Shown here: positions 1 to 64,000 of the stretch, piece after piece
Position numbering within the stretch: the stretch's first letter is position 1
Layout of the letters: every line of letters begins with the position of its first letter
Origin: an uncultured Solirubrobacterales bacterium
Lineage (GTDB): Bacteria > Actinomycetota > Thermoleophilia > Solirubrobacterales > 70-9
Length of the DNA: 64,000 nt
Direction of reading: 5' to 3'
NCBI GenBank assembly: GCA_963762205.1
Contig: CAVXJZ010000003.1
Coordinates: 491,371 to 555,370, forward strand
The notes under the pieces: generated by a model
Seen by the model: only the letters and a program-made list of their open reading frames with translations
What the model was told of the DNA's origin: nothing
The model's database searches: none
Program-made: the position numbers and the translations under genes

Positions 1-1247
1 AGCAGCCTGATCCGGTCCCGCGAGTCGAGCTCCCCGGCGAGCTCCTCGAAGAGGTGGGCGTAGTCGTCGTCGCGCCCGCCGACGACCAGCAGCTCCGCCC
101 TCGGGTGACGGGGGGCGATCAGGTCGAACGCCAGCGCCAGCGGAACCTGGGCCTTGCGCGGTTCGACCGTGCCCGGGCAGAAGAGGACATCGGCGTCTTC
201 CGGGATGCCGATCTCCCGCCGCACCGCGGTGCGGTCGACGGTGGCGCGCTCGACTTCGATCGGGCCCAGGTCGAGGCCGTAGGGGATCGTGTGGGTGCGC
301 TCCGCGCCGATCAGAGGCTGGTAGATCCTGCGGGTCGCCTCGGCGACGAAGACCGCGGCGTCGGCCCCGGCGAGGATGCCTTCCGCCCGGCGGCGCACCC
401 GCGGCTCGAAGTCGTCCCAGAGCACCGCCGGCTCGAAGCTCTCGTGGATCAGCCAGACGGCCGGGATCCCGAGCGCCTCGGCGACCTCGGCGCCCGGAAG
501 AGCATGCGCGGTCGCGGTGTTGATCAGGACCAGGTCGAACTCGCGAGGCGCCGCCCATGAGTGCAGCTCCTCGACGCGGCCGATGTATGAGCTGAGGTCC
601 CGGACCGGCGGCGAGCCCGAGATGTGGACGGGGATGCCGAGGTCTTCGAGCTGCCCGCGGACCGGGCCGTCGATCGCGCTCACGACCGTCGGCTCGATCG
701 TCTCCAGCTCGATCAGGTTCCGAAGCAGGTCGACCAGGAAGAGCTGAGCGCCCCCGAGGTCGAGTTGGTGCGTGCAGACGAGCGTTCGCGGGCCGTTCCC
801 GGCGACGGGCTCGGGCGTTCGCGGCGCGGGCGGAAGGAGAGCCCCCGGTGCCGGCACCGGGGGCTCCGGGCCGACGGTCACGGGCGTCTCCGGGAGCTCG
901 AAGCGCTCGCCGGCGACGCTGGTGGCGATCGTCCTCAGCATGCTCTCGCCGTCCGGCCCCGGCCAGTTCGCGAGGTTGGTCTTCATTTCGAAGCCCGACG
1001 CCATCCCGCGCGGATTGCCGGTCAGGTCGCTCACGTCGCGACGCGGCAGTCCGAGCCGGGCGCGCCCGAGCGGATGGTCTCCGAGCCAGAGCTCGACGGT
1101 CGCCGTCACGCCTTCGGGGAAGAGCATCCATCCATGCAGGGTGACGGCGCCGCGCTCCACCGCGGCGCCGGCCGGAGGCCAGTCCAGGCTGCCCGTAGGG
1201 GCGGGCCTGGCGGGCGCCGGCTCGAGGAAGGGCTCATCCGGCGTCAT
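1..1247 (-). CDS. Glycosyltransferase, GT-B fold / family 4-like (C-terminus runs off the left edge)
   Basis: The minus-strand frame is open from the ATG at 1247 to position 1; it is absent from the ORF track because it leaves the window. My own translation gives MTPDEPFLEPAPARP...TLHGWMLFPEG..., then ...EIGIPEDADVLFCPGTVEPRKAQVPLALAFDLI...AELLVVGGRDDDYAHLFEELAGEL. That is the typical C-terminal Rossmann half of GT4 (Glycos_transf_1-like) enzymes. Confidence 0.7.
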   Translation of the reverse strand, partial: MTPDEPFLEPAPARPAPTGSLDWPPAGAAVERGAVTLHGWMLFPEGVTATVELWLGDHPLGRARLGLPRRDVSDLTGNPRGMASGFEMKTNLANWPGPDGESMLRTIATSVAGERFELPETPVTVGPEPPVPAPGALLPPAPRTPEPVAGNGPRTLVCTHQLDLGGAQLFLVDLLRNLIELETIEPTVVSAIDGPVRGQLEDLGIPVHISGSPPVRDLSSYIGRVEELHSWAAPREFDLVLINTATAHALPGAEVAEALGIPAVWLIHESFEPAVLWDDFEPRVRRRAEGILAGADAAVFVAEATRRIYQPLIGAERTHTIPYGLDLGPIEVERATVDRTAVRREIGIPEDADVLFCPGTVEPRKAQVPLALAFDLIAPRHPRAELLVVGGRDDDYAHLFEELAGELDSRDRIRL

Positions 1248-1355
1248 TCCGCGGCTCCACAGCCGGCGGCTGGCCCGGAGTCGCCACTCGACCTTCCCGA
1301 AGCGGTGGTCCACGGCGCCAGGATAGCCGCGGGGCGCCGCCGCGCGCGGGGCCTC

Positions 1356-2537
1356 TCAACCGCGGCGGGCCGGGGCGCCGGAGCGTTCGATCCCGAGGAT
1401 CGAGATGAAGAAGCTGGCCAGCACGGTCTGCACGCCGAGGATCAGCATCGTGCCGGCGGGGATGACGAGGCGCAGCGTGTCCCGGTAGTCGAGCTCGGCG
1501 AAGCCGGTGTCGCCCCAGACGAAGAGCGCGACCACCGACATCGCGAGCCCGGCGACGATCAGGCCGAGCCCGATCAGGGCGCCCGCCTCGAGGCTGAGCC
1601 TGTCGTTGAGGTCCTCGAGCCACGGCCGGCCGGGCAGGAAGCCGGTGGCCATCGCGTAGATCCGGGCGAACGCCGCGAAGAGGATCGCCTGGTAGCCGAC
1701 GACGATCATCGCGCTCGCGTAGACCAGCGTGTGGACGTCGAAGCCGACCGCGAAGAGGCGCAGTTCTCCGGGCAGCAGGGCGATCATCGCGATCAGGCCG
1801 AGGACCATCAGCGCCAGGCCGGGGTAGAGGAAGAGCCAACGGGGGCTGAAGAGCAGCAGGAAGCGCAGATGTCGCCAGCCGTCGCGCCAGGTCCGCAGGT
1901 GCGGAGGCCGGGAGCGGAGGTCGGGCGAGAGCGTGGTCGGCACCTCGGAGATCGTCAGGTCGTTGAGCGTCGCCTTGACGACCATCTCGCTGGCGAGCTC
2001 CATGCCCGGGCTCTGCAGGTCGAGGGTGGGGAGGACGTCGCGGCGGAAGCCCCGCAGGCCGCAGTGGAAGTCGCCGATCGCGCTGGGGAAGAGAAGGCGG
2101 CCGATGAAGCTGAGCACGGGGTTGCCGAGGTAGCGGTGCAGGAAGGGCATCGCGCCCTCCTCGATCCCGCCCCGGAAGCGGTTGCCCATGACCAGGTCGT
2201 CGCCTGCCCGCAGCCGCTCGACGAAGGCCTCGATGTGGGCGAAGTCGTAACTGCCGTCGGCGTCGCCCATGATCACGTAGCGCCCCCGGGCGGCCTCGAA
2301 GCCGCCCAGCAGGGCGGCTCCGTAACCCCTCGCCGCCACGTCGACCACACGCGCTCCCATCCCGCGGGCGATCTCCCGCGAGCCGTCGGTGCTGCCGTTG
2401 TCGGCGATCACGATCTCGCCGTCGGCGCCGGCCCCGCGCAGCCCCTCCTGCGCCATCTCGACGCAGCGGCGGATCGACTCCGCCTCGTTCAGGCAGGGCA
2501 TCACGATCGAGACCTCGATGTCCCCCGCGCGGCTCAT
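1356..2537 (-). CDS. GT2 glycosyltransferase with C-terminal membrane domain (polyprenyl-phosphate hexose synthase-like, DPM1/GtrB/ArnC type)
   Basis: ORF 1356..3698 was trimmed to the internal ATG at 2537 (frame checked). The sequence MSRAGDIEVSIVMPCLNEAESI...ADNGSTDGS...MGDADGSYD is a GT2 catalytic core. About 4 hydrophobic helices follow (LFLYPGLALMVLGLIAMIALL, GALIGLGLIVAGLAMSVVALF, ...). The discarded upstream part is Arg/Pro-rich and overlaps the next gene. Confidence 0.8.
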   Translation of the reverse strand: MSRAGDIEVSIVMPCLNEAESIRRCVEMAQEGLRGAGADGEIVIADNGSTDGSREIARGMGARVVDVAARGYGAALLGGFEAARGRYVIMGDADGSYDFAHIEAFVERLRAGDDLVMGNRFRGGIEEGAMPFLHRYLGNPVLSFIGRLLFPSAIGDFHCGLRGFRRDVLPTLDLQSPGMELASEMVVKATLNDLTISEVPTTLSPDLRSRPPHLRTWRDGWRHLRFLLLFSPRWLFLYPGLALMVLGLIAMIALLPGELRLFAVGFDVHTLVYASAMIVVGYQAILFAAFARIYAMATGFLPGRPWLEDLNDRLSLEAGALIGLGLIVAGLAMSVVALFVWGDTGFAELDYRDTLRLVIPAGTMLILGVQTVLASFFISILGIERSGAPARRG

Positions 2538-4138
2538 CCGGCCGGCGCGGGCCCGCGTGGTCTCCAGGGGGCGCCGCGACCGAAGGCGAGCAGGTACAGG
2601 CGCGCCGCCGCGGCCAGCGCCACGGCGAGGATCGCCAGGGCGAGCGCGATCGCCAGCGGCTTGTGCCGGGGCGCCGCCGACCACCAGAAGGCGAGCGGGA
2701 TCCGCAGCCTCGGTTCGGAGAGGTTGACCGTGCGGCTGCGGCCCTCGAACGGCGCGTAGGTGACCTCGAGCCCGTCGCTCCCCAGCGGTTCGAGGATCTG
2801 GGAGGAGATCAGGCCCTCGGTCTGGACGAGCAGCGCCGAGAGCTCGGGTATCCAGCGGGTCGGGTCGTCGCCGTAGGGGATCCGCTCGCGGTCGACGCCG
2901 ATCCGGTCCTGGTAGATCGGCACCCCCGTCAGGGCGCGGACGACCTTCGTGTAGCGCGAGTAGGGGGCGGCGACGCCGATCACCTGGACGAGGATGCCGA
3001 GACAGGCGATGGCCGCCAGGACCTTCTGGCGGGTGACGGTCGACGCCCACCAGGCGATCGGGACCAGGAGCGCCCAGGCCGCCGGCACGATGTAGCGGGG
3101 CCCCCAGACCTCGTCGCCCCAGTAGATGGAGGCGCCGGAGAGCGCGGTCAGGCCGACGAAGAAGGCGAGCAACGCCAGGGTCAGGTTCGCGTCGGAGCGC
3201 CACATCCGCGGCAGGCCGAGCACGCCCAGCACAACCAGGGGGCTGTAGAGGATCAGGCCTTTCCCGGGGCTGAAGAGGAGGCCGAGGAAGTTGAGGGGCG
3301 CGGCGATCGTGAGCGGCTCTTCGCCGTAGCCGAATTCGGTCACCGAGCCGTACCGGGACCAGTTGTACCAGCCGATCACGCCGATCCAGAGCAGGACGGG
3401 AAGACAGGCGGCGGTCCCCAGGCGCAGCCTCTGGCGGCGGTCGAAGCTCATCAACGCAGGCCAGAGCAGGATCGCGATCGGCAGCACGGTGAACAGCGCG
3501 TAGGCCTTCGTCGCCGCGGCCGCGCCGGTGGCGAGGCCGGTCAGGCCGAAGCTGAGGACAGAGGGCGAGCGGCGCGCCCAGAATCCGACCGCGAAGGCGA
3601 CCATGGCCGCCGCCATGAAGGTCGTCTCCATGCCGATCTTCGAGTACGGCCAGGCGATGCTGGCGACGGTGAATAGGGCGGCGATCGTCGTCGCCCACCG
3701 CAGCGAGCGCCTGGCCTGGAAGACCAGGGCGAAGAGGGCGACGGCGGCGACGGCGGCCATGAAGGGGTTGAAGAACCAGAGGAAGGCGTACCCGTTCGGG
3801 TAGCCGCCGAAATGCCCGACGGTCTTGTCGGCCAGGTGGCCGGTGGCGAAGAAGGGGGCCTCGAGCAGTGGCTGCAGGATCCCCGTTCGCGAGTAGAGGT
3901 GGCCGCCCTTTCCGGGGATGTCGGCCTTCAGCTTCGGCAGTTCGGGGTTTTCCCGATCCCAGAACCGGCCTTCGAGCACGAGCCCCTCCGTGACCGCCCC
4001 CGTCTCCGGCTCATACCCCGTCAGAGGTTGGGTCGAGAACGAATAGAGGCCAAAGGCCATCACGAAGACGAGCGCTCCGGCCAGCACCGGCCGCGGCAAG
4101 TTGGCTGTGCGACGGCGCATTCTGGCTGATCCTTTCAA
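2534..4138 (-). CDS. Polytopic membrane glycosyltransferase, GT-C fold candidate (ArnT/PMT-like)
   Basis: A 534-aa ORF with at least 10 hydrophobic segments and an acidic first loop (GYEPETGAVTEG...DRENPE). ATGA stop/start overlap with the downstream GT2 gene at 2534-2537. The family cannot be assigned without an HMM search. The start may be the second ATG at 4120. Confidence 0.6.
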   Translation of the reverse strand: MKGSARMRRRTANLPRPVLAGALVFVMAFGLYSFSTQPLTGYEPETGAVTEGLVLEGRFWDRENPELPKLKADIPGKGGHLYSRTGILQPLLEAPFFATGHLADKTVGHFGGYPNGYAFLWFFNPFMAAVAAVALFALVFQARRSLRWATTIAALFTVASIAWPYSKIGMETTFMAAAMVAFAVGFWARRSPSVLSFGLTGLATGAAAATKAYALFTVLPIAILLWPALMSFDRRQRLRLGTAACLPVLLWIGVIGWYNWSRYGSVTEFGYGEEPLTIAAPLNFLGLLFSPGKGLILYSPLVVLGVLGLPRMWRSDANLTLALLAFFVGLTALSGASIYWGDEVWGPRYIVPAAWALLVPIAWWASTVTRQKVLAAIACLGILVQVIGVAAPYSRYTKVVRALTGVPIYQDRIGVDRERIPYGDDPTRWIPELSALLVQTEGLISSQILEPLGSDGLEVTYAPFEGRSRTVNLSEPRLRIPLAFWWSAAPRHKPLAIALALAILAVALAAAARLYLLAFGRGAPWRPRGPAPAG

Positions 4139-4161
4139 ACCGGTAGCGTGATGCCGAGAAC

Positions 4162-5253
4162 ATGGATCGTCTCCTGATCACGGGTGGCGCGGGCTTCGTG
4201 GGCTCCAACCTCGGCGTCGCGCTCGCCGCCAGGCACCCCGAGTGGGAGGTCCTTGCCCTCGACAACCTCTACCGCCGCGGCTCGGAGCTGAACCTGCCCC
4301 GGCTGCAGGACGCGGGGGTCGAGTTCGTCGAGGGCGACGTCCGCGAGCCCGCCGACCTGGAGCGGCTTCCCGCGATCTCCGCCCTGATCGAGTGCTCAGC
4401 CGAGCCCTCGGTGATGAGCGGGGTCGACGGCGACACCGGCTACCTCGTCCACACCAATCTCACCGGCGCCTACAACTGCCTCGAGCGCGCCCGCCGCGAC
4501 GGCGCGTTCATGGTCTTCCTCTCGACCAGCCGCGTCTACCCGGTCGAGCCGCAGGTCGGGCTCGAGCTCGAGGAGGCCGAGACACGCTTCGAGATCGCCG
4601 CCGAGCAGGCCGTGCCGGGCGCCTCTCCCGCCGGCATCTCGGAGCTCTTCCCGATCGCCGGCGCGCGCACGCTATACGGCGCCACCAAGCTCGCGGCCGA
4701 GCACCTGATCGAGGAGTACCGGGCGGGTCTCGGCGTCCCCGCGGTGATCGACCGCTGCGGGGTGATCGCCGGCCCCTGGCAGATGGGAAAGGTCGACCAG
4801 GGGGTATTCACCCACTGGATGCTCGCCCACCACTTCGGGAACCCACTCAGCTACATCGGCTTCGGCGGCAGGGGCAAGCAGGTCCGCGACCTGCTCCACG
4901 TCGATGACCTCGTCGACCTCGTCGAGCGCCAGCTGCTCGATCCCGACGGCTGGGACGGGCGCACGGTGAACGTCGGCGGCGGCCGCGAGGTCAGCCTCTC
5001 GCTGCTCGAGACGACCGCGATCTGCCGGAGGCTGACCGGAAACGAGGTGCCGATCGACCCGGTCGAGGAGACGCGGGCCGGAGACGTGCCGATATACCTT
5101 TCCGACTGCGGAAAGCTCTTCTCGTTGGACGACTGGCGTCCGCGGCGAAGCGCCGAGCAGGTGCTCGCGGACATCCACCAATGGATCGTGGCCGACGAGG
5201 CGAGGATCGCCGCAGCGCTCGATATCGAAACCCCGACCGGGGGAAGGGAGTAG
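4162..5253 (+). CDS. NAD-dependent epimerase/dehydratase (extended SDR, CDP-paratose 2-epimerase-like)
   Basis: [16 protein letters not shown] (GxxGxxG), [17 protein letters not shown] (YxxxK), [12 protein letters not shown]. 363 aa with consistent GC3-rich coding. Confidence 0.8.
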
Positions 5254-5260
5254 TCACAGA

Positions 5261-6334
5261 ATGCCGATCGCGATCATCACCGGCTCGGGGGGCCTGATCG
5301 GCTCCGAGGCGGTCGGGCACTTCATCGAGAAGGGCTTCGACGTCGTCGGCATCGAGAACGACATGAGGGCGAGCTTCTTCGGCCCCGAGGCCTCGACGGC
5401 CCACGTCACCGAGCGCCTCGTCGCGACCCATCCCGAGTTCCGCAACGAGGCGACCGACATCCGCGACGCGGACGCCGTCGAACGGATCTTCGGCGAGCAC
5501 GCCGGCCGGATCGAGCTGATCGTCCACGCCGCCGCGCAGCCGTCGCACGACTGGGCCGCCGGCGACCCGCAGACCGACTTCTCCGTCAACGCCAACGGCA
5601 CCCTGAACCTGCTCGAGGCGGCGCGCGCACACGCTCCCGACGCCCCCTTCATCTTCTGCTCGACCAACAAGGTCTACGGCGACACGCCCAACCGGCTGCC
5701 TCTCGAGGAGCAGGCGAAGCGACTGGAGCTCCCAGAGTCCCACCGCTACTTCAGGGGAATCGACACCTCGATGTCGATCGACTCCTCGACCCACTCGCTG
5801 TTCGGCGTCTCGAAGGTCGCGGCCGACCTCGCCGTGCAGGAGTACGGGCGCTATTTCGAGATGCCGACGGCCTGCTTCCGGGGCGGCTGCCTGACCGGGC
5901 CCCAGCACGCCGGGGCGAAGCTGCACGGCTTCCTCGCCTACCTGATGAAGTGCACCGCCACCGGGACGCCCTACACGGTGTTCGGCTACGCCGGCAAGCA
6001 GGTCCGCGACAACATCCACAGCGCCGACCTGATCGCCGCCTTCGAGGCCGTCCACGCGGCCCCGCGCCCGGCCGCCGTCTACAACATCGGCGGTGGCCGC
6101 CGCAGCAACTGCTCGATGCTGGAGGCGATCGAGATCTGCGAGCGGGTCGCGGGACGCGAGCTGAGCTGGGAGATGGGAGAGGAGCCGCGGATCGGCGACC
6201 ATCGCTGGTGGATCTCCGACCTGGCGCCGTTCGAAGCCGACTACCCGGACTGGAGCCCGCGCTACGGGATCGAGGAGATCCTCACCGAGATGTACGAGCA
6301 GAACGTCGAGCGCTGGTCGGCGACCCCCGCCTGA
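5261..6334 (+). CDS. NAD-dependent epimerase/dehydratase family protein (extended SDR; Phe at the expected catalytic Tyr position)
   Basis: [33 protein letters not shown]. The segment aligned to YxxxK reads [11 protein letters not shown], with TTC (Phe) at 5801-5803. 357 aa. Confidence 0.8.
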
Positions 6335-7108
6335 ATGAAGCTTTCGGTCGTCATCCCCGCCCAGAACGAGGAGGGCTCGGTCGCGCAGACGGTCAACGGG
6401 ATCGTCGAGGCGCTCGAGCGCGAGCAGGTCGACTACGAGGTGCTGGTCGTCGATGACGCCAGCGAGGATGCCACCGCCGAGGTGGTGGCCGGGATCGCCG
6501 CCGCGAACCCCCGCGTCCGCTGCCACCGCTCCCATTACGAACGCGGCTTCGGGATGGCGATCCGGGCCGGCCTCGACGAGTTCGAGGGCGACGCGGTGGT
6601 GATCGCGATGGCCGACGCCTCCGACGACCCCGAGGACCTGGTCCGCTACCAGCGGCTGCTGGAGGAGGGTTGGGACTGCGCCTTCGGCTCCCGTTTCGTG
6701 GCCGGGGCGAAGGTTCACGACTACCCGCGTCTGAAGCTGGCGATCAACCGGCTTGCGAACTGGTTCATCCGCGTCCTCTTCCGCCACGGCTACAACGACA
6801 CGACCAACGCCTTCAAGGGCTACCGGCGCGAGGTGATCGAGACGATCCAGCCGCTGCTCTCGAAGCACTTCAACCTGACCGTGGAGATGCCGCTGAAGGC
6901 GATCGTCAGGGGCCACAGCTATGCGGTGATCCCGACCTCGTGGACGAACCGGACCAGCGGCGTCCCGAAGTTGGCGATGAAGGAGATGGGCAGCCGCTAT
7001 CTGTTCATCGTTCTCTACGTATGGCTGGAGAGCACCCTGAGTCGCGGCGACTACCGCGTTCCCAAGGCGGAGCCGCGGACTACCCGGCGGGAAGGGGCCC
7101 CGCGCTAG
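6335..7108 (+). CDS. GT2 glycosyltransferase (soluble, DPM1/polyprenyl-phosphate sugar synthase-like)
   Basis: MKLSVVIPAQNEEGSV...VVDDASEDAT...AMADASDDPED (DxD-type)...NAFKGYRREV. The ATG directly abuts the TGA of the upstream SDR gene (tgaatg). Confidence 0.8.
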   Translation: MKLSVVIPAQNEEGSVAQTVNGIVEALEREQVDYEVLVVDDASEDATAEVVAGIAAANPRVRCHRSHYERGFGMAIRAGLDEFEGDAVVIAMADASDDPEDLVRYQRLLEEGWDCAFGSRFVAGAKVHDYPRLKLAINRLANWFIRVLFRHGYNDTTNAFKGYRREVIETIQPLLSKHFNLTVEMPLKAIVRGHSYAVIPTSWTNRTSGVPKLAMKEMGSRYLFIVLYVWLESTLSRGDYRVPKAEPRTTRREGAPR

Positions 7109-7752
7109 TCGTTGCGGCCGATCACGAGGAACTGCTTGCCGAGCAGGCGCCAGGCGATCGGGAGCTTCAGGTAGGTGCGCGTCAGCGTCGGCGAGGGGGG
7201 GAGGATCCCCCGGAACGAGTAGGGCAGGTATCGAGGGATGATCCGTTCAGGCTCGAAGCCCGCCGCGTAGAGGTGCTCGGCGATCGCCACATGGGTCAGC
7301 GCGACGTAGTGGTCGGCGCAGTCCCAGTACTCGTCGGAGCAGTAGCGGTAGTTGGGCCCCATGATCGCGATCCGGCCGCCCGGCTCCATCGCGCGCCGCA
7401 TCTTCTCCAGGAAGGCCGAGATCGCCTCCTGGTCGTAGAGGTGCTCGAGGAAGTTGGAGACGAAGACCCCGTCGAAGTGCCCCTCCGGTAGCTCAGCGTC
7501 CATGATCGGGGCGGTGATGACCTTGGTGTCGGGCCCGTGCGCGGCCTCCTCGTAGCTGACCGCGTCGACCGCCCACGTCTCCTTCGCAGGCACGGCCCCG
7601 ATGAACTCGCCCCGCCCGGCCGCCGGGTCGAGGACCTTCTGCGGTCGCCCCATCACCTCGTGGACATGGGGCCCGATCTCCTTCCAGACCGCGATTCGGC
7701 CCGCCTGGTCGATGTCACGAAATCGGTAGGTGTAGAGGCGCTCGAAGTTCAT
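7105..7752 (-). CDS. Class I SAM-dependent methyltransferase
   Basis: 215 aa with VLDPAAGRGEF (motif I-like), FDGVFVSNFLEHL and PGGRIAIMGPN. 4-nt convergent overlap with the GT2 stop. Confidence 0.7.
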   Translation of the reverse strand: MNFERLYTYRFRDIDQAGRIAVWKEIGPHVHEVMGRPQKVLDPAAGRGEFIGAVPAKETWAVDAVSYEEAAHGPDTKVITAPIMDAELPEGHFDGVFVSNFLEHLYDQEAISAFLEKMRRAMEPGGRIAIMGPNYRYCSDEYWDCADHYVALTHVAIAEHLYAAGFEPERIIPRYLPYSFRGILPPSPTLTRTYLKLPIAWRLLGKQFLVIGRND

Positions 7753-7753
7753 C

Positions 7754-9715
7754 TCAGGACGGGGTTCCTTTCGGCGTGGGCCGCGCCCCTCGGCTGGGAC
7801 GCCCTTCGTCTGCTGGGTGAGGTGCGCCCTGGACAGGGGGCGGCGCCGACCAGACTAGCGCCGCCAAGCCGGCGCCGAAGCCGAGCATGAGGAGGACGGC
7901 GACGGCGTCGGTCAGCTTGAAGCCGGCGGCAATCAGCTCCTGGCGGGTGGCGAGCGTGGGGGTCGCGACGACCGCCATCACCTCCACCACACGCAGGGTG
8001 AGGAGGACTCGAATCGGCCTCGAGCGCAACCAGCCGAATCCGGTCGCGGCCTGCTCGCACCCCACCACGGCGAAGAGGGTCAGCGCCCAGAAGTGCAGGC
8101 CCTCACGCATCATTCCCGTGGACGAGGCCCCCCAGTAGACGGCAAACAGCGCCACGGGCACGACAACCGAGGCGGTCACCGGCCACGGCCAGCGCCTGGC
8201 GGCCCGCCAAAGGGCGACGAGGAGGAGGGGGAAGAAGACGATCGCCACCCCGAACGGCAGGGTGTTCCAGTACTGGAAGAAGAAATGCACGACGGGGGGC
8301 GAGACGCCGCCGACGACATTGATGGATTGGTTGGTGGCGAAGTGGAGGATCAGCAGGAGCGGCACGAGGGTGTTGGCGACGGACTCCAGCCGGTACTTCA
8401 GCCAGAGCCAGGGCTGGGGGTCGGGCTCGGCCCCGGCCTGCGTGAGGTAGTTGAGGAAGCTGTTCTGGTCGTAATGCGCGCCGTTGAGCAGCCTCCAGGC
8501 GATGACGAACACGGCCAGCCCGGCGCCGATCAGGAGGAGCTGGGTCAGCTGCGGACGGTTCCACCGTGCGCCGCGGATCGGCCAGAGCGCGATCAGCGCC
8601 AGCACCGGCAGCGCGAGCAGGGCGGCGGGGTGCATCAGATACCCGAGTCCGGCCAGCAGGCCGGCGTACAGGGGATGTCGCGTGATCACGCAGATCGCCG
8701 CCAGCAGGACGAGGGAGGCAGCGAGCATCTTCGGCCAGGTGAACCAGACCTCGTGGACCAGGAACGGGGTCGTCGCGGCCAGCAGCAGGGCGAGGTGGCC
8801 CGCGGCCGTGCCGGCGATGCGCCGGGTCAGGTCCCAGAGCGAGACGAATGCGGTGCAGGCCAACGCCATCATCGCCAGGCGATAGGCCATGAAGCCCTGG
8901 GCGTCGAAGGGAGCCCAGGGCTGCTCTGGATATCCCGCCACCGGGTGGCCGCCGGACAACAGCACGACCGGAGTGGTGGCCAGCCCCGGCAGCGGCCCGC
9001 GGCTGGAGAAGTTGTAGGGCGCGAACAGGCCGGCGCCGAGCGTGTCGTACGGCCCGGAATGGTGCGCCACGAGCGTCGGGATGATGTACGAGACGCGGCT
9101 GTCGGAGCGGTCGCCGACCTCGAGCGTCCGCGAGATCGTCCCTCCGTAGAGCTCACCGTCCGGTCCCAGCGACCAGAGCGCCCGCGCCACGGCCAGGCCG
9201 AGGACGCAGCCGACGAGGAGCAGGCAGCGCCGCTCCTCGTCGTCGAAAACCTCCTCGGGCCCCGCGAGGAGCAGGATGCCGAGCAGCAACCCAAGGACCG
9301 GCGAGGAGACGGCGAAGCAGACGATCCGCGGATCGATCTCGCCGGCCAGCGCCCAGGAGATCCCGCCGAGCGCGATCAGCAGTCCCAGCCCCGGGAGGAA
9401 GAGGAAGCCGAGGCTCAGGCGTCGCCCGCCGCCTTCTCTCAACACCCGCCAGGCGATGCCCGGGCCGAGCAGGAGCGAGAGGCAGAGGGAGACCGTGGCC
9501 AGCACGCGGAGCAGGTCGAGGCCCTGTTCGGCCAGGCCTCCATGGAGGTCGGTCGAGGGCTCCGCGAAGGCTCCGAGCAGGCAACCGAGCGCCGCCAGCG
9601 CCAGGACGCAGAGCATCGCGACTCTCTCCCGGCTGAGCACGACGCTCCCTGCGGCCATGGAGCTGCTGACTATCAGACCGGTCGGGGCACCAGCCGACCA
9701 CCCTGCGCCCGACAT
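7754..9715 (-). CDS. Large polytopic membrane protein of unknown function (possible GT-C-type glycosyltransferase or polymerase)
   Basis: ORF 7754..9829 with more than 12 hydrophobic segments. The start was moved to the ATG at 9715 (MSGAGW...) so it does not overlap the divergent gene at 9781; ATG 9658 is also possible. No motif I can name. Confidence 0.55.
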   Translation of the reverse strand: MSGAGWSAGAPTGLIVSSSMAAGSVVLSRERVAMLCVLALAALGCLLGAFAEPSTDLHGGLAEQGLDLLRVLATVSLCLSLLLGPGIAWRVLREGGGRRLSLGFLFLPGLGLLIALGGISWALAGEIDPRIVCFAVSSPVLGLLLGILLLAGPEEVFDDEERRCLLLVGCVLGLAVARALWSLGPDGELYGGTISRTLEVGDRSDSRVSYIIPTLVAHHSGPYDTLGAGLFAPYNFSSRGPLPGLATTPVVLLSGGHPVAGYPEQPWAPFDAQGFMAYRLAMMALACTAFVSLWDLTRRIAGTAAGHLALLLAATTPFLVHEVWFTWPKMLAASLVLLAAICVITRHPLYAGLLAGLGYLMHPAALLALPVLALIALWPIRGARWNRPQLTQLLLIGAGLAVFVIAWRLLNGAHYDQNSFLNYLTQAGAEPDPQPWLWLKYRLESVANTLVPLLLILHFATNQSINVVGGVSPPVVHFFFQYWNTLPFGVAIVFFPLLLVALWRAARRWPWPVTASVVVPVALFAVYWGASSTGMMREGLHFWALTLFAVVGCEQAATGFGWLRSRPIRVLLTLRVVEVMAVVATPTLATRQELIAAGFKLTDAVAVLLMLGFGAGLAALVWSAPPPVQGAPHPADEGRPSRGARPTPKGTPS

Positions 9716-9780
9716 GCTCTCCCGGGCCGCTTCGTCCAGCGCGCGGCTTCCGTGACGTCGGCAAATACACTCGCGCGCGG

Positions 9781-11433
9781 ATGGTCTGGCCCAGGCGCAA
9801 CGCCCCTGTCCTTCTTCTCTGCGCGGCACTCCTGGCGTCGGGCGCGCTGATTCTCGCGCTGACCCGCGACCTGACCTTCTTCCAGGACACCTGGGCGTTC
9901 CTGATGTACAGGCGAGAGCTCTCGGTCGATGCCCTGCTGCAGCCTCACAACGAGCACATCGTCCTCCTCCCCGTGGCCTTCGAGATCCTCTTCCTGAACA
10001 TCTTCGGGATGAGCTCGGCGCTCCCCGAATTCGTGCTGCTCACCGCGATGCTGCTGGTCAGCGCGACGCTTCTCTTCGTCTACGCGAGGCGCCGGGTCGG
10101 GGACTGGCCGGCGCTGATGGCGGCGACGCTGCTTCTCTTCCTCGGCCCGGCCTGGCTGGACCTCCTCTGGCCCTTCGAGCTCGGGTTCGTCGGAGCGATT
10201 CTGTTCGGCATCGCGATGCTCCTCGCCCTGGACCGCGACGACAGCTCCGGAGACGTCGCGGCCTGCGCCTTTCTCACCCTCGCCGCCGGCTTCTCCAACC
10301 TCGGGGTCGCCTTCATGGCCGCGGCGGCGGTGAACCTGCTCCAGCGGCGTCGGGACCGCGGTCTTCGCCGCGCCTACATCGTCGCCGTCCCGGCGCTGCT
10401 GTTCGCCGCCTGGTACGTCGGCTGGGGGCGGGACGCGGAAAGCCACCTGGCGCTTCGCAACGTCCTCGACTCCCCGCACTACGTGCTCGAAGGCCTTGCC
10501 GCCTCGGTCGAGTCGCTCCTCGGCCTGAGCACGGCGCCGATCGAGGGGATCGCCACCGTCGGCTGGGGGCAGCCGCTGCTCGTCGCCCTGGTTGCCCTCG
10601 TCGTCTTTCGGCAGCTCCGCCGCCCCGGGCTCTCCGCGGGCTTCTGGCCTGTGGCGGCGGCGACCGCGACCAGCTGGTTCCTGACCGCCTTCAACTACAT
10701 CCCGGGCCGTGAGGCGACCACCGGCCGGTACATGTACGCGGGCGGGGTGTTCGTGCTCCTGCTGGCGGTCGAGCTGCTTCGCGATGTCCGCTTCGGCAGG
10801 AGGGCTCTCGCGGTTTCGGGCGCGATAACCCTTGCGGCCGTGGCGTCCAACCTGCACTTCCTCCATGACGGCGCCGACTGGCTCAAGAGCCAGACCGTCC
10901 TGACCAGGTCGGACCTCGCCGCGATCGAGATCTCTCGCCGAACGGTCGATCCCGACTTCCGCCTCACGCCCACCGTCGCCGGGACGTCCTCCCTGATCGA
11001 CGTCGCCGCCCGGGACTACCTCGAAGCGGAGAGGGACTTCGGTTCGCCCGCCTATACGCCGCAGGAGCTCGCCGCCGCGCCCGCGGCCGGTCGCCGTCAG
11101 GCCGACATCGTCCTCTCGCGGGCGCTGCCGCTTTCGACCGTCGTCCGCCCCGGGGCCCACATCCCCGGCCGGGAGCGCGGCGACTGCATCTCGGTAGGGA
11201 GCTCCTCGAGGACCTCGAACGTGGCGCTTGCGCCCGGTGCGACAAGGATCGACGTCGCGTCCGGCCCGCCTGTGCGCATCTCCCTGAGGAGGTTCGCAAG
11301 CGGCGCCTACCCGGTGCACGCAAAGGCCGCCCCGGGTGACTCGGTCACCATCCTCCGCATCCCGCCCGATCGCGCTCCGCAGCCCTGGTATCTGCACGTC
11401 GACGCTGCCCAGCAGGCCCGCGTCTGCCGCTGA
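9781..11433 (+). CDS. Polytopic membrane protein with ~170-aa C-terminal soluble domain, unknown function
   Basis: 550 aa. The N-terminal ~370 aa are strongly hydrophobic (LLLCAALLASGALILAL, FVLLTAMLLVSATLLF, ...). The C-terminal part is hydrophilic. GC3 bias is consistent with coding. Confidence 0.6.
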   Translation: MVWPRRNAPVLLLCAALLASGALILALTRDLTFFQDTWAFLMYRRELSVDALLQPHNEHIVLLPVAFEILFLNIFGMSSALPEFVLLTAMLLVSATLLFVYARRRVGDWPALMAATLLLFLGPAWLDLLWPFELGFVGAILFGIAMLLALDRDDSSGDVAACAFLTLAAGFSNLGVAFMAAAAVNLLQRRRDRGLRRAYIVAVPALLFAAWYVGWGRDAESHLALRNVLDSPHYVLEGLAASVESLLGLSTAPIEGIATVGWGQPLLVALVALVVFRQLRRPGLSAGFWPVAAATATSWFLTAFNYIPGREATTGRYMYAGGVFVLLLAVELLRDVRFGRRALAVSGAITLAAVASNLHFLHDGADWLKSQTVLTRSDLAAIEISRRTVDPDFRLTPTVAGTSSLIDVAARDYLEAERDFGSPAYTPQELAAAPAAGRRQADIVLSRALPLSTVVRPGAHIPGRERGDCISVGSSSRTSNVALAPGATRIDVASGPPVRISLRRFASGAYPVHAKAAPGDSVTILRIPPDRAPQPWYLHVDAAQQARVCR

Positions 11434-11502
11434 TCGGCCGGGGGTGGGCGACGTTGGGGTCCGCTAGCATCGCCATTCCGCATACCGCAGCGGGGCAGAT
11501 AT

Positions 11503-12324
11503 ATGGCGCTCTCGATCACCTTCGACCTTGAGGACAACCGGCGAGACGCCGCTCAGCAGCCGCGCTTCGTGGCGATGACGGAGCGCTTCCTGGAGTTCCT
11601 GGACCGCCGCGACATTCAGGCGACCTTCTTCATCGTCGGTGAGCTGGCCCGCTCGCACCCGGGCCTCGTTCGCGAGGTGGCGGACCGGGGGCACGAGATC
11701 GGACTGCACGGCCTCCGCCATGTGACCCTCGGCGACGTCGGCCCGCAGCGGCTGCGGGAGGAGCTGCAGGAGGGCCGCGCGCTGCTGGAGGATGTCGCGC
11801 AGGTGCCGGTCTCCGGCTTCCGGGCGCCGATCTTCTCGCTCACCCCGGAGACGGCCTGGGCGCTCGACGACATCGCCGCCTGCGGGTTCGCATACTCGTC
11901 CAGCGTCCTCCCGGCCGTGAATCCGCTGCACGGGTGGCCGGGTGCGCCTCGAACGCCCTTCCGATGGTCCAACGGACTGATCGAGCTGCCCTGTCCCGTG
12001 GCGGGTGCCGGTCGCGCGATGATCCCGTTTCTCGGCGGGATCTTCCTTCGCTACGTCCCGCTTTCGATAACCAGGCGGCTTCTCGCCCGCCTCGATGACG
12101 ATGCGGTTGCCTGGAGCTACGTGCATCCGTATGACCTCGATCCCGACGAGCCCTTCTTCGTGTTGCCGTGGGCGGGTTGGCTGACCAGCCGCGTCCTGCA
12201 CACCCGCCGCAGGGCCACGTTGCCGCGGATCGAGAGGATCCTGGCTGCGGTGGGCGGTGCTGCGCCCCCCCTCGCCCAGCGGCTCGACGGCATCGAAGAC
12301 GCCGCGCTTCCCGCACCGGTCTAG
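11503..12324 (+). CDS. Polysaccharide deacetylase (CE4/NodB family)
   Basis: ITFDLEDN, ATFFIVGELA, HEIGLHGLRH and SGFRAP are NodB-type motifs. The C-terminal half resembles the DUF3473-type extension seen in exopolysaccharide loci. Confidence 0.75.
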   Translation: MALSITFDLEDNRRDAAQQPRFVAMTERFLEFLDRRDIQATFFIVGELARSHPGLVREVADRGHEIGLHGLRHVTLGDVGPQRLREELQEGRALLEDVAQVPVSGFRAPIFSLTPETAWALDDIAACGFAYSSSVLPAVNPLHGWPGAPRTPFRWSNGLIELPCPVAGAGRAMIPFLGGIFLRYVPLSITRRLLARLDDDAVAWSYVHPYDLDPDEPFFVLPWAGWLTSRVLHTRRRATLPRIERILAAVGGAAPPLAQRLDGIEDAALPAPV

Positions 12325-12332
12325 GGGCGCCG

Positions 12333-13322
12333 ATGTCGACCGAGCGCGATGGTGACCCGCAGTCGCAGATCGTGCGCAGGCTCCTGTGGCTGGCGCGATC
12401 GGTCTGGGTCCGCACGGGGGTCACCGTCGTGCTTCTCGCGCTCGTCGGCTCCCGTCTCGACTGGTCGCTCATCGCGACGCGCCTGCGTGAGGGCCAGCCA
12501 CTGGACTTCCTCTTCGCGGTGGGGCTGGTGGTGCTGGCGCTCGCCGCCGGCGCCTGGCGCTGGCACGCGCTGCTGTACCGCGCGGGAGTGCCGCTGGGCG
12601 TCGGCCGCCTGGCTCGAATCTACGCGGTCTCGACCTTCTCCTCGTCGTTCCTGCCGACCACGGCCGGCGGCGACGTGACGCGCGCGCTGCTCGTGACCCG
12701 CGGACCGGACCTGCGCCGCGTCGCCGTCAGCATCGTCGTCGATCGAGCCGGCGGACTCGCCGGGATGGTCGGAATCGCATGGCTGGCGCTCGCGCTCGAG
12801 CCGGCGGGCGTGCCGGGGCAGACGGATGTGATCCTGATCTGGGCGACGCTGGCGCTGGCCCTCGCGGCCGCGCTGGTCCTCGTCGCGATGCTCAACGGGG
12901 GACGGGCGGTGCGCCGGATCCTGCCGGCCCGGCTGCTGGCCATGGCCCGCGATGCGCGCGATGTCCTGCGCGCCTACGGGCGCAGCCCGGCGCTGCTGAC
13001 CCAATGGCTGGCCCTGAGCATTCTCTACCAGGGGCTGATCGCCTTCCAGCTCGTCATGCTCGGTCGAGCGATCGACGTCGAGCTGTCGTTCGCGACGGCC
13101 GCCGTGGCTCTGACCATCGTCACCCTGGTCACACTCGTTCCGATCTCGATCGGGGGCTTCGGCGTTCGCGAGGGCTCCTACGTCGTGCTTCTCGGGGGTG
13201 TGTCGATAGCCGCGTCGGACGCGACCCTGATCTCGGTCATGTCCGTCGCGGCCCTGCTCGTTGCGAGCCTGCCGGGAGCGTTCATGATCATGCGTGGCAA
13301 CGTCGGGGCGGTGGCCCAGTGA
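12333..13322 (+). CDS. Flippase-like / lysylphosphatidylglycerol-synthase TM-region family membrane protein (UPF0104)
   Basis: ORF 12168..13322 was trimmed to the ATG at 12333 (MSTERDG...), 8 nt after the deacetylase stop. ~8 TM segments; FLPTTAGGDVTRALL- and PISIGGFGVREG-type motifs are typical of UPF0104. Confidence 0.65.
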   Translation: MSTERDGDPQSQIVRRLLWLARSVWVRTGVTVVLLALVGSRLDWSLIATRLREGQPLDFLFAVGLVVLALAAGAWRWHALLYRAGVPLGVGRLARIYAVSTFSSSFLPTTAGGDVTRALLVTRGPDLRRVAVSIVVDRAGGLAGMVGIAWLALALEPAGVPGQTDVILIWATLALALAAALVLVAMLNGGRAVRRILPARLLAMARDARDVLRAYGRSPALLTQWLALSILYQGLIAFQLVMLGRAIDVELSFATAAVALTIVTLVTLVPISIGGFGVREGSYVVLLGGVSIAASDATLISVMSVAALLVASLPGAFMIMRGNVGAVAQ

Positions 13323-13708
13323 GCGTCCAGGTGCCGATCGTGATGGCCGGCGCCGCGGCGCTGATGCTGTCGACCGTGGTCTTGGTGCGGCGGCGGATGC
13401 TGTCGATCCGCTACGGGCTCGGTTGGCTCGCCGTCTCGTTCATCGGTCTCGTCGGAGCGCCGTTGCTGAGCCTGTTCGCATCGCGTGTCGAGAGCCTCGG
13501 CTTTACCCCGACCGGTTTCTCGCTGGGGGTCTTCATCGTCTTCCTCGGCCTGGTGTGTCTGCAATTGTCGATCTCGCTCTCCGGCTTGCACAGCGCCGTG
13601 CAGGACCTTGCCGAGCATGCGGCGCTGGTCGAGGCGCGCGTGCGGGCGCTGGAGGATGAGCGCGCGGACTCCGAGGCGCAGGGGCCGCGTACGGAGTCGC
13701 TGCTGTGA
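13319..13708 (+). CDS. Small membrane protein, DUF2304-like
   Basis: The tail of ORF 12779..13708 taken from the GTG at 13319 (GTGA overlap with the upstream stop). 129 aa with three TM helices, then a helical tail (LAEHAALVEARVRALEDER). ATG 13343 is an alternative start. Confidence 0.5.
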   Translation: MSVQVPIVMAGAAALMLSTVVLVRRRMLSIRYGLGWLAVSFIGLVGAPLLSLFASRVESLGFTPTGFSLGVFIVFLGLVCLQLSISLSGLHSAVQDLAEHAALVEARVRALEDERADSEAQGPRTESLL

Positions 13709-14469
13709 CCGTGCCCTCTGCCGCGGACGTGAGGCGCGTGCTCGTGATCGTCCCCGCGCTCGACGAGGAGCGGACCGTGGGGAGCATCGTGACCACGACC
13801 CTCACTCTGGGCTACGACGTGTGCGTCGTCGACGACGGCTCGACCGACGCGACCGCCGTCCAGGCTCGTGAGGCAGGTGCCAAGGTCCTCAGCGTGCCGC
13901 TCAATCTCGGCGTCGGCGGGGCACTGCGTTGCGGCTTCCGCTGGGCGCTTGCCAACGGCTACGACGCCGCCGTGCAACTGGACGCGGACGGACAGCACGA
14001 TCCGCATGAGATCGCCGGGATCCTGCGGGCGATGGCGGAGGAGAACGCCGACATGGTGGTCGGCTCCCGCTTCGCGGATGGAGCCGGGGCGTACGAGGTG
14101 GATCCCGCACGACGCTTCGCCATGGGCCTGCTGGCGCGGCGGGCGGAGCGCGCGACCGGCACGAAGGTGACCGACTCGACCTCGGGGTTTCGCGCAATCC
14201 GCCGCCCGCTGCTCGATCAGTTCGCCGCGAGCTACCCGGTCGAGTACCTGGGAGACACGGTCGAGGCGCTGATCGAGGCGGGCCTCGCGGGCGCCAGGAT
14301 CGTCGAGCACCCGATCAACGCCTCGCCGCGGGCCCATGGCAGCGGCAGCGCCGGAGTGCTGGCGAGCATCTGGTACGTCGCCCGCGTGCTGTTCGCGGTC
14401 GAGCTGATGCACAATCGCCGCCCCGATCCACCGTCCGGCAGCCTGCCGAGCACACACGGTGTCGACTAG
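13705..14469 (+). CDS. GT2 glycosyltransferase (soluble, DPM1-like)
   Basis: VLVIVPALDEERTVG...VVDDGSTDAT...QLDADGQHDP...TSGFRAIRR. The GTG start overlaps the upstream stop (GTGA at 13705-13708). Confidence 0.8.
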   Translation: MTVPSAADVRRVLVIVPALDEERTVGSIVTTTLTLGYDVCVVDDGSTDATAVQAREAGAKVLSVPLNLGVGGALRCGFRWALANGYDAAVQLDADGQHDPHEIAGILRAMAEENADMVVGSRFADGAGAYEVDPARRFAMGLLARRAERATGTKVTDSTSGFRAIRRPLLDQFAASYPVEYLGDTVEALIEAGLAGARIVEHPINASPRAHGSGSAGVLASIWYVARVLFAVELMHNRRPDPPSGSLPSTHGVD

Positions 14470-14478
14470 GGCGACACC

Positions 14479-15387
14479 GTGACCATTGACGCCACCGCCG
14501 CCCTGCTCGAGCGGGTCTTCCCCGATGCGCCCCGCCTCTCCCGACCGGAGTACCTGCGCTGGCTCTACGAGGATTCGCCGTTCGGAGCCTCGATCGAGGC
14601 AAATCTCGACGACGCCGAGGGGCGCGCCGGGCACTACGCGCTCGTGCCGCTCACCCTGACAGATGCCGCCGGCCGGTACCCGGGGGCGCTTTCGCTCAAC
14701 ACCGCGGTCGATGAGCGAGCGCGTGGTGGCGGCGTCTTCGTGCGGCTGGCCACGGAGGCGATCGAGGAGGCGCGGCGCCGGGGTGTGCGGATGATCGTCG
14801 GCGTCGCGAATGCAAACTCGACCCCCGGGTTTGTGCGGCGACTCTCGTTTGAGCTCGTGGGCCCGCTCCCCGCGACGGTGATGTTGCCCCTTCCCGGCCG
14901 GCGGCGGCGCGTGCTGAGCGCATGGGCCGGAGAGGAGGCCTTCGCGGCCGGGGGTGTGGCCGGCGAGCTCGACGCCCTGCTGGCTCCGCCGGCACGGGGC
15001 CTTGCGCGCGCCTGGACGCAGGAGACGTTGCGCTGGCGGCTGGCCTCGCCCGGAGCCCGCTACGCACTGCATCGCTCCGAGAACATGCTCGTGATCACCA
15101 CCGCCGACCGCGGCAGCGGCATTCCCGTCGCCGTGCTGCTGAAGGCCTTCGCATCGGCGCCGCCGAGCGCTTCCGAGCGTCGAGCCATCGTGCGCGCCGC
15201 CTGCAGGTTGCACCGTGCGCCGGTTGCCGTGCACGTCGGGCTCAACGACACGGTCGCCTTCCGCGGCATCGCGCTGCCGAGGCGGTTGCGCCCCTCGCCG
15301 CTCAATCTGATCGTCCGCCATCTCGACGAGCGGATGCCGGAGGAGATGGTCGCCCGCTTCGAGTCCCTCGACTTCGACGCCTACTGA
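14479..15387 (+). CDS. GNAT-family acetyltransferase-like protein
   Basis: 302 aa. ...LNTAVDERARGGGVFVRLATEAIEEARRRGVRMIVGVANANS... is an acetyl-CoA-binding-type motif. Sits 9 nt after the GT2 stop. Confidence 0.55.
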   Translation: MTIDATAALLERVFPDAPRLSRPEYLRWLYEDSPFGASIEANLDDAEGRAGHYALVPLTLTDAAGRYPGALSLNTAVDERARGGGVFVRLATEAIEEARRRGVRMIVGVANANSTPGFVRRLSFELVGPLPATVMLPLPGRRRRVLSAWAGEEAFAAGGVAGELDALLAPPARGLARAWTQETLRWRLASPGARYALHRSENMLVITTADRGSGIPVAVLLKAFASAPPSASERRAIVRAACRLHRAPVAVHVGLNDTVAFRGIALPRRLRPSPLNLIVRHLDERMPEEMVARFESLDFDAY

Positions 15388-15390
15388 GCC

Positions 15391-17697
15391 TTGATCGCAA
15401 CCCTCCTCAGCGCCGCGGTCACCTGTGTCGTCTCGCTCTTCCTCGGGCAGGCTGCGCTGCGTCTCGCGGGTGCGCGGGAATGGAACTGGCTCGCACCCTC
15501 CGTCGGCATCTCGGTGGCCATGCTCATCGCCGTGCCGGCCGTCCACGTGCCCGGTGGTTGCGCCACCGTGGCGGTCCTGTTGGGAGTCCTCACCCTCGCC
15601 GCGATCGTCTGGTGCGGGCGGGCCCCGGCGCACCGGCCGCCGATCTCCGGCCTGCTCGCGGCGGCGCCGGTCATGCTGCTGGTGCTGGTTCCGTTCCTGG
15701 CCGTCGGCCACGCCGGGATCCTGGGCACCTCCTTCAACAACGACATGGCACCGCACATGTCGATCGCCGAGGGCTATCTGTCGCAGGCGATCGGAGGCGT
15801 CGCGCCCCCCGACTACCCACTCGGCCCCCACGCGATGGCCGCGCTGGTCGCCGAGGGGCTCGACGTTCGGGTGGACCACGCCTTCGCGGGGTGGTCGATG
15901 GCGTTGCCGGTCCTCAGCGCCTGGACCGCGCTGGCGCTCGTGCGCCGAGCTTCGTGGTTCGGGCAGGTGGCGACGGCGACGGTGGTGGGGATGCCGTTTC
16001 TGATCGCCGCCTATTACGGGCAGGGTGCCTTCAAGGAGGTTCTCCAGGCCTGCCTGGTGCTGGCGAGTGCCCTCTTCTTCAGCGGCTACGGGCCGCGGCT
16101 GGAGCGTGGGCGCTGGGTTCCGCTGGCGCTGATAGTCGGCGGAATCCTCTCGGTCTATTCGGTCGCCGGCCTGCCCTGGCCCATCGCCTTCGGGGCACTG
16201 TGGCTGTTTGGCACGGTGGCGCTGCGATTCCGCCGCGGCGGGAAACAGGGGCTGGCGGCGTCGGCGACCCGGGAAATTCCCGCGCTGGGCCTCGGTCTCG
16301 CGGTGTTCGCCGTCTCCATCTTTCCCCAGCTGCCGCGGATCTGGCGTTTCATCTCGCTCGACCAGGCGGCCAGCATCGCCAAGGACGACATCGGCAATCT
16401 GGCTGGTTCCCTACCGGTTTGGGAGGCGTTCGGTGTCTGGAATACCCCGGACTTTCGCCTCCCGGCATCGCCGGCGTTCACGGGCGGGATGTGGACCGCC
16501 TTCGTCCTCGCGCTTGCCCTCTTCGGGATCGTCTGGACGATGCGCCGTGGACGCTGGATGTTGCCGCTCGCGGCGGCGGGCGCGCTGTCGATCTGGGCCG
16601 CATCCGCCCACTCGCAGTCGGCCTACGTGGCCGCGAAGGCGCTGGTCGTCGCCTCCCCGCTGCTGCTGGCCCTCGCCGTGCTTCCGCTGGTGGAGCAGCT
16701 GCCCGACAGGCTTCCCCGCTCCCTGTCGTCCCTCTTTCGGAGCGCCCCCGGGCGGCCCCTCCCCTGGGCCCTGGCGTCGATCCTCGTCGTCGTGCTCCTC
16801 CTCCGCGTCGGGGTATCTGACGTGCGGGCACTGCGCGCGAGCCCGGTCGGGCCCACCGACCATGTCGATGAGCTGCGCGACCTTCGCCCGCTGCTGGATG
16901 GCCGGCCGACCCTGTTCCTCGGCAACGACGACTTCATCCGCTGGGAGCTCGCAGGGGTGCCCGTCCGGGCCCCCGTGGTCGGCCTGCAGGAACTGCGGAT
17001 TCGCCCGCGGAAGGCATGGGTCTATGGGAAGGCGCATGACTTCGACTCGGTCGGTGCCGGGACCCTCAACTCATATGACTGGATCGTCACGACGCGCGAT
17101 GCGGCCGGCAGCGACCCGCCGCGCGGCGTGCGTCTGTACAGGTCGACCCCGAGCTTCGACCTCTGGCGCCGGGTGGGGAAGGTCCGCCGCCGCTCGATCC
17201 TCGCCGAGGGCGAGATGCCCGGCGCCAGGCTCGATTGCCGAACGCCGGCCGGGCGCGCAGTCCTGAGGGGCGGCGGGGTCGCCGCCGTGCGTCCCGCGCC
17301 GGTGGTCGCACCGGGCTCTGCGCTCGGTCCGGGTGGAGCTGTCTCGGTGCCGCTCTCCCTGGCCCCGGGGCGCTGGCGGCTGGAGGCCGCCTATCTCAGC
17401 CGCCTTCCGGTCCAGGTGGCGGCGCCGGGGCTGCGTGTGACGCTCCCTCCCAACCTCGATCGCCCGGGCCCGCGCTGGCCGGTGGGGCGGCTCGAGGTGG
17501 TGGGCGGGGAGCAGCCCACCGTCGTCACCTTCAGCGTCGGGGATCCGATCCTGGCCCCGGGCCAGATCATCACCGAATTGGCGACGGTCGTCGCCACCCG
17601 GGACGCGACGGTCCGCATCCTTCCCGTGCGCCAGGCATGCGGTCGATACGTCGACTGGTATCGGCCCTCGGCGCAGTCGCATCGCGGTGGCGGCTAG
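15391..17697 (+). CDS. Large polytopic membrane protein (~500 aa membrane domain + ~260 aa C-terminal domain), unknown function; GT-C candidate
   Basis: 768 aa with more than 12 hydrophobic segments and a Pro/Gly-rich beta-type C-terminal domain. Starts 3 nt after the GNAT stop. Confidence 0.6.
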   Translation: MIATLLSAAVTCVVSLFLGQAALRLAGAREWNWLAPSVGISVAMLIAVPAVHVPGGCATVAVLLGVLTLAAIVWCGRAPAHRPPISGLLAAAPVMLLVLVPFLAVGHAGILGTSFNNDMAPHMSIAEGYLSQAIGGVAPPDYPLGPHAMAALVAEGLDVRVDHAFAGWSMALPVLSAWTALALVRRASWFGQVATATVVGMPFLIAAYYGQGAFKEVLQACLVLASALFFSGYGPRLERGRWVPLALIVGGILSVYSVAGLPWPIAFGALWLFGTVALRFRRGGKQGLAASATREIPALGLGLAVFAVSIFPQLPRIWRFISLDQAASIAKDDIGNLAGSLPVWEAFGVWNTPDFRLPASPAFTGGMWTAFVLALALFGIVWTMRRGRWMLPLAAAGALSIWAASAHSQSAYVAAKALVVASPLLLALAVLPLVEQLPDRLPRSLSSLFRSAPGRPLPWALASILVVVLLLRVGVSDVRALRASPVGPTDHVDELRDLRPLLDGRPTLFLGNDDFIRWELAGVPVRAPVVGLQELRIRPRKAWVYGKAHDFDSVGAGTLNSYDWIVTTRDAAGSDPPRGVRLYRSTPSFDLWRRVGKVRRRSILAEGEMPGARLDCRTPAGRAVLRGGGVAAVRPAPVVAPGSALGPGGAVSVPLSLAPGRWRLEAAYLSRLPVQVAAPGLRVTLPPNLDRPGPRWPVGRLEVVGGEQPTVVTFSVGDPILAPGQIITELATVVATRDATVRILPVRQACGRYVDWYRPSAQSHRGGG

Positions 17698-18824
17698 GCA
17701 TCGAGAAAGCGGCTGGGCCCGGAGGCCCTGCGGGACGGGTCCCGCAGGGCCTCGAGCATCTTGTGCGGGCTGAGCTCCTCCCATTTCGCGACGAGGTCAT
17801 AGTGGCCCGTCCGCTCGGCCACCACCTGCGTCGGGTCGTCGCGGAAGAGCACCTCGACGCCCATCTGCCACCACGGCTCCGGATCGCCGTGGCGGCCGGC
17901 GATGGTGATGCGCGCCCACGGCAGCTCCTCCTGCACGCCCCGGACCCCGGCGCCGAGCTCGCCCGCGGGGGCCGGGATCGCGTCGCAGACGACCAGCGCC
18001 CTCCCCGTCGCGAGCGCATCGCGTGCCGCGAGCGTCGTCGCCGGATTCGGGGGCCAGAGCGACGGCGGGTGCGTGGCGGCGAGCTTTTCGCCCCAGCGCG
18101 CAACGAAGACCGGGCGGTTGCGCTCGAACAGCTCGGCCGCGGCCGACTCGCAGCCCGACGAGAAGCCACCGTGCAGGACCCGGACATCCGGGACGTACAT
18201 GGTCCGCAGTCCCTGCTCGAGCAGCGTCAGGCAGAGGTCTGCGTCCTCGAAGTACGCCGGGTTGTAGGCATCGAGGAAGCCACCGGCCCGGAGGAACGTG
18301 TCGCGGCGCAGCAGCATGCACGCCGCCGCGCCGAAGTCGGTGGCGCGCGGGAACCGCCAGGCGGGGTCGTCGACGTCGTCGCCGTCGCCGAGCGCCAGCA
18401 CGCTTCCGTCCGCCGCGACGACGGCGCCGGCGATCTGCATCGTGCCGTCCTCGTTCACCAACGCCGGCACGACCGCCCCGACCCCGGGCCGGCGCAGGGC
18501 GGCGAGCAGTGGCTCGATCCACCCGGCGGGGACGATCGCGTCGCTGTTGACGAGGGCCAGGACCTCGCCCCGGGCGATACGGGCGGCCTGGTTGTTGGCG
18601 GCGCCGAACCCGGCGTTGGTGTCGTTGGCGAGCAGCCGAACGTCCGGGAAGCGCTCACGGATATGGCTGAGCGTGTCGTCGGGTGACGCATTGTCCACGA
18701 CGATGATCTCGTGTGGGACGTTGGTGTGCGCGCCGGCGGCGGCGAGAGCGCGCTCGACCCACGACCACGCGCCGTGGGTGACGACGACGATCGACACTGT
18801 CGGGCCGGTCACGCGCGGGATCAT
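17694..18824 (-). CDS. GT2 glycosyltransferase (rhamnosyltransferase-like) with C-terminal extension
   Basis: VSIVVVTHGAWSW...VVDNASPDDT...NAGFGAANN...FEDADLCLTL (ED/DxD). 376 aa. 4-nt convergent overlap with the upstream membrane protein gene. Confidence 0.75.
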   Translation of the reverse strand: MIPRVTGPTVSIVVVTHGAWSWVERALAAAGAHTNVPHEIIVVDNASPDDTLSHIRERFPDVRLLANDTNAGFGAANNQAARIARGEVLALVNSDAIVPAGWIEPLLAALRRPGVGAVVPALVNEDGTMQIAGAVVAADGSVLALGDGDDVDDPAWRFPRATDFGAAACMLLRRDTFLRAGGFLDAYNPAYFEDADLCLTLLEQGLRTMYVPDVRVLHGGFSSGCESAAAELFERNRPVFVARWGEKLAATHPPSLWPPNPATTLAARDALATGRALVVCDAIPAPAGELGAGVRGVQEELPWARITIAGRHGDPEPWWQMGVEVLFRDDPTQVVAERTGHYDLVAKWEELSPHKMLEALRDPSRRASGPSRFLDA

Positions 18825-18910
18825 GACGAGCGGCGGGGCTGGGCGCCCCGAGGACGACCGGACGCCGCAGCCGCGCTGTCTGCGGGCGTGGCTTCAGTAG
18901 TCTTGCCCAC

Positions 18911-19894
18911 ATGGCGCGACGCGCTCTGATCACCGGCATCACCGGCCAGGACGGCAGTTACCTGGCCGAGTTCCTCCTCGACAAGGGGTACGAGGTGCAC
19001 GGCATGGTGCGGCGCCTCTCGAGTGAGAACCACCATCGCCTGGAGGCCTTTCGAGACCGGATCACGATCCACACGGGCGACCTCCTCGACCAGCGCTCCC
19101 TGGGCGACGTGATGAGGGCGTGCGAGCCGCAGGAGATCTACAACCTGGCGGCGATGTCGTTCGTGGGGGCGTCCTGGAACCAGCCCACCCTGACTGCCGA
19201 GTTCACCGGGCTCGGCGTGACCCGGATGCTGGAGGCGATGCGGGAAGCGTGTCCGGACGCCCGCTTCTACCAGGCCTCGTCCAGCGAGATGTTCGGCAAG
19301 GTGCGGAAGACCCCGCAGAACGAGCTGACGCCCTTCTACCCGCGCAGCCCGTACGGCGTCGCCAAGGTCTACGCGCACTTCATCACCGTCAACTACAGGG
19401 AGAGCTACGGCCTCTACGCCTGCTCCGGGATCCTCTTCAACCACGAGAGCCCGCGCCGCAGCCTCGAGTTCGTCACCCGCAAGATCACCCACACGGCCGC
19501 TGCGATCAAGCTGGGCCTGGCGTCGAAGCTGGCCCTCGGCAACCTCGACGCGCGTCGTGACTGGGGCTACGCTCCGGACTTCGTCGACGCGATGTGGCGC
19601 ATGCTTCAGCCCGACGAGCCCGACGACTTCGTGGTCGGCACGGGCGTCGACCACTCCGTCGAGGACCTCGTGAACATCGCCTTCGCCTATCTCGACCTCG
19701 ACCCCTCGGAGTACGTCCACCAGGACCCCGCGTACATGCGCCCGGCGGAGGTCGATCTGCTGATCGCCGACCCGACCAAGGCCCGCGAGCAGTTGGGCTG
19801 GGAGTCCAGTGTGGACTTCGAGCAGTTGGTCAAGGTGATGGTCGACGCCGACCTCGCCCTGCTCGGCGAAGGCAGTCCGGTTTCCACAGCGTAG
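18911..19894 (+). CDS. gmd: GDP-mannose 4,6-dehydratase
   Basis: [83 protein letters not shown]. These are near-canonical Gmd motifs over the full length. Confidence 0.95.
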
Positions 19895-19914
19895 GCCCCG
19901 TCGCCTCGAGGCGA

Positions 19915-22900
19915 TCAGGGGCCGGCGTCGGGCGCCGTGGCGACTATCGCGTACTCGCCGACCCTGGTGCGGTCCTCATCCCAGTCGCCGCTGCCGACCG
20001 GCGCGAACACGTCACCCGCCGAGTAGCCGCTGAGCGCGCAGAGCGCGAGCATCGTCTCCGGGAAGAGCGGGTGCGTGTGAGTGGGGTCGACCCAGAATCG
20101 CCTTCAGCGCCGCCGCCGAATGGGGGTTGACCGTCTCGGCGATCAGCAATCCCCCGGGGCGCAGCCGCCAGAGGCCGAGCTCGAGGAAGCGCCGCAGCTG
20201 CTCGGGCCCCAGATGCTCGATCACCTGGGCGCTGAAGATCGCGCCGAGTGAGCCGGGCGGCGTCCGCTCGAGGACCTCGAGAAGGTCCCCCTGCTCGACG
20301 TTCGCATGGCCCTTCTCGCGACAGCGCTCGACCATGTCGGAATCGAGGTCGACCCCGCGGCACTCGATACCCCGCTCGACGAGCAGGTCGAGGAACTCGC
20401 CCCGGCCGCAACCCACGTCGAGGACCGGGCCACGGCCGGCGACCAGGTCCAGGTAGACCCGCTGGCGGTCGCGGATCATCTGCTCGGAACCGCGGAAGAG
20501 GTCCTCGAAGCCGCGATAGCCGCCCTCGTCGATCTCGCCCGGGGCGCTGCGGAAGCCGATCGTCCTTCCCAGGACGGGATGCTGCCTGCGGCCGAGGCGA
20601 TCGTCGTCCATGTAGGGCTTCGCCGCCGCGGCGGCGACCAGCTCGGTCGCCTCCGCAATCCGCCGGTCGAGCCTGCGCAGGGTCTGGTCGTTCTCGACGT
20701 CCATCCTCAGCGCTTCGGCAAGCACCTCCCGCAATTCGTCCAGCGACTCGGCGGTGCTGAGGTCGATCCGCCGTTGATGGGCCGCGTAGGGGCGCAGGAT
20801 GCGCATGTAGAGGCGCTTTGCGGCCACCCGCAGGCCGCCCCCCCGGCGCGGTGGCGGCTCGGAAAGGTTGAGCAGGTGCTCGAGCTGGCGTCGGCCGCTC
20901 GACGACCCGGCCGCCGCGTCGGCCGGGGTGGGACCCATGAGGCGATCGATCAGGCGTGCCCGCTTGACCTGCTCAATCCTCACCTTGATCGACTCGCAGG
21001 CAGTCTCGGGCGAGTGGGTGCGGCGGATGTCGGCCGCGGCCCGGCGGCCCCGCACGGCGGCGGCCTGCGGGTTCTCGAAGACCTGGCGCATCAGCGCCGA
21101 GGCGCGATCGAGATCCGGCTCGGCCCACTGTCTGTCCTCCGGATAGGGAGCGGCGTCGGGGCCGATCTCGACCATGGTGTGAGGGACGAGGTAGCTGTTC
21201 TCGTCGGTCATGAAGTCGAGGTTGCCGGAATAGCCCGTTGCGATCACCGGCCTGCCGAAATACATCGCCTCGGCCATCGTCAGGCCGAGCCCCTCGGAGC
21301 GATGCAGTGAGACGTAGCAGTCGCAGGCGGCGATCATCGCGTTCTTCATCGCGGTCGTGATCGTGTCCTCGATCAGGTGGATTTCCGGGCGGTCGGCCAC
21401 CACCGCCGCCAGTGCCTCCCGCTCGGCCGGGAACTCGTCGTCGCAGATGGACTTGATCACCAGCGAGGGGCCCGAGCCGGGCTCGAACTCCCGGCAGAAC
21501 GCCTCGACGATCCCGAGCGGGTTCTTGCGATGGAAGACGCTGCGGTAGTCGAAGACGAAGAGGAAGCAGAATCCCTCCGGCATCCCGAGCTCCGCCCGGC
21601 TCGCCTCCTCCGGCAACTCGGGCACGACCGGCATGCGGATCGTGTGGACCGGTTTCGACGAGAGCGGGCGGAGCGCGTCCGCGATGTGCTCGGAGGCGAC
21701 CCAGACTTCGTCGACGTAGTCGAAGGAGTGCCGCCATTGCTCGGGGAAGTGCGAGACCTCCCAGAACCAGATCCCGGTCGAGTGGCGGCCTTCGAAGAAG
21801 CGGCGGCCGAGGGCCGTGGCCACGACGGGGAGCATGTCGGCGTTGACGCAGATCAGGTTCAGGTCGTACGGATGCTCATCTTCGGCGAGCCCCTCCAGCG
21901 CCTCGGAGATGTCCTCGGGCACGCTGGGCGAGTCGACCGCCGCGACGCGGAACGTCGCCCTCGCGCAGCGCCGAGACGATCTGGCGCGCCGCCTCGCCGA
22001 CGCCCCGCGCCGAGCTCAGGTAGCCGACAACGTTGATCCCCGGCTTGGGGCGTGCGGGCCGCAGCGCCCGGTGGCGGTCGTTGGCCGACGAGGGGGGCGG
22101 GGGGAGGATCTCGACCGATACCCCCGTGTCCGGGGACGAGATGTGCAGCCAGGTGACGAAGGCGGGGCCGCTGTCGTCGTCGATGCTCGGGAAGATCCGG
22201 CGAAAGTCCGGACGCGTGTCCCACAGGGCCCTCGCATAGCGGTTGACACCGCGGCCCGCGTGCCTGCCGACCTCACTCTCCTTCAGGTACTCGACGAACC
22301 GCTTCGCCCCGCGCTCGGTGAATACGGACTCGGTGATCGATCCGACCTCGGCCCCGTCTCGAAACACCCGCCGTGCCGCCCGGTCGAGCCCGATGCCGTT
22401 GGGCATCGTCTCCCAGCCATAGGGCCAGGCGATCGCCTGCTCGAAGCCGTGGGAGAGCAGTTCCGCCGCGTACTCCCCGCAGATCCGCGCGAGGACGGGG
22501 TCGGCGCCGACGTCGATCCGGTTCTGGTGCTTGCTCAGCTCGGTCGGGCGCCGCGGGTCGAAGCCGCTGAAATGGAAGAAGTGAAGCTGCTCGCCGTCGA
22601 CCCGGTAGCCGCCGCCGTCGTCTTCGAGGCTCCGCGTGGGAAGGTTCCAGTAGGCGATGTTGAACGCCGTGTCCCGGAGGATGTCGATCCCCGGCCAGAG
22701 GCCCGGGGCCAGGTCGATCCACCGCTGGTCGACGAAACGCCCCTGCTCGGGCTCGTTCAGGCAGTCGGTCTCGAGGCGCTCCGACCACCAGTCGAGCAAA
22801 GCGTGAGCGGTCTGCCCCGCTCCGAGGGCGATGAAGCCGAGGTTGTAGGAGCCGGCGATGAGGATGTCCTCTTCGCTCGGCTTGCGGCCGTCGCGGGGGA

Positions 22901-23291
22901 GCGGCGCGGTGAAGTGCGGCGTCAGGACCACGTCGTGGCGCAGAGCGCGCTCGACGACCGGCTCGAGGGAGGAGAAGACCTGGATGTCCGGGTCGAGGTA
23001 GATGACCGAGTCCACCCCCGCCCTTTCCAGGAGGGTCCGCAGCAGCCATGGCTTGACGGCGGTCGACAGCTCCATCACGTCGTAGGAGGCCGCCATCCGG
23101 GCGGGATCGGCAAGGCCGATCTGATCGATCGTGATCAGCTCGAACGGCTCCTCGGCCGGATCGATGTAGCCGCTCGGCTCGTCGATGACGAGGACGCTGC
23201 AGGTGCCCTCCGGGTGGACCTCCAGGAAGGACTCGGCGAGGACGCGCGCGTGGGCAACGTAGTTCCTCGCGATGATCGTGCAGATGTTCAC
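19915..23291 (-). pseudogene. Tri-domain glycosyltransferase/methyltransferase (GT-A-like + GT4 + helical linker + class I SAM-MTase) interrupted by two apparent +1 frame shifts
   Basis: - ORF 21876..23291 (MNICTIIARNY...IYLDPDIQVF...) ends in the first strand of a GT4 domain (GINVVGYLSSARGVGEAARQIVSAL).
- The protein continues in the frame of ORF 20012..21922 (..VAAVDSPSVPEDISE..HPYDLNLICVNAD..EGLGLTMAEAM..; MTase VLDVGCGRGEF).
- The conserved MTase tail FWVDPTHTHPLFPETMLALCALSGYS...ATAPDAGP* is in a third frame and stops at 19915.
- The junctions lie at about 21938-21956 and 20094-20103. Confidence 0.7.
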
Positions 23292-23331
23292 CCGGCCGGT
23301 CCCCTGTTCGAAGGCACTCCGGGGATGATTA

Positions 23332-24138
23332 TCAAGAGCGGTTCATGGCCGTGGCCTTCTCCACGGTCCATGTGCTCATGTCCCAGCTTGCGGCCTCGTC
23401 GACGGCACGCTCGCCCGATGCGTCGAGCTCGAGCTTGCGCGCCGTCGCGCCACCGCGAAAGGCGTGCTGCCAGGTGCGGAGCGGCTCGAAGCCCGATCCC
23501 CGCAGCCACCCTTCGAGGGCGACCCGGTTGGGGGCCCATTGCGAGGTGGGATCGCTGCCGAGCATGTCGGCGGGGTAGTACTGGACGATCGGCAGTGACC
23601 GGAGCTCGGGGTGAAAGTCGGTGAGTCGGCGCCAATCTCCGGCGTCGTCGACGAGGCCCTCGTCGATCATGTGCGTCTCGAGCACCAGCAGCGCCTCGGG
23701 GGAGCAGACGTCGTGGATGCGGTCGAGCGCGAGCAGGGGGTGGCGCAGGTGGTAGATGACCCCGAGGAACAGCACCAGGTCGAACCGCCCATAGCGCTCG
23801 GGCGCCAACGAGTAGACGTTCTCGGTGACATAGGCCGCCTTCGAGCCGAGAAGCTCGGCGGCGATCGCAAAGCCGGTGTTGTGGGGTGGCTCGTTGTCGA
23901 GGGCGATGACCTCGCGGGCGCCGCGCCGCTCCGCCTCGAAGGTGAAGAAGCCGTCGCGGGCGCCGATGTCGAGCACGCGCATTCCGCTGAGGTCCTCGGG
24001 CATCCCGATCTGCGAGAGGAGCGCCGGGGTGTCCTGCAGCCCGGGCGTCCAGACGCCTGGAGCTACCTCGATCCGGTGGTGCCACTTCTCCTGCTTTGCG
24101 ATTGCCTCATGGGCCTCGCGTCCGCGGTCCTCCTGCAT
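23332..24138 (-). CDS. Class I SAM-dependent methyltransferase (DUF1698/CmoB-like, Methyltransf_9-type)
   Basis: ORF 23332..24411 was trimmed to the ATG at 24138. KWHHRIEVAPGVWTPG, VLDIGARDGFFTFEAERRGA, FDLVLFLGVIYHLRHP. The upstream 91 codons are Arg/Gly-rich filler. Confidence 0.7.
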   Translation of the reverse strand: MQEDRGREAHEAIAKQEKWHHRIEVAPGVWTPGLQDTPALLSQIGMPEDLSGMRVLDIGARDGFFTFEAERRGAREVIALDNEPPHNTGFAIAAELLGSKAAYVTENVYSLAPERYGRFDLVLFLGVIYHLRHPLLALDRIHDVCSPEALLVLETHMIDEGLVDDAGDWRRLTDFHPELRSLPIVQYYPADMLGSDPTSQWAPNRVALEGWLRGSGFEPLRTWQHAFRGGATARKLELDASGERAVDEAASWDMSTWTVEKATAMNRS

Positions 24139-24191
24139 GCGGGGGCAGTCTAGTCCCACGCGGAATGACGCCCGACGCCGTGGTCCCGGCG

Positions 24192-25358
24192 TCAGTCGAA
24201 TACGCGCTCGACGCCCAGCGGCTGCCTGCGGCGCAGGGTCTCCTCGGCAAGGCGCGATGCGTCCACCTCCACATGCGGCACGCGCGCCACGAAGCGCTCC
24301 GCGCCCTGCACGAGCACCGCCTTCGCGCCCACGTCGCGGACGTAGTCGGCATCCCAGCCGAACGGGACCCAGACGAAGTGCACCTCCCGGAAGACCTGCG
24401 CCATGAACCACGACAGCCCCTGGTAGTACGCGGCGCCGAAGCCGAACGAGTCGCCGAAGAGGACCGCGACCCGCGGGTCGGGGGCCCGCTCGTTGCGGAA
24501 GACGCGGCGCGTGCCGATGTGCCCGTCGACGGCGGCGATCTCGTCGCGATTGTCCTCGACGATGGTGGCGTCGAGGAGCGAGTTCGGCTCGCTGACGATG
24601 CTGACGATCTGTGGGTCGAACTTGGCTCCGAGGTCGCCGGCGATCGGATAGGAGCGCAGCGCGAGCTCGCTGAAGTCGGGCGGATCCTGGACGCCGAGCG
24701 CGGCCCGCACCGAGGAGAACAGCATCTCGTTGCCGCGGAAGGTGAGGTGGGTGTCGGTGCGCAGGTAGACGTCCTCATCCGTCGCCGCCGCGGCACGGAG
24801 CTCGGCGAGCGGGTAGGCGATCGGCATCTCGGGCACGGACAGCAGGCGCTCGATCGGACGCGGCCCGACCCGCGCCAGCTCCTCCGGGTAGCGGTCCTCG
24901 TAGACGGCGAGCTTGTCGGGCACGACCAGCAGCGCGGAGTCGATCTCGAGGGCGGCCGACTGCTCGGCTCTGCGGTCAATCACCTCCTGCCACTCGTCCA
25001 GCCAGCTCGGCTCCATCTCGACGGCGCCGACGTACTGGCCGAGGTTGGCGTTGCTCCCCCCGCAGAGGAACAGCCAGCCGTCGTTCCCGACGATCGCGAT
25101 CTCGTCGTCCGAGCGGGTGCCGGGGGGGAGGCCGAAGGGGGCGAGGTCGGGGTGGAAGACGTTGACGACCGGCGGGGCCTTCGAGGAGTCCGCCTGGCGC
25201 TTCAGCTGCCGCACGGCGTACTCCTCGGAGTCGAGCGCGACCCGCAGCAGGTCGTCCAGCGTGCTGACCGCCGCGAGCTGCCCCTCGATCTCCTCCTCGC
25301 TCGGCGTGCGCCCGAGCACCTGGCGGTAGACCGAGACGACCTGCTCGCGTGTGGGCAT
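24192..25358 (-). CDS. AlgX/AlgJ-type SGNH-like domain protein with DUF4214-like N-terminus (putative glycan O-acetylation)
   Basis: The N-terminus VVSVYRQVLGRTPSEEEIEGQL...SEEY is DUF4214-like. The core has GNDGWLFL, VVPDK, LRTDTHLTFRG and LFGDSFG, reminiscent of the AlgJ/AlgX DxHW-type motifs. No TM or signal peptide is evident. Confidence 0.4.
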   Translation of the reverse strand: MPTREQVVSVYRQVLGRTPSEEEIEGQLAAVSTLDDLLRVALDSEEYAVRQLKRQADSSKAPPVVNVFHPDLAPFGLPPGTRSDDEIAIVGNDGWLFLCGGSNANLGQYVGAVEMEPSWLDEWQEVIDRRAEQSAALEIDSALLVVPDKLAVYEDRYPEELARVGPRPIERLLSVPEMPIAYPLAELRAAAATDEDVYLRTDTHLTFRGNEMLFSSVRAALGVQDPPDFSELALRSYPIAGDLGAKFDPQIVSIVSEPNSLLDATIVEDNRDEIAAVDGHIGTRRVFRNERAPDPRVAVLFGDSFGFGAAYYQGLSWFMAQVFREVHFVWVPFGWDADYVRDVGAKAVLVQGAERFVARVPHVEVDASRLAEETLRRRQPLGVERVFD

Positions 25359-25367
25359 CGGCGCAGC

Positions 25368-27001
25368 CTACGAGGTCCCAAGCCGGCGGGAGGCCCAGGC
25401 GAGGTGCGCCCTAAGGCGCGGCATTCCGCGAAAGAGGTTGGGATTGGAAGAGGGATCGGCAGCCGTCAGCGGGAGCCAGCGATCGATCAGCGCCTCCTTC
25501 TCCCAGTCCTCGACCTCCGACGAGCGGCTGGATGACTCGAAGTGGTAGAGGACGGTGTCCGGGTCGTACACGACCCGCAGGCCCTTGGTGCGCAGCTTGA
25601 GGCAGTAGTCGATGTCGTTGTAGTTCACCGGAAGCGCCGTCGAGAGCCCGCCCACCTCGTCGAATGCCGTCGCCGGGGTCATCATGCAGGCGCCGGTCAC
25701 CGCCAGATAGTTCTGCGCCACGCGGGCGTTGTTCGCGTACCCCTCGAACTCACCGGTGAAGCCGCGGTAGATGTGACCCGGAAGCCCACTCTCCTCGAAG
25801 AGGACACCCGCATGTTGCAGGCGCCCGTCCTCCCAGAGAAGGCGCGCTCCCACGGCGCCGATCCCGGGATGCTGCGCGTACATGACCAGACGATCGATCC
25901 ACTCGGGGGTGACGACCTCCATGTCGTCGTTCAGCAGCAGCAGCAGATCCCCCTCGCTGTGTCGTGCCCCCAGATTGATCTTGGCCGAGAAATTGAACTC
26001 GCCGTCGTGGGTCGCCAGGCGCAGCCGGTCGCCGGCGACCTCCTCGATCTCGGCGATCGCCGCCGGGTCGGTCGAGGCGTCGACCACGCAGACGATCTCG
26101 TAGTCGGGGTAGGTGGATTTCTCGACGATGCTGCGAACGCAGTGCTCGACGAGCGTGACCTCCTCGTACCGAACCTCGCGCCTGGTGCCGTTGGTCGGGA
26201 TGACGATGCTGACCGGAGGCCGACGGGTGAGGGCCGGGCGAAGGTGGTAGACGCCCGACAGCTCCTCGTCGTGGTCGACGCGGGCCTCGAGGCCGATCCG
26301 CTCGCAGTGGGCCTGCACAGCGCGCGTCCCCGCCTCGAACGCCCACGGTTTCACCGCCTCGTCGCCGCTCGCGGCCGAGGTCTCGATCGCGCGCCAGTGG
26401 TACAGGACGCGGGGGATGTGGACCACGGACCGGGCGCGCTCGGTCACCCTGAGCACGAGGTCCCAGTCCTGAGATCCCTCGAACTCCGGGTCGAACCCGC
26501 CCACCTCCTCGACCAGTGACCTTCGGAGGACGCTCAGGTGGCAGGTGTACATCTGGGTGCGCATCCGCTCCGGCGACCAGTCCGGCTTGCAGAACGGCCC
26601 GAAGTGGAGGCCCGCGCGGTTGATCTTGTCCTCGTCGGTGTAGACGTAGTCGGCCGTCGGCTCCTCGTCGAGCGCCTCGGCGACGAAGCTCAGCGCGTCG
26701 GGGTGGAGCTTGTCGTCGTGGTCGAGCAGGGCGATGAACTCCCCGCGGGCCATCTCGAGCCCGTCGTTGGACGCCGCCACGATGCCGCCGTTGCGCTGCG
26801 GCGCTTGAAGCGGATCCGCGGGTCGCGGCGCTCGGCGGCCTCCAGCTCCGCGGCGACGTGCGGCCGGCTCGAGGCGTCGTCGACGAGGCACAGCTCCCAA
26901 TCTCGAAATCGCTGGCGCCGGACGGACCGCAGCATCGCCCGCAGGACCCCGGCCGGCGTTTCGTAGACCGGCGTGACTATCGAGAATCTGGGACCCGACA
27001 C
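25368..27001 (-). pseudogene. Tandem GT2-GT2 glycosyltransferase with one apparent -1 frame shift in the first domain
   Basis: - ORF 26690..27001 (GTG start; FSIVTPVYETP...LVDDASS...RDPRIRFKRR) stops making sense after RFKRR.
- The GT2 sequence continues in ORF 25368..26900 from ..NGGIVAASNDGLEMARGEFIALLDHDDKL.
- A second GT2 domain follows (VSIVIPTNG...VVDAST...LLNDDMEV).
- The junction is at about 26790-26805. Confidence 0.7.
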
Positions 27002-27003
27002 GG

Positions 27004-27213
27004 CTAGCCCCGGGATCCGCGGAGCCCTTCGACCGCCTTCACGACGAGCGCCGGCAGCGCGCGCAGCCTGCGGACAGCCCCGAGCACGTACCTGGCGCGC
27101 GTTTCGAGCTCCAGAAGCCGGCCGCGCGCGGCGCCGAGCTCCGCGTCCCTGGCGACGAGGAGGTCCCTCAGCCTCAGCACCTCCTGCCTTTCCCGGGCCA
27201 GCTCCTCCGCCAA
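27004..27213 (-). CDS. Small predicted coiled-coil protein (hypothetical)
   Basis: 69 aa with a TTG start. The heptad-like sequence is AEELARERQEVLRLRDLLVARDAELGAARGRLLELETRARY. Its TAG lies 2 nt before the GTG of the tandem GT2 gene. No homology recognised, so it may not be translated. Confidence 0.3.
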   Translation of the reverse strand: MAEELARERQEVLRLRDLLVARDAELGAARGRLLELETRARYVLGAVRRLRALPALVVKAVEGLRGSRG

Positions 27214-27291
27214 GCGGGCCGGGTCGGCCGGCTCGCCGAGGGGAGTGGTCTTGGCGGGAGTCGGGTCGTTTTACACGACGGCCGAGTCTAC

Positions 27292-28149
27292 TCAGAGGTC
27301 CTCGGCGATCCGGGGCGCCTCACGGCGAAAGACCCAGACCGCAAAGGCGCAGGCGCCGACGAAGATCGCGGTCGCCGGCAGCAGGTGCAGCACACCGCCG
27401 GCGGCCTCCACGGCCGTGGGCGCCTGCGGTTCGGCCAGGATCCAGACCCGTACCTGCTCGAAGATCACCGCCAGTGGGTTGATCATCAGCAGCTGTTCGG
27501 TCGTCTGGCTTTCGAAGGCGGTGACCGGATAGAGGATCGGCGTCCCGTAGAAGAGCACCTGCGCGACGACCAGCCAGATGATCGAGACGTCGCGAAAGCG
27601 CACATAGAGGATCGACAGCGCCGAGCTCACCGCCGCCGTGAGCACGAAGAGGAAGAGGAAGGCGACCGGTAGGAGCAGCCAGGTCCAGGTCGGGTCGACC
27701 CCGAAGGCGAAGACGAAGGCGAAGACGATCACGAAGTTGAGGCCGAGATTGAACGCCCCGGTGAAGACGGTCGCCAGCGGGATCACCAGGCGGGGGAACT
27801 GGGTCTTGCGGACGATGCCCTCCTGGGCCACCACCGAGGTGACGGCATTCGTCGTCGATTCCTGGAAGAAGGTGAAGAGGACGATCCCGAGCAGCAGCAT
27901 CACCGGGTAGTGCTCGACTTCGTCGCCGCCCACTCTGAAGACCCTGGTGAAGACGAACAGCAGGACGCCGAAGAGCATCAGCGGTCGCATCAGGGACCAG
28001 ACGTAGCCGAGCACCGTGCCGAAGTAGGCGCGCTTGAACTCGGTCACCGACATCAGCCAGAGCAGGTCGAAGAAGCGCTGGCGGCCACCTCCCAGGGCCG
28101 ACGGCCCGCGGACCTCGCGCAGCGTCGTTGCGGTCGCGGTCTGGTTCAC
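27292..28149 (-). CDS. wzm: ABC-2 type polysaccharide export permease
   Basis: ORF 27292..28809 was trimmed to the GTG at 28149 (GTGA overlap with the wzt stop). ...LMSVTEFKRAYFGTVLGYVWSLMRPLMLF...; six TM segments with ABC2_membrane-type organisation. Confidence 0.85.
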   Translation of the reverse strand: MNQTATATTLREVRGPSALGGGRQRFFDLLWLMSVTEFKRAYFGTVLGYVWSLMRPLMLFGVLLFVFTRVFRVGGDEVEHYPVMLLLGIVLFTFFQESTTNAVTSVVAQEGIVRKTQFPRLVIPLATVFTGAFNLGLNFVIVFAFVFAFGVDPTWTWLLLPVAFLFLFVLTAAVSSALSILYVRFRDVSIIWLVVAQVLFYGTPILYPVTAFESQTTEQLLMINPLAVIFEQVRVWILAEPQAPTAVEAAGGVLHLLPATAIFVGACAFAVWVFRREAPRIAEDL

Positions 28150-29420
28150 CCGTCTCCTCCGCCGAGCACGGTCGTCGTCGTCGATCGCTGCGGGAGCGAG
28201 ACGAGCCCGCGGTCTCCCGGCCCGCCGAAGACGACGAAATCGACCGCGCTGGGGACGTCGAGCGCCACCCCTCCTTCGAGGACGCGATTGACCCCGCAGT
28301 GCACGAAGTAGTGACCGGGCCCGAGGAGATTGGAGGCGACCGTCTCCACCCTGAAGCGCTCTCCGGCCTTGATCGGCCGGGGATTCTCGTCCCCGATCAC
28401 CGCGCGCAGCTGGCAGACGCCGATGCCGTCGCCGTTGACCAGGAGATAGCCGACGCCGAGCGCGGCGAAGTCCTCCCTGGCTTCGATCTCGACCCGGATC
28501 CGGATCTCGTCGCCGTGCTCGACCGAGCTGACCCTGCCCCCGTCGGCGTCGACGATGCGGGCGTCCAGCATTCTCACCGAGGCCGATTCGCTCGATCCTG
28601 TGGCGGCGGATGCATCCCCCGTGCCGGAGCGGTCGAAGTTGAGGCGCAGGTATCGTCGTCCGACCTCTTCGGGCTCGCCGATGTGGGCGATGCGGCCGTC
28701 GTCGATCAGCATCGCGCGATGGCAGTACTCCTCGACCGTGGCCATCTCGTGCGTGACCAGGACGATCGTCTTGCCCGCGGCTTTCATCGAGCGGAAGGCG
28801 TCCGCGCACTTCTGCTGGAAGGCGGCGTCGCCGACGGCGAGCACCTCGTCGATCAGCAGGATGTCGGCGTCGACCTCCATCAACAGCGAGAAGGCAAGGC
28901 GCACCAGCATCCCCGACGAGTAGTTCTTCAGCTTCAGGTCGACGAACTCCTCCAGTTCGGCGAAGGCCACGACGGCGTCGAGGCGACTGCGCGCCTCCTG
29001 TGGGGAGAGGCCCATCATCACCCCGTTCAGGACCACGTTCTGACGAGCGCTGAGCTCGGGGTCGAAGCCGACGCCCAGCTCGATGAACGGGGCCAGCCGC
29101 CCGGCGATGCGAATGCTCCCCGAGTCGGCGCGGTAGATGCTCGCGAGCAGCTTCAGCAGGGTGCTCTTGCCGGACCCGTTGCGGCCGACGATCCCGAAGA
29201 ACTCCCCCTGGCGGATCTCGAAGGAAATGCCGTCGAGGGCTCTGAGCTCGCGGTACTCCCGGGGGGCGAACGGCCGCGTGGCGCGCTCTTTCAGCGAGTC
29301 GATCCGGTGGGTCGGGATCCGGAACGCCTTCTCGAGCCCCTCGACCTGGATCGCCGGCGGCCGGTCGGCCAGGTCCTGCGAGGGGCCGGCTGGTGCTGTC
29401 GCGATTGGGTCGTCGGGCAT
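28146..29420 (-). CDS. wzt: Polysaccharide ABC exporter ATP-binding protein with C-terminal carbohydrate-binding-type extension
   Basis: GIVGRNGSGKSTLLK (Walker A), YSSGMLVRLAF (signature), LLIDEVLAVGD (Walker B), VTHEM (H-loop). About 150 extra C-terminal residues are beta-rich (VEHGDEIRIRVEIEA...GHYFVHCGV), like the Wzt_C domain. Confidence 0.9.
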   Translation of the reverse strand: MPDDPIATAPAGPSQDLADRPPAIQVEGLEKAFRIPTHRIDSLKERATRPFAPREYRELRALDGISFEIRQGEFFGIVGRNGSGKSTLLKLLASIYRADSGSIRIAGRLAPFIELGVGFDPELSARQNVVLNGVMMGLSPQEARSRLDAVVAFAELEEFVDLKLKNYSSGMLVRLAFSLLMEVDADILLIDEVLAVGDAAFQQKCADAFRSMKAAGKTIVLVTHEMATVEEYCHRAMLIDDGRIAHIGEPEEVGRRYLRLNFDRSGTGDASAATGSSESASVRMLDARIVDADGGRVSSVEHGDEIRIRVEIEAREDFAALGVGYLLVNGDGIGVCQLRAVIGDENPRPIKAGERFRVETVASNLLGPGHYFVHCGVNRVLEGGVALDVPSAVDFVVFGGPGDRGLVSLPQRSTTTTVLGGGDG

Positions 29421-29450
29421 CGGCGGGGCGAAGGGTAGGCGAAAGGGCCG

Positions 29451-30311
29451 CTAGCGCCCTGCGGAGCGGGATGCGGCCTTCCGCAGCCTCGAAGCCAGCC
29501 TGCGGGCCAGTCGTCGCCCGCGACCGGTGCCGGCCGGCGCAATCGGGTCCGCGGGCGGCAGCGGCGGGGCGCCCGCCTTGCGGAGGATGACGATGAACTC
29601 GATCGCCTGCCGCGCCGCCGCTTCGATGTCGAAGGCCTCCTCGAGCCGCTCGCGGCAGTGGAGGATCAGCTTCAGGAACTCAGCCTGGGTCCAGACGTGC
29701 ATGTGGATCGAGTACCGGGCCGCTTCGAGCTCGCGCGAACGCGCCTCGACCCGCTCCTCCGTGTCGCCCTCCTCGTCGACCACGAGCCGGCTCCACTCGT
29801 CGTAGTGCTCCCGCCGCGAGCGCTCCGCCCCCTGTTCGTGATCGGCGACCATGTGATCGAGCGCGGTCACCGGACGCCGATGGTCGAACGTGTGGCGCTT
29901 GTCCGGGACGGCGTAGAAGAGGATGCCCCCCGGCCTCAGTTTGCCGAGGTGGGTTCCGATCGTGCGGATCGGGTCCTCGCAGTGCTCGAGGAAGTGGTTG
30001 GCGACGATGAAGTCCTGGGACTCGTCGGGGACGGTCTCCAGGAGCTCGCCGTTGTCGATGACGTCGACGGGGGTCAGGTCCCAGTCGGCCAGCTCCGCGT
30101 ACTCGGCGCGGAGGTCGTCGACCGACATGCGGTCGACATAGCGCACGCGGGCCCGGGGCGGCACCTCGAGAGGTAGGTGGAGGGCGCCGATCTCCAGCCC
30201 CTGGCCCGCCAGGAAGCGATCGGCAAACACCCGTCGCGCATCCAGAAAGACGGGCAGAGGGTCCTCCGGGCGGGCCTTATCCTGGTCAGCCCTGCTACGG
30301 GTCGCGCTCAT
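29451..30311 (-). CDS. Class I SAM-dependent methyltransferase
   Basis: GLEIGALHLPL, FIVANHFLEHCEDP, LRPGGILFYAVPD. 286 aa. First gene of the minus-strand operon that continues into wzt-wzm. Confidence 0.7.
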   Translation of the reverse strand: MSATRSRADQDKARPEDPLPVFLDARRVFADRFLAGQGLEIGALHLPLEVPPRARVRYVDRMSVDDLRAEYAELADWDLTPVDVIDNGELLETVPDESQDFIVANHFLEHCEDPIRTIGTHLGKLRPGGILFYAVPDKRHTFDHRRPVTALDHMVADHEQGAERSRREHYDEWSRLVVDEEGDTEERVEARSRELEAARYSIHMHVWTQAEFLKLILHCRERLEEAFDIEAAARQAIEFIVILRKAGAPPLPPADPIAPAGTGRGRRLARRLASRLRKAASRSAGR

Positions 30312-30338
30312 TGCCGCAGGCTATCCGTTCGGCACCCG

Positions 30339-31280
30339 ATGACTTTCAAGACGACCGTCTACATCCCCAACCTGAACGGCCGCAGGCGACTCGTCCCGCT
30401 GCTCGAGAGCCTGCGCCGCCAGACCAGCCCGGCCGCCGTGGCGATCGTCGACAATGGATCGACCGACGGCTCGCAGGAGCTGCTGCGCGGCGACTTTCCC
30501 GAGGTCGAGCTGCTCGAGGTCGGTGAGAACGTCGGCTTCGGGCCGGCCCTGAATCGGGCCGTGCGGACGATCCCGGGGGATCCGATCGTCCTCCTCAACA
30601 ACGACGTCGTCTGCGAGCCCCGCTTCGTCGAGGCAATTCTCGAGCCGGCGGTCGCCGGGGCGGAGATGGTCGCAGGCGTCCTGCTCGCCGAGCGCGACCC
30701 CCGCCAGATCGACTCCGCCGGGGTGATCGCCGACCGGACGCTGATGGGCTTCGACTACCTCAACGGCGAGCGGCGCGAGGCGGCGGAGACGGCGCCGCCG
30801 CCGCTCGGCCCCAGCGGCGGGGCGGCGCTCTTCGCGCGGGCGGCATTCGACGCCGTCGGCGGCTTCGACGAGCGGATCTTTCTCTACTACGAGGACCTCG
30901 ACCTCGCCCTGCGCCTGCGCGCGGCCGGCGCCCGCTGCGAGCTGGCGCCGGCCGCCGGGGCCGTGCACGCCTACTCGCAGACGCTGGGTGCCGCGAGCGG
31001 TGCCAAGTACGCCCGCACCGGCTGGTCCCGCGGCTACATGCTGCGCCGCTACGGGGTGATGGGCAGGCCACAGGACGCGCTGCGGGTGCTGGCCGCGGAG
31101 GGCGTTATCTGCGCCGGGCAGATCGTCCGCGACCGCACCGCGGCGGGGCTGGCCGGGCGGCTGCGCGGCTGGCGCGACGCGGGCGGCCTGCCGCGCCGGC
31201 AGGCCGGCGCCGAGGGCCTCAGCGAGCTCGGCCTGGGCGAGGCGCTGGCTCTGCGCCGAGCCAGGCGCGGGCCGCGCTGA
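30339..31280 (+). CDS. GT2 glycosyltransferase (rhamnosyltransferase-like)
   Basis: ORF 30177..31280 was trimmed to the ATG at 30339 (MTFKTTVYIPNLNG). IVDNGSTDGS, NVGFGPALN, LLNNDV, YYEDLDLALR. Confidence 0.75.
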   Translation: MTFKTTVYIPNLNGRRRLVPLLESLRRQTSPAAVAIVDNGSTDGSQELLRGDFPEVELLEVGENVGFGPALNRAVRTIPGDPIVLLNNDVVCEPRFVEAILEPAVAGAEMVAGVLLAERDPRQIDSAGVIADRTLMGFDYLNGERREAAETAPPPLGPSGGAALFARAAFDAVGGFDERIFLYYEDLDLALRLRAAGARCELAPAAGAVHAYSQTLGAASGAKYARTGWSRGYMLRRYGVMGRPQDALRVLAAEGVICAGQIVRDRTAAGLAGRLRGWRDAGGLPRRQAGAEGLSELGLGEALALRRARRGPR

Positions 31281-32208
31281 GGTCGCCCGCGGCGGCCAGC
31301 TCGCGCCGCTCACGGCGCAGCGCGGGCAGGCGGCGGAGCCCTTCGAGCTTGCCGCGCGCGGTCGCCGCGAATCGGCGCCGGGCGACGCTTCGCGCCAGCG
31401 CACCCGCCTCCACGGCGAGGATGCGGGGGATCGCCGCCGCCGGCATGAACTTGATCTGGGTGGCGAGTCGGTTGCGGGCGACGAGGCGGGCGTTCTCGGC
31501 GCTCGGCCGGGAGAAGCCCGCCTGCCAGACGGCGTTGCCGACGTGCCAGACGATGGACTCGGGCACCATCTCGAAGCGCCAGCCGGCGACCCGCGCACGC
31601 ACGTTGAGGTCGACGTCCTCGCAGAAGGAGACGTAGCTCTCGTCGTAGCCGCCGAGCTCGACGAAGAGATCGCGGCGCAGCAGGCAGGCGGCGCCACAGA
31701 CCCCGAACGGCTCGCTGCGGCTTCGGATCGCCGGGCCGTTCGCCCTGCCCGCGGCGACCTCGAGCCCGCGCCCGTCGCGGGTCAGCGACTGCCCGGCGCT
31801 GTAGACGCGGGCCGCGGACGGGTCCCTTTCCTCCACACGATCCAGCTGCAGGATCAGCGGCTGGACACCGCCCAGTCCGGGGTCGTCCTGGAGTGCGTCG
31901 AGCAGGGGGCGCAGGCAGTCGGGCTCGAGCACCGTGTCGGCATTGAGGACGAGCACCGCGTCGGACGCGGTGCGGGCGGCGCCGAGGTTGACGGCGGCGG
32001 CGAAACCCGTGTTGGACGGGAGGGCGACGTGGCTGACCCGCTCGCGCTCGAGCCAGGCGACGGAGCCGTCCGTCGAGCCGTTGTCGACGACGATCGGCTC
32101 GACCTCGACGCCGCGGCCGGCCGCCTCCAGCGAAGCGAGGCAGCGCCTCAGGTGCTCGAGCGAGTCCCAGTTCGGGATCACCACCGCGACGGATTGAGAG
32201 CCTCTCAC
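31219..32208 (-). CDS. GT2 glycosyltransferase
   Basis: ORF 31219..33162 was trimmed to the GTG at 32208 (GTG 32220 also possible). VAVVIPNWDS, VVDNGSTDGS, NTGFAAAVN, LNADT, FCEDVDLNVR. The upstream ORF part is antisense to rmlA. Confidence 0.7.
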   Translation of the reverse strand: MRGSQSVAVVIPNWDSLEHLRRCLASLEAAGRGVEVEPIVVDNGSTDGSVAWLERERVSHVALPSNTGFAAAVNLGAARTASDAVLVLNADTVLEPDCLRPLLDALQDDPGLGGVQPLILQLDRVEERDPSAARVYSAGQSLTRDGRGLEVAAGRANGPAIRSRSEPFGVCGAACLLRRDLFVELGGYDESYVSFCEDVDLNVRARVAGWRFEMVPESIVWHVGNAVWQAGFSRPSAENARLVARNRLATQIKFMPAAAIPRILAVEAGALARSVARRRFAATARGKLEGLRRLPALRRERRELAAAGDLSAARAWLGAEPAPRPGRAR

Positions 32209-32235
32209 CGGGGGAGGCACGATAGCTTCCCCACG

Positions 32236-33315
32236 ATGCAAGAGCTGAAGGGATTGATCCTCTCCGGCGGGGCCGGGACGCGACTGCGCCCGATCACCCA
32301 CACCTCGGCCAAGCAGCTCGTGCCGGTCGCCAACAAACCGGTCCTCTTCTACGGGATCGAGGCGCTGGTCGAGGCCGGGGTCACCGAGATCGGGATCATC
32401 ATCGCGCCCGAGACCGGCGAGGAGATCCGCGAGACGGCCGGCGACGGCTCCGCCTTCGGGGCGAGCATCACCTACATCCTCCAGGACGAGCCCGCCGGCC
32501 TCGCCCACGCGGTGCTCACCGCCGAGGAGTTCATCGGCGACTCGCCCTTCGTCATGTACCTCGGCGACAACCTGCTGCGCGATGGGCTGCGGGGGCTGGT
32601 CACGACCTTCCGCGAGGAGGGGCCCGACGCGCTGATCCTGCTCACCTCGGTCGAGGACCCCGAGCACTACGGCGTCGCCGAGCTCGACGGCGACGGGGGG
32701 ATCGTGCGCCTGATCGAGAAGCCCAAAAACCCGCCCTCGGACCTCGCCCTCGTCGGCGTCTATCTCTTCGGCCCGGCGATCTTCGACGCCGCCCGCGCGC
32801 TCGAGCCGTCCTGGCGGGGCGAGCTCGAGATCACCGAGGCGATCCAGGGGCTGATCGACGACGGCCATCGGGTCCGCTCGGAGGTCGTCACCGGCTGGTG
32901 GAAGGACACCGGGCAGCTTGCCGACATGCTCGAGGCGAACCGCCTCGTGCTCGAGGAGCTGGAGACGAGCCTCGAGGGTGAGATCGACGACCAGTCCCGG
33001 GTCGAGGGCCGCGTCGTGATCGGCGCCGGCGCCACGGTCCGCGGCTCGGTCGTCCGTGGGCCGGCGGTGATCGGCGCCGGCGCGACCATCGAGGGCTCCT
33101 TCATCGGCCCCTACACCTCGATCGGCGACGAGGTCCGCATCTGTCGCTCGGAGGTCGAGCACTCGATCATCCTCGCCGGGTCGGTGGTCGAGGACCTCGG
33201 CACCCGCATGGAGGCCAGCCTCCTGGGCCGTAACGTGAAGCTGACCCGCAGCGAAGGGATGCCGAAGACGTTCCGCCTGTTGGTCGGGGACAACTCGGAG
33301 ATCGAACTGGTCTGA
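32236..33315 (+). CDS. rmlA: Glucose-1-phosphate thymidylyltransferase (long form with LbH C-terminal domain)
   Basis: The ATG at 32236 within ORF 31543..33315. MQELKGLILSGGAGTRLRPITHTSAKQLVPVANKP, GLAHAV, YGVAE, EITEAIQ, then hexapeptide-like repeats (VIGAGATVRGSVV...). Confidence 0.9.
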   Translation: MQELKGLILSGGAGTRLRPITHTSAKQLVPVANKPVLFYGIEALVEAGVTEIGIIIAPETGEEIRETAGDGSAFGASITYILQDEPAGLAHAVLTAEEFIGDSPFVMYLGDNLLRDGLRGLVTTFREEGPDALILLTSVEDPEHYGVAELDGDGGIVRLIEKPKNPPSDLALVGVYLFGPAIFDAARALEPSWRGELEITEAIQGLIDDGHRVRSEVVTGWWKDTGQLADMLEANRLVLEELETSLEGEIDDQSRVEGRVVIGAGATVRGSVVRGPAVIGAGATIEGSFIGPYTSIGDEVRICRSEVEHSIILAGSVVEDLGTRMEASLLGRNVKLTRSEGMPKTFRLLVGDNSEIELV

Positions 33316-34166
33316 TGAAGCTGCTGGTCACAGGGGCCGCCGGGATGCTCGGCCGCGACGTGATGCTGGCCGCGGGCAACGCCGGCCACGACGTCGTCGG
33401 CTTCGGCCACAACGAGCTCGACGTGACCGACGACGCCTCCGTCCAGGGCAAGCTCGACGCCGAGCGCCCCGACGTCGTGATCAACTGCGCCGCCTGGACC
33501 GACGTCGACGGCGCCGAGGAGGCCGAGGTGGCGGCGATGGCCGTCAACGGGACCGCCGCCGGCCGGATCGCCGCCGCGGCCGCCGCGGTCGGCGCCAGCG
33601 TCGTCTACGTCTCCTCCGACTACGTCTTCGACGGCACCAAGGGCGCCCCCTACGTGGAGGGCGACCAGCCCGCCCCGCTCTCCGCCTACGGGCGCACCAA
33701 GCTCGCCGGGGAGGAGGCGACGGCGGCGGCCAACCCGCGCCATTTCGTCGTCCGCTCCTCATGGCTCTTCGGCACCGGCGGCGGCAACTTCGTCGAGACG
33801 ATGCTGCGGCTCGCGGCCGACCACGGCGAGGTCCTCGTCGTCCACGACCAGGTCGGCTCGCCGACCTACACCTGGCACCTCGCCTACGGCATCGTCCGCC
33901 TGATCGAGGGGCTCGAGCACGGCATCCACCACATGGCCGCCGCAGGGTCCTGCTCCTGGTACGAGTTCGCCCGCGAGATATTCGAGCAGGCCGGGGTCGA
34001 GTGCAAGGTGCTCTCGGCGACGACGGAGATGCTCGGCCGTCCGGCGCCGCGCCCGGCGATCTCGGCCCTGGCCAGCCAGCGCGAGCACGCGATCGAGCTG
34101 CCCGGCTGGCAGGACGGGCTCGCCGGCTACCTGGCCCAGCGGGCGAGCGAGAGGGAGGCGGCATGA
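33315..34166 (+). CDS. rmlD: dTDP-4-dehydrorhamnose reductase
   Basis: MKLLVTGAAGMLG, INCAAWTDVDGAE, YVSSDYVFDG, SAYGRTKLAGE, VVRSSWLFG. The start overlaps the rmlA stop (TGATG). Confidence 0.9.
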   Translation: MKLLVTGAAGMLGRDVMLAAGNAGHDVVGFGHNELDVTDDASVQGKLDAERPDVVINCAAWTDVDGAEEAEVAAMAVNGTAAGRIAAAAAAVGASVVYVSSDYVFDGTKGAPYVEGDQPAPLSAYGRTKLAGEEATAAANPRHFVVRSSWLFGTGGGNFVETMLRLAADHGEVLVVHDQVGSPTYTWHLAYGIVRLIEGLEHGIHHMAAAGSCSWYEFAREIFEQAGVECKVLSATTEMLGRPAPRPAISALASQREHAIELPGWQDGLAGYLAQRASEREAA

Positions 34167-35146
34167 GGCTGCTGGTCACCGGGGCCGCCGGCTTCATCGG
34201 CTCGAGCTACGTGCGCCTGGCCGGCGAGGAGCACGAGGTGAAGGTCCTCGACAAGCTCACCTACGCGGGCCGGCGCGAGAACCTCCCCGACGAGGTCGAG
34301 CTCGTGGTCGGGGCGATCGAGGACCCGCTTGTCGTGCGCGAGGCGATGGAGGGTTGCGACGCGGTCGTCAACTTCGCCGCCGAGTCGCACGTCGACCGCT
34401 CGATCGACGACCAGGACGCCTTCGCCCGCACCCACGTGATCGGCACCGGCGTCCTGCTCGACGCCGCTCGCGAGCTCGGCGTCTCCCGCTACCTGCAGGT
34501 CTCCACCGACGAGGTCTACGGATCGATCGAGTCGGGCTCCTTCACCGAGAGCTCGCCGCTCGACCCCTCCTCGCCCTACTCGGCGACGAAGGCGGCCGGC
34601 GACCTGCTCGTGTCCGCCCACGCCCACACCTACGGGATCGAGGCGGTGATCTGCCGTGGCTCCAACAATTACGGCCCGCGCCAGTACCCGGAGAAGCTGA
34701 TCCCGCTGATGGTCCTCAATGCGATCCACGGCGACCCGCTGCCGGTCTACGGCGACGGCCGCCAGGTTCGCAACTGGCTCTATGTGGAGGACTTCTGCCG
34801 CGGGATCCACACGGTCCTGCTCGACGGCCGCCCCGGCGAGGCCTACAACGTCGGCGGGCCCGACGAGTGCGAGAACATCGAGGTGATCAGGCGGGTGATC
34901 GAGCTGACCGGCGCCGAGGAGTCGCTGATCGAGCACGTCACCGACCGTCCCGGCCACGACCGCCGCTACTCGCTCGGCTCCGAGAAGATCCGCTCCGAGC
35001 TCGGCTGGGAGGCCCGGGTCCATTTCGAGGAGGGCCTCGAGCGCACCGTGGAGTGGTACCGGGAAAACCAGGAGTGGTGGGGGCCGATCCGCTCCGGCGA
35101 GTACCGCGAGTACTACGAAAAACAGTACGGCCGGGCGCTCGGCTAG
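34163..35146 (+). CDS. rmlB: dTDP-glucose 4,6-dehydratase
   Basis: The ATG at 34163 (ATGA overlap with rmlD). LLVTGAAGFIGS, NFAAESHVDRS, VSTDEVYG, SPYSATKAAGD, DGRQVRNWLYVED, DRPGHDRRY. Confidence 0.95.
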   Translation: MRLLVTGAAGFIGSSYVRLAGEEHEVKVLDKLTYAGRRENLPDEVELVVGAIEDPLVVREAMEGCDAVVNFAAESHVDRSIDDQDAFARTHVIGTGVLLDAARELGVSRYLQVSTDEVYGSIESGSFTESSPLDPSSPYSATKAAGDLLVSAHAHTYGIEAVICRGSNNYGPRQYPEKLIPLMVLNAIHGDPLPVYGDGRQVRNWLYVEDFCRGIHTVLLDGRPGEAYNVGGPDECENIEVIRRVIELTGAEESLIEHVTDRPGHDRRYSLGSEKIRSELGWEARVHFEEGLERTVEWYRENQEWWGPIRSGEYREYYEKQYGRALG

Positions 35147-35147
35147 C

Positions 35148-36029
35148 TCAGGCGAAGCTGCGGCGGGCGATCGCCGAGCGCAGCGCCGAGATCGCCAGTT
35201 TGGCGAAGATGGCGACGTAGATCGCGAGATCGAGCAGGGGGTTGTCGCCGGCGTAGAACTTGCGGTAGAAGCGCCCCATCGAGCGGTGGAAGGCGAGGTT
35301 GTGGCGCCAGCCGCGGTGGCTCTTCCTCTTCGTCGTGCCGCCCTTGACGTGCATGCTCGACACGCGGCCGTCGTAGACGACCTTCCAGCCCCTCTGCTTG
35401 AAGCGATAGCACCAGTCGAGGTCGTCCATGTAGAGCCAGTAGCCCTCGTCGAGCAGGCCGACCTCGTCCATCGCGGTCCTGCGGATCAGCATGTAGGCGC
35501 CGTTGACCGCGTCGACCTCGCCCAGCTCGAGCTCGCCCAGCTCCGGGGCCCTGTACTGGGCGAGCCGCGAGCCGAGCCGGTCGCCGACGCCGAGGAAGTG
35601 GGCGAGCGAGCCGAGCGGCGTCGGGAAGGAGCGCTTCGAGGCGTGGTCGAGGGTGCCGTCGCGCTGCTCGAGCCGGCAGCTCGACATCCCGATCGCGGGA
35701 TCGGCCTCCATCAGCTCCATCATGTGGTCGAGCGACCCCGGGTAGATCTCGGTGTCGGGGTTGAGGACGAGGACGTAGGGGGCCTCGACCTCGCGCAGGG
35801 CGATGTTGTTGGCGACGCAGAATCCCGAGTTCCAGTCGAGTGCGTGCAGCTTCACCTCCGGGAACTCCTCGCGGACCATCTCCGGCGTCCCGTCGGCGCT
35901 CGCGTTGTCGACCACGTGGACGAGCGTCTCGCCGCCGCCGTAGGGGTTCTCGCGGAGGCTGCGCAGGCAGGCCCGGAGCAGGTCCCTGGCACCGGTGGAG
36001 GAGACGATCACGATCTCCAGAGAGGACAT
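35148..36029 (-). CDS. GT2 glycosyltransferase
   Basis: ORF 35148..37226 was trimmed to the ATG at 36029 (MSSLEIVIVSSTG). VVDNASADGT, NSGFCVANN, LNPDTE, YMDDLDWCYR. The upstream ORF part is an Arg-rich antisense of lhgO. Confidence 0.75.
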   Translation of the reverse strand: MSSLEIVIVSSTGARDLLRACLRSLRENPYGGGETLVHVVDNASADGTPEMVREEFPEVKLHALDWNSGFCVANNIALREVEAPYVLVLNPDTEIYPGSLDHMMELMEADPAIGMSSCRLEQRDGTLDHASKRSFPTPLGSLAHFLGVGDRLGSRLAQYRAPELGELELGEVDAVNGAYMLIRRTAMDEVGLLDEGYWLYMDDLDWCYRFKQRGWKVVYDGRVSSMHVKGGTTKRKSHRGWRHNLAFHRSMGRFYRKFYAGDNPLLDLAIYVAIFAKLAISALRSAIARRSFA

Positions 36030-36055
36030 CGAAGTAGCGTATCCGAGGGAAATTC

Positions 36056-37234
36056 GTGGTCGAAAGATGCGACACCGCGGTGGTGGGAGGGGGGATTCTC
36101 GGCCTCGCCGTCGCCCGCGAGCTCTCCCGGCGCCGGCCCCGGGAGAGGGTCTGCGTGCTCGAGAGGGAGGCGCGGCCGGGCGTCCACCAGACCGGCCACA
36201 ACTCAGGCGTGATCCACGCCGGCATCTACTACGCGCCCGGCTCGCTGAAGGCGCGGCTCTGCGTCGAGGGCGCGGCGCGCATGTACGAGTACTGCGAGGA
36301 GAGGGGGATCCCGTTCGAGAGGTGCGGCAAGCTGATCGTCGCCACCGACCCGTCCGAGGTGCGCGGCCTCGACGAGCTCGAGCGCCGCGGCCGCGCCAAC
36401 GGGGTCGAGGGCCTGCGGCGGGTCGACGCCGCCGGCCTCGCGGAGATCGAGCCGCGGGCGACCGGGGTCGCCGCCCTGCACAGCCCGAACACGGGCATCG
36501 TCGACTTCGGCGCCGTCGCCGCGGCCTTCGCCGACGATCTGCGTGCGGCCGGTGGCTCGCTCGAGCTCGGCCGTGAGGTGCTCGGCCTGGAGGCGTCCTC
36601 GCGCCGCCTCCTGGTCCGCCACGCGGAGGGCGAGCTCGAGGCCGGGCAGGCGATCTGCTGCGCCGGCGCCTGGTCGGACCGCCTGGCGGTCGCCGCCGGG
36701 GCCGATCCCGACCCCCGCATCGTCCCCTTCCGAGGCGCCTACCTGAAGCTGGCGCCGGGGCGGCAGGAACTGGTCCGCTCGCTGATCTACCCCGTGCCCG
36801 ACCCCTCGCTTCCCTTCCTCGGCGTCCACCTGACCAGGAACGTCGACGGCGAGGTGCTGATCGGCCCGACCGCGCTGCTGGGCACCGCCGGCCTCGGCCG
36901 CACCCTCGCCTGGCCGGGATCCTGGCGCATGTTCCGCCGTTGGTGGCGCACCGGCGCCACCGAGCTGCTCCACGCCGTCTCGCGGCGCTCCCTCGTCGCC
37001 GCGGCGGCCCGCTACGTCCCCGAGCTGCGCGCCGCCGACGTCGTCCCCGCCTTCGCCGGCGTGCGTGCCCAGGCGGTCGCCCGCGACGGGCGCCTCGTCG
37101 ACGACTTCGTCTTCTCCGCCACCGATCGCGCCCTCCACGTCCGCAACGCTCCCTCGCCCGCGGCGACCTCGTCGCTGGCGATCGCCGCCCACGTCGCCGA
37201 CGAGGCCGAACGCCGGCTCCTACCACCGCTCTGA
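36056..37234 (+). CDS. lhgO: L-2-hydroxyglutarate oxidase/dehydrogenase (FAD-dependent)
   Basis: AVVGGGILGLA (FAD), HQTGHNSGVIHAGIYYAPGSLKA, CGKLIVAT, PFRGAYLKLAP, LIYPVPDPSLPFLGVHLTR, AGVRAQAV..DGRLVDDF, NAPSPAATSS. These align along the whole length with my recollection of E. coli LhgO (YgaF). Confidence 0.85.
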   Translation: MVERCDTAVVGGGILGLAVARELSRRRPRERVCVLEREARPGVHQTGHNSGVIHAGIYYAPGSLKARLCVEGAARMYEYCEERGIPFERCGKLIVATDPSEVRGLDELERRGRANGVEGLRRVDAAGLAEIEPRATGVAALHSPNTGIVDFGAVAAAFADDLRAAGGSLELGREVLGLEASSRRLLVRHAEGELEAGQAICCAGAWSDRLAVAAGADPDPRIVPFRGAYLKLAPGRQELVRSLIYPVPDPSLPFLGVHLTRNVDGEVLIGPTALLGTAGLGRTLAWPGSWRMFRRWWRTGATELLHAVSRRSLVAAAARYVPELRAADVVPAFAGVRAQAVARDGRLVDDFVFSATDRALHVRNAPSPAATSSLAIAAHVADEAERRLLPPL

Positions 37235-37286
37235 CGCTTGACCCTGCTATCGCATGGTCAAAGTCCGAAGCGGCCGGGCGAGCGCC

Positions 37287-37853
37287 TCAGTATTCGAACT
37301 GAGGGCCCTCCAGCCTCGGCTCGAGCTCGGCCAGCGTGGGCGCCGCCGCGTCCTTCTCGGAGGGGATCAGCTCCTCGACCGGCAGCGGCCACTCGATTCC
37401 CAGGGCGGGGTCCCTGTAGGAGAGCTCGCTCTCGGGGCCGGTCGCGTAGTAGACGCTCTGCTTGTAGATCGTGTTGGCGACCTCGCTCAGCGTGCAGAAC
37501 CCGTGTGCAAACCCGACCGGGCAGTAGACGACGCGCATGTTGTCCTCGCTGAGCTCGAAACCCTCCGAGTGGCCGAAGGTGGGGGAGCCCCTGCGCAGGT
37601 CGACGACCACGTCGTAGATCGCCCCGTGGCCGCAGCGGACGAGCTTGGCGACGCCGGCCCCGAGCTGGAAGTGCAGTCCGCGCACGATCCTCTGGGCCGA
37701 GCGCGAGTGGTTGTCCTGGACCCAGGTTCCGGGGATGCCGATCTCCTCGAAGGCGTCCTGCCGGTAGGTCTCCGCGAAGAAGCCCCGCTCGTCTCCGTGC
37801 TTGACGAGCTCGACCAGGATCGGTCCCTCCAGCTTCGTCTCCAGTCTGCGCAC
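37287..37853 (-). CDS. rmlC: dTDP-4-dehydrorhamnose 3,5-epimerase
   Basis: HGDERGFF, QDNHSRSAQRIVRGLHFQ, KLVRCGHGAIYDVVVDLR, PVGFAHGF, YYATGPESELSYRDPALGIEWP. 188 aa. Confidence 0.9.
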   Translation of the reverse strand: MRRLETKLEGPILVELVKHGDERGFFAETYRQDAFEEIGIPGTWVQDNHSRSAQRIVRGLHFQLGAGVAKLVRCGHGAIYDVVVDLRRGSPTFGHSEGFELSEDNMRVVYCPVGFAHGFCTLSEVANTIYKQSVYYATGPESELSYRDPALGIEWPLPVEELIPSEKDAAAPTLAELEPRLEGPQFEY

Positions 37854-37869
37854 CGCTTTCCTGCCTTTC

Positions 37870-38730
37870 TCAATCGCCTGCCGAGCCGGCCAGCCCGGCC
37901 CGCGTCATGTACTCCTCGAGCGCCTCGCGCCAGGGGCGCAGCGGCGTGAGGCCCAGGGAATCGGCCCGCGGGCGGGCGAGGACGCCGTTCAGCGGACGCG
38001 CGGCGCCGCCCTCCGGCACCGTGGTCTCCGTCGGCTCGATCGGCACCTCGATCCCGGCCAGCTCCATGATCGCCTGCGTGTACTCGAACCACGAGCACCC
38101 GCCCGCCGCCGTCAGATGCAGCACGCCCTCGGCCTCAGCCTCGACGGCCTCGATCAGCGCCCTCGCCAGGTCGACCGTGAAGGTCGGCTGCAGGCGCTGG
38201 TCGGCGACGACCGCGAGCGAGCCGTTCCTCTTCGCCGCGGCGATGATCCGCTGCACGAAGTTGCCGCCCTTGGAGGCGTTGCCCCGGGTCCCGTAGAGCC
38301 CGGCGGCGCGCACGACCAGCGGTCGCTCGCCGTAGGCCAGCGCCGCGTACTCGCCGGCCAGCTTCGAGAGCGCGTAGTAGGACCGGGGAGAGGGAGGGTG
38401 GTCCTCGGGATAGGGCTCGGGGCGCCCGCCGTCGAAGACGTAGTTGGTCGAGATGTGGACCATGGGCACGCCCCTGGACGCGAGGCTGCGGACCGCGCGG
38501 ACGTTGATCGCCCAGGCCTCCTCGACCGCGGTCTCGCATTCGTCGACGTTGTGGAAGGCGGCGCAGTTGAAGACGACGTCGGGCTCGACCTCGGCGAAGG
38601 CGCGCTCGACCGACGCCTCGTCGTCGATGTCGAGCGCCGCGTGGTCCAAGGGGAAGGCCGAGTCGGGGCCCAGGAGGTCGGCGAGGTCGTGGCCGAGCTG
38701 GCCCGCACCCCCCGTGATCAGCGCCCTCAC
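37870..38730 (-). CDS. RmlD-like NAD(P)-dependent 4-ketoreductase (second paralog)
   Basis: The GTG at 38730 (position obtained by counting from the stop; GTGA overlap with the upstream gene). VRALITGGAGQLG, FNCAAFHNVDECE, HISTNYVFDG, SYYALSKLAGE, VVRAAGLYG. 286 aa. Confidence 0.7.
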   Translation of the reverse strand: MRALITGGAGQLGHDLADLLGPDSAFPLDHAALDIDDEASVERAFAEVEPDVVFNCAAFHNVDECETAVEEAWAINVRAVRSLASRGVPMVHISTNYVFDGGRPEPYPEDHPPSPRSYYALSKLAGEYAALAYGERPLVVRAAGLYGTRGNASKGGNFVQRIIAAAKRNGSLAVVADQRLQPTFTVDLARALIEAVEAEAEGVLHLTAAGGCSWFEYTQAIMELAGIEVPIEPTETTVPEGGAARPLNGVLARPRADSLGLTPLRPWREALEEYMTRAGLAGSAGD

Positions 38731-39797
38731 AGGACCGCTGGGAAGGAATCCAGGGCCGGCCTGACCTCGCAGAGGAGTTCGAGCCAGCGGATGTTGTAGT
38801 GGTGGGGATCGGTGAGCTGGGCCGGGTCCTGGCCCTCGAGCTTGCCGAGCATCTCGGTCACCGACTCGAGCACCGAGCGACTGGGGACGATGCCGAGCGT
38901 GGTCGAGAGCTTCGCGTTGGCGCACTCGTAGTCGCGCGAGAGCTCCGGCGCCGGCGCCTCGTCGAGTTGCACCTCGCGGCCGGTCAGCTGCACGGAGCCG
39001 GCGACGATCATCGCCAGCTCGCGGATCTGGTAGTTCGAGTGGACGACGTTGAAGATCTCCCCGCGCACCTTCTCCGCCGGCGCCTCGTATGCGGCGATCA
39101 TCGCGTCGGCGCAGTCCTGGACGTCGACCAGCGGCCGCCACATCCAGCCGCCTCCGTGCAGGTTGAGCGCGCCCGAGAGCAGCGCGTCCTTGACGAAGGT
39201 GTTGACGACGAGGTCGAAGCGCATGCGCGGGCTCCAGCCATAGACCGTGCCGTTGCGCAGGATCGCCGGGCAGAGGCCGTCGTCGGCCATCTCGATCAGC
39301 TTCTCCTCGCCGTAGCGCTTCGAGGTCGCGTAGGCGGCGCGCGGCGCGACCGGCGCGTCCTCGGCGTGCATCCCGGCCGGCAGGCCGTCGTAGAGCGAGC
39401 AGGACGAGGCGAAGACGTAGCGCTCGATCCCCGCCGCGACGCACCTGCGCCCGAGCGTCTCGGTGGCGAGCGCGTTCATCTCCCAGTTGGCCTCGGGGTC
39501 GAACTCGGCGGTCGGGTCGTTGCTGAGGCCGGAGAGGTTGATCACACCGTCGATGCCGTCGAGGGCGCCGTCCGGGATGTCGCGGACGTCGGCCACGACG
39601 AGCTCGATCCGGTCGCGGAACGAGGCGAGAGGCTCCTCGCCGAAGTAGAGGCGGTCGAGGAGGCGGACGCGGTAGCCGCGGTCGAGGAGGCGCGGGACCA
39701 GGACGCAGCCGATGTAGCCGGCGCCGCCGGCGACGAGGATCGTCTGGTCGGGGTCCGGGGCGCTCGCGGAGAGGCCGTTGTGGCGGTGGCTGCTCAT
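38727..39797 (-). CDS. NAD-dependent epimerase/dehydratase (extended SDR)
   Basis: ORF 38727..39851 was trimmed to the ATG at 39797, downstream of the preceding gene's stop at 39832. ILVAGGAGYIGC, FASSCSLYG, AAYATSKRYGE, LRNGTVYG. Confidence 0.75.
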   Translation of the reverse strand: MSSHRHNGLSASAPDPDQTILVAGGAGYIGCVLVPRLLDRGYRVRLLDRLYFGEEPLASFRDRIELVVADVRDIPDGALDGIDGVINLSGLSNDPTAEFDPEANWEMNALATETLGRRCVAAGIERYVFASSCSLYDGLPAGMHAEDAPVAPRAAYATSKRYGEEKLIEMADDGLCPAILRNGTVYGWSPRMRFDLVVNTFVKDALLSGALNLHGGGWMWRPLVDVQDCADAMIAAYEAPAEKVRGEIFNVVHSNYQIRELAMIVAGSVQLTGREVQLDEAPAPELSRDYECANAKLSTTLGIVPSRSVLESVTEMLGKLEGQDPAQLTDPHHYNIRWLELLCEVRPALDSFPAVL

Positions 39798-39831
39798 GGT
39801 CGGGCGAGGATAGTGGCACCCGCGCGGCGCC

Positions 39832-41325
39832 TCAGTAGGCCCCCTCGCCACGCACGATCGCGCCCGGCGTGCGCACCAGGATCGCCAGGTCGGTGACGAT
39901 CGAGAGGTTGTCGAGGTAGTCGCGCTCCATCGCCAGGCGCTCCTCGAAGGTGAGGTCGCTGCGGCCGTAGACCTGCATCGGCCCGGTGATCCCGGGCTTG
40001 ACGCCGAGCCTGGTCCGCTGGCGCTGGTCGTAGAGGGCGACGACCGCCTCCTCCTCGGGCCGCGGGCCGACCAGCGACATCGATCCGCCGAGCACGTTGA
40101 TCAGCTGCGGCAGCTCGTCGAGGCTGGCGCGGCGCAGGGCACGGCCGGCGCGCGTCACCCGGGGGTCGTCGGGGATCTTGAAGGCCGGTTGGTCGAGCTG
40201 CTCGAGGTCGACCAGGTCGCCGAGGCGCTCCTCGGCGTCGGCGACCATGGTGCGGAACTTCAGCATCGTGAAGGGCCTGCCCTCCTTGCCCGCCCGCCGC
40301 TGCCGGAAGAGGACGGGCCGCCCCGAGTCGAGCAGGATCAGGACCGCGATCGCCGCCAGCAGCGGCGAGAGCAGGACCAGGAAGAGAGCGGATACGAACA
40401 CGTCCATGCCGCGCTTCATCGCGATCGTCGAGCGCGGCGGGTCGGAGAAGCGGAAGTCGAGCACAGGCAGCTCGGCGAGGCGGTTGAGCTCGATGCCCGG
40501 CCCCAGCAGCCCATAGTGCTGGGGCAGGAAGGTGAGCCCGAGGCCGGCGGCCTTGCACTCCTCGATCAGCCGCTCCGCGTCCGCCTCGCCCATCTCCTGC
40601 TCGGTGACGATCACCCGCTCGACGCCCTGCTCCCGCGCCACCCGGGCGATGTCGTCGACGCTGCCGAGCCGGGCCAGGCCTGCGGCCGTGCTGGTCTCGC
40701 CGGCCGGGGCCAGGTAGCCGGCCAGGCTCAGCCGCGCCTCCGGGTGGGTGGCGATCCGCCGCGCCACCCGGTCGGCGACGTCGGCCGGCCCGATCACGAG
40801 GCCGACGGAGACCTCGGTGAGCCGCTGCCAGGCGAAGCGCAGCGCGGCGCGCAGCAGGAAGCTGCCGGCGAAGACGAGGACCCCGACGAGCGCCGCTGTG
40901 CTCGGGGTGAGGGCTCCGGCCGGGGTGAGGACGAGCAGCCCGTCGAGGGCGAGCGTGCCGAGGGTGCTGGCCGAGACCAGCGCCGGCAGCTCGTCGAGAG
41001 TGCTGTGGCGGATCCGGCGGTGGTCGTTGTCGTAGAGGCCGTGGAGCTTGACGACCAGCACCCAGACGGGGCTGAACAGCACCGCCCAGAAGAGTGTCGC
41101 CACGTTTGCGCTCGAGGTCGCCACGGTCGCCACGCAGAGCGCCGCCACCATCGCCAGCCAGTCGCCGCTGGCGAGCAGGCGCCGCAGCTGGGCGCCACGC
41201 TGGCGGTAGTTCCGAGCGCCGGCGAGGCGCTCCGCGTCGCCGGGTCCCTTCGCATCCGGCGCGGTCCCGCCCCGCGCCGCCGGGCGGGACCGGGCGCCGC
41301 CGGTTTGCTTCGCCTTCTGCGTCAT
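39832..41325 (-). CDS. Polyprenyl-phosphate glycosyl-1-phosphate transferase (WbaP/CpsE-type initiating enzyme)
   Basis: The ATG at 41325 (ATGA overlap with the upstream gene). N-terminal TM block, a central Rossmann-like domain (VIGPADVADRVARRI...VERVIVTE), and the Bac_transf core: KRGMDVFVSALFLVLLSPLL, FRQRRAGKEGRPFTMLKFRTM, DELPQLINVLGGSMSLVGPRP. Confidence 0.85.
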   Translation of the reverse strand: MTQKAKQTGGARSRPAARGGTAPDAKGPGDAERLAGARNYRQRGAQLRRLLASGDWLAMVAALCVATVATSSANVATLFWAVLFSPVWVLVVKLHGLYDNDHRRIRHSTLDELPALVSASTLGTLALDGLLVLTPAGALTPSTAALVGVLVFAGSFLLRAALRFAWQRLTEVSVGLVIGPADVADRVARRIATHPEARLSLAGYLAPAGETSTAAGLARLGSVDDIARVAREQGVERVIVTEQEMGEADAERLIEECKAAGLGLTFLPQHYGLLGPGIELNRLAELPVLDFRFSDPPRSTIAMKRGMDVFVSALFLVLLSPLLAAIAVLILLDSGRPVLFRQRRAGKEGRPFTMLKFRTMVADAEERLGDLVDLEQLDQPAFKIPDDPRVTRAGRALRRASLDELPQLINVLGGSMSLVGPRPEEEAVVALYDQRQRTRLGVKPGITGPMQVYGRSDLTFEERLAMERDYLDNLSIVTDLAILVRTPGAIVRGEGAY

Positions 41326-43289
41326 TCGCCGCCCGCCTTCAGCTGCGGGGCCAGCGGGTTCATCTCCCGCGCCCTTTCGAGGTCGGCCCGCGCCGCGTCC
41401 GCGTCGCCGGCGGCCGCCTCGGCGCGCGAGCGCAGGGCGTAGAGCTCCCAGTTGCCGTCCTCGCGCTCGATCGCCTGGCTGAGCCGCTCGACCGCGAGGT
41501 CGTATTCGCCCTGTCGCTCGGCGATCAGGCCGAGCTGGAGGTAGGGCGAGGCCGCCCAGGGCTCGATCGAGCGGGCGGTGTCGGCGTGGTCGACGGCGCC
41601 GATCACGTCGCCGGCCGCCACCGCGCGCTGGCTCGCCCTGATCTCGCGCTCGACCAGCAGCGGGCCGATCAGGGCGATCGCGGCGATCCAGGCGAGCGCG
41701 ACGCCCCCCAGCGCGAGGCCGAAGCGCCTGTCGGGGCCGCCGGCGTCGGGGGGAGCCGGCGAGAGCTGCTCGCACCTGGCCGCGGCGAGGGCGCCGGCGG
41801 CGAGGCAGAAGACCGCTCCCAGGGCCGCGATCTCCCAGAACCAGTCGAAGGCGACGCCGACCGCGAAGACGAGCAGCGCCGCGAGCAGCGCCGCATGGGT
41901 CTCGCGCCGGCGGCGCGAGGCGCCGCGCCAGGCCGAGATCCCGACCCAGAGGATCGACCCGAGGAGGGCGAGGACGATCAGGCCTCCGATCGCGCCGAGC
42001 TCGGCGAAGGCCTCCAGGTAGAGCGAGTGGGCGTCGATCACGTCGAGGCTGATCGAGCGCGACTGGTCCCAGGAGAACTCGAAGGTGCCGGCCCCGTGCC
42101 CGAGCACCGGCCTTTCGCCGAAGGCATCGACCGCAACCCGCCAGAAGTCGTGCCGGCCGGCGCTGGAGAGGTCGGAGAAGTGCTGGGCCGGGTCCTCGGG
42201 GAATGCGATGTCCGAGCTCGAGAAGTCGTCCCAGGCGCGACCGCCGAAGACGAGCGCGGCGGCGACGGCGGCGACTCCGAGGGCGATCGCCGCCCCTCTG
42301 AGGACGGCGGGATCGCGGGAGAGCTCGACCGCCCTCCTCGTGCCCGGGCCGCCGCGGGTCTCGACCCGGCGCAGAAGAGCGAACAGCGCCAGGGAGACCG
42401 CGGTGCCGGCGAGGAGGATGAGCAGCACCGTCACCCCCTGGTCGACGGCCGCCTGCGATGAAACGCTGTCGGCGAGGCTGTGGTTTCGGGGGACCGCGAT
42501 CAGGGCCGGCAGGGCCCCGAGCGCGGCGACGACGAGGGTCGCCAGCATCCAGAGCCGGTCGCGGGAGAGGGCGACGATGCACAGGGCGCCGATCGCGAGC
42601 GCCAGCACGCCGCCCCTCGAGTAGGTGAAGTAGAGGGTGAGCATGACGGCAGGCATCGCGGCCACCGCGGCCCACCGCAGCGGCGTCCAGCGGGAGCCGC
42701 GGCTGAGCCAGAGCAGCATCGCCACGGCGACTCCGCACATCGCCCCGTTGGCGTTCCAGTAGCCGAGCGGGTAGCGCAATCGGGGCCCGTGCCCAAGGCC
42801 CTCGGTGAACTCGAGCACGTGGGGCAGAAGGCGGCTGCCGAGGGCGAGGAGGACGACGATCGTGACGCCTATTGCAATGCCTTCTGCGAAACGTTCGCGC
42901 CTCTCGTCGGTTTGGGCGATAAGGAAAGCGGCAAGGAAGAAGGCGAGATAGACGAGGACCCGATCCGCCTCGATCACGCTCAACTCGACCGAGCCCGACC
43001 AGAGGGACGACATTGCGGAGAGAAATGCCAGACAGCCGAACAGCCCGACAGCCGAGTAGAGCGGCCAGCCCAGGCGCGCACGGGCGGCGGCGCCAAGCAC
43101 GAGCAGGCCGACGACCACCAGCCACACCGCGAGGCCCGCAATGTGACGGTCCGTCACGTCGAATCCGCCACCGCTCAGGGCGAGGCCGACGATCAGCGCG
43201 ACTGGGGCGAGCAGCGCCGCCGTTTGCTCTAACCTTGCGCCCGATGACCTGGAATCACCGCCAGGCGGCCCTTGGCTGGGGCCGCTCAT
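41322..43289 (-). CDS. Wzy_C-family membrane protein (O-antigen ligase / O-oligosaccharyltransferase / polymerase-like) with C-terminal TPR-like repeats
   Basis: ORF 41322..43784 was trimmed to the ATG at 43289 (MSGPSQG...). About 12 TM segments with a large loop carrying ...DAHSLYLEAFAELGAIGG... (Wzy_C-type H-containing motif). The C-terminal helical repeats (SPYLQLGLIAERQGEYDLAVERLSQAIE...) look like TPR. The start is uncertain because it overlaps the divergent ORF. Confidence 0.7.
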   Translation of the reverse strand: MSGPSQGPPGGDSRSSGARLEQTAALLAPVALIVGLALSGGGFDVTDRHIAGLAVWLVVVGLLVLGAAARARLGWPLYSAVGLFGCLAFLSAMSSLWSGSVELSVIEADRVLVYLAFFLAAFLIAQTDERRERFAEGIAIGVTIVVLLALGSRLLPHVLEFTEGLGHGPRLRYPLGYWNANGAMCGVAVAMLLWLSRGSRWTPLRWAAVAAMPAVMLTLYFTYSRGGVLALAIGALCIVALSRDRLWMLATLVVAALGALPALIAVPRNHSLADSVSSQAAVDQGVTVLLILLAGTAVSLALFALLRRVETRGGPGTRRAVELSRDPAVLRGAAIALGVAAVAAALVFGGRAWDDFSSSDIAFPEDPAQHFSDLSSAGRHDFWRVAVDAFGERPVLGHGAGTFEFSWDQSRSISLDVIDAHSLYLEAFAELGAIGGLIVLALLGSILWVGISAWRGASRRRRETHAALLAALLVFAVGVAFDWFWEIAALGAVFCLAAGALAAARCEQLSPAPPDAGGPDRRFGLALGGVALAWIAAIALIGPLLVEREIRASQRAVAAGDVIGAVDHADTARSIEPWAASPYLQLGLIAERQGEYDLAVERLSQAIEREDGNWELYALRSRAEAAAGDADAARADLERAREMNPLAPQLKAGGE

Positions 43290-43813
43290 TCCTCTTGCTC
43301 TTGTCAGCGCTTGTTCTGCTGGCATTGGCCGTGCTCCCCGCGATCGCTCAGGCCGACGAAACGTCGAGCGGCGTCGAGTACGAATCCGCGCTGCCCAGCG
43401 CCGAAGGCAAGGGTCCGCCGAACGAACAGATCGCCAAGTCGTCCGAATCGCCGGGCAGCGGCGGCGCGGAAGCGCCGGGCTCCGGCTCGACCGGTTCGGG
43501 TAGTGGTTCGTACACGGCGGGAAACCCCTCTGGTTCGGGAAGCGGTGGTGCGGCCACGGGCAGCGACGGCGGTACCGGGCAGGGTAGCCCAGACCAGGGC
43601 GCAACCCCCCCCGGCGAAGCGGGCCTGCAGTCCGCCGACCCGGTCGCGACCTCGAACGCGTCTTCGGGCGGTGGATCCTCGCCGCTGATCGCGATCCTGA
43701 TTGCGGTTTTCGCGCTGGCCGCGATCTCCGTCGGCGCGGTGATGATCCGCCAGCGCCGCCAGCGCCGCCGGTCCGGCGGCACACGCACCTCGCTCTCCAC
43801 GAAGGCCGGCTAG
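43244..43813 (+). CDS. Secreted Gly/Ser/Thr/Pro-rich low-complexity protein with C-terminal TM anchor and Arg-rich tail (hypothetical)
   Basis: The ATG at 43244 within ORF 43013..43813. Signal-peptide-like FLLLLSALVLLALAVLPAIAQA. About 120 aa of GSGS/TG/PG low complexity. Then PLIAILIAVFALAAISVGAVMI followed by RQRRQRRR. No other gene explains 43290-43813. Confidence 0.5.
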   Translation: MTWNHRQAALGWGRSFLLLLSALVLLALAVLPAIAQADETSSGVEYESALPSAEGKGPPNEQIAKSSESPGSGGAEAPGSGSTGSGSGSYTAGNPSGSGSGGAATGSDGGTGQGSPDQGATPPGEAGLQSADPVATSNASSGGGSSPLIAILIAVFALAAISVGAVMIRQRRQRRRSGGTRTSLSTKAG

Positions 43814-43816
43814 CCC

Positions 43817-44977
43817 GTGTCGCAGACGGGCAGGGGCCTTCGTCGGCGGGCTCGCGCGTGGAGCGCCGCCGCCGCGATCCTCGCGATCGCCGGCATCTCG
43901 GCCTCCCTGCCGCCTGTCGCCGGCGCGGTTCCCGGCAATTTCTGGGGCGTCGCCCCGCAGGCGGCCCCGAGCGGCGAACAGTTCCAGCGCCTGAAGCTGG
44001 GCGGTGTCGACAGCGTCCGGGTGCCGATCGAATGGGGCGCGGTGCAGGCCGAGGCCGGCGGCGGCTTCAACTGGAACGGCACCGACGAAATGGTCGCCGG
44101 CGCCGCCGCGGCGGGCATCGAAGTCTTCCCGTTCCTCACCGGCGCCCCCCGCTGGGCGGTGCCGCAGGCGGTCGTCAACAGGGCCGCCCACGCCCTGGCG
44201 CCGCGCAACCTGCCGGTAAGGAACGGCAAGCAGAAGCGTGGTTGGAAGGCCTTCCTGCACGAGGCGGTCGGGCGCTACGGCCCGCACGGGGCCTTCTGGG
44301 CGGCCAACCCGGCGACCCCCTACCGGCCGGTACGCATCTGGCAGCTCTGGAACGAGCCCAACTTCAAATACTTCGTCGCCCGCCCCAACCCGGCCGAGTA
44401 CGGGAAGCTGATCAAGCTCTCCTACCCGGTGATCAAGAAGCTCGATCGCGGCGCCCGGATCGTCCTCGGCGGGCTCTTCGCCGCTCCCAGGGAAGCCGAA
44501 TACAGGCGCAGGCCGCCGCTCGCCTACTTCGCCACCGACTTCCTCAGGCAGCTCTACAAGAGGACACGGGGGATCAAGCGCAAGTTCGACGGTGTCGCCC
44601 TGCACCCCTACACCTCCGAATTCGACGAAATCGCCGGCCACGTCGAGGCGGTGCGCCGGGTGCTCAAGGCGAGCCACGACCCCGGCGCGGCCCTCTGGAT
44701 AACCGAGCTCGGCTGGAGCGCCGGCAGGCCGCAGAAGAGCAACGGCTTCAACGATTTCGAGAAGGGCCCGCAGGGCCAGGCGCGCCAGCTCAAGGGGGCC
44801 TTCCGCCTGCTCAAGAAGAACCAGCGCAGGTGGCGCCTCAGGCAGGTCTTCTGGTTCTCGGTCGACGACCGACCGGGCGCCTGTAACTTCTGCGACGGCT
44901 CTGGCCTTTTCGCGCCGGGCTTCGTGCCGCGACCGTCCTGGCGGGCGTACGTCAGGTTCGCCGGCGGCAGGGCATAA
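43817..44977 (+). CDS. Secreted glycoside hydrolase, clan GH-A (TIM-barrel) candidate
   Basis: GTG start 3 nt after the previous stop. Signal-like N-terminus (RRRARAWSAAAAILAIAG). IWQLWNEPN (acid/base NEP) and LWITELGWS (nucleophile-type E). The family cannot be assigned without a search. Confidence 0.55.
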   Translation: MSQTGRGLRRRARAWSAAAAILAIAGISASLPPVAGAVPGNFWGVAPQAAPSGEQFQRLKLGGVDSVRVPIEWGAVQAEAGGGFNWNGTDEMVAGAAAAGIEVFPFLTGAPRWAVPQAVVNRAAHALAPRNLPVRNGKQKRGWKAFLHEAVGRYGPHGAFWAANPATPYRPVRIWQLWNEPNFKYFVARPNPAEYGKLIKLSYPVIKKLDRGARIVLGGLFAAPREAEYRRRPPLAYFATDFLRQLYKRTRGIKRKFDGVALHPYTSEFDEIAGHVEAVRRVLKASHDPGAALWITELGWSAGRPQKSNGFNDFEKGPQGQARQLKGAFRLLKKNQRRWRLRQVFWFSVDDRPGACNFCDGSGLFAPGFVPRPSWRAYVRFAGGRA

Positions 44978-45123
44978 GGCGCCGGCTCCTCCGCTCTCGC
45001 GGGGGCGTGCTCGTCACAACCGGAAGCCTCGCGCCCCCGCCTCCGTGTCCCGGGGCGGCCTGTTCACCTCCTTGAGGAGAAGGCGACGATTGATCGGGGG
45101 AGGCGGCGTCTATCATCGATGGG

Positions 45124-48100
45124 TTGGCCACCCGTTCGAAATCGACCGCCGAATCTGACCCCCTGGCGCCGTTCAGCGCCCCTGTCAGGCGCTGGTTCGA
45201 GGGCTCCTTCGAGGGGCCGACCCCCGCCCAGACGGGCGGCTGGGAGGCGATCTCGAGGGGCGCCCACACGCTGATCTGCGCGCCGACCGGGTCGGGCAAG
45301 ACCCTGGCCAGCTTCCTCTGGGGGATCGACCGCCTCTCGCGGGGCGCCGAGAAGCCGCCCGGGGTGCAGCTCGTCTACGTGTCGCCGCTGAAGGCGCTGT
45401 CCTACGACATCGAGCGCAACCTGCGCGCCCCCCTGCGCGGGATCGGCGCGGACATATCTGTGGGCCTGCGCACGGGGGACACGCCGCAGTCGGAGCGGCG
45501 CGCGATGAAGAAGAACCCACCCGACATCCTGATCACGACCCCGGAGTCGCTCTACCTGATGCTCTCCTCGTCGGTCCGCGAGATCCTCGCGACCGCGGAG
45601 GCCGTGATCGTCGACGAGATCCACGCCGTCGCCCAGTCCAAGCGCGGCTCCCATCTGGCGCTGACGCTGGAGCGCCTCGACCAGCTCACCCGTCAGGCGG
45701 CTCGGCCGGCGGGTGGTGGCGGCGAAGGGGGGGTCGAGGACAGCTCGGCCCGCAGTGCCCCCCCTTCGGCGCCGTCAGGACCCGCCGGCGGTGGCCTGCA
45801 GCGGATCGGGCTGTCCGCGACTCAGCGGCCGTTGGATCGGATAGCGGGGTTCCTGGTCGGGCCCGAAGCGCGAATGCGAGATCGTCGATGCGGGGCGGAC
45901 CAAGGAGCTCGACCTGCAGATCGTCGTCCCGGTCGAGGACATGGCCGAGCCGGGCGCCCCGAACTTCCCCAACTCCGAGGGCGTCCCCGCCGACGGCGAG
46001 CCCAACGCCCACATCCGCTCGATCTGGCCGGCGATCTACCCCGAGCTGCTGAAGCTGGTCCGGGAACACACCTCGACCATCATCTTCGTCAACGCCCGCC
46101 GCGCCGCCGAGCGCCTCGCCAAACGTCTCAACGAGCTCGCCAACGACGACATCCGAGCAGGAGCTCCCCGCAACCGAGCACGCGCGGACCAGGAGTCCGA
46201 CCCGTCGGGCTGGCGGCGCGAGGAGTTCCCGCCGGGCCGGACTCCTCGGTCCCCGGCCTGGGCGACGGGGGTCCCTCCGGACGAACTCCCGCGCCAGCGG
46301 CGGCCGGAGGGGCCCCCGTCGGCCAGGGGGAGATCGAGATAGCGCGCGCTCATCATGGGTCGTTGAGCCACGAGGAGCGGTTGGTCGTCGAGGAGATGCT
46401 CAAGAGCGGGCAGCTGCCGTGCCTGGTGGCGACGTCGAGCCTCGAGCTGGGGATCGACATGGGCGCCGTCGACCTCGTGATCCAGGTCGAGTCGCCGAAG
46501 TCGGTGAGTCGCGGCCTGCAGCGCGTCGGCCGCGCAGGGCACTCGCTGGGCGAGGTCTCTCGGGGCCGGGTCTTCCCCAAGTTCCGCGCCGACCTGCTCG
46601 AGTGCGCGGTGGTCGCGAAGCGCATGCGCGCGGGCGAGATCGAGGAGACCGTGATCCCCCAGAACCCCCTCGACGTCCTCGCCCAGCATCTGGTCTCGAT
46701 GGCTGCGCTCGACGAGTGGGACGTCGACGAGGTCGAGCGCCTGGTGACCGCGAGCGAGCCCTTCCACGACCTCTCCCGCGAGCAGCTCGAGAACGTCCTC
46801 GACATGCTCGACGGGCGCTACCCGTCGGACCGCTTCGCAGAGCTGCGCCCGCGGCTCGTCTGGGACCGGACGAGGGGGACCCTGCACGGCCGCAAGGGCG
46901 CCCGCCAGCTGGTCGTCACCAACGCGGGGACGATCCCCGACCGCGGCCTCTACGGCGTCCACCTTCCCGATGGGCGCCGGGTCGGCGAGCTCGACGAGGA
47001 GATGGTCTACGAGGCGCGCCCGGGGCAGACCTTCCTGCTCGGTGCGACGACCTGGCGGATCGAGGAGATCACCCGCGACCGGGTGATCGTCACCCCGGCG
47101 CCCGGCGCTCCCGGCGCCGTCCCCTTCTGGAAGGGCGACGGGATCGGACGCCCGGCGGAGCTCGGCCGGGCGATCGGCGCCTTCGCCCGCGAGGCGGTCT
47201 CGCGCGAGCCGGCCGAGCTGGCCGCCGAGTGCGACCTCGACCGGCGCGCCGCGGAGAACCTCGTCGCCTACCTGCGCGAGCAGCAGGCCGCGACCCGGGT
47301 CGTCCCCTCCGACGAGACGATCGTCGTCGAGCGCTTCCGCGACGAGATCGGCGACTGGCGCCTCTGCGTCCTCTCCCCGTTCGGTGGCCGCGTCCACGCC
47401 GCCTGGGGTCTGGCGCTGGGCCAGAAGATCAGGGGCGAGCTCGATCTCGAGGCGGACGCGATCTGGTCCGACGACGGCATCGTCATCCATCTGCCCGACG
47501 CCGACGAGCCGCCTTCGGCCGACCTGGTCATGGTCGATCCCGACGAGCTCGAGGACCTCGTCGTCGCCGAGCTCTCCGGATCGGCGCTCTTCGGCGCCCG
47601 CTTCCGCGAGAACGCGGCTCGCTCGCTGCTCATCCCACGCGCTTATCCCGGCAAGCGGACCCCACTCTGGCAGCAGCGGCTCAAGTCGCAGAGCCTGCTC
47701 GAGGTCGCCCGCGACCACCCCCGCTTCCCGGTGATCCTCGAGACCTACCGGGAGTGCCTGCGCGACGTCCTCGACCTGCCCTCGCTCGCCGAGCTGCTCC
47801 GCGACCTGCACTCGCGCCGCCTCGACCTGGTCGAGGTGGAGACGCCGACCGCCTCCCCCTTCGCCTCCTCGCTGCTCTTCGACTACGTCGCCACGTACAT
47901 GTACGAGGGGGACACGCCGAACGCCGAGCGCCGCGCCGCCGCCCTGGCGCTCGACCGCGACCTGCTGCGCGAGCTGCTCGGCCAGGAGGAGCTGCGCGAC
48001 CTGATCGACCCCGAGGCGCTGGAGGAGGTCGAGGCACAGCTGCAGCACCGCACCGAGGGAGGGCGCGCGGGGGACCGCGACGCGCTGCAGCAGGTGCTGC

Positions 48101-49797
48101 GCAACGTCGGCGACCTGAGCGCCGAGGAGTGCGCCGAACGGGTCGCCGAGGGCTACTCGGCCGCCTCGATGCTGGAGAAGCTGGTCGCCGAGCGCCGGGT
48201 GGCGGCCGTCCGCATCGGTGGCGAGGAGCGCTACATCGCCGCCGAGGACGCCGGCGCCTACCGCGACGCGCTCGGCGTGCCGCCGCCGCCCGGCCTGCCC
48301 GAGAGCTTCCTCGAGGCCGGCGAGGAGCCGCTGCTGACCCTGCTGCGCCGCTACGCGCGCACCCACGGCCCATTCCCGACCGCCAGGCCCGCCGAGCGTT
48401 ACGGAATCGACCCGGCGCCGGCCCTGCGTGAGCTCGAGCGCTCCGGCGCCCTCGTCCGCGGCGAGCTGCTGCCCGGCGGCAGCGAGCGCGAGTGGTGCGA
48501 CTCGGACGTCCTGCGGCGGGTGCGCCGGGCGAGCCTCGCCCACCTCCGCCGCGAGGTCGAGCCGGCTTCCCGCGACCGCTTCGCCCGTTTCCAGTCCAGC
48601 TGGCAGAACGTCGACGCCCATCGCGCCGCGGGCGCCGGCCCCGACCGCCTTCGCGAGGCGCTGGTTCCGCTGCAGGGGGTGACGCTGACGCCGAAGGTCT
48701 GGGAGCAGGACGTGCTTCCGCGCCGCCTCGGGGCCTACTCGCCGACCTGGCTCGACGAACTCTGCACGAGCGGCGAGGTCGTCTGGATCGGCGCCGGCGC
48801 CCGCGGGCGCAACGACGGCCGCGTCGCCCTCTACTTTCGGGAGGACGTTCGCCTCGCCGGCCCGCCGCCGGCGAACGCGAAGCTGGAGCGGGCCGAGGGC
48901 GAGGCCCACGACGCGATCCGCGAGCGGCTCGCGGCCGGCCCCGGCTTCTGGCTCGACCTGCTCGCGCAGCTCGGGGATCTCCCCGTCGAGGACCTTCACA
49001 ACGCGCTCTGGGACCTGGCCTGGTCGGGCGAGGTGACGAATGACGCCTTCTCGCCGCTGCGCGCCCCACGCCTGCGCGCGGTGCCGGCGCAGGAGCGGGG
49101 CGGCAGGCGCTTCGCCCGCCGCCGGGGCGGCGGCGCCGCGGTGCAGGGCCGCTGGTCGCTGCTCGCGCCCCTGTTCGAGGACGCCCCCGCCGCCGGGCCG
49201 CGGCTGCGCGCCCAGGCCGAGCTGATGCTCGAGCGCCACGGCATCGTCACCCGTGAGACGGTGCTCGCCGAGGGGGTCCCGGGGGGCTTCTCCACGCTCT
49301 ACGCCGAGCTCGGCAACCTGGAGCTGCTCGGCACCGCCCGCCGCGGCTACTTCGTCGAGGGCCTGGGCGGGGCCCAGTTCGCCCTGCCGGGAGCGGTCGA
49401 GCGCCTGCGCTCGCTGCCCGAGGGCGAGGACGCCTTCAAGCTGCTGGCGGCGACCGACCCCGCCAATCCATACGGGGCGTCACTGCCCTGGCCGAAACGC
49501 GAGGGCGGCCGGCGCCCGGCGCGGGCGCCCGGCGCCCATGTCCTGCTCCGCGGCGGCGAGCCCGTCCTCTACGTCGAGCGGGGCGGCCGCGGGATCCTGC
49601 GCCTGACGGCGCTCGACGGCGCCGAGCTGGAGGCGGCGATGCGGGCCCTCACCGAGGCCGTCTCCGCGGGCCGCCTGCCGAAGCTGGCCGTGGAGAAGCT
49701 CGACGGCGAGCCGGTGATCGGCTCGGCGCACGAGGAGGCGCTGCTCGTCGCCGGCTTCAGCCGCGGCCCGCGAAAGCTGACCGCGGCCGCCGGCTGA
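45124..49797 (+). CDS. lhr: ATP-dependent helicase Lhr (large helicase-related), with an internal out-of-frame stretch
   Basis: APTGSGKTLASF (motif I), VDEIH (DExH), GLSATQRP, ARAHHGSLSHEER, VATSSLELGIDMG, QRVGRAGH, plus the long Lhr C-terminal region. Between ~45865 and ~46150-46300 the Lhr-like sequence (KRECEIVDAGRTKELDLQIVVPVEDM...TIIFVNARRAAERLAKRLNELA) is in the frame of ORF 45941..46342, not the main ORF. TTG start is assumed. Confidence 0.85.
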   Translation: MATRSKSTAESDPLAPFSAPVRRWFEGSFEGPTPAQTGGWEAISRGAHTLICAPTGSGKTLASFLWGIDRLSRGAEKPPGVQLVYVSPLKALSYDIERNLRAPLRGIGADISVGLRTGDTPQSERRAMKKNPPDILITTPESLYLMLSSSVREILATAEAVIVDEIHAVAQSKRGSHLALTLERLDQLTRQAARPAGGGGEGGVEDSSARSAPPSAPSGPAGGGLQRIGLSATQRPLDRIAGFLVGPEARMRDRRCGADQGARPADRRPGRGHGRAGRPELPQLRGRPRRRRAQRPHPLDLAGDLPRAAEAGPGTHLDHHLRQRPPRRRAPRQTSQRARQRRHPSRSSPQPSTRGPGVRPVGLAARGVPAGPDSSVPGLGDGGPSGRTPAPAAAGGAPVGQGEIEIARAHHGSLSHEERLVVEEMLKSGQLPCLVATSSLELGIDMGAVDLVIQVESPKSVSRGLQRVGRAGHSLGEVSRGRVFPKFRADLLECAVVAKRMRAGEIEETVIPQNPLDVLAQHLVSMAALDEWDVDEVERLVTASEPFHDLSREQLENVLDMLDGRYPSDRFAELRPRLVWDRTRGTLHGRKGARQLVVTNAGTIPDRGLYGVHLPDGRRVGELDEEMVYEARPGQTFLLGATTWRIEEITRDRVIVTPAPGAPGAVPFWKGDGIGRPAELGRAIGAFAREAVSREPAELAAECDLDRRAAENLVAYLREQQAATRVVPSDETIVVERFRDEIGDWRLCVLSPFGGRVHAAWGLALGQKIRGELDLEADAIWSDDGIVIHLPDADEPPSADLVMVDPDELEDLVVAELSGSALFGARFRENAARSLLIPRAYPGKRTPLWQQRLKSQSLLEVARDHPRFPVILETYRECLRDVLDLPSLAELLRDLHSRRLDLVEVETPTASPFASSLLFDYVATYMYEGDTPNAERRAAALALDRDLLRELLGQEELRDLIDPEALEEVEAQLQHRTEGGRAGDRDALQQVLRNVGDLSAEECAERVAEGYSAASMLEKLVAERRVAAVRIGGEERYIAAEDAGAYRDALGVPPPPGLPESFLEAGEEPLLTLLRRYARTHGPFPTARPAERYGIDPAPALRELERSGALVRGELLPGGSEREWCDSDVLRRVRRASLAHLRREVEPASRDRFARFQSSWQNVDAHRAAGAGPDRLREALVPLQGVTLTPKVWEQDVLPRRLGAYSPTWLDELCTSGEVVWIGAGARGRNDGRVALYFREDVRLAGPPPANAKLERAEGEAHDAIRERLAAGPGFWLDLLAQLGDLPVEDLHNALWDLAWSGEVTNDAFSPLRAPRLRAVPAQERGGRRFARRRGGGAAVQGRWSLLAPLFEDAPAAGPRLRAQAELMLERHGIVTRETVLAEGVPGGFSTLYAELGNLELLGTARRGYFVEGLGGAQFALPGAVERLRSLPEGEDAFKLLAATDPANPYGASLPWPKREGGRRPARAPGAHVLLRGGEPVLYVERGGRGILRLTALDGAELEAAMRALTEAVSAGRLPKLAVEKLDGEPVIGSAHEEALLVAGFSRGPRKLTAAAG

Positions 49798-49803
49798 CGC
49801 CAT

Positions 49804-50517
49804 TTGGAGATAATCGGGGCCATGGGGGAGACGGAGGACACGCAGAGCCCGGTTGAGCTGTTGCGCAGCGTGCCGCTCTTCTCCGACCTCGAGCAGGAGG
49901 AGTTGGAGCGCTTCTCACGGGTTGCGGTGCCGCGCAGCTTCCCCGCGACCACGCGGGTCTTCCACGAGGGCGACCGCTCCGACGCCTGCTACATAGTCCG
50001 CTCGGGCAGCTTCCGCGTCACCCGGGAGCACTCGGACGGCCGCGCGATCACCCTCGCCACGCTCGGCACGGGCGACATCTTCGGCGAGCTCGCGATGCTC
50101 GACGGCGAGGTGCGCTCGGCGAGCGTCGAAGCCCTGGTCGACGGCGAGCTCCTCGCCCTGCCCGCCGGTGAGGTGAGGGCGCTGCTCGCCCGTCATCCAG
50201 AGATCACGGTGAAGCTCGTCGCGGCGCTGGTGCGGCGGCTGCGCACCGCCAACGAGCGCATCTCGCGCCAGTCCTTCCAGACGGTCCCCAGCCGTGTGGC
50301 CGGGGTCCTGAGCCAGCTCGTCTCCGAGTCGCCGCACAGCGACGGCGGCGAGGTGACGATCCGGATGAACCAGGCCGACCTGGCCCAACTCGCCGGTACC
50401 TCGCGCGAGAGCGTCAGCCGCTTCCTCGCCGATCTCGATCGGGCCGGGATCGTGCGGCCCGGGCGCGGCCGGGTCACGGTGCTCGACCCGCCGAGGCTCA
50501 ACAACTACATCTACTAG
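49804..50517 (+). CDS. Crp/Fnr-family transcriptional regulator
   Basis: A cNMP-binding domain (LFSDLEQEELERF...GDIFGELAMLDG..RSASVEA) and a C-terminal HTH (NQADLAQLAGTSRESVSRFLADLDRAGIV). The start is TTG 49804 or ATG 49822. Confidence 0.8.
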   Translation: MEIIGAMGETEDTQSPVELLRSVPLFSDLEQEELERFSRVAVPRSFPATTRVFHEGDRSDACYIVRSGSFRVTREHSDGRAITLATLGTGDIFGELAMLDGEVRSASVEALVDGELLALPAGEVRALLARHPEITVKLVAALVRRLRTANERISRQSFQTVPSRVAGVLSQLVSESPHSDGGEVTIRMNQADLAQLAGTSRESVSRFLADLDRAGIVRPGRGRVTVLDPPRLNNYIY

Positions 50518-50542
50518 GCATGCGCGAGGCCACCCGATCCTG

Positions 50543-51193
50543 ATGCCGGACTTCGCTGCGGCTCGCTCCGAGATGGTCGAGCTGCAGCTGCGCCGCCGCG
50601 GGATCGGCGACGAGCGGGTCCTGGCGGCAATGGCGGCGGTGCCGCGCGAGCTGTTCGTCCCCGCCGAGCTTCGCCCTCGCGCCTATGCCGACTCGGCCCT
50701 GCCGATCGGCGCCGGGCAGACGATCTCGCAGCCGTGGATCGTCGCCGCGATCTGCCAGGCGCTGCGCCTCGAGGGCGGTGAGCGGGTGCTCGAGGTCGGC
50801 ACCGGCTCCGGCTACTCGGCCTGCGTTCTCGCCCGCCTCGCCGCGGAGGTGGTCGGGGTCGAGCTGCAGCCCGGCCTCGCGGAGCAGGCGCGGCGGGCGA
50901 TCGCCGAGCTCGGCGCCGAGAACGTCGAGGTGATCGTCGGCGACGGCAGTCGCGGCGTCCCGGGGCGGGCGCCCTTCGACGCGATCGCCGTCCACGCCAC
51001 CGCGCCTGCGCCACCGCGGGCGCTCCTCGATCAGCTCGTCGACGGGGGGCGCCTGGTGGCCCCGATCGCGGCCGGCGACGCCGACCTGCTCACCGTCTAC
51101 CGGCGCGACGGAGACGACTTCGAGGCCGAGGTGATCGGGCCCTGCCGTTTCGTTCCGCTGCTCGGCGAGGAGGGTTTCGGCAGCCGCTACTGA
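50543..51193 (+). CDS. pcm: Protein-L-isoaspartate O-methyltransferase
   Basis: VPRELFVP, GAGQTISQPWIVAAI, VLEVGTGSGYSACVLA, PFDAIAVHA, LVDGGRLVAP. 216 aa. Confidence 0.9.
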   Translation: MPDFAAARSEMVELQLRRRGIGDERVLAAMAAVPRELFVPAELRPRAYADSALPIGAGQTISQPWIVAAICQALRLEGGERVLEVGTGSGYSACVLARLAAEVVGVELQPGLAEQARRAIAELGAENVEVIVGDGSRGVPGRAPFDAIAVHATAPAPPRALLDQLVDGGRLVAPIAAGDADLLTVYRRDGDDFEAEVIGPCRFVPLLGEEGFGSRY

Positions 51194-53094
51194 TGCAGGC
51201 TGTCGCGCCCGCGGCCGCCGGAGAGGCGGTCGTTGCCGGGGCCGCCGGAGAGGCGGTCGTTGCCGCCGCGGCCGAGCAGGGTGTCGTTGCCGCCCTTCCC
51301 CATCAGCGTGTCGCCCCCGTTGCTGCCGATCAGCACGTCCGACCCGGGTGAGCCCTCGATCGCCTCGACCGAGGCGTCGATCCGGCCCGGGTTGCAGGAG
51401 CCGCCGGCGCGGCTGACGGCGCCCCCGATCTGGGCCCGGACGCCGGGTGTGAAGCGGAAGAAGTTCGCGTTGTCGTTGCCGCTGCCGCCGTCGAAGACGT
51501 CGCCGTCGCAGGGGTCGCCGCCGATCAGCACGTCCGCTCCCGGCCCGCCGATCAGGGTGCTCTGGCCGCTCGAGTAGGGGACCGGGTTGTCGGTCCGGGC
51601 GCCGACCAGCGCGTCGTCTCCGGCGCCGCCGACGAGGCGGTCGGGATCGGAGTCGTCGCCGGCCTCGAGGATGTCGTCGCCCCTGCCGCCGACCAGTTCG
51701 TCGGCGCCGGGACCGCCTTCCAGGCGGGCCTCGATCGACCCTTGGACCGAGCCGGCGATCGCGACGCGATCGTCGCCCGGTCCGGCGTCGACCAGGATGA
51801 AGCCGACGTCGCCCGGGCAGGTGACGGCGCCGGCCGCGGCGCAGCCGGTCACGTTGGAGGCGGGGATCGCCGAGCGCGAGTCGGTGATGACGAGCTGGCC
51901 GCCGACGTCTGCGACCTGAATGTCGTTGGAGGCGTCCGTCCCGAGCACGATCAGGGTCGCACCGCCGTCGAGGCTGCGGCTGTGGACGACGATCGTGCCG
52001 GCGCCCATCGCCTTGCCGTGGCCGCATTCCTCGCTCTGGGTCGCGGCGGCGCAGTCGGCGCCGTCGGGGCCGCCGAGCAGCTCGTCGGCGCCGCCACGGC
52101 CGTCGAGGTCGTCGTAGCCGGCGCCGCCGTCGATGCGGTTCGGCCCGGAGTTCCCGCGCAGGATGTCCGCATAGGCCGAGCCGACGAGATCCTCGGTGCC
52201 GGGGCCGATCTGGTCGCGCCCGTCGCCGTGCGCCGTGCCCTGGGCGAGGTCGGCGTCGATCGCGGCCGACGCGGTCGAGAAGGATGCGATGTCGCGTTCG
52301 CCGGGGCCGCCGTCCATCTTGTCGAAGCCGATGTCGCCGCGCACGATGTCGCCGTCGCCGCCGCCGCCGTCGATCTGGTCGCGTCCGTGGCCGCCGGTGA
52401 TCAGGTCGGTTCCGCCGTCTCCGTCCAGCTTGTCGTCGCCGAGGCCACCCGCCACCGTGTCATTGCCGGCGCCGCCGCTGATCCTGTCGTTGCCGCGCCC
52501 GCCGGCAAGACGGTCGTCGCCGCCTTCGCCGTCGACCACCTTGTCGCTGGCCTTGCCCGCGAAGATCACGTCGTCGTCCGGGCCTCCCTTCAGCTCGTCG
52601 GGGCCCTTGCCGCCGGAGAGCAGGTCGTCGCCCGGGCCGGCGAAGAGCCGGTCGGGGCCCTTGGCGCCGATCATCCTGTCGTCGCCGCCTTCGCCGTAGA
52701 GGCCGTCGCCTCCCTTGGCGCCGCTCAGGCTGTCGTCACCGGGGCCGCCGTGCAGTGCGTCGCTGCCGGAGCCGCCGGACAGCTTGTCGTCGCCGCCTTC
52801 GCCGTAGAGGGAGTCGTAGCCCTTGCCGCCGACCAGGGTGTCGTTGCCGGGCCCGCCGCAGATCGTGTCGTTGCCGTTGCGGCCGCCGGTGATCCGATCA
52901 TTGCCGCCGCCGCCGTAGATCACGTCGCTTGCGCCCCTGCCGACGAGGACGTCGTCTCCGGGCGTGCCCACGATCGTCGCGTGCCTGCCGGCGCAGGTGG
53001 CCGCCGAGGCCTGGCTCCAGGCAGGGACGAGCAGGGCGCAGGCTGCGAGGGTGCCGGCCATCAGGGTGCGGCGTTTCGTGGATCTCGTGGTCAT
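51187..53094 (-). CDS. Secreted calcium-binding repeat protein (RTX / hemolysin-type GGxGxD repeats)
   Basis: Signal-like N-terminus (RRTLMAGTLAACALLVPAWSQASA). Dozens of nonapeptide-type repeats (GGGGNDRITGG, GGPGNDTLVGG, GEGGDDKLSGG, ...) at both ends flank a central non-repeat region. 7-nt convergent overlap with pcm. Confidence 0.75.
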   Translation of the reverse strand: MTTRSTKRRTLMAGTLAACALLVPAWSQASAATCAGRHATIVGTPGDDVLVGRGASDVIYGGGGNDRITGGRNGNDTICGGPGNDTLVGGKGYDSLYGEGGDDKLSGGSGSDALHGGPGDDSLSGAKGGDGLYGEGGDDRMIGAKGPDRLFAGPGDDLLSGGKGPDELKGGPDDDVIFAGKASDKVVDGEGGDDRLAGGRGNDRISGGAGNDTVAGGLGDDKLDGDGGTDLITGGHGRDQIDGGGGDGDIVRGDIGFDKMDGGPGERDIASFSTASAAIDADLAQGTAHGDGRDQIGPGTEDLVGSAYADILRGNSGPNRIDGGAGYDDLDGRGGADELLGGPDGADCAAATQSEECGHGKAMGAGTIVVHSRSLDGGATLIVLGTDASNDIQVADVGGQLVITDSRSAIPASNVTGCAAAGAVTCPGDVGFILVDAGPGDDRVAIAGSVQGSIEARLEGGPGADELVGGRGDDILEAGDDSDPDRLVGGAGDDALVGARTDNPVPYSSGQSTLIGGPGADVLIGGDPCDGDVFDGGSGNDNANFFRFTPGVRAQIGGAVSRAGGSCNPGRIDASVEAIEGSPGSDVLIGSNGGDTLMGKGGNDTLLGRGGNDRLSGGPGNDRLSGGRGRDSLHQ

Positions 53095-53223
53095 GGCTTC
53101 ACCAAGCTCATCGACCCGTCCCCGCGAGACCTTCAGTCAGCACAAACACCCGTCCATACCGAGAATCACGGATGCGGAGCCCGGTTCGCCCGTGCGCGCC
53201 CGGTCGGATACGCTCGCACCGCG

Positions 53224-53628
53224 ATGCGGGGCGGCACCTACGTTCTGAACTTCTATTCAGCGGTCTTCGTCGACCAGCTCAAACGCGGTCGCAAGACGGC
53301 GACGATCCGCCTCGGCGACAAGAGCAACAAGTACGAGCGCGGGCAGGTCGTCTGGGTGACGGTCGGCTTCCGCCACAGCCCGCGGCAGAAGATCTTCTCG
53401 GCGGTGATCGATGACGTCGAGGTGAAGAAGGTCTCCGAGCTCTCGCGGCGGGACATCGAGCACGACAACCCCGAGTTCCGCCGTCCCGAGGAGGAGGTCA
53501 ACTTCCTCGAGCAGATCTACAGCCGGCCGGTCTCCGAGGACGACGTGATCACGGTGATCCGCTTCTCGCAGATCGTCGAGCCGCCCGAATCCCATTTCGG
53601 CAACGGCGAGACGCCAAGCCACAACTAG
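53224..53628 (+). CDS. ASCH-domain protein
   Basis: The ATG at 53224 in the tail of ORF 51742..53628. ...FVDQLKRGRKTATIRLGDK...GQVVWVT...AVIDDVEVKKVSEL... fits the ASCH (PUA-like) pattern. 134 aa. Confidence 0.55.
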   Translation: MRGGTYVLNFYSAVFVDQLKRGRKTATIRLGDKSNKYERGQVVWVTVGFRHSPRQKIFSAVIDDVEVKKVSELSRRDIEHDNPEFRRPEEEVNFLEQIYSRPVSEDDVITVIRFSQIVEPPESHFGNGETPSHN

Positions 53629-54101
53629 TGGCCGGATACAGGTTCCTCACGACCTGGCTCCTCGATTCGCCGCGCGAGCCCGTCTTCGAGGCGCTCTACG
53701 ACCAGGCGTCATGGCCGAGCTGGTGGCGTGGGGTGGAGGAGGCGGTCGAGCTCAGCCCGGGGGACGAGGGGGGCGTCGGCACGGTCGCCCGCATGGCCTG
53801 GAAGAGCCTGCTGCCCTACCGGGTCGAGTTCGAGATCACCACCACCCGGGTCGAGCGCCCGATTCTGCTCCAGGCCGACGCCGTCGGCGAGCTGACCGGC
53901 GTCGGCCGCTGGCGCCTCTTCGAGGCCGACAGCGCGACCGCGGTGCTCTACGAGTGGAACGTGGCGACGACCCGCGCCTGGATGAACGCCCTGGCGCCCG
54001 TCGCGCGGCCGATCTTCGAGTGGAACCACGACTGGGTGATGGCGCGCGGGGGCGAGGGGATCGCGAATCTGCTCGGTTGCCGGCTGCTCGCGAGCAGCTG
54101 A
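53628..54101 (+). CDS. SRPBCC-superfamily protein (polyketide cyclase/dehydrase-like)
   Basis: 157 aa. The GTG overlaps the upstream TAG. ...WPSWWRGVEEAVEL...YRVEFEITTTRVE...RWRLFEA... is typical of START/Bet v1-like proteins. Confidence 0.6.
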   Translation: MAGYRFLTTWLLDSPREPVFEALYDQASWPSWWRGVEEAVELSPGDEGGVGTVARMAWKSLLPYRVEFEITTTRVERPILLQADAVGELTGVGRWRLFEADSATAVLYEWNVATTRAWMNALAPVARPIFEWNHDWVMARGGEGIANLLGCRLLASS

Positions 54102-54128
54102 GCGCCCGCACCCGCTATCTTTCCATCG

Positions 54129-54155
54129 TTGGCACTCTCCATTGCCGAGTGCCAA
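54129..54155 (+). promoter_or_regulatory. CIRCE operator (HrcA binding site) upstream of groES
   Basis: TTGGCACTC-tccattgcc-GAGTGCCAA is a perfect 9-bp inverted repeat with a 9-nt spacer, 48 nt upstream of the groES ATG. It matches the CIRCE consensus TTAGCACTC-N9-GAGTGCTAA except for one symmetric position. Confidence 0.85.
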
Positions 54156-54202
54156 GCCAGTCAATACCCAACTTCTGACCTATATAGACGGAGGTAATAC
54201 GG

Positions 54203-54490
54203 ATGAAGCTGAAGCCCCTCGGGGACCGGCTGATCGTCAAGCCGATCGATGAGGAGGAGACGACCGCGAGCGGAATCGTCCTTCCCGACACGGCCAAAGA
54301 GAAGCCGCAGAAGGGCAAGGTCGTCGCCGTCGGCGACGGCGCGGTCAACGAGGACGGCAGTCGCCGCCCGCTCGACGTGGGCGAGGGCGACGAGGTCCTC
54401 TACTCCAAATACGGCGGCACCGAGGTCACGGTCGAAGACGAGGAACTGCTCGTTCTACGCGAGTCGGACGTCCTCGCCAAGATCGGCTGA
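54203..54490 (+). CDS. groES: Co-chaperonin GroES
   Basis: [41 protein letters not shown]...[14 protein letters not shown] lies 8-12 nt upstream of the ATG. Confidence 0.97.
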
Positions 54491-54529
54491 GCACGCCAAA
54501 ACGGACTTAGAAGAACCAAGGAGGACTGA

Positions 54530-56179
<1,650 letters not shown>

Positions 56180-56264
56180 GCACGCCGCCGGGCCGAGTCG
56201 GCCCAGGCGCCCCGGGCGACGATCTCGCCCGCGTATCCTCGCCTCAACAGGCGAGTGGCTTTCC

Positions 56265-56292
56265 GAGAGGCCCGGCGATCGCCGGGCCTCTC
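56265..56292. terminator. Perfect 28-nt GC-rich palindrome (14-bp arms, no unpaired spacer) downstream of groEL
   Basis: GAGAGGCCCGGCGA/TCGCCGGGCCTCTC lies 86 nt after the groEL stop, in the convergent intergenic region. No T-tract follows, as is common in high-GC genomes. Confidence 0.5.
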
Positions 56293-56360
56293 GTGTCTCA
56301 GCCCGGCACTCTCATCGCGCCACCCGCGTGCCCCGCCCGGCCATCCTCCCCACAATGACC

Positions 56361-56410
56361 GCCGACGGGCCGAAAAACGAAGCCGGACCGCGTTTTTCGG
56401 CCCCGTCGGC
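56361..56410 (-). terminator. Long imperfect hairpin immediately downstream of the GH26-like gene
   Basis: GCCGACGGGCCGAAAAACG...CGTTTTTCGGCCCCGTCGGC has ~19-bp arms with one bulge. It ends 2 nt from the TAG at 56413-56415. Confidence 0.45.
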
Positions 56411-56412
56411 GG

Positions 56413-57564
56413 CTAGGGAGTGGGTGACGGTTCGACAGTGGGCGTCGCCGGTGGCGCCGGCGACTTCCCTTTGTTCGCCTTCTTCGGCAGCGGCGGCAGC
56501 GTGGCGGCGTTGTAATCGGCGTAGGCGAGGAAGCTCGCGCGGCGGATCTTCCTGCGGAGAGTGTTGGTCGTCCGCGGATACGCCCCGAGCGCGTAGGGGT
56601 TCCCCGTGTCGCCGAAGCCGCGGTAGTAGACGAGCATCCGCACCCGTTTCCGCCTCACGGTCCAGGCGATCAGGCGCTTGACGAAGCGCGGGTCGTCCTC
56701 ACCAGCGACGGCCCACTCCGTGAGCGAGAAGGGCTTGCCCCGCCAGTGCCTGCCGCGGAAGAAGCGGTTGAGGTCCTTCCAGACCGGATACTGCGAGTAG
56801 AGGTCGGTCCCGACCCAGTCGACGAAGCGCGCGCCCGGCCAGTAGTTGCCGGGGCCGTTGCCCCTGACCCGCGGCGAGCCGCCGGGCAGCGGGCTCCAGA
56901 TCATGCTGACGGGCGCCGCCGGCAGGGCAGTCGGGTTTGGGCCCTTCGACCTCTTCAGCGGTGGTAGGCCGATGCGGGCGAGAGCGACGTTGAGCCCGGC
57001 CAGGGTCTGGCCACCGCGGACGATCAGCGCAATCCTCCGGAACGCCTGCTTGTACCAGCCCGCCGTGTGTTCGCCCCCTTTCCGGCTGCCGTCGCAGTTG
57101 ACGGGCGACCAGGGGTTGAGGCAGCGATTGGGCTCGCCCAGCGGCCGGATGTAGGCGGGAGGCCCGTGGACGGCGAGGAAGTCGTTGAGCTGCAGCAGGT
57201 AGTCGTCGCCTCCGCCGAGCGCGATCTGCTGGGGAGTGATGATCTCGGCCAGGGTCTGGTCGTCGGCCGTCGAGATGTGCAGGATCGGCCGGGTGGCGGT
57301 CTCGCGCCAGCGTTCGTACGCCGCGTTGAGGCTGTTGCCCCAGGGGTGGAAGGTCTGCAGCAGGGCGGGATGCTTGCGCACGTAGTAGCCGAACTCGTTG
57401 AACTCGGCCGTGCTGCCACGGTCGCTGACGCCGAAGAAGACGTTCGGCTTGGGCGGGACGAGGGTCAGTGCCGGCGCGGTCGCCGGGCCGAGCGCCATCG
57501 CCGAGACGAAGGCGGCGAGGGCCGCCCAGGGGCGCAGCGAGCGCCTAGGCCTCCTCCAGGACAT
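56413..57564 (-). CDS. Secreted glycoside hydrolase, GH26-like candidate
   Basis: Signal-like N-terminus (RSLRPWAALAAFVSAMALGPATAPA). HPWGN, YIRPLGEPN (acid/base-type E) and FSLTEWAV (nucleophile-type E). Lys/Pro-rich C-terminal tail. Confidence 0.5.
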   Translation of the reverse strand: MSWRRPRRSLRPWAALAAFVSAMALGPATAPALTLVPPKPNVFFGVSDRGSTAEFNEFGYYVRKHPALLQTFHPWGNSLNAAYERWRETATRPILHISTADDQTLAEIITPQQIALGGGDDYLLQLNDFLAVHGPPAYIRPLGEPNRCLNPWSPVNCDGSRKGGEHTAGWYKQAFRRIALIVRGGQTLAGLNVALARIGLPPLKRSKGPNPTALPAAPVSMIWSPLPGGSPRVRGNGPGNYWPGARFVDWVGTDLYSQYPVWKDLNRFFRGRHWRGKPFSLTEWAVAGEDDPRFVKRLIAWTVRRKRVRMLVYYRGFGDTGNPYALGAYPRTTNTLRRKIRRASFLAYADYNAATLPPLPKKANKGKSPAPPATPTVEPSPTP

Positions 57565-58426
57565 CGCTCATCCTCCTCGGCTCGACTCCGAGTGCATTGG
57601 CATCGGTGGTACCGCGTTCGGTGGTCATCGAAACCTCCATCAGCTCCGCCTCCTCCCACGTTGCAAACACGGACTCGCCGAAAAGGGAGCGCGTCGCAAG
57701 CAGGCCCGCGCGGACCAGGCCGAGTGGCAGGTGGACCAGCGGACGGGGCCGGCCGGCGGCGCGGCTGACCAGATCCGACATGCCGTCGTAGGTGAGCGTC
57801 TCGGGCCCCGCCAGCTCGTATCGGCCCCCGCCGCCCCCGGCGAGCGCCGCGACCACGCAGCGGGCGGCGTCGGCCGCCCAGATCGGCTGGAAGCGCGCCG
57901 TCCCCTTCCCGGACACCGGCATGACCGGCAGGAATGAGAACCGCCGCAGGAGCGTCACCCACGGGTCGGAGCGGTCGTACACGATCGAGGGGGCGAAGAC
58001 GATCGACTCGAGCTGGGAGGACTCGACCGCCCGCTCGGCCAGCCACTTGGCGCGGAAGAACCGCGTGCGCTGGGCGGCGGAGGCGTTGAGGGCACTGAAG
58101 AAGACGAAGCGGCGGACGCCGCTGCGCTCGGCCGCGCGCAGCAGGCGCACGGTGGCGAGGCCGTTCAGCTCCTCGATCCGGTGATGGGGCTGGTCGCGGA
58201 TCGTCGCCGCAAGGTGGACGACGGTGTCGACCCCGCGCAGCGCCTGGCGGACGAGATAGGGATCTGACATCTCGCCGAGGTCGCCGAGCGCGATCTGCAC
58301 GTCTACCCGCCGATCCCCGAGGCGCCGCGGCTCGCGCACCAGACAGCGGACCTCCTCGCCCTCCGCAAGCAAAAGCGGCAGCAGGCGGGATCCGATGCTT
58401 CCGGTTGCCCCTGTCAGCAGCAGCAT
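57545..58426 (-). CDS. NAD(P)H-binding SDR-family protein (NmrA/NDUFA9-like)
   Basis: ORF 57545..58594 was trimmed to the ATG at 58426 (position from codon counting). MLLLTGATGSIGSRLLPLL..., VVHLAATI, RFVFFSAL. 293 aa. Confidence 0.65.
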   Translation of the reverse strand: MLLLTGATGSIGSRLLPLLLAEGEEVRCLVREPRRLGDRRVDVQIALGDLGEMSDPYLVRQALRGVDTVVHLAATIRDQPHHRIEELNGLATVRLLRAAERSGVRRFVFFSALNASAAQRTRFFRAKWLAERAVESSQLESIVFAPSIVYDRSDPWVTLLRRFSFLPVMPVSGKGTARFQPIWAADAARCVVAALAGGGGGRYELAGPETLTYDGMSDLVSRAAGRPRPLVHLPLGLVRAGLLATRSLFGESVFATWEEAELMEVSMTTERGTTDANALGVEPRRMSDVLEEA

Positions 58427-58513
58427 CGGCACATCATCCCTAAAATGTCCGCTCGCGCCGGCGGGGGATGCTTCGCGGCGCACTGCAAAGACGACCCAGG
58501 AGACAAGGCCCCA

Positions 58514-58786
58514 ATGACCTACGTGATCGCCGAGCCGTGCATCGGCACCAAGGACAACTCGTGTGTCGAGGTTTGCCCGGTGGACTGCATCCACCCGACC
58601 CCGGACGAGCCCGATTACGACTCGGTCGAGATGCTCTACATCGATCCCGACGAGTGCATCGACTGCGATGCCTGTGTCGAGGCCTGCCCGGTCGACGCCT
58701 GCTTCGCCGAGGACCAGCTCCCCGCCGAGTGGGCCAAATACGCAGAGGTCAACGCCGAGTACTACAAGAGCAAGAGCGCGGCCTAG
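58514..58786 (+). CDS. fdxA: 7Fe ferredoxin (3Fe-4S + 4Fe-4S, FdxA type)
   Basis: The internal ATG at 58514. MTYVIAEPCIGTKDNSCVEVCPVDCIHP...IDPDECIDCDACVEACPV shows the canonical Cys pattern. 90 aa. Confidence 0.85.
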   Translation: MTYVIAEPCIGTKDNSCVEVCPVDCIHPTPDEPDYDSVEMLYIDPDECIDCDACVEACPVDACFAEDQLPAEWAKYAEVNAEYYKSKSAA

Positions 58787-58791
58787 CGGCG

Positions 58792-59937
58792 TTGGCCGCC
58801 ACCTACGAGATCCCGCAGGAGTCCCGCGACCTGCGGGACATGGTGCGTCGGCTCGCGCAGGAGAAGATCGCTCCGCGGGCCGGTGAGATCGATCGCCAGG
58901 GCGAGTATCCCTGGGACGTGCGCGAGCTGCTCGCCGAGCACGACATCCTCGGCCTGCCCTTCCCCGAGTCCTACGGCGGAACGGGCACCGGCACCCTGGT
59001 CCTGCAGATGGCGGTCGAGGAGATCGCCAAGGCCTGCGCCTCCTCGGCCCTGATCCTGATGATCCAGGAGCTCGGCACCCTGCCGATCCAGCTCTTCGGC
59101 TCGGATGAGCTGAAGCAGCGCTTCCTGCCCAAGTGCGCGGCCGGCGAGTGGTCGCCCGCCTTCGCGCTCTCCGAGCCGGAGGCCGGGAGCGACCCCGCCT
59201 CGATGCGGACCACCGCCGTCCGCGACGGCGACGAGTGGGTGATCAACGGCCAGAAGAACTGGATCACCAACGCCTCGATCGCCGACTTCTACGTCGTCTT
59301 CGCGATCACCGATCGGGAGAACAGGCGGATCAGCGCCTTCGTCGTCGAGAAGGAGCGCGAGGGGTTCGACCCCGGCAAGCTCGAGCACAAGCTCGGGATC
59401 AAGGGCTCGCCCACCGGCTCGCCGACCTTCACCGACGTGCGCGTCCCGCAGGAGAACCTCGTCGGGACCGAGGGCAAGGGCCTCGGGGTCGCGCTCGGGA
59501 CGTTGGAGCGGACGCGCCTCGGCGCGGCGGCGCAGGCGGTCGGGATCGCCCAGGGCGCGACCGACTACGCCAACGAGTACGCGAAGGAGCGGATCGCCTT
59601 CGGCAAGCCGATCAACAATCTGCAGGCGATCCAGTTCAAGCTCGCCGACATGGAGACCGGCACCGCGGCGGCCCGCGAGCTCCTCTACAAGGCCTGCTCG
59701 ATGGCCGACATGCCGGAGCGGCCCGCCGACCTCGGCAAGTGGACCTCGATGGCCAAGCTCTTCGCCTCCGACAACGCGATGCGGGTCACGGTCGAGGCGA
59801 TCCAGGTGCTGGGCGGGTACGGCTACGTCAACGAGTACCCGGTCGAGCGCATGCTGCGCGACGCCAAGATCACTCAGATCTACGAGGGCACGAACGAGAT
59901 TCAGCGCGTCGTCATCGCGCGCGCGATGGGCGCCTAG
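58792..59937 (+). CDS. Acyl-CoA dehydrogenase
   Basis: ORF 58468..59937 was trimmed to the TTG at 58792, 3 nt after the fdxA stop codon. FALSEPEAGSDPASM, NGQKNWITNA, GIKGSPT, YEGTNEIQRVVIAR. About 381 aa, the normal ACAD length. Confidence 0.9.
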   Translation: MAATYEIPQESRDLRDMVRRLAQEKIAPRAGEIDRQGEYPWDVRELLAEHDILGLPFPESYGGTGTGTLVLQMAVEEIAKACASSALILMIQELGTLPIQLFGSDELKQRFLPKCAAGEWSPAFALSEPEAGSDPASMRTTAVRDGDEWVINGQKNWITNASIADFYVVFAITDRENRRISAFVVEKEREGFDPGKLEHKLGIKGSPTGSPTFTDVRVPQENLVGTEGKGLGVALGTLERTRLGAAAQAVGIAQGATDYANEYAKERIAFGKPINNLQAIQFKLADMETGTAAARELLYKACSMADMPERPADLGKWTSMAKLFASDNAMRVTVEAIQVLGGYGYVNEYPVERMLRDAKITQIYEGTNEIQRVVIARAMGA

Positions 59938-59943
59938 CGGCGC

Positions 59944-61083
59944 CTACGCCATCGGTAGCGGCGTGCCGCCGACCGCCGGCGGCTCGGCGGACGCCGGCGT
60001 CGCCTGCAGCACCGGAAGCTCCTGCGGGGTGGCGGCGACGATGCCGCGGGCGGCCTGCCGGATCGCCTGCGAGGCGGGTGAGTCGGGCTCCGCCGTGACC
60101 AGCGGCGTGCCGGAGTCCGCGTGCTCGCGCAGCGGCTCGGAGAGCGGCACCTTGCCGAGCAGTGGGATCTCGAGCTCGTCGGCGAGCAGCTGGCCGCCGC
60201 CCTCGCCGAAGATCGTGAAGCGCTCCCCGTCGGGCGTGGTGAAGCCGGACATGTTCTCGATCGCCCCGAGCAGCTCGAGGTCGAATTTCTTCGCCATCTC
60301 GGCGCCGCGCTTGGCGACCGACTGGGCGGCCGGCTGCGGCGTGGTCACGATCAGGAACTTCGCCTGCGGGAGCAGCTGGGCGAGGGTCATCGAGACGTCG
60401 CCGGTTCCCGGCGGGAGGTCGAGCAGCAGGTACTCGAGCTCGCCCCAGGCGACGTCCTCGAGGAACTGCTGGATCGCTTTGTGGAGCATCGGCCCGCGCC
60501 AGACCACGGCGGCGTTCTCCTCGACGAAGAAGCCGATCGACATCACCTTCACCCCGCCGGCCGCCTCGAGAGGGAGGATCTTGCGCTCGGCGTTGACCTC
60601 CGGTTTGCGGTTGACGCCGAGCATGCGCGGGATCGAGTAGCCGTAGACGTCGCAGTCGAGGGCGCCGCTCGGGTGACCTTCGGCGGTCAGCGCCGCGGCG
60701 AGGTTGGCGGTCATCGTCGACTTGCCCACACCGCCCTTGCCCGAGGCGACGCAGATCACGTTCTTGACCTGGGCGAGCGCGCCCTCCGGCAGCTTGCCGC
60801 GGCCGAGCGTCTGCTGCAGGTCGCCCTTCTCCTCGTCGGAGAGGACGTCGAAGCCGACCGCGACCTCGGTCACCCCGTCGAGCTCGGAGACCTGCTTCGC
60901 GACCGCCTGTTCGAAATGGGAGCGGATCGGACAGCCGGCGGTGGTCAGCGAGACGACCACCTCGACCCGGCCGTCGTCCCTGATCTCGATCGAGCGCACC
61001 ATGCCCAGCTCGACGATCGAGCGGCGCAGCTCGGGGTCGATCACGGCCCGCAGCTTCTCGGTGATCTGCTCCTTGGTCGGCAT
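59944..61083 (-). CDS. apbC: Fe-S cluster carrier ATPase Mrp/ApbC (DUF59 + ParA-like NTPase)
   Basis: The ATG at 61083 (by codon counting). VIDPELRRSIVELGMV (DUF59), VASGKGGVGKST (deviant Walker A), LLLDLPPGTGD, ENMSGF. Confidence 0.9.
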   Translation of the reverse strand: MPTKEQITEKLRAVIDPELRRSIVELGMVRSIEIRDDGRVEVVVSLTTAGCPIRSHFEQAVAKQVSELDGVTEVAVGFDVLSDEEKGDLQQTLGRGKLPEGALAQVKNVICVASGKGGVGKSTMTANLAAALTAEGHPSGALDCDVYGYSIPRMLGVNRKPEVNAERKILPLEAAGGVKVMSIGFFVEENAAVVWRGPMLHKAIQQFLEDVAWGELEYLLLDLPPGTGDVSMTLAQLLPQAKFLIVTTPQPAAQSVAKRGAEMAKKFDLELLGAIENMSGFTTPDGERFTIFGEGGGQLLADELEIPLLGKVPLSEPLREHADSGTPLVTAEPDSPASQAIRQAARGIVAATPQELPVLQATPASAEPPAVGGTPLPMA

Positions 61084-61204
61084 CGGCCCATTCTCGCAAA
61101 GCGGCGCAGCCGGACGTGTCGAGGGGGGGACGCGACCGTGAGGGGGGAGAGATCGCGCCGCCAGGCCCTTAGGGCCTCCGATGCCGTCGAGCGAAGGAGG
61201 ATCC

Positions 61205-63492
61205 ATGTCGGGAACGCGGGGAGGTCGCGGCCGTATCGTCGCGATGGGAATCGGGCTGGCCCTGGTGCTGCTCCTGGTCGGGGCGGGCGAGGCGAGGGCC
61301 GGCAAGTACGCGGTCGCGCAGTGCGGCTGGCACCTCGGATCCGATGCGGCCTGGGCGGACACGACCGGCGGCGCCAAGTTTCGGCCCGATTCCTACTGCG
61401 CGACGCCGGCGGCCGCCGATCCCTTCGACGGTGCCCACCTGAAGAGCTTCACGCGCGCCGGCCAGCAGACGGTCTCCGGCACACGCTTCGCGCGCTGGCG
61501 CTGGACGGCGCCGCCCGGAACCGGCATCGTCCAGGTGCGCGGCACCTGGTGGCACGCGCTCCACGACGGCCTCGAGCAGCGGCTCGGCACCGACGGTGGC
61601 GACGGCGGCTTCGCCCCGTTCGCAACCGCCGCCTCGACCGACGTCACCCTGCGCGACTTCGTCGCCGGCTTCTCCCCTCCGCAGCGCGCCTTCGAAGACC
61701 GCCTGCTCTGCGCTCGCGGCGAGAGCAGGTGGTGCAGCCTCGAACCCGGCTCCTGGTCGGGCCTGAGAGCCCTGACGATCACCGTCGAGGACGACTCTCC
61801 TCCGGCCGCGGGCCTGGCCGGCGGCCTGCTTGCCGGCGGCTGGCAGCGGGGCAGTCGCGAGATCGGCTTCTGGGCCGGCGAGCTCGGCGGGGGCGCCCGC
61901 TTCGCCGAGACGATGGTCGACGGCGCCCGCGTCAACCTGACCGAGTACCCCTGCGCGAAGGCGCTGATCGGGGGCGAGTGGCGAGCGACCCAGATGCAGC
62001 CCTGCCCGCTCGGCCCCTCGGGCAGCGCGGTCGTCGACACGACGCGCTTCAGCGACGGCCCCCACGCGGTCAATCACTGCGTTACCGATTTCGCCGGCAA
62101 CCTCGGCTGCACGGCGTCGAGGACGGTTGCGGTCGACAACAACCCACCGGCTCATCCGCGGTCGGCCCACACCGAGGGAGGGGACGGCTGGCGCCGCGTC
62201 AACGACTTCGACGTCGCCTGGGACAACCCCGACCAGGGGCCGGCCAGCCCGATCTGGGGCGCCTACTGGCGGATCACCGGCGGCGCCGGCTACGACAGCG
62301 GCGTCGGCTTCGCCGGCGGGCGCGACATCGCCTCGCTCCCGAACCGCTCGCTGCCCGCTCCGGGCCAGTATGTCCTTCGCCTCTGGCTTCGCGACGAAGC
62401 GGGGAACGATGCGCCGGCGACGGCGGTTGAGGTGCCGCTTCGCCTGGACAACGTCGCGCCCGGAGTCGCCTTCGCGGCCGACAGCGGGCCCGGCTTCCCG
62501 GATTCGATCCGCGCCGATATCCACGACGAGCATTCGGGCCCGGCCGGGGGCGAGCTCCGCTACCGGCGCCTGGGGACCGATTCGTGGTCCGATCTCTCCG
62601 CCCGCTTCGTCAGCGGCGAGGGCCTCCGGATCGCAGCTCGTCGCCCGCCTCCCCGAGTCGCTCCCGCCGGGCATCTACGTCTTTCGAGCCGAGGCGGCGG
62701 ACGCGGCCGGCAACTCCGCCGCGACGACGCGTCGCGCCGACGGGACCGAGATGACCCTGCGCAAGCCGGTCGCCGGCGCCGGCGCAGCGCGGCCAGGGGG
62801 ATGGCGGCGGCGGGAGGGCCGGGCGGGGAGGGGCCGTCGCGCGCGGCAAGACCCGCATCTTCGCCCGCCTGCGCTGGCGCCGCAGGCGCGGGACCTCGGT
62901 GACGGTGCCCTTCGGCGCCCGCGCGGTCCTCAGCGGACGCCTCGTCGACGCCGACGGCGCCGGCCTCCGTGGCCGGCGGATCAGGGTCGCCGCGAGGTCC
63001 TCGCGCGGAGCCCTGTCCCCGACCTCCTTCGCCTCGGTGAGGACCGGCCCCCACGGGGGCTTCCGCCTCGAGATGCGCGCCGGGCCGTCGCGCAAGCTCA
63101 CCGTTCTCTTCCGGGGGGAGAGGAGGCTGAGGCGCGCCCGCCGCGCGCGACTCTCCCTGCGGGTGCGGGGCGGGGTCGTCTTTCACGCCGCCCCCGCCTC
63201 CCTGCGCACGGGCGAGGCGGTCCGGCTCTGGGGCCGGGTCCGGGCCCAGGGCGCTCCCCTGCCGCGCCGCGGCAAGCTGGTCGCCGTGCAGTACCGGGAG
63301 GCGGCGACCGGGCGCTGGCGACCGGTGCTCGTCACCCGCAGCGATCACAGCGGGCACTTCAGCGCCCGCTACCGCTTCCGCTACGTCAGCGGCAGCGCCC
63401 GCATCCGGCTGCGGGCGGTGGCGCTGCCCGAGGAGCGCTGGCCCTACGCGCCCGGCGCCTCGCGGCCGCGCCTGGTCAGGGTCAGTGGCTGA
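61205..63492 (+). pseudogene. Large secreted protein of unknown function, reading frame broken twice (apparent +1 shifts)
   Basis: - ATG 61205 is preceded by GAAGGAGG, and a signal peptide follows (IVAMGIGLALVLLLVGAGEARA).
- The frame of ORF 61181..62902 is credible up to ...[10 protein letters not shown].
- The protein continues in the frame of ORF 62127 ([33 protein letters not shown]...).
- It then continues in the frame of ORF 62899..63492 ([11 protein letters not shown]...[19 protein letters not shown]...).
- The junctions lie at about 62615-62630 and 62770-62845. Confidence 0.55.
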
Positions 63493-63533
63493 GGGGGCCG
63501 CGCGGCCGCCGGAGATCGATAGGGTGGGCGGCG

Positions 63534-63992
63534 ATGTCGCAGGCGACCTTGCAGACCAACGCCGGCCCGATCGTGATCGAGCTGCACGACGAGGACGCGC
63601 CGAAGACCGTCGAGAACTTCCGCAAGCTGGCCGGCGACGGGTTCTACGACGACCTCAACTTCCACCGGGTGATCCCGGACTTCATGATCCAGGGCGGCTG
63701 CCCCGAGGGCACCGGCCGCGGCGGGCCCGGCTACACCTTCGAGGACGAGTTCAACGACCACAAGATCGTCCGCGGGGCGCTGGCGATGGCGAACGCCGGG
63801 CCGAACACAAACGGCTCGCAGTTCTTCATCGTCACCACCGAGGCCGCCTCCTGGCTCGACGGCAAGCACACCGTGTTCGGCGCGGTCGTCGACGGCATGG
63901 ACGCGGTCGACGCGATCGAGTCGGTCCCGACCGATGGCTCCGACCGGCCGGTGGAGCCGCAGAAGATCGAACGCGTCGACCTCTCCGACTAG
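63534..63992 (+). CDS. Peptidyl-prolyl cis-trans isomerase, cyclophilin type
   Basis: The ATG at 63534 in the tail of ORF 62127..63992. [49 protein letters not shown]. 152 aa. Confidence 0.95.
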
Positions 63993-64000
63993 GCGCTCTC

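Follow-up and report, generated by a model that had tools for sequence, protein, structure and literature searches.

Background

WbaP-type primers and Wzy_C proteins are mostly found in Wzx/Wzy pathways. A review of S-layer glycosylation describes Geobacillus and Paenibacillus systems that combine a WbaP-type primer with export by an ABC transporter and a transferase of the Wzy_C/TPR type, and a C-terminal TPR is present in WsfB and PglL (PMC2943079). Side-chain systems of a GT-A enzyme, a DUF2304 activator, a flippase and a GT-C enzyme also have precedent (10.1101/180810; PMC9574508); GacJ is a DUF2304 protein, and Rv3632 is paired with PpgS (10.1101/180810). A preliminary description of the window (the whole 64-kb stretch of DNA analysed here, from an uncultured Solirubrobacterales bacterium) had proposed an slg-type, ABC-dependent parts list, which matches the combination in the S-layer review. 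It had also called the product uncharacterised in such organisms, and indeed no paper on wall glycans of the class Thermoleophilia was found.

We read the region as the right-hand 45 kb of the organism's main surface or wall heteroglycan locus, an explanation that, taken whole, the gene content moderately favours; that its product is an envelope glycan containing rhamnose, made by an ABC-dependent route and decorated outside the cytoplasm, is likely.

Extent and conservation of the locus

Genes were called from codon-position GC, and their products were scanned with Pfam and NCBIfam at curated cutoffs. Glycan genes fill nearly all of 1-44,977, and the scans recovered in place every gene that had been named (rmlA/D/B, rmlC, gmd, PGT, wzm/wzt, Wzy_C+TPR, methyltransferases and CE4). 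The statement that almost every gene there is glycan-related holds overall, but not for 36056-37234, which was rejected as a glycan gene. Of the two borders originally drawn, the right one is real, with lhr followed by only housekeeping genes over 45-64 kb, whereas the left one is just the window edge. The locus extends further left, because the gene at 3-1313 reaches the window edge before any stop codon, and the left end of the locus is missing.

3-1313 (-): GT4, 3' end cut by the window edge (Glyco_transf_4 51.9 bits)
36056-37234: L-2-hydroxyglutarate oxidase, embedded non-glycan gene (NF008726 483 bits, cutoff 299)
43817-44977 (+): secreted glycoside-hydrolase-like protein with signal peptide (Glyco_hydro_cc 22.6 bits, cutoff 21)
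45124 (start): Lhr helicase (lhr), marking the right border

The hydrolase-like gene is kept beside the Wzy_C gene, and its L081 copy is 56% identical and syntenic. At least five single-base indels occur in the window sequence; they are probably assembly errors, because two fall inside the housekeeping gene lhr.

The comparison set comprised the 80 best wzt relatives and the loci around their wzt. All 80 come from MAGs whose labels read Solirubrobacterales, Thermoleophilia or, less specifically, Actinomycetota/Actinomycetes, which bears out the actinobacterial origin proposed earlier. The synteny comparison that had been suggested shows that dozens of related genomes carry the same gene set near their wzt, and the clustering is thus not due to chance. 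The wzm gene travels with wzt in 75 of the 80 loci, the double GT2 is found in 42, rmlA/D/B in 37-45 (80-86% identical), the GT2s at 30336-31280 and 31219-32184 in 36 and 32, and a PGT within 10 kb of wzt in 17. Four components are rare (0-4 loci): gmd, the tri-domain GT, rmlD2 and the module of CE4, flippase, DUF2304 and GT2 genes. A closed 2.77-Mb genome preserves the synteny of the right flank, which comprises the secreted RTX-repeat protein, pcmt, crp, lhr, GH-like, Wzy_C, PGT, GT2 and rmlCBDA. Judged from these comparisons, the locus is at a fixed chromosomal site and consists of a conserved core plus strain-variable cassettes.

Predicted priming, export and transfer

39832-41325 (-): polyprenyl-phosphate glycosyl-1-phosphate transferase, large WbaP/WcaJ-type PGT (Bac_transf 211 bits)
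27292-28149 (-): wzm (ABC2_membrane)
28146-29420 (-): wzt, ABC_tran plus C-terminal, carbohydrate-binding Wzt_C (58.8 bits, cutoff 30.4)
41322-43289 (-): Wzy_C (O-antigen-ligase family) membrane protein with C-terminal TPR (Wzy_C 57.5 bits, cutoff 31.7)

The PGT passes TIGR03025 (351 bits, cutoff 296) and lies below both the WbaP-specific (253 vs 403) and WcaJ-specific (283 vs 411) models. Among PDB entries, Wzt is best matched by the full-length Wzt of Aquifex (8DKU/7K2T; residues 41-376, E 3.5e-58), and the match to this O-antigen exporter covers part of its carbohydrate-binding domain. An alternative, in which the best homologues would be teichoic-acid or arabinogalactan enzymes, had been raised at the outset; identity as a teichoic-acid or galactan exporter was rejected, as the scores are far under the family cutoffs (173 vs 400 bits; 164 vs 538).

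The start of the Wzy_C+TPR protein at 43289 is supported by the length of its homologues (655-674 aa); the TPR occupies residues 559-651. The best 120 of its 2437 homologues are 64-95% identical (nearly all 64-81%, with one at 95%), exceeding the identity of most GTs, and the named sources among these 120 are Solirubrobacterales or Thermoleophilia. Such strong conservation is consistent with the acceptor and the reducing end being conserved. By analogy with slg clusters, the PGT and the Wzy_C protein would be coupled to the ABC exporter, with the WbaP-type enzyme priming the ABC-exported chain; the chances are about even that the Wzy_C protein acts on the same chain as its terminal ligase. In enterococcal EPA, WbaP-type and Wzy_C-type proteins both serve a separate decoration polymer. 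Neither a gene for an acceptor nor an LCP ligase nor an S-layer (SLH) protein was found in the 64-kb window. A protein acceptor is less likely than not.

Sugar nucleotides and predicted cytoplasmic assembly

32236-33315 (+): rmlA, long form (TIGR01208 rmlA_long 484 bits, cutoff 320)
33315-34166 (+): rmlD (RmlD_sub_bind 309 bits)
34163-35146 (+): rmlB (Pfam/NCBIfam scans)
37287-37853 (-): rmlC (200 bits)
37870-38730 (-): RmlD paralogue, rmlD2 (TIGR01214 240 bits, above cutoff 224)
38727-39797 (-): SDR epimerase (best PDB matches 6WJB, 6WJ9)
18911-19894 (+): gmd, GDP-mannose 4,6-dehydratase (GDP_Man_Dehyd 426 bits)
4162-5253 and 5261-6334 (+): two paralogous SDR nucleotide-sugar epimerases, CDP-tyvelose-2-epimerase-like (Epimerase 117 and 127 bits)

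RmlD2 is 37% identical to RmlD, and the cassette 37287-39797 (rmlC, rmlD2, SDR epimerase) is variable, being common by synteny only to L001. The SDR pair at 4162-6334 (best PDB matches 1ORR and 9RL0) is 81-84% identical in 9-17 related loci, and gmd is 90-93% identical in L001 and L002. A GDP-derived 6-deoxyhexose had been predicted in the product, with gmd as its sole basis; a 4-reductase to act on the Gmd product was looked for and not found, all three orphan SDRs being unlike Rmd or Fcl. Among solved structures these SDRs come closest to CDP-tyvelose 2-epimerase and to 6WJB, a protein of the epimerase/dehydratase family.

Where at least 11 GT domains had been claimed, 12-13 GT-A/GT-B domains were counted in 1-44,977, all by Pfam except the GT8-like one, which was assigned by structure.

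17694-18824 (-): GT2 (85.5 bits)
19915-23291 (-): tri-domain gene, GT8-like + GT4 + SAM-methyltransferase, split here by two 1-nt indels
20012-21922 (-): GT4 domain with C-terminal SAM-methyltransferase, part of the tri-domain gene (Pfam)
21876-23291 (-): GT8-like domain, part of the tri-domain gene (structure model)
25368-27001 (-): double GT2, conserved core, with a 1-nt deletion at ~26795
27004-27213 (-): small coiled-coil protein, conserved upstream of the double GT2 (in 16 loci)
30336-31280 (+): GT2, conserved core, convergent with the next
31219-32184 (-): GT2, conserved core, convergent with the preceding
35148-36029 (-): GT2, beside the primer gene in relatives

The two large GT genes, tri-domain and double GT2, are frameshifted in the window sequence by 1-nt indels. 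Those in the tri-domain gene lie at ~21947 and ~20075, and it is a single ORF in L002 (1126 aa) and L001 (1134 aa); the deletion in the double GT2 was located by alignment and reading frames, the intact ORF in L002 having 544 aa. The model of 21876-23291 (pLDDT 88.5) matches LgtC and glycogenin (E ~1e-6), indicating a GT8 fold, and homologues are often fused to GT4; the tri-domain enzyme is a candidate for both extending and capping the chain. In L082 a 99-aa neighbour occupies the position of the coiled-coil protein. Homologue coverage and the N-terminal sequence moved the start of GT2 30336-31280 from 30177. The order Wzy_C-PGT-GT2 is present in L081, L027 and L036, and the GT2 at 35148-36029 is a candidate adaptor (first) transferase.

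7105-7752 (-): SAM methyltransferase (Methyltransf_11/25/23; 86% identical in 14 loci)
23332-24159 (-): SAM methyltransferase (Methyltransf_23 46 bits)
29451-30311 (-): SAM methyltransferase adjoining wzt (in 10 loci)
11503-12324 (+): cytoplasmic CE4 deacetylase with DUF3473 domain (Polysacc_deac_1 74 bits, DUF3473 75 bits)
14479-15387 (+): weak GNAT-like protein (Acetyltransf_9 24.8 bits, just under Pfam cutoff 25)
24192-25358 (-): SGNH/AlgX-like protein, cytoplasmic (ALGX 29.8 bits, just over cutoff 26.5)

Together with the C-terminus of 20012-21922, these include the four SAM-methyltransferase genes or domains and the CE4 deacetylase already described. The deacetylase scores 171 bits against TIGR03006 (cutoff 276), and its N-terminal sequence contains no signal peptide; the SGNH/AlgX-like protein was also called cytoplasmic because its N-terminus lacks one. 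The earlier AlgX/J-like and GNAT assignments are thus both weak, and the predicted acylation of the polymer goes back to these two marginal matches.

A predicted extracytoplasmic stage

Polytopic, DUF2304 and flippase-like genes were absent from the preliminary description; five genes have polytopic membrane products, up to four of them large. Its pathway model stands for the ABC-dependent parts but omits a predicted extracytoplasmic GT-C stage that takes up about one third of the locus.

1356-2537 (-): GT2 with ~4-5 C-terminal TM helices, polyprenyl-phosphate-sugar-synthase-like (Glycos_transf_2 97.5 bits)
2534-4099 (-): polytopic membrane protein, 521 aa, ~9 TM helices (LA_3751/3752 putative-GT family, weak, 28 bits)
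6335-7108 (+): small GT2, ArnC/PgfS/AglJ-like, conserved core (Glycos_transf_2 82 bits)
7754-9658 (-): polytopic membrane protein, 634 aa, >10 TM helices (PMT_2 25.2 bits, cutoff 26.1)
9781-11433 (+): GT-C-fold glycosyltransferase (AF2 model, Foldseek)
12333-13322 (+): flippase-like membrane protein (LPG_synthase_TM / TIGR00374, 131 bits)
13319-13708 (+): DUF2304 small membrane protein (34.7 bits)
13705-14469 (+): PpgS-like GT2 (GT2 83 bits; best NCBIfam PpgS, 105 bits, cutoff 370)
15391-17697 (+): polytopic membrane protein, 768 aa, ~10 TM helices plus C-terminal soluble domain of ~290 aa

The family of 9781-11433 has no Pfam or NCBIfam model, and its 1290 homologues are all annotated 'hypothetical'. 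Modelling shows it to be a GT-C-fold enzyme: with the AF2 model (pLDDT 88, pTM 0.87), the top 16 Foldseek matches are all GT-C (ArnT, EmbA/B, PglB, STT3, AglB, Pmt). Asp36, shortly after TM1, is invariant as judged from homologues and model, and the gene, present in 36 of the 80 loci, adjoins wzm in relatives. The other large polytopic proteins, three in number, gave no significant family or fold assignment. The 521-aa protein, which has no Pfam match, is a candidate lipid-linked-sugar transferase; the 634-aa protein is probably a GT-C of PMT_2/ArnT type; the 768-aa protein has neither a Pfam or NCBIfam match nor profile similarity to the 9781-11433 family. The top NCBIfam matches of GT2 1356-2537 (AglJ, Dol-P-hexose transferase, PpgS) are all under cutoff, and GT2 6335-7108 is present in 25 of the 80 loci at 82% identity.

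Proposed pathway and comparison with known systems

Synthesis would begin with the WbaP-type PGT placing a sugar-1-phosphate on polyprenyl phosphate as primer. Cytoplasmic GT2, GT4 and GT8-like enzymes would then lengthen a rhamnose-containing chain from dTDP-L-rhamnose, for which the RmlABCD genes are present and the chemistry is presumed, perhaps also using a GDP-mannose-derived sugar. A methyltransferase, either that of the GT8-GT4-MT enzyme or the one adjoining wzt, may cap the non-reducing end, and the carbohydrate-binding domain found in Wzt would read the finished chain for export by Wzm/Wzt. Outside the membrane, GT-C-fold enzymes, one recognised by modelling and the other polytopic proteins by presumed role, would attach side-chain sugars from polyprenyl-phosphate-sugars; the donors would come from the three ArnC/PpgS/AglJ-like GT2s, one of which is paired with a DUF2304 activator, the CE4 deacetylase and the flippase-like protein. 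Lastly, the Wzy_C+TPR protein would take the polymer off its lipid carrier and pass it to the acceptor, which may be a protein at the cell surface, as slg systems have it, or a different component of the wall.

This would be an ordinary type of surface-glycan system, in a soil actinobacterium from an order, Solirubrobacterales, whose cell envelope is apparently unstudied. Like slg clusters, the locus combines rml genes and a WbaP-type primer with Wzm/Wzt that carry a carbohydrate-binding domain, a protein in which GT and methyltransferase are fused, and Wzy_C+TPR; its pathway logic is also like that of the rhamnose wall polysaccharides (Rha-CWPS) of Gram-positive cocci (PMC9574508). The DUF2304 protein and PpgS-like GT2 (13319-14469) resemble a GacJ/GacI-type or Rv3632/PpgS-type pair, and within Actinomycetota the well-characterised analogues are the galactan exporter of mycobacteria and the pair PpgS/Rv3632.

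Gene inventory and borders of the locus

Because the window is ~70% G+C, raw ORF lists consist mostly of spurious frames; genes were called by codon-position GC and scanned against Pfam and NCBIfam. All genes named in the preliminary description, which had proposed an ABC-transporter-dependent deoxyhexose-glycan locus of S-layer-glycan (slg) type at 1-44977, were found in place by these means. The scans also bore out its four methyltransferase genes or domains and its CE4 deacetylase, and where it had claimed at least 11 glycosyltransferase (GT) domains, 12-13 GT-A/GT-B domains were counted. It had overlooked five genes for polytopic membrane proteins, a DUF2304 gene, and a flippase-like gene, and these alter the mechanistic picture. 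Its suggestion that the product is acylated is weakly founded: the GNAT match lies slightly under the Pfam threshold, and the AlgX-like match barely passes its own, in a protein that, unlike periplasmic AlgX/AlgJ, lacks a signal peptide.

The right border is real. The Lhr helicase gene starts at 45124, and the last 19 kb are housekeeping, including genes for Crp, PCMT, GroES/GroEL, acyl-CoA dehydrogenase, and cyclophilin. The left border, in contrast to what had been proposed, is merely the window edge, as no stop codon of the GT4 gene (3-1313) falls within the window. One gene inside the locus, 36056-37234 (+), encodes an L-2-hydroxyglutarate oxidase (LhgO equivalog, 483 bits versus a cutoff of 299) and is therefore not a glycan gene; the same assignment rules out this FAD oxidoreductase and the adjoining SDR as a DprE1/DprE2-like epimerase pair. 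It is embedded between rmlB/GT2 and rmlC, an arrangement common to the related locus L001 (74% identity) and apparently unrelated to glycan synthesis.

Three flanking genes to the right also deserve mention. The first, 51187-53094 (-), lies 6 kb right of the locus and encodes a secreted 635-aa RTX calcium-binding-repeat protein with 11 repeat stretches, 24% Gly, 13.5% Asp, and an N-terminal signal peptide; it is syntenic in the related closed genome L081 (43% identity). This is possibly a surface or S-layer-like protein, and hence a putative glycosylation target. No SLH or S-layer domain was detected anywhere in the 64 kb by Pfam scans. The other two, 61244-62902 (+), 552 aa, and 56413-57564 (-), 383 aa, have no Pfam match, and second-codon-position GC of the former is unusually high (0.64).

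Sugar-nucleotide genes

Sugar-nucleotide genes of the locus
32236-33315, rmlA, long form (TIGR01208, 484 bits; cutoff 320)
33315-34166, rmlD (RmlD_sub_bind, 309 bits)
34163-35146, rmlB (confirmed by domain scan)
37287-37853, rmlC (200 bits)
18911-19894, gmd (426 bits)

RmlA, RmlB, RmlC, and RmlD are all encoded, and the dTDP-L-rhamnose pathway is predicted to be complete. A second RmlD paralogue adjoins rmlC; it is 37% identical to RmlD (BLASTP) and passes TIGR01214, so that it and RmlA both satisfy NCBIfam equivalog cutoffs. RmlD-like paralogues can yield dTDP-6-deoxy-L-talose.

The GDP-derived 6-deoxyhexose that had been proposed is plausible but unproven. The gmd gene itself is clear, but domain scans, and PDB matches of the three orphan SDRs, identified no Rmd-, Fcl- or Tld-type reductase for the Gmd product, and these SDRs match other enzymes: two conserved SDRs have CDP-tyvelose 2-epimerase as their best PDB match, and the third is closest to an epimerase/dehydratase family protein of the 6WJB/6WJ9 type, which we take to be the UDP-GlcNAc 4-epimerase PelX.

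Priming, export, and the Wzy_C protein

Genes for priming, export, and transfer
39832-41325, large Bac_transf primer, the phosphoglycosyltransferase (PGT; 211 bits)
27292-28149, wzm (ABC2_membrane)
28146-29420, wzt (ABC_tran plus Wzt_C, 58.8 bits; cutoff 30.4)
41322-43289, Wzy_C plus TPR (Wzy_C, 57.5 bits; cutoff 31.7)

The wzm and wzt genes overlap (27292-29420). The best PDB match of Wzt is the full-length Aquifex Wzt (E 3.5e-58), and the protein in the window carries a Wzt_C carbohydrate-binding domain (CBD), residues 278-407, a domain also found in the relative L082. The competing assignment named in the preliminary description, to characterised teichoic/teichuronic-acid or arabinogalactan enzymes, is not borne out: the matches to teichoic-acid and galactan exporters lie far below family cutoffs. 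Four methyltransferase genes or domains are candidates for capping the chain, one being fused to GT domains and one adjoining wzt. The Wzy_C+TPR protein is among the best conserved, with 64-81% identity across nearly all of the best 120 of its 2437 homologues; a PDB sequence search with it gave matches confined to the TPR part.

The PGT passes TIGR03025 ([quoted passage not shown]) but neither the WbaP- nor the WcaJ-specific model. The window holds no PNPT (WecA-type) domain, the primer present being of the Bac_transf family, and Pfam scans of the 64 kb revealed neither an LCP gene nor one of the WecA/TagO type. No LPS genes were seen in the window; the host is an actinobacterium.

The TIGR03025 match invites another reading, in which an exopolysaccharide or capsule is secreted or only loosely bound to the cell, is trimmed or released by a secreted GH-like enzyme, and has no covalent anchor. 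The CE4, Wzy_C, and TPR proteins show sub-threshold similarity to families of XrtA/PEP-CTERM exopolysaccharide systems, and a GH-like protein with a signal peptide is conserved at the locus edge, as in many exopolysaccharide loci. However, a Wzt CBD together with several methyltransferases is typical of capped, lipid-linked glycans that are later ligated (PMC2943079), a highly conserved protein of the Wzy_C ligase family argues for a defined acceptor, and within the window there is no exosortase, PEP-CTERM component, or OPX/PCP export protein. We judge a free polysaccharide quite improbable.

Glycosyltransferases and polytopic membrane proteins

Two large proteins were assigned by structure prediction, PDB sequence searches with both having returned nothing useful.

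Proteins assigned by fold
9781-11433 (+), 550 aa, predicted GT-C-fold glycosyltransferase
21876-23291 (-), 471 aa, predicted GT8-type retaining GT-A domain

The first has no Pfam or NCBIfam match, and its homologues, at least 1290 in number, are all annotated as "hypothetical". Its AlphaFold model, built with 42 homologues, has a pLDDT of 88 and a pTM of 0.87; the top 16 Foldseek matches are all GT-C (ArnT, EmbA/B, PglB, STT3, AglB, and Pmt), and Asp36, just after the first helix, is invariant. The model points to a GT-C glycosyltransferase of a clade-specific family that lacks a Pfam or NCBIfam model. In Solirubrobacterales, the gene usually adjoins wzm.

The 471-aa protein likewise had no domain match, but its model (pLDDT 88.5) resembles LgtC, glycogenin, and LARGE1 (E ~1e-6), as expected of a GT8-type enzyme. 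This GT8-like domain (~450 aa, no Pfam model) has at least 840 homologues, many situated N-terminal to a GT4 domain in proteins of ~800 aa; some carry the NCBI label "FkbM family methyltransferase". In the related loci L001 and L002, GT8-like, GT4, and methyltransferase domains form a single ORF of 1126-1134 aa, corresponding here to a tri-domain gene at 19915-23291 (-).

Three GT2s, at 1356-2537 (with C-terminal TM helices), 6335-7108, and 13705-14469, resemble polyprenyl- or dolichyl-P-sugar synthases. Their best-ranked families are AglJ, Dol-P-hexose transferase, PpgS, ArnC, and PgfS, but all scores fall below equivalog cutoffs, and the assignment is therefore at the family level only. The DUF2304 gene (34.7 bits versus a cutoff of 25.5) overlaps the start of the 13705-14469 gene, the two being translationally coupled; DUF2304 is the family of GacJ and Rv3632, the activators of GacI and PpgS (10.1101/180810). 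The pair adjoins genes for a cytoplasmic CE4 deacetylase and an LPG_synthase_TM/TIGR00374 flippase-like protein. Neither GtrA nor a Wzx/MOP flippase domain was found among the called genes.

The remaining large polytopic proteins gave little: 7754-9658 has a PMT_2 match slightly below threshold, 2534-4099 a weak LA_3751-family match, and 15391-17697 no Pfam or NCBIfam match whatever. Kinship between these three and the 9781-11433 family was considered and abandoned, profile comparison finding no relationship, and all-against-all BLASTP of the locus proteins revealed no paralogy among the membrane proteins.

A coiled-coil protein of 69-88 aa, 27004-27213 (-), is encoded directly upstream of the double GT2 gene (25368-27001) and conserved in at least 16 relatives. 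It is not a frameshifted N-terminus of the double GT2, since in relatives the coiled-coil protein has a small gene of its own, and the 544-aa GT gene that comes after it is intact; conceivably it acts as a small factor in chain-length control or assembly.

Single-nucleotide indels

Comparison of the relatives' long ORFs with the window, followed by alignments and frame translations, revealed that the window departs from close relatives by at least five 1-nt indels.

Positions of the indels
~26795, one indel in the double GT2 gene
~21947 and ~20075, two indels in the tri-domain GT gene
~45863 and ~46290, two compensating indels in lhr, shifting Lhr residues ~226-357 into another frame

Taken at face value, the first three break two large GT genes whose counterparts in the closest relatives are intact, as if the locus were decaying and its glycan truncated, altered, or absent. 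We consider this very improbable. The remaining genes all keep a strong GC3 signal and full-length matches, and the compensating pair in lhr, a housekeeping gene, points away from selection on the glycan locus and towards assembly error. Such error is the likelier cause of the indels, probably from an unpolished long-read assembly, and the idea of a pseudogene cluster was down-weighted for the same reason.

Conservation and architecture of the locus

When one genome per species was scanned with Wzt, 575 relatives were found. The best 80 of these, at 49-79% identity, are all MAGs labelled Solirubrobacterales, Thermoleophilia, or Actinomycetota/Actinomycetes, and all locus proteins were compared by tblastn with these 80 loci, each taken as +/-10 kb around wzt.

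Occurrence of the locus proteins in the 80 related loci
Core: wzm, 75/80
Core: rmlA, rmlD, and rmlB, 37-45/80
Core: rmlC, 37/80
Core: double GT2, 42/80
Core: two convergent GT2s, 32-36/80
Core: 550-aa membrane protein 9781-11433, 36/80
Core: small GT2 6335-7108, 25/80
Core: two SDRs adjoining the small GT2, 9-17/80
Core: methyltransferase 7105-7752, 14/80
Core: PGT, 17/80
Variable: gmd, the GT8-GT4-methyltransferase gene, and the AlgX-like gene, 2-4/80
Variable: module of CE4, flippase-like, DUF2304, GT2, GNAT, and 768-aa membrane protein, 0-3/80
Variable: block of lhgO, rmlC, rmlD2, and SDR, L001 only

In a closed 2.77-Mb genome, the right flank keeps the same gene order: secreted RTX-repeat protein, pcmt, crp, lhr, GH-like protein, Wzy_C/TPR, PGT, GT2, rmlCBDA, GT2, and GT2. 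Between the rml and GT genes, related loci carry insertions of the toxin-antitoxin/abortive-infection type (L081, 14455-15099; L082, 13772-17857), the types being PIN/FitA, AbiEii/AbiEi, and AAA ATPase/DUF234; these fit a recombination-prone, possibly phage-exposed locus. Core genes, variable cassettes, syntenic flank, and insertions together identify a glycan locus that is fixed in the chromosome but variable in its centre, an arrangement that O-antigen and capsule loci share. Related closed MAG chromosomes (L007, L013, L014, L015, L031, L032, and L046) are just 2.5-2.9 Mb; the glycan locus, at least 45 kb, would occupy ~1.7% of such a genome.

The distribution bears on the main rival to the model developed below, namely dual-chain assembly as in enterococcal EPA or the lactococcal rhamnan-PSP, in which a rhamnan is joined to a separately made second polymer. 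A WecA/TagO-type enzyme would prime the rhamnan, Wzm/Wzt would export it, and an LCP enzyme would anchor it to peptidoglycan, primer and LCP both being encoded elsewhere, while the WbaP-type PGT and Wzy_C, as polymerase, would make a separately flipped polymer or oligosaccharide for one of the GT-C enzymes to graft onto the backbone outside. There is precedent: in EPA, an ABC-exported rhamnan is accompanied by a decoration arm with EpaR as priming glycosyltransferase, a flippase, and a homologue of O-antigen ligase (10.1101/2024.06.26.600781), and in lactococci and streptococci the two polymers are linked by GT-C enzymes, with the genes for primer and LCP situated outside the cluster (PMC9574508). 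The window also has several GT-C-type proteins and a flippase-like protein, and it lacks both a WecA-type and an LCP gene. Nevertheless, no Wzx/MOP-family flippase or Wzz/PCP co-polymerase occurs among the called genes, and PGT and Wzy_C belong to the conserved core by the rml genes, whereas decoration arms are normally variable; these two points weaken dual-chain assembly. Furthermore, an ABC exporter supplied by a WbaP-type primer has its precedent in slg systems (PMC2943079). On balance, we find dual-chain assembly doubtful.

A two-stage model

In the model that we prefer, the cytoplasmic stage would begin with priming of polyprenyl phosphate by the WbaP-type PGT. GT2, GT4, and GT8 enzymes would then build a rhamnose-containing chain, which a methyltransferase would cap, and the Wzt carbohydrate-binding domain would gate its export via Wzm/Wzt. 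In the extracytoplasmic stage, GT-C enzymes would add side-chain sugars from polyprenyl-P-sugars, the donors coming from the three synthase-like GT2s; since CE4 and flippase-like genes are present, one side-chain route probably passes through a de-N-acetylated intermediate. Finally, the Wzy_C+TPR protein would transfer the polymer to its acceptor. This is the best-supported reading of the domains, folds, and conservation pattern observed, from which we infer every reaction.

A bolder version is that the locus makes the principal secondary wall polymer of Solirubrobacterales by a hybrid route undocumented in Actinomycetota: a WbaP-type-primed, methyl-capped rhamnan, exported by Wzm/Wzt with its CBD, elaborated outside the cell by a clade-specific GT-C family not recognised before, and attached by Wzy_C+TPR to an acceptor other than LPS. 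A surface protein might serve as this acceptor, e.g., the neighbouring secreted RTX-repeat protein. We offer the whole of this proposal tentatively and think it rather unlikely; if true, it would mean either general protein O-glycosylation or a Wzy_C-dependent wall ligation that replaces or supplements LCP chemistry.

Significance

Thermoleophilia, particularly Solirubrobacterales, are abundant soil actinobacteria that are almost uncultured, and a literature search found nothing on their envelope glycans or envelope chemistry. The locus provides a concrete, conserved genetic handle on the main surface glycan of Solirubrobacterales, which probably helps to determine how these bacteria tolerate desiccation, adsorb phage, and differ antigenically between strains. 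No new principle is involved, as for each step a characterised example exists in Bacillota, Proteobacteria, or mycobacteria, and all the building blocks and the overall logic are already known. Novelty lies in the host clade, in the way the parts are combined, and in two protein families without database models; both families, GT-C (at least 1290 members) and the GT8-like domain (at least 840), are sizeable and missed by current domain databases.

Comparison with known systems

The slg clusters of Geobacillus stearothermophilus NRS 2004/3a and Paenibacillus alvei comprise a WsaP/WsfP primer, Wzm/Wzt, rmlABCD, and a Wzy_C transferase (PMC2943079), and the window likewise unites a WbaP-type primer, Wzm/Wzt, rml genes, and a Wzy_C transferase in a single locus. 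Both also have several soluble rhamnosyltransferase-type GTs and a GT/O-methyltransferase fusion, WsaE being thought to cap the chain, and WsfB carries a C-terminal TPR, like the Wzy_C protein here (PMC2943079). The fusions nevertheless differ, being GT8-like, GT4, and C-terminal methyltransferase here and an N-terminal methyltransferase with two GT domains in WsaE. This locus is ~3x larger, resides in a high-GC actinobacterial host rather than low-GC Bacillota, and adds 3-4 GT-C-type proteins and three polyprenyl-P-sugar-synthase-like GT2s that slg clusters lack. Neither an adjacent S-layer gene nor an SLH domain occurs in the window and, as no S-layer or target protein is evident, the locus cannot be counted as an established slg cluster.

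With the rhamnose cell-wall polysaccharides (Rha-CWPS) of streptococci, lactococci, and enterococci (GAC, Rgp, rhamnan-PSP, and EPA), it shares rml genes, GT2/GT4 rhamnosyltransferases, an ABC exporter, and side-chain addition outside the cell through a GT-A polyprenyl-P-sugar synthase with its DUF2304 activator (GacI/GacJ), a flippase or flippase-like protein, and a GT-C enzyme, all arranged as a conserved backbone part and a variable decoration part. EPA resembles it further through its priming glycosyltransferase and its homologue of O-antigen ligase. However, Rha-CWPS use WecA/TagO-type priming and LCP anchoring, for which this window has neither gene, although the model organisms encode primer and LCP at other genomic sites (PMC9574508). 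A further difference is the position of the PGT and Wzy_C genes here in the conserved core.

Capped O-antigens (E. coli O8/O9a and the P. aeruginosa common polysaccharide antigen, CPA) are similar in having Wzm/Wzt with a C-terminal CBD on Wzt, methyl-type capping (putative here), multi-domain polymerising GTs, and a protein of the Wzy_C ligase family, WaaL in their case (E. coli: PMC2943079). They are initiated by WecA and completed on lipid A-core in an outer membrane, whereas here no LPS genes were seen and the host phylum is regarded as monoderm; nor was a WbdD-type kinase or coiled-coil ruler found, only the 69-aa coiled-coil protein by the double GT2. The P. aeruginosa CPA locus also combines gmd with GT4 enzymes and methyltransferases.

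Mycobacterial arabinogalactan (Wzm/Wzt Rv3783/Rv3781; the PpgS-Rv3632-Rv3779 galactosamine branch; Emb/Aft GT-C) is the comparison from the host's own phylum. It too is a dTDP-rhamnose-using, lipid-linked glycan that is ABC-2 exported, after which GT-C enzymes build on it outside with polyprenyl-P-sugars as donors; the window likewise pairs a PpgS-like GT2 with a DUF2304 protein, and EmbA/B are among the best fold matches of the 9781-11433 protein. Wzt, however, scores only 173 bits against the cutoff of 400 for the galactan-exporter family, there are no Glf, GlfT, DprE, or Aft/Emb orthologues here, the primer is of the WbaP type rather than WecA, and a Wzy_C protein is present. By analogy, then, the locus appears to work like an slg cluster (PMC2943079) to which the multi-component side-chain systems of Rha-CWPS (PMC9574508) have been added.

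Follow-up and report, generated by a model that had tools for sequence, protein, structure and literature searches.

Coiled-coil proteins that bear a chain terminator are the marker of the ABC-transporter-dependent capping strategy, in which the cap is read by the carbohydrate-binding modules of Wzt (PMC11231755). Single polypeptides that combine glycosyltransferase (GT) modules, a coiled coil and a methyltransferase have already been documented (PMC11231755; WsaE, PMC2943079). In Klebsiella pneumoniae O7, the ORF6 protein carries a methyltransferase-kinase terminator, a coiled coil and two GT2 polymerase modules on one chain (PMC11231755), and the WsaE protein of Geobacillus stearothermophilus joins a 2-O-methyltransferase to two rhamnosyltransferase domains that serve an S-layer glycan; its methyl cap has been proposed both to end growth and to be what Wzt recognises (PMC2943079).

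Here, a gene of comparable composition is described from an actinobacterial sequence. On the minus strand of the window, by which the whole 64-kb stretch of analysed DNA is meant, positions 23291-19915 encode one protein of ~1,124 aa that is spread over three frames. As a whole, the locus is probably best explained as a single gene for a multi-module enzyme of a Wzm/Wzt glycan pathway, in which the shifts of frame are indel errors of the assembly.

One gene in three frames

A first-pass annotation of the DNA had read three consecutive minus-strand frames as one protein of ~1,125 aa, and the comparison with orthologues bears this out. The DNA alignment with the orthologous gene in the reference locus L001 has 92.2% identity over 3,375 nt with exactly two gaps, each of 1 nt, and contains no other indels. 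Deletion of the two surplus bases gives an open frame of 1,124 codons that is free of internal stops, and the product matches the homologous protein P0001 at 90% identity and 100% coverage. In a tblastn comparison, the 1,124-aa orthologue matches the window in three frames with the adjoining query ranges 1-447, 449-1077 and 1065-1124, the first of which stops at 21951, and both surplus bases lie within the intervals where the annotation had placed one extra nucleotide each (Table 1). The motifs it quoted, IYLDPDIQVF, GINVVGYLSSARGVGEAARQ, the ESLDELREV... helix and VLDVGCGRGEF, are all present at the places given, with FWVDPTHTHPLFPE in the third frame.

There are more than 100 further full-length homologues of the frame-corrected protein, encoded in single ORFs (1,056-1,285 aa, up to 90% identity, with 100% coverage for most), mainly from Solirubrobacterales, and a scan of the genome collection finds 28 related loci, the best of which are 74-80% identical. 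All reference loci L001-L018 read through both junctions in one frame, the residues on either side of both junctions are conserved or invariant across the family, and no orthologues divided into three genes with the same boundaries were found. Judged by these comparisons of sequence, the target is one gene and belongs to a conserved actinobacterial family found mainly in Solirubrobacterales, and the annotation should join the three ORFs into one.

Since each of the two is a +1 shift, programmed ribosomal frameshifting could be considered, as could three naturally separate genes. Neither junction, however, has a slippery or stop-codon context, and neither the 92%-identical orthologue nor any other related locus or protein has the shifts. 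Furthermore, according to the structural models, the GT4 fold is interrupted at junction 1, past its first strand and helix, and the methyltransferase at junction 2, ahead of its last strands, places where natural gene boundaries would not fall. The absence of conservation effectively refutes both explanations, and their probability is vanishingly small.

Table 1. Features of the target gene and its cluster, in window coordinates
Feature	Position	Strand	Basis or remarks
ORF 1	23291-21876	-	471 aa
ORF 2	21922-20012	-	636 aa
Third frame	ends at stop 19915-19917	-	
GT-A glycosyltransferase domain, GT8-like, residues 1-265	22497..23291	-	AF2 model and Foldseek
Mostly helical region between GT domains, residues ~266-415	22047..22496	-	secondary structure from models
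GT4 first β-strand, Gly-rich loop and first helix, residues 416-447, still in first frame	21951..22046	-	model strand E416-423, helix H430-444
Junction 1	21938..21956	-	one surplus nt ~21947 (ccgCgtc), exact base ambiguous within a few nt; 1-nt gap vs L001
Rest of GT4 (GT-B) domain, residues 449-785	20938..21946	-	Pfam Glycos_transf_1 and Glyco_trans_1_4
Single long α-helix (candidate coiled coil or ruler), residues 821-888	20627..20830	-	model
Class I SAM methyltransferase, N-terminal and central part, motif I VLDVGCGRGEF, residues 926-1064	20099..20515	-	Pfam, profile, fold
Junction 2	20094..20103	-	one surplus nt ~20098 (gcgAttc), outside homopolymer; 1-nt gap vs L001
Methyltransferase tail, residues 1065-1124 and stop, invariant F-W-V-D...H...P-L-F-P-E	19915..20097	-	tblastn
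Wzt ABC-transporter ATPase with C-terminal carbohydrate-binding domain	28146..29420	-	Pfam ABC_tran 70.4 bits, Wzt_C 58.8 bits
Wzm ABC-2 permease	27292..28149	-	NCBIfam galactan_ABC_perm-like; L001 has ABC2_membrane family
Double-GT2 glycosyltransferase gene, frameshifted	25368..27001	-	one nt missing ~26793
GDP-mannose 4,6-dehydratase (Gmd), convergent with target	18911..19894	+	NCBIfam TIGR01472 418.8 bits (cut-off 415)

Origin of the frameshifts

The two shifts in the target are most probably indel errors of sequence assembly and not mutations of the organism, because the same 64 kb carries five more in three unrelated genes. The seven ±1 frameshifts in these four unrelated genes comprise two in the target, one in the double-GT2 gene, two in an Lhr helicase and two in a 760-aa protein that is read in three frames. 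The tblastn match of the 544-aa double-GT2 protein from L001 splits into frames -1 and -3, as was also checked in a DNA alignment, and after correction the N-terminus matches Pfam Glycos_transf_2 with 88 bits. For Lhr, the match to Pfam Helicase_C covers profile positions 43-93 before correction and 6-107 after it, and the M. smegmatis Lhr (5v9x) aligns with the shifted segment.

The same seven sites are returned by a reference-free codon-score scan, together with two other calls, at 2580 and 7842, both of which are ordinary gene boundaries with a start codon beside a low-complexity C-terminal tail. The codon-score segment and Viterbi scans replaced a crude GC3 frame-plot, which was too noisy on strand calls. 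An apparent shift near 32796 is seen only against L015 and was assigned to that locus, as the window frame keeps its coding signal, and other breaks relative to L004 and L015 are ascribed to the reference MAGs, since L001 reads through.

Alternatively, the shifts could be genuine recent mutations, in which case the target would be a young pseudogene whose GT8-like module may survive alone, with GT4 and the methyltransferase lost; the double GT2 would also be broken and the surface glycan lost or altered. Surface-glycan loci are commonly inactivated, and three of the seven frameshifts lie within one and the same glycan cluster, which could also fit a decay of that pathway. The target dN/dS (0.28) is likewise towards the upper end of the range of its neighbours (0.03-0.35). 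Homopolymers are the commonest site of indel errors in long-read or 454 data, and neither junction lies in one, which counts against an artefact, as does the somewhat paired distribution of the seven shifts, which a uniform error process predicts weakly. On the other hand, the four further ±1 shifts in Lhr and the unrelated 760-aa protein are beyond any pathway-specific explanation, and no nonsense codon or large deletion is present in any gene compared with L001. The dN/dS does not change across the shifts and stays well below 1 (0.27, 0.28 and 0.24 in the three target segments), the coding statistics are intact in the shifted frames, and pseudogene signs, namely relaxed constraint or further lesions past the first disruption, were not found in the target. 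Genuine mutation appears distinctly unlikely on this evidence, which also speaks against the earlier suggestion of an inactive gene or of three separate peptides. The sequence should carry a warning that it is error-prone. Frame correction is required in at least four genes of the 64 kb, which makes pseudogene or split-gene claims drawn from the window unsafe.

Domain organisation

The GT-A-like domain with a DPD motif that the first-pass annotation had proposed at the N-terminus is supported by its AF2 model (pLDDT 80.6, pTM 0.81). In a Foldseek search of the PDB, the best match is LgtC (1g9r, E 1.8e-6, probability 1.00), followed by glycogenin, GlyE, the UGGT catalytic domain and XXYLT1, with TM-scores normalised to the target of 0.54-0.63, and the D100-P101-D102 sequence, corresponding to the DxD metal/nucleotide motif, is invariant in the family. 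The domain was identified through structure comparison only; sequence profiles gave no Pfam match for the 471-aa N-terminal ORF at E <= 0.01 and no NCBIfam match in the N-terminal region. As modelled, it is a GT-A fold closest to the GT8 enzymes, with no sequence-profile membership in CAZy GT8 or Pfam Glyco_transf_8. The helical region that follows also varies in length within the family (88-166 aa), being the second part to do so besides the linker described below, and homologues of 1,056-1,064 aa lack ~65 aa of it.

In the middle lies a complete GT4/GT-B fold, which belongs to CAZy GT4 and Pfam Glycos_transf_1, with scores of 34.3 bits for PF00534 (cut-off 26.4) and 36 bits for PF13692 (cut-off 27). 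In Foldseek, ~400 residues align to PBCV B736L, GlgM, BshA, TreT, PimB', PimA and MshA, and both glutamates of the E666-x7-E674 motif are invariant in the family. The model places the first strand and helix of the domain upstream of junction 1, in agreement with the proposal that its first β-strand and Gly-loop lie in the upstream ORF.

Between the GT4 domain and the methyltransferase, where a helical segment had been expected, the model indeed has a helix of 68 residues, which is bordered by linkers of low confidence (residues 786-820 and 889-925). The helix itself, modelled as a monomer, has low pLDDT and displays a hydrophobic 3-4 spacing with a stutter, such that the heptad pattern is imperfect; these features count against the functional model discussed below. 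Linker lengths in 121 sequences lie between 44 and 189 aa, and 102 of these lengths fall into two mod-7 classes; the lengths of the catalytic domains are constant across the family. The largely heptad-stepped variation in linker length is a new detail and fits the idea of a molecular ruler, a function that the helix may possibly have.

The C-terminal domain, with its tail in yet another frame, was correctly recognised as a class I SAM methyltransferase. Pfam Methyltransf_25, _11 and _23 all score above their cut-offs (PF13649 with 51 bits and PF08241 with 48.6 bits), residues D958, G960, C961, G962, R963 and G964 of motif I are invariant, and the third-frame segment found by tblastn is 95% identical to P0001, with invariant columns at F1065, W1066, V1067, D1068, H1071 and P1074-E1078. 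The closest known structure is 3dli, an uncharacterised archaeal methyltransferase, both for the family profile searched against PDB sequences (3dli_A, E 2.6e-38) and in Foldseek (E 3e-15, 32% identity). The profile search at E <= 0.01, which covered all PDB sequences including the WbdD chains, gave no WbdD chain, but 3dli and generic methyltransferases; the lack of a sequence match to WbdD counts against the functional model. In the PDB profile search CgnL (7pd7), to which the O7 ORF6 methyltransferase is structurally closest (PMC11231755), appears only weakly, at E 0.0025. A full-length Foldseek search is dominated by generic GT4 and methyltransferase matches and reveals nothing terminator-specific. 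Natural variants of 883-889 aa, in which the methyltransferase is missing altogether, also occur and likewise count against the functional model.

Gene cluster and proposed function

The setting of an ABC-dependent pathway, as had been supposed for the gene, is evident from the presence of Wzm and of Wzt with a Wzt_C domain in the same conserved cluster. The Wzt_C match (PF14524, cut-off 30.4 bits) covers residues 278-407 of Wzt, which in NCBIfam has Wzt/RfbE- and TagH-like matches, and of the 18 related loci (L001-L019) that have any neighbour match, 11 keep Wzt beside the target. Wzm is 98% identical to its L001 counterpart, and 17 related loci have a Gmd of 88-98% identity beside the target. 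The order Wzt/Wzm/double-GT2/AlgX-like/target/Gmd is maintained across most of L001-L018. Besides the fused domain, the cluster contains at least three other methyltransferases, which counts against the capping model, as the fused domain could then methylate internal residues.

In the proposed mechanism, the target would be a multi-module enzyme of the cytoplasm, acting in the assembly of a cell-surface glycan that depends on the ABC transporter Wzm/Wzt. First, two predicted retaining modules, the N-terminal GT8-like GT-A and the central GT4, would elongate a polyprenol-linked glycan, with donors that probably include a GDP-mannose-derived 6-deoxyhexose, as Gmd is an invariant neighbour. Next, the long helix of variable, heptad-stepped length would keep the SAM methyltransferase away from the GT modules. 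Finally, O-methylation of the non-reducing end is the most likely activity of the methyltransferase; it would halt growth and supply the cap that Wzt, through its carbohydrate-binding domain, would read prior to export.

Alternatively, the gene could be intact and its methyltransferase not a terminator but an enzyme that O-methylates internal sugars as decoration; the helix would then serve only for linkage or dimerisation, and something else would set the chain length. Such a role would be compatible with another methyltransferase of the cluster being the capping enzyme or with a heavily methylated glycan, with the existence of homologues that are devoid of the domain, and with its closest structure being 3dli and not WbdD. 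However, Wzt carries Wzt_C, the reader of terminal caps in characterised systems (PMC11231755), the linker is heptad-stepped while the catalytic domains are fixed, as expected for a spacer whose length matters, and in the WsaE and K. pneumoniae O7 ORF6 precedents the GT-fused methyltransferase is the terminator. Internal decoration is regarded as rather improbable. A fused polymerase, coiled coil and methyl-terminator, as in WbbB, K. pneumoniae O7 ORF6 and WsaE, is by analogy a plausible reading of the target. It is tentatively suggested, further, that the intact family may constitute an uncharacterised actinobacterial polymerase-ruler-terminator machine of reverse domain order, with a ruler tuned in heptad steps between ~44 and 189 residues; a less likely variant is that the shifts are real in this strain and mark a loss of capping. 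If the suggestion is true, the homologues would provide a ready-made series for relating ruler length to glycan chain length in Gram-positive-type envelopes.

Comparison with known systems

The comparison with WbdD, WbbB and WsaE is apt because Wzm and Wzt with Wzt_C share a conserved cluster with the target. Of the features that mark the class of WbdD, WbbB, O7 ORF6 and WsaE, the wzm and wzt cluster is present and the C-terminal carbohydrate-binding module of Wzt is predicted. Compared by description, the target resembles O7 ORF6 in uniting a methyltransferase, a helical spacer and two GT modules in one polypeptide, and in being encoded beside wzm and wzt, the cap made by ORF6 being read by the carbohydrate-binding module of Wzt. 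In contrast to ORF6, the domain order is reversed, with the GT modules N-terminal and the methyltransferase C-terminal, the GT modules are GT8-like and GT4 instead of GT2, no kinase-like domain is evident in the target and the helix is shorter (68 aa). Unlike that of ORF6, the product would not be an LPS O antigen, since the host is an actinobacterium.

The likeness to WsaE, also compared by description, lies in the combination of a methyltransferase with two GT domains, which makes WsaE trifunctional, in the Gram-positive host of WsaE and in the Wzm/Wzt cluster, where WsaE has rml genes nearby. The methyltransferase, however, is N-terminal in WsaE and C-terminal in the target. With the WbdD and WbdA proteins of E. 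coli O9a and O8 (PMC3482155, PMC11231755), the target appears to share a methyltransferase terminator on a coiled-coil ruler, which in the target is a candidate only, as well as a GT4-module polymerase that uses a GDP-sugar and a Wzt_C that reads the cap, as predicted for the target. The terminator and polymerase are separate proteins in E. coli, whereas they would be fused in the target, which also differs from WbdD in having no identified kinase domain or C-terminal membrane helix. Finally, the WbbB of K. pneumoniae O12 has a polymerase and a terminator in one polypeptide with a coiled-coil ruler between them, as is proposed for the target, but its terminator is a Kdo transferase (GT99) and not a methyltransferase, and its GT families differ from those of the target. 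With this conserved family, the Solirubrobacterales join the organisms with multi-module enzymes that assemble, and probably cap, glycans exported by ABC transporters. The addition is useful but incremental, the principle having already been established in E. coli, Klebsiella and Geobacillus.

A single gene read in three frames

The minus-strand gene at 23291-19915, here called the target gene, had been annotated as three consecutive frames that together encode one protein, and this is borne out by comparison with its closest relative, P0001 (1,124 aa), encoded in the orthologous locus L001, a 65.7-kb JGI metagenome contig that served as the reference for the junctions. In a DNA alignment over 3,375 nt the window is 92.2% identical to the P0001 gene, and the sole gaps, with no further indels in the target gene, are two single extra bases in the window at ~21947 (ccgCgtc, junction 1) and ~20098 (gcgAttc, junction 2). 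By tblastn, P0001 likewise matches the window in three frames with adjoining query coordinates 1-447, 449-1077 and 1065-1124 (91, 87 and 95% identity, respectively). Both extra bases lie inside the ranges proposed in the first-pass annotation (21938-21956 and 20094-20103), and the motifs quoted there were all found, each in the frame named for it.

Domain architecture

The proposed succession of a GT-A-like domain, a GT4 domain, a helical segment and a SAM-dependent methyltransferase is supported by Pfam, the family profile and structure models. First, the N-terminal 471 aa gave no match in a Pfam search; when residues 1-444 were modelled with AlphaFold2 (pLDDT 80.6, pTM 0.81), residues 1-~265 resembled GT8-type GT-A enzymes, namely LgtC (E 1.8e-6), glycogenin, GlyE, the UGGT catalytic domain, XXYLT1 and LARGE1. 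The region is GT8-like in its predicted fold, a sequence match to GT8 not having been obtained, and D100-P-D102 is invariant in a 38-sequence alignment of the family. Residues ~266-415 are mainly helical and variable in length. Next, residues 416-785 are a complete GT-B domain, with Pfam matches above cut-off to Glycos_transf_1 and Glyco_trans_1_4, about 400 residues aligned in structure comparison with retaining enzymes of family GT4, among them PimA, PimB', MshA, BshA and TreT, and an E666-x7-E674 motif invariant in the 38 sequences; in the model, the opening strand and helix of the domain precede junction 1. Within residues 786-925, the full-length model of P0001 (pLDDT 76) contains a single 68-residue helix (821-888) flanked by low-confidence linkers. 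The model places this helix in the annotated "helical, possibly coiled-coil" segment, and its hydrophobic residues have an imperfect 3-4 spacing with one stutter. Finally, residues 926-1118 are a class I SAM methyltransferase, matched by Pfam Methyltransf_25, _11 and _23, by the family profile against 3dli_A (E 2.6e-38) and by Foldseek against 3dli (E 3e-15, 32% identity). Junction 2 cuts off the final 60 residues, with their invariant FWVDP..H..PLFPE stretch.

Conservation of the family

The frame-corrected 1,124-aa protein has 2,183 protein matches at E <= 1e-10. The best 120 of these are nearly all full-length (1,056-1,370 aa; two exceptions of 883 and 889 aa), with identity up to 90% and coverage of 100% for most, and those with a named source come from a Solirubrobacterales or Actinomycetota MAG. 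Conservation is seen on either side of each junction in the 38-sequence alignment, where K1063, F1065, W1066, V1067 and D1068 near junction 2 are invariant. Scanning genomes at one per species gave 28 related loci, mostly from Solirubrobacterales and one from Rubrobacteraceae, and every locus with the target gene crosses both junction positions in a single frame. Since these loci read through both junctions and full-length homologues are abundant, the orthologues are neither three separate genes nor short of full-length relatives; judged from these sequences, the target is a single gene of a large conserved family. Programmed frameshifting, or a natural three-gene organisation, is extremely improbable because the shifts are not conserved in the related loci and neither junction has a slippery context.

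Natural variants without the methyltransferase, which end shortly past the start of the helix, are represented by P0106 (883 aa), P0114 (889 aa) and loci L009-L011. In L009 a convergent Gmd gene adjoins the variant directly, so the module is absent there and not split off.

Origin of the frame breaks

Synteny with L001 extends over 12004-31723 (~19.7 kb), and within it the double-GT2 gene lacks one base at ~26793 relative to L001; once the frame is restored, the N-terminus of its product matches Glycos_transf_2 cleanly. A reference-free codon-score Viterbi scan, flagging same-strand frame switches without a stop codon, returned nine sites (2580, 7842, 20097, 21954, 26803, 45856, 46309, 62630 and 62781), of which 2580 and 7842 were rejected on inspection as ordinary gene boundaries. 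The Lhr helicase ORF (45124-49797, plus strand) stays open, with ~150 internal codons (45857-46309) belonging to another frame between a +1 shift at ~45856 and a -1 shift at ~46309; correction extends Pfam Helicase_C coverage from profile positions 43-93 to 6-107, and a residue-by-residue alignment to M. smegmatis Lhr (5v9x) covers the shifted segment. The gene at 61205-63486 (plus strand), for a ~760-aa product with a CarboxypepD_reg-like C-terminal region, falls into three frames when read by its single-ORF homologue P0121 (760 aa), with shifts at ~62640-62670 and ~62771-62848, and P0125 (785 aa), also a single ORF, likewise spans all three. In total the window has seven verified shifts of ±1, spread over four unrelated genes (~1 per 9 kb); five are surplus bases and two missing ones.

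No premature stops are present in the genes compared with L001. The dN/dS values of the three target segments against L001 (0.27, 0.28 and 0.24) all lie inside the range of the neighbours (0.03-0.35), and selection on the downstream frames is therefore not relaxed. Shifts in unrelated genes, no premature stops and even dN/dS are the pattern of assembly indels, and the two target shifts are most probably errors of this kind; the architectural reading stands, while the claim of a broken gene, inactive or split into three peptides, most likely describes an artefact. The same observations make real, very recent mutations an unlikely reading. Three caveats apply to the assembly origin: neither junction lies in a homopolymer, the seven shifts tend to occur as pairs, and three of them sit in one cluster.

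Two related public MAGs (L004 and L015) have frame breaks of their own in transporter, GT2 and neighbouring genes, equivalent to ~26475-28950 and ~32796, which suggests that assemblies from this lineage often carry indel errors.

The surrounding glycan cluster

The window covers a large region devoted to cell-envelope glycans, and the arrangement Wzt/Wzm/double-GT2/AlgX-like/target/Gmd is found again in L001 and most related loci.

Features of the target gene and its surroundings
Feature	Coordinates	Strand	Length	Remarks
Target ORF 1	23291-21876	-	471 aa	
Target ORF 2	21922-20012	-	636 aa	
Target third frame	19915-19917 (stop codon)	-		abuts preceding frames
Methyltransferase	23332-24138		268 aa	directly upstream of target
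AlgX-like SGNH protein	24192-25358			
Double-GT2 gene	25368-27001	-	544 aa in L001	frameshifted
ORF			90 aa	near target
Wzm	27292-28149			
Wzt	28146-29420			carries Wzt_C (Pfam, 58.8 bits)
Another methyltransferase and further GT2 genes				near target
Gmd	18911-19894			convergent, downstream of target; TIGR01472, 418.8 bits
RmlA-long, RmlD, RmlB	32131-35146			

The glycan region far exceeds this cluster, taking in 1356-13322 and 30339-36050 with further GT2 genes, a PMT_2-like 691-aa membrane protein, a polysaccharide deacetylase, an LPG_synthase_TM protein, a 534-aa membrane protein weakly matching the LA_3751/2 glycosyltransferase family, two SDR epimerase/dehydratases and the RmlA-long, RmlD and RmlB genes. 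L001 carries between its double-GT2 and AlgX-like genes a 514-aa methyltransferase-like gene (6351-7895, minus strand; weak PCMT and Methyltransf_11 matches) that has no counterpart at ~25358-25383 in the window. Two large conserved proteins, of 768 aa (15391-17697, plus strand) and 550 aa (9781-11433, plus strand), gave no match in Pfam and NCBIfam; the former is also conserved close to the target gene in many of the related loci (53-92% identity).

A heptad-stepped linker

Among 121 sequences (120 homologues and the window), the linker segment matching window residues 835-892 (20615-20788, minus strand) ranges from 44 to 189 residues, with nearly constant catalytic domain lengths. Two modulo-7 classes, one of 50, 57, 64, 71, 78, 85 and 176 residues and the other of 47, 54, 61, 68, 75 and 82, hold 102 of the linkers and 13 of the 23 distinct lengths, against ~6.6 expected by chance, a comparison which, the sequences being related, is supportive and no formal test. 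Such stepping is the pattern expected of a coiled-coil spacer selected for register, and it fits a ruler; it is the one detail worth following here.

Proposed mechanism

Beyond the observed domains, context and conservation, we infer a polymerase role, terminal methylation and a ruler function. In the most likely mechanism, the two predicted retaining GT modules would lengthen a glycan carried on a lipid, on the cytoplasmic side of the membrane, and the helix, probably oligomerised, would keep the methyltransferase at a distance until the chain is long enough for its non-reducing end to be methylated; the C-terminal domain of Wzt would then recognise the capped chain for export through Wzm/Wzt. 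The main functional rival, a possible but rather unlikely one, makes the methyltransferase a decorating enzyme of internal residues, as several other methyltransferases in the cluster and the lack of a sequence match of the domain to WbdD in a family-profile search of PDB sequences might suggest. In published work, chain-length control in ABC-dependent pathways is said to be marked by the coiled-coil protein that bears a terminator, and the Wzt carbohydrate-binding module to read the terminal cap (PMC11231755).

Comparison with known systems

Single-polypeptide arrangements are known from K. pneumoniae O7 ORF6, which joins methyltransferase, coiled coil and GT modules, from K. pneumoniae O12 WbbB, named among the coiled-coil polymerase-terminators (PMC11231755), and from WsaE, with methyltransferase and GT modules (PMC2943079). 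In its putative role the target protein resembles these three as a fused polymerase-terminator, and WbdD with WbdA as a methyl terminator on a ruler combined with a GT4 polymerase. Its points of difference are the domain order, the pairing of a GT8-like with a GT4 domain, the absence of a kinase domain and the host lineage.

Follow-up and report, generated by a model that had tools for sequence, protein, structure and literature searches.

In a 64-kb stretch of DNA (the window) from an uncultured member of the Solirubrobacterales, a Gram-positive lineage within the class Thermoleophilia of the Actinomycetota, the gene for a Wzy_C-type membrane protein of the O-antigen-ligase family with tetratricopeptide repeats (TPRs) and the gene for a small Gly/Ser-rich membrane protein (GS) form a head-to-head pair with overlapping starts. 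The pair is a good candidate, though an unproven one, for a system dedicated to linking a rhamnose-rich sugar chain to protein. The same gene order, with Lhr, glycoside hydrolase and GS genes pointing one way (Lhr <- GH <- GS) and the Wzy_C and WbaP-type genes the other (Wzy_C -> WbaP), is found again in about 80 independent assemblies from the order, far more often than chance would allow. In a comparison set of 83 loci from metagenome-assembled genomes of the order, viewed over ±10 kb around most homologs, GS orthologs occupy this position in 82 (two of them frameshifted), each in single copy; the sequence of the remaining locus begins within the Wzy_C gene.

The GS gene (43244..43813, plus strand) encodes 189 aa that match no Pfam domain or family, and its features are as the first-pass annotation described them: a signal peptide ending in LPAIAQA, followed by D, a disordered low-complexity ectodomain of about 109-113 aa (G 21%, S 20%, hydrophobic residues 4%), one transmembrane helix and a short cytoplasmic tail with the basic cluster RQRRQRRR. 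In the GS frame GC3 is 0.81, the first two codon positions having 0.65 and 0.66, and the GC3 signal of the minus-strand Wzy_C gene fades near 43180. Clustering the family at 50% identity gives at least 617 clusters, and the best 150 members all align with most or the whole of the profile. The mature N-terminus carries the conserved motif S-S-G-[VI]-[QE]-Y-x-x-A-x-P-x-x-x-G (43364..43408, plus strand), in which Tyr46 (43379-43381) is invariant in 77/77 orthologs, its codon varying at the third position, and conservation of Pro51 is 99%; in 66/77 orthologs the ectodomain has no aromatic residue besides this tyrosine, and the motif was not found in other ORFs of the gene neighbourhoods searched (1.8 Mb of related loci). 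Directly before the membrane helix, at the membrane interface, Ser145-Ser146-Pro147 (43676..43684, plus strand) is invariant in the 77 aligned orthologs, again with variable third codon positions; one additional ortholog (L066) has Gly-Ser-Pro instead. The helix itself (aa 148-168, hydropathy 2.86) and the basic stop-transfer cluster (aa 169-176; together 43685..43771, plus strand) are likewise conserved in the alignment and are followed by a tail of about 12-20 residues. GS is thus a real and strongly conserved gene, contrary to the lack of conservation that the first-pass annotation had named as grounds for refutation, and the third-position variation in the codons of its conserved residues shows that selection acts on the protein.

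The divergent overlap of the two genes had been recognized earlier, with the Wzy_C start placed at ATG 43289 and an overlap of 46 nt; the overlap is real, and both the start and the length require revision. Translation from ATG 43289 begins MSGPSQ, and translation from ATG 43325, which has GGGGAG 8 nt upstream, begins MPAEQALT; the MPAEQ start is the one conserved in about 83 loci. The antiparallel overlap consequently measures 82 nt (43244..43325) and takes in 27 codons at the start of each gene, spanning the cytoplasmic N-terminal tail of the Wzy_C protein and, in GS, the n/h-region of the signal peptide. Of the 72 loci scored, 67 have an overlap of 79, 82 or 85 nt. Within the overlap, GC content is 0.61, compared with 0.71-0.73 in the flanks, and the third codon positions of GS are nearly invariant, which indicates dual coding. 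Between 8 and 21 nt upstream of the GS ATG lies an invariant element, TTTG(G/C)TCTAACCTT (43223..43236, plus strand), that includes a TANNNT -10-like hexamer (TAACCT), occurs once in the window and may act as a promoter. It sits within the Wzy_C codons AGG-TTA-GAG-CAA; in 14 genes of the window, 0.3% of the codons for Leu are TTA. Over 77 loci its per-position frequencies are 0.81-1.00, synonymous sites of the Wzy_C gene included, except at -17 (G 0.65).

With its revised start the Wzy_C gene (41322..43325, minus strand; maximal ORF 41322..43784) encodes 667 aa. The domain assignment made at first reading was confirmed by a Pfam scan of the ORF, which returned Wzy_C (E 1.8e-15; 41973..42413, minus strand; aa 305-451 of the 667-aa protein, or 293-439 when numbered from ATG 43289) and C-terminal TPR matches. 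About 12 membrane segments had been expected, and the AlphaFold2 model (pLDDT 85.6) shows 15 long membrane helices; its closest fold match in the PDB is the ligase WaaL (7tpg_B, 7TPG; E 1e-5). The Wzy_C domain covers membrane helices and the N-terminal part of a large extracytoplasmic loop (41988..42221, minus strand). In an alignment of 120 sequences the His, Arg and Gly motifs of the outside loops are invariant, and those of the large loop read GRHDF, P..GHGAGT and DAHSLYLE.F..LG..GG. The last of these fits, by direct reading, the ligase motif H[NSQ]x9Gxx[GTY] of the WaaL literature. Four membrane helices separate the loop from a C-terminal module of three TPRs (41361..41606, minus strand), and the positive-inside rule is obeyed, so that the predicted location of the module is extracytoplasmic, beside the catalytic loop and on its side of the membrane. 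PDB profile matches of this region are consensus TPRs, and Foldseek matches are three-TPR peptide-binding modules (TM 0.8-0.9). The enzyme has more than 2400 homologs, the best 120 being 64-95% identical. Its nearest curated family is TIGR03097, "putative O-glycosylation ligase," at a score well below cutoff, and the Pfam scan found neither PglL_A nor Wzy_C_2, the domains characteristic of PglL/PglS enzymes. Both Pfam Wzy_C and the WaaL fold are common to ligases, O-oligosaccharyltransferases (O-OTases) and polymerases, and thus neither decides the activity of the enzyme.

The Wzy_C stop overlaps the start of a gene for a WbaP-type polyprenyl-phosphate hexose-1-phosphate transferase (39832..41325, minus strand; Bac_transf 1.3e-62; 351 bits against a TIGR03025 cutoff of 295.6) as GAATGACG, an ATGA junction by which the two genes are, to judge from the sequence, translationally coupled, as the first-pass annotation had it. 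The WbaP-like gene adjoins the Wzy_C gene in nearly all loci, at 66-80% identity. On the other side, in an operon with GS, is the gene for a secreted clan GH-A glycoside hydrolase resembling GH39 enzymes and PslG (43817..44977, plus strand), present in about 80 loci. Its GTG start at 43817 follows the GS TAG stop by 3 nt, as was noted before, and its conserved Shine-Dalgarno sequence, (G/A)AGGC, is located in the last GS codons. The hydrolase has a weak Glyco_hydro_cc match, phmmer matches to a xylosidase (4ekj, 7e-8) and PslG (4zn2, 1.2e-7) in the PDB, and the catalytic motifs NEP and TELG. GS is coupled translationally to the hydrolase gene and not to the ligase gene, and it could be a partner of the hydrolase instead of a ligase acceptor.

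The wider glycan cluster (20012..39797), which went unmentioned at first reading, was delineated by Pfam scans. It includes the ABC-2 permease Wzm (about 27292-28158) and the ABC ATPase Wzt with a glycan-cap-binding Wzt_C domain (28146-29420), both on the minus strand within 27292..29420; RmlA (about 32240-33315), RmlB (about 34160-35146), RmlC (37287-37904), RmlD (37870-38763) and an epimerase (38727-39797); and a GT4-methyltransferase fusion, methyltransferases, an AlgX-like SGNH protein and GT2 glycosyltransferases. The rmlABCD genes lie downstream of WbaP in most loci, and Wzt or Wzm homologs follow rml in L011, L014, L035, L039 and L069. Another large membrane protein of such clusters gave a weak match to PF01901 (O_anti_polymase). 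An ABC-transporter-dependent pathway requires a ligase, not a polymerase. The presence of Wzm/Wzt with Wzt_C, rmlABCD, methyltransferases and glycosyltransferases, together with the failure to find Wzx, PCP or LCP genes within the window, favors ligase over polymerase, and the enzyme is probably a ligase, a reading that this context strengthens.

Whether the acceptor is a protein is a more evenly balanced question, on which comparison with known systems bears. The S-layer glycosylation (slg) clusters of Geobacillus and Paenibacillus resemble this locus in gene content, having a like set of WsaP, Wzm/Wzt, Rml and WsaB/WsfB. The predicted O-OTases WsaB and WsfB of those clusters carry Wzy_C, and C-terminal TPRs are fused in WsfB and PglL and encoded adjacently, as WsaA, in slg clusters (PMC2943079). 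O-linkage to each of Tyr, Ser and Thr is known from slg systems. An O-OTase dedicated to one acceptor typically has its gene next to that of the acceptor, and the genes for the single-substrate enzymes TfpO, TfpM and PglS lie beside that for a membrane-anchored acceptor (PMC12645811); the adjacency and start overlap of GS and the enzyme gene resemble such pairs. GS, with its invariant Tyr46 and almost invariant juxtamembrane Ser-Ser-Pro as possible sites, is the best candidate acceptor, although the odds are somewhat against its being the protein to which the glycan is transferred.

The main rival, itself unlikely, is that the enzyme acts like TacL of Streptococcus pneumoniae, a Gram-positive Wzy_C protein that ligates an undecaprenyl-diphosphate-linked teichoic acid chain to a glycolipid (PMC5727136). 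Rhamnan would then pass from undecaprenyl diphosphate to a membrane glycolipid, giving a lipoglycan, or to another wall polymer, with GS as an accessory scaffold, spacer or hydrolase partner. That the closest fold match is a lipid-acceptor ligase, and that GS is coupled to the hydrolase, would suit such an arrangement. However, TacL (397 aa) and WaaL are without TPRs, whereas the enzyme here has a highly conserved three-TPR protein-binding module predicted outside the cell, and no gene for glycolipid-anchor synthesis is conserved in the core locus. Transfer to a glycolipid also offers no reason for the conserved 82-nt overlap that ties the ligase gene to one encoding a disordered protein in which a Tyr and Ser-Ser-Pro are invariant.

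It is distinctly unlikely that the enzyme is a general O-OTase for an S-layer protein or for many secreted proteins, in the manner of WsaB/WsfB or PglL, with GS one substrate of many or none. The slg-like gene set would fit, PglL-type enzymes favor disordered Ser/Ala/Pro-rich regions and are unlinked to their substrates, and other secreted proteins are encoded in the window, among them an RTX-repeat protein (51187-53136). Against this, GS is adjacent with an overlapping start throughout the order, as in dedicated pairs, its N-terminal motif is confined to GS in the neighbourhoods searched, and the window was found to contain neither SLH nor S-layer genes.

Very unlikely, in turn, is a Wzy polymerase of a separate, Psl-like Wzx/Wzy-type exopolysaccharide, which WbaP would prime and the PslG-like hydrolase trim, with a flippase elsewhere and the Wzm/Wzt rhamnan cluster an unrelated neighbour. 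Pfam Wzy_C includes polymerases, a WbaP-type initiator and a PslG-type hydrolase are typical of Wzx/Wzy exopolysaccharide loci and recall Psl itself, and the PF01901 match shows that these clusters hold uncharacterized GT-C-like enzymes. WbaP homologs are known, however, to work together with Wzm/Wzt in slg clusters (PMC2943079), and rml and Wzm/Wzt remain linked to the locus in other genomes. No Wzx/MOP flippase or PCP/Wzz gene was found in the window, nor any Wzx among multi-TM ORFs in the ±10 kb flanks of the 83 loci. Wzy polymerases are among the most variable of envelope genes, whereas the identity of this enzyme across the clade stays at 54-95% even as the glycosyltransferases near it change, the one downstream of WbaP being only about 30% identical to the nearest GT2 of the window; this contrast fits an enzyme that reads a conserved reducing end and not the repeat unit.

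The proposal that the GS C-terminus is a sorting signal, cleaved by a sortase- or exosortase-like enzyme and re-anchored as with PGF-CTERM or PEP-CTERM proteins, finds no support and is barely credible: the tripartite shape that had suggested it (SSPL(V/I)P, helix and basic cluster) is conserved, PEP-CTERM systems are linked to exopolysaccharide loci, and the best NCBIfam matches of the enzyme and WbaP include XrtA/PEP-CTERM-associated families, all below cutoff, but no NCBIfam sorting-signal model matches GS (best CoaP_CTERM, 12 bits against a cutoff of 35), the anchor is found only on this single-copy, stand-alone family, the tail continues past the basic cluster, and the scanned ORFs of the window yielded no sortase, exosortase or rhombosortase.

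The locus may tentatively be viewed as housing the final transfer step of a pathway that makes a rhamnose-containing glycan and depends on an ABC transporter, with GS as the most likely acceptor. The WbaP-type enzyme would prime undecaprenyl phosphate with hexose-1-phosphate, cytoplasmic GT2/GT4 enzymes would extend the chain from dTDP-rhamnose supplied by RmlABCD, a methyltransferase would probably cap it, and Wzm/Wzt would export the finished lipid-linked polymer. At the outer face of the membrane, the WaaL-fold Wzy_C+TPR protein would transfer the chain en bloc, most likely to GS. The disordered, mucin-like stalk of this type I membrane protein may be recognized by the extracytoplasmic TPR module, the chain would be attached either at the invariant Tyr46/Ser41-42 motif at the tip or at Ser-Ser-Pro near the membrane, and the co-transcribed PslG-like hydrolase might trim or release the glycan.

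Because the GC content of the window is 68-76%, codon-position GC was used to distinguish genuine genes from the many spurious ORFs. Third-position GC (GC3) was 0.91 downstream of ~43180 in the minus-strand ORF 41322..43784, which contains the Wzy_C gene, and 0.81 in the frame of the divergent Gly/Ser-rich ORF, GS (ATG 43244 to 43813, plus strand), compared with 0.65 and 0.66 at its other codon positions. The features read in the first-pass annotation were confirmed, with one start corrected. An ATGA stop/start overlap couples the Wzy_C gene to the downstream WbaP-type gene (39832..41325, minus strand; Pfam Bac_transf, 1.3e-62). The 189-aa GS ORF has the architecture described for it: a signal peptide, low-complexity sequence, one C-terminal membrane helix and a basic cluster. 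The secreted hydrolase gene (43817..44977, plus strand) begins 3 nt past GS, with its GTG at 43817 lying in the GS frame after TAG plus 3 nt. The divergent overlap of the Wzy_C and GS starts is also real, but ATG 43289 (MSGPSQ), which had been favored as the Wzy_C start, is a second Met that is not conserved across 83 related loci. The conserved start is ATG 43325, 12 codons upstream, which reads MPAEQALT and has GGGGAG 8 nt ahead of it; at the aligned position, the 83 loci carry an ATG, GTG or TTG start followed by (P/R)-x-E-(Q/P). Because this position is conserved and there is no other in-frame start ahead of the strongly conserved first membrane helix, the enzyme is 667 aa in length (41322..43325, minus strand), in agreement with the 665-674 aa of its homologs.

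With this start, the two genes overlap by 82 nt, or 27 codons of each, and the overlap measured 79, 82 or 85 nt in 67 of the 72 loci scored. GS third codon positions are nearly invariant within it, a signature of dual coding, and GC drops to 0.61. The shared sequence covers tolerant segments of both proteins, on the enzyme side its cytoplasmic N-terminal tail and, on the GS side, the n/h-region of the signal peptide. The related loci were collected by scanning one genome per species, which yielded 80 loci, all from metagenome-assembled genomes, and two more came from contig look-ups. The 80 are mostly labeled Solirubrobacterales, with a few labeled Conexibacteraceae, Thermoleophilia, Actinomycetota or Chloroflexota, and the complete genomes among them are ~2.5-3 Mb. 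Gene order was constant across the related loci, with GS, hydrolase and Lhr reading in one direction and Wzy_C and WbaP in the other. One genome carries toxin-antitoxin genes within or beside the conserved locus (PIN with a FitA-like RHH protein, and PemK; L082:14455-15099 and L082:3553-3825).

Cross-locus nucleotide conservation also exposed a 14-nt element, TTTG(G/C)TCTAACCTT, at -21 to -8 of the GS ATG (43223-43236, plus strand), which is near-invariant across 77 loci, synonymous sites of the enzyme gene included, and occurs once in the window. A scan of 42900-45200 for consensus sigma-70 promoters returned no sites, and the element surfaced only through this comparison. It contains TAACCT, a -10-like hexamer of the TANNNT type that stops 8 nt short of the GS ATG. 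This ATG has no Shine-Dalgarno sequence ahead of it, and the GS transcript would be leaderless or nearly so. The element occupies Wzy_C codons 30-34 and, on the enzyme strand, forces the rare series AGG-TTA-GAG-CAA, in which TTA accounts for 0.3% of Leu codons in 14 window genes, possibly subjecting the ligase to rare-codon control. Because the promoter of each gene would lie within the transcribed region of the other, expression of the two could be coupled.

The first-pass annotation had made conservation of the GS ORF in related genomes a test of its reading, and the ORF proved to be a conserved gene with orthologs at the related loci and evidence of selection on the protein. Orthologs of 164-210 aa were extracted at 77 loci, including the window, and five more were recognized by eye, including that of the most distant locus (L080, enzyme 54% identical); two of these five are frameshifted. 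The breaks fall in the low-complexity region (L015:9380-10150 and L039:8200-9000, from two metagenome-assembled genomes) and could reflect assembly error in Gly/Ser repeats or a genuine pseudogene. A GS profile searched against 1.84 billion cluster representatives matched at least 617 clusters at E <= 1e-3, of which 178 reached E <= 1e-30. The best 150 clusters all matched over most or all of the profile, with proteins of 146-469 aa, all but two shorter than 290 aa, and none of the 150 bore the GS anchor alone in another architecture. No Pfam domain describes the family; DUF6480 (PF20088) was rejected, as it scored 22.5 bits against a cutoff of 25 and matched two of 36 members at E <= 0.01. 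Many family members (P0124, P0126 and others) bear the name "cobalamin biosynthesis Mg chelatase CobN" in one source, which is almost certainly an artefact of annotating low-complexity sequence; the remainder are hypothetical proteins.

Conserved GS features include an AxA signal-peptidase site, a mature N-terminal motif, S-S-G-[VI]-[QE]-Y-x-x-A-x-P-x-x-x-G, in which Tyr46 is invariant and Pro51 is 99% conserved, a central G-G-T-G-Q-G-S-P motif, and G-G-S-S-P-L-[VI]-P directly ahead of the membrane helix, with a basic cluster past the helix. A lipobox in the signal peptide (…LALAC…) was discounted, the Cys being missing in the window and the context non-canonical. The median ectodomain is 113 aa long (Gly 21%, Ser 20%, Thr 6%, Pro 8%, hydrophobic residues 4%), carries a net charge of ~-6 and usually contains one Tyr, a composition that describes a predicted disordered, mucin-like stalk on a type I membrane anchor. 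Third codon positions vary at Tyr46, Pro51 and Ser145-Ser146-Pro147, which indicates selection on the protein and rules out their conservation as a by-product of opposite-strand signals of the ligase gene. Such a by-product of nucleotide-level signals is accepted as the origin of conservation at GS codons 20-35, within the overlap, and at the C-terminal [EK]-Ala. Fifteen of the 77 orthologs (e.g., at loci L026, L045 and L070) have E-C-x-S-S-S-C in place of D-S-S-G before the invariant Tyr, and two Cys residues four positions apart suggest a small disulfide loop at the candidate recognition motif in this subfamily.

The enzyme matched Pfam Wzy_C (PF04932; 57.5 bits against a cutoff of 31.7, E 1.8e-15), which all 120 homologs listed also carry, together with TPR families. 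A first AF2 model, built with 30 close homologs, had a pLDDT of 56.6 and gave TPR matches only in Foldseek, while a model from 120 sequences reached a pLDDT of 85.6 and a pTM of 0.86 and contained 15 long membrane helices, with three TPRs after the last. Its top Foldseek match was the WaaL ligase of Cupriavidus metallidurans (7tpg_B; E 1e-5, probability 1.00, target-normalized TM 0.56), followed by the SEDS protein FtsW, and 7TPG was the sole solved membrane protein matched at E < 1e-3. The enzyme is therefore modeled as a WaaL-type polytopic protein with a large outside loop (residues ~369-434), in which GRHDF, P..GHGAGT and DAHSLYLE..LG..GG are invariant. Within this loop, AHSLYLEAFAELGAIGG fits H[NSQ]x9Gxx[GTY], which we take to be the WaaL ligase motif and which is matched by DAHSLYLE..LG..GG. 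His433, Arg237 (SRGG), Arg391 and Arg423 are invariant in 120 enzyme sequences, so that the enzyme appears to share with WaaL-type transferases a conserved His motif and Arg residues in outside loops. Compared with WaaL 7TPG, the enzyme is 14% identical, gives no sequence-profile match, and has three extra helices and a TPR module; its host, from a Gram-positive lineage, offers no lipid A-core as acceptor.

The TPR part superposes on three-TPR peptide-binding modules with TM values of 0.8-0.9 (Foldseek). Four helices separate the outside loop from the TPRs, and the cytoplasmic loops between them are Arg-rich (RGASRRRRE; RCEQ…DRR), a pattern from which the positive-inside rule predicts that the TPRs are extracytoplasmic and would share a compartment with both the catalytic loop and the ectodomain of GS. 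Sequence-level searches were less informative: a full-length profile against the PDB was swamped by TPR proteins, and a membrane-only profile returned nothing meaningful (HslV, E 0.07, is noise). The nearest curated family, TIGR03097 ([quoted passage not shown]), scored 39 bits against a cutoff of 188. The fold and the Pfam domain are common to ligases, O-oligosaccharyltransferases (O-OTases) and polymerases and do not separate them (PMC12645811). Two O-OTase classes were set aside. The PglL/PglS class is marked by co-occurrence of PglL_A and Wzy_C_2 (PMC12645811), both absent from the enzyme at E <= 0.01, where Pfam detected Wzy_C and TPR families only. The pilin-specific TfpO/TfpM class fits no better, as NCBIfam TfpM scored 11.2 bits against a cutoff of 600 and the neighboring GS is not a pilin.

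The surrounding genes point to a glycan that is completed before export. Between 20 and 40 kb of the window lie, by Pfam, RmlA, RmlB, RmlC, RmlD and an epimerase, a GT4-methyltransferase fusion and two more methyltransferases, GT2 enzymes and an AlgX-like SGNH protein, along with Wzm (ABC-2 permease) and Wzt (ABC ATPase with a Wzt_C domain). In related loci, rmlCBDA is found downstream of WbaP, and where the 10-kb flank was long enough (L011, L014, L035, L039 and L069) the same GT2, methyltransferase and Wzt/Wzm come next. Among the scanned ORFs of the 64-kb window, none matched a Wzx/MOP (Polysacc_synt), PCP/Wzz, LCP or SLH family. When unassigned multi-TM ORFs of the 83 loci were clustered, representatives of the ten largest clusters likewise matched no flippase family; what they did yield was an MFS transporter, an acyltransferase, an ABC exporter and a single protein with weak PF01901/GT-C-like similarity. 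The last, a weak match to the "putative O-antigen polymerase" family (31.7 bits against 24.2; L070:19114-21933, downstream of rmlA), is a membrane protein with an ORF of up to 940 aa and ~11 TM segments that occurs in L070 and ten other loci and is missing from the window; L082:20469-22016 is likely another copy.

Other envelope genes lie elsewhere in the window. A second set comprises a PMT_2-like GT-C enzyme, three large multi-TM proteins without a Pfam match, an LPG_synthase_TM protein and a GT2 (2534-4177, minus; 7754-10039, minus; 9670-11433, plus; 12135-13322, plus; 13660-14469, plus; 15388-17697, plus), and resembles a polyprenyl-phosphate-sugar system for the decoration of glycans on the outer side of the membrane. 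At 51187-53136 (minus strand), adjoining PCMT and Crp genes, is a secreted 649-aa protein with 11 RTX calcium-binding repeats (HemolysinCabind, 6e-63), which could be another surface component or glycosylation target.

The hydrolase had a weak Pfam match to Glyco_hydro_cc and phmmer matches to the GH39 xylosidase 4ekj (7e-8) and to PslG of Pseudomonas aeruginosa (4zn2, 1.2e-7). Its WNEPNF and ITELGW segments retain the NEP and TELG motifs, and it is assigned by sequence to a GH39/PslG-like group in clan GH-A, with the Glu residues of these motifs as the presumed catalytic pair. It resembles PslG and GH39 enzymes in this match at E ~1e-7 and in keeping both motifs, and differs in lying within an ABC-dependent rhamnan locus of a Gram-positive lineage and in its translational coupling to GS. 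This coupling is visible in the last GS codons, those for [EK]-Ala, where (G/A)AGGC, a Shine-Dalgarno sequence 11 nt before the hydrolase GTG, is conserved at the nucleotide level (43801-43819); the conserved 'SPEAS' C-terminus of the GS family is thus partly attributable to translation of the next gene. The signal peptide of the hydrolase (43817-43950) holds LRRRARAW, a possible twin-arginine (Tat) export signal, while that of GS is of the Sec type with AxA.

Together, these genes suggest a pathway in which the WbaP-type enzyme would prime Und-P, a rhamnose chain would be built, capped and exported via Wzm/Wzt, and the Wzy_C+TPR enzyme would move the chain en bloc at the outer side of the membrane, where the PslG/GH39-like hydrolase may trim or release it. 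Export by Wzm/Wzt of a polymer assembled in the cytoplasm leaves no task for a Wzy polymerase but does call for an enzyme that removes the polymer from its lipid carrier, so the Wzy_C protein is probably a ligase rather than a polymerase. That its acceptor is a protein is a proposition on which the evidence is evenly balanced, and the identification of GS as that protein is made tentatively. Five considerations favor GS. It accompanies the enzyme throughout the clade, and the overlapping starts lock the two genes together physically; the protein-binding module of the enzyme is highly conserved and predicted to sit on the side of the membrane that this role requires; the few fixed GS residues are hydroxyl residues in short motifs at both ends of the stalk; the host lineage is Gram-positive and so has no lipid A-core; and single-substrate O-OTases are characteristically encoded beside a small membrane-anchored acceptor, as seen for TfpO, TfpM and PglS, whose genes typically adjoin the acceptor gene (PMC12645811). 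The tip motif around Tyr46 is one candidate site. The other is the Ser-Ser-Pro, which lies at the membrane interface, the level at which a helix docking from the side would encounter the active site of a WaaL-type enzyme.

The strongest competing explanation is that the enzyme can transfer its polymer to a glycolipid, by analogy with TacL of Streptococcus pneumoniae. TacL matches in domain and host type, being a Gram-positive Wzy_C ligase that moves an Und-PP-linked polymer to a membrane-anchored acceptor, in its case a glycolipid (PMC5727136). However, TacL is a 397-aa protein without TPRs, its polymer is flipped by the Wzx-like TacF rather than by Wzm/Wzt, and a glycolipid acceptor leaves the locked pairing with GS unexplained. 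It is also possible that the enzyme is a general O-OTase with other proteins as its targets. The combination of WbaP with a PslG-like hydrolase suggested instead a Psl-like Wzx/Wzy polymerase, yet the 64-kb window scan revealed no flippase or chain-length regulator nearby, and a polymerase fits poorly with an enzyme that is 54-95% identical across the clade beside diverging glycosyltransferases. The further proposal that the GS C-terminus is a sorting signal is not supported: GS is single-copy in the examined gene neighborhoods, with neither its N-terminal motif nor its C-terminal anchor recurring in a paralog across the window and 1.8 Mb of related loci, its highest-scoring NCBIfam model, CoaP_CTERM, reaches 12.3 bits where the cutoff is 35, no model of a known signal (LPXTG, PEP-CTERM, PGF-CTERM, GlyGly-CTERM, MYXO-CTERM and others) matches it, and no sortase or exosortase was found among the window ORFs scanned. 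Apart from that proposal, the original interpretation of a protein acceptor, with GS in that role, gains partial support from the pairing, the genomic context and the conservation of GS.

The closest precedents for glycan transfer from such a locus to a protein are the S-layer glycosylation (slg) clusters of Geobacillus stearothermophilus NRS 2004/3a and Paenibacillus alvei. In these, the WbaP homolog WsaP/WsfP unexpectedly pairs with Wzm/Wzt, methyl-capping rhamnosyltransferases are encoded and a 2-O-methyl cap terminates the polyrhamnan, the predicted O-OTases WsaB and WsfB carry Wzy_C, with a C-terminal TPR in WsfB, as in PglL, and a TPR protein, WsaA, adjoining WsaB, and linkages to Ser, Thr and Tyr are all known (PMC2943079). 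The slg-type gene set (Wzy_C with TPR, WbaP-type, Wzm/Wzt and rmlABCD) is complete in the window, and it is likened to the WsaB/WsfB systems on the basis of that description (PMC2943079). Shared features are the Gram-positive host, the WbaP-type initiator with a Wzm/Wzt exporter, rmlABCD, methyltransferase or glycosyltransferase fusions, and a Wzy_C transferase with a fused (WsfB) or adjacent (WsaA) TPR; furthermore, the acceptor gene lies near the cluster in Geobacillus, as does the gene of the candidate acceptor GS here. In contrast to these Firmicutes, the present host belongs to the Actinomycetota (Thermoleophilia), no S-layer/SLH gene is nearby, and the candidate acceptor is a 19-kDa, predicted disordered, membrane-anchored protein whose start region overlaps the transferase gene. 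The dedicated Gram-negative pairs, TfpO/PilO-pilin, TfpM-pilin and PglS-ComP, are similar in that the gene of a Wzy_C/WaaL-like enzyme adjoins that of one small membrane-anchored protein, and they glycosylate a defined Ser or Thr (PMC12645811). Their acceptors are type IV pilins with an N-terminal anchor, whereas GS, which is not a pilin, is a type I protein anchored at its C-terminus and bearing a mucin-like stalk, and the enzyme described here has a C-terminal extracytoplasmic TPR and lacks PglL_A and Wzy_C_2.

The complete reading, which we consider possible but doubtful, is of a membrane-anchored proteoglycan of the Thermoleophilia, in which a dedicated TPR-bearing O-OTase of WaaL fold would place a methyl-capped polyrhamnan on GS, at the invariant Tyr or a juxtamembrane Ser. 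In the same doubtful reading, the enzyme would take glycans whose reducing-end sugar is a plain hexose and would be accompanied by a short, defined acceptor tag, and the ~82-nt 5' overlap would tie the two genes together, with the promoter of one inside the other. O-OTases that take glycans with Glc or Gal at the reducing end, such as PglS and TfpM, are sought for conjugate-vaccine engineering (PMC12645811), and the WbaP-primed pathway implies a substrate of this kind and thus a possible use in glycoengineering.

Clusters of the slg type and dedicated pairs of O-OTase and acceptor are already known kinds of system. What would be new is the lineage, a fused extracytoplasmic TPR on a 15-helix enzyme of WaaL fold, the conserved 5' coding overlap, and a mucin-like acceptor family, neither pilin nor S-layer protein, without prior annotation. 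The divergent coding overlap, which embeds an invariant promoter-like element and imposes a rare TTA codon, is an unusual architecture and is itself worth study. A look at the literature on Solirubrobacterales glycosylation or WsfB turned up nothing other than a 2010 review. To our knowledge, the role of Wzy_C/WaaL-family ligases in Gram-positive Actinomycetota is essentially unknown, and the cases we know of in which Gram-positive bacteria O-glycosylate proteins en bloc from a lipid carrier are mainly a few Firmicutes S-layer systems. An order-wide pair of enzyme and candidate acceptor makes the role of these actinomycetotal ligases a testable hypothesis. If it is correct, a mucin-like type I membrane protein serving as acceptor would represent a new way of anchoring surface polysaccharide, a protein-anchored counterpart of the LPS O-antigen or of lipoteichoic acid.
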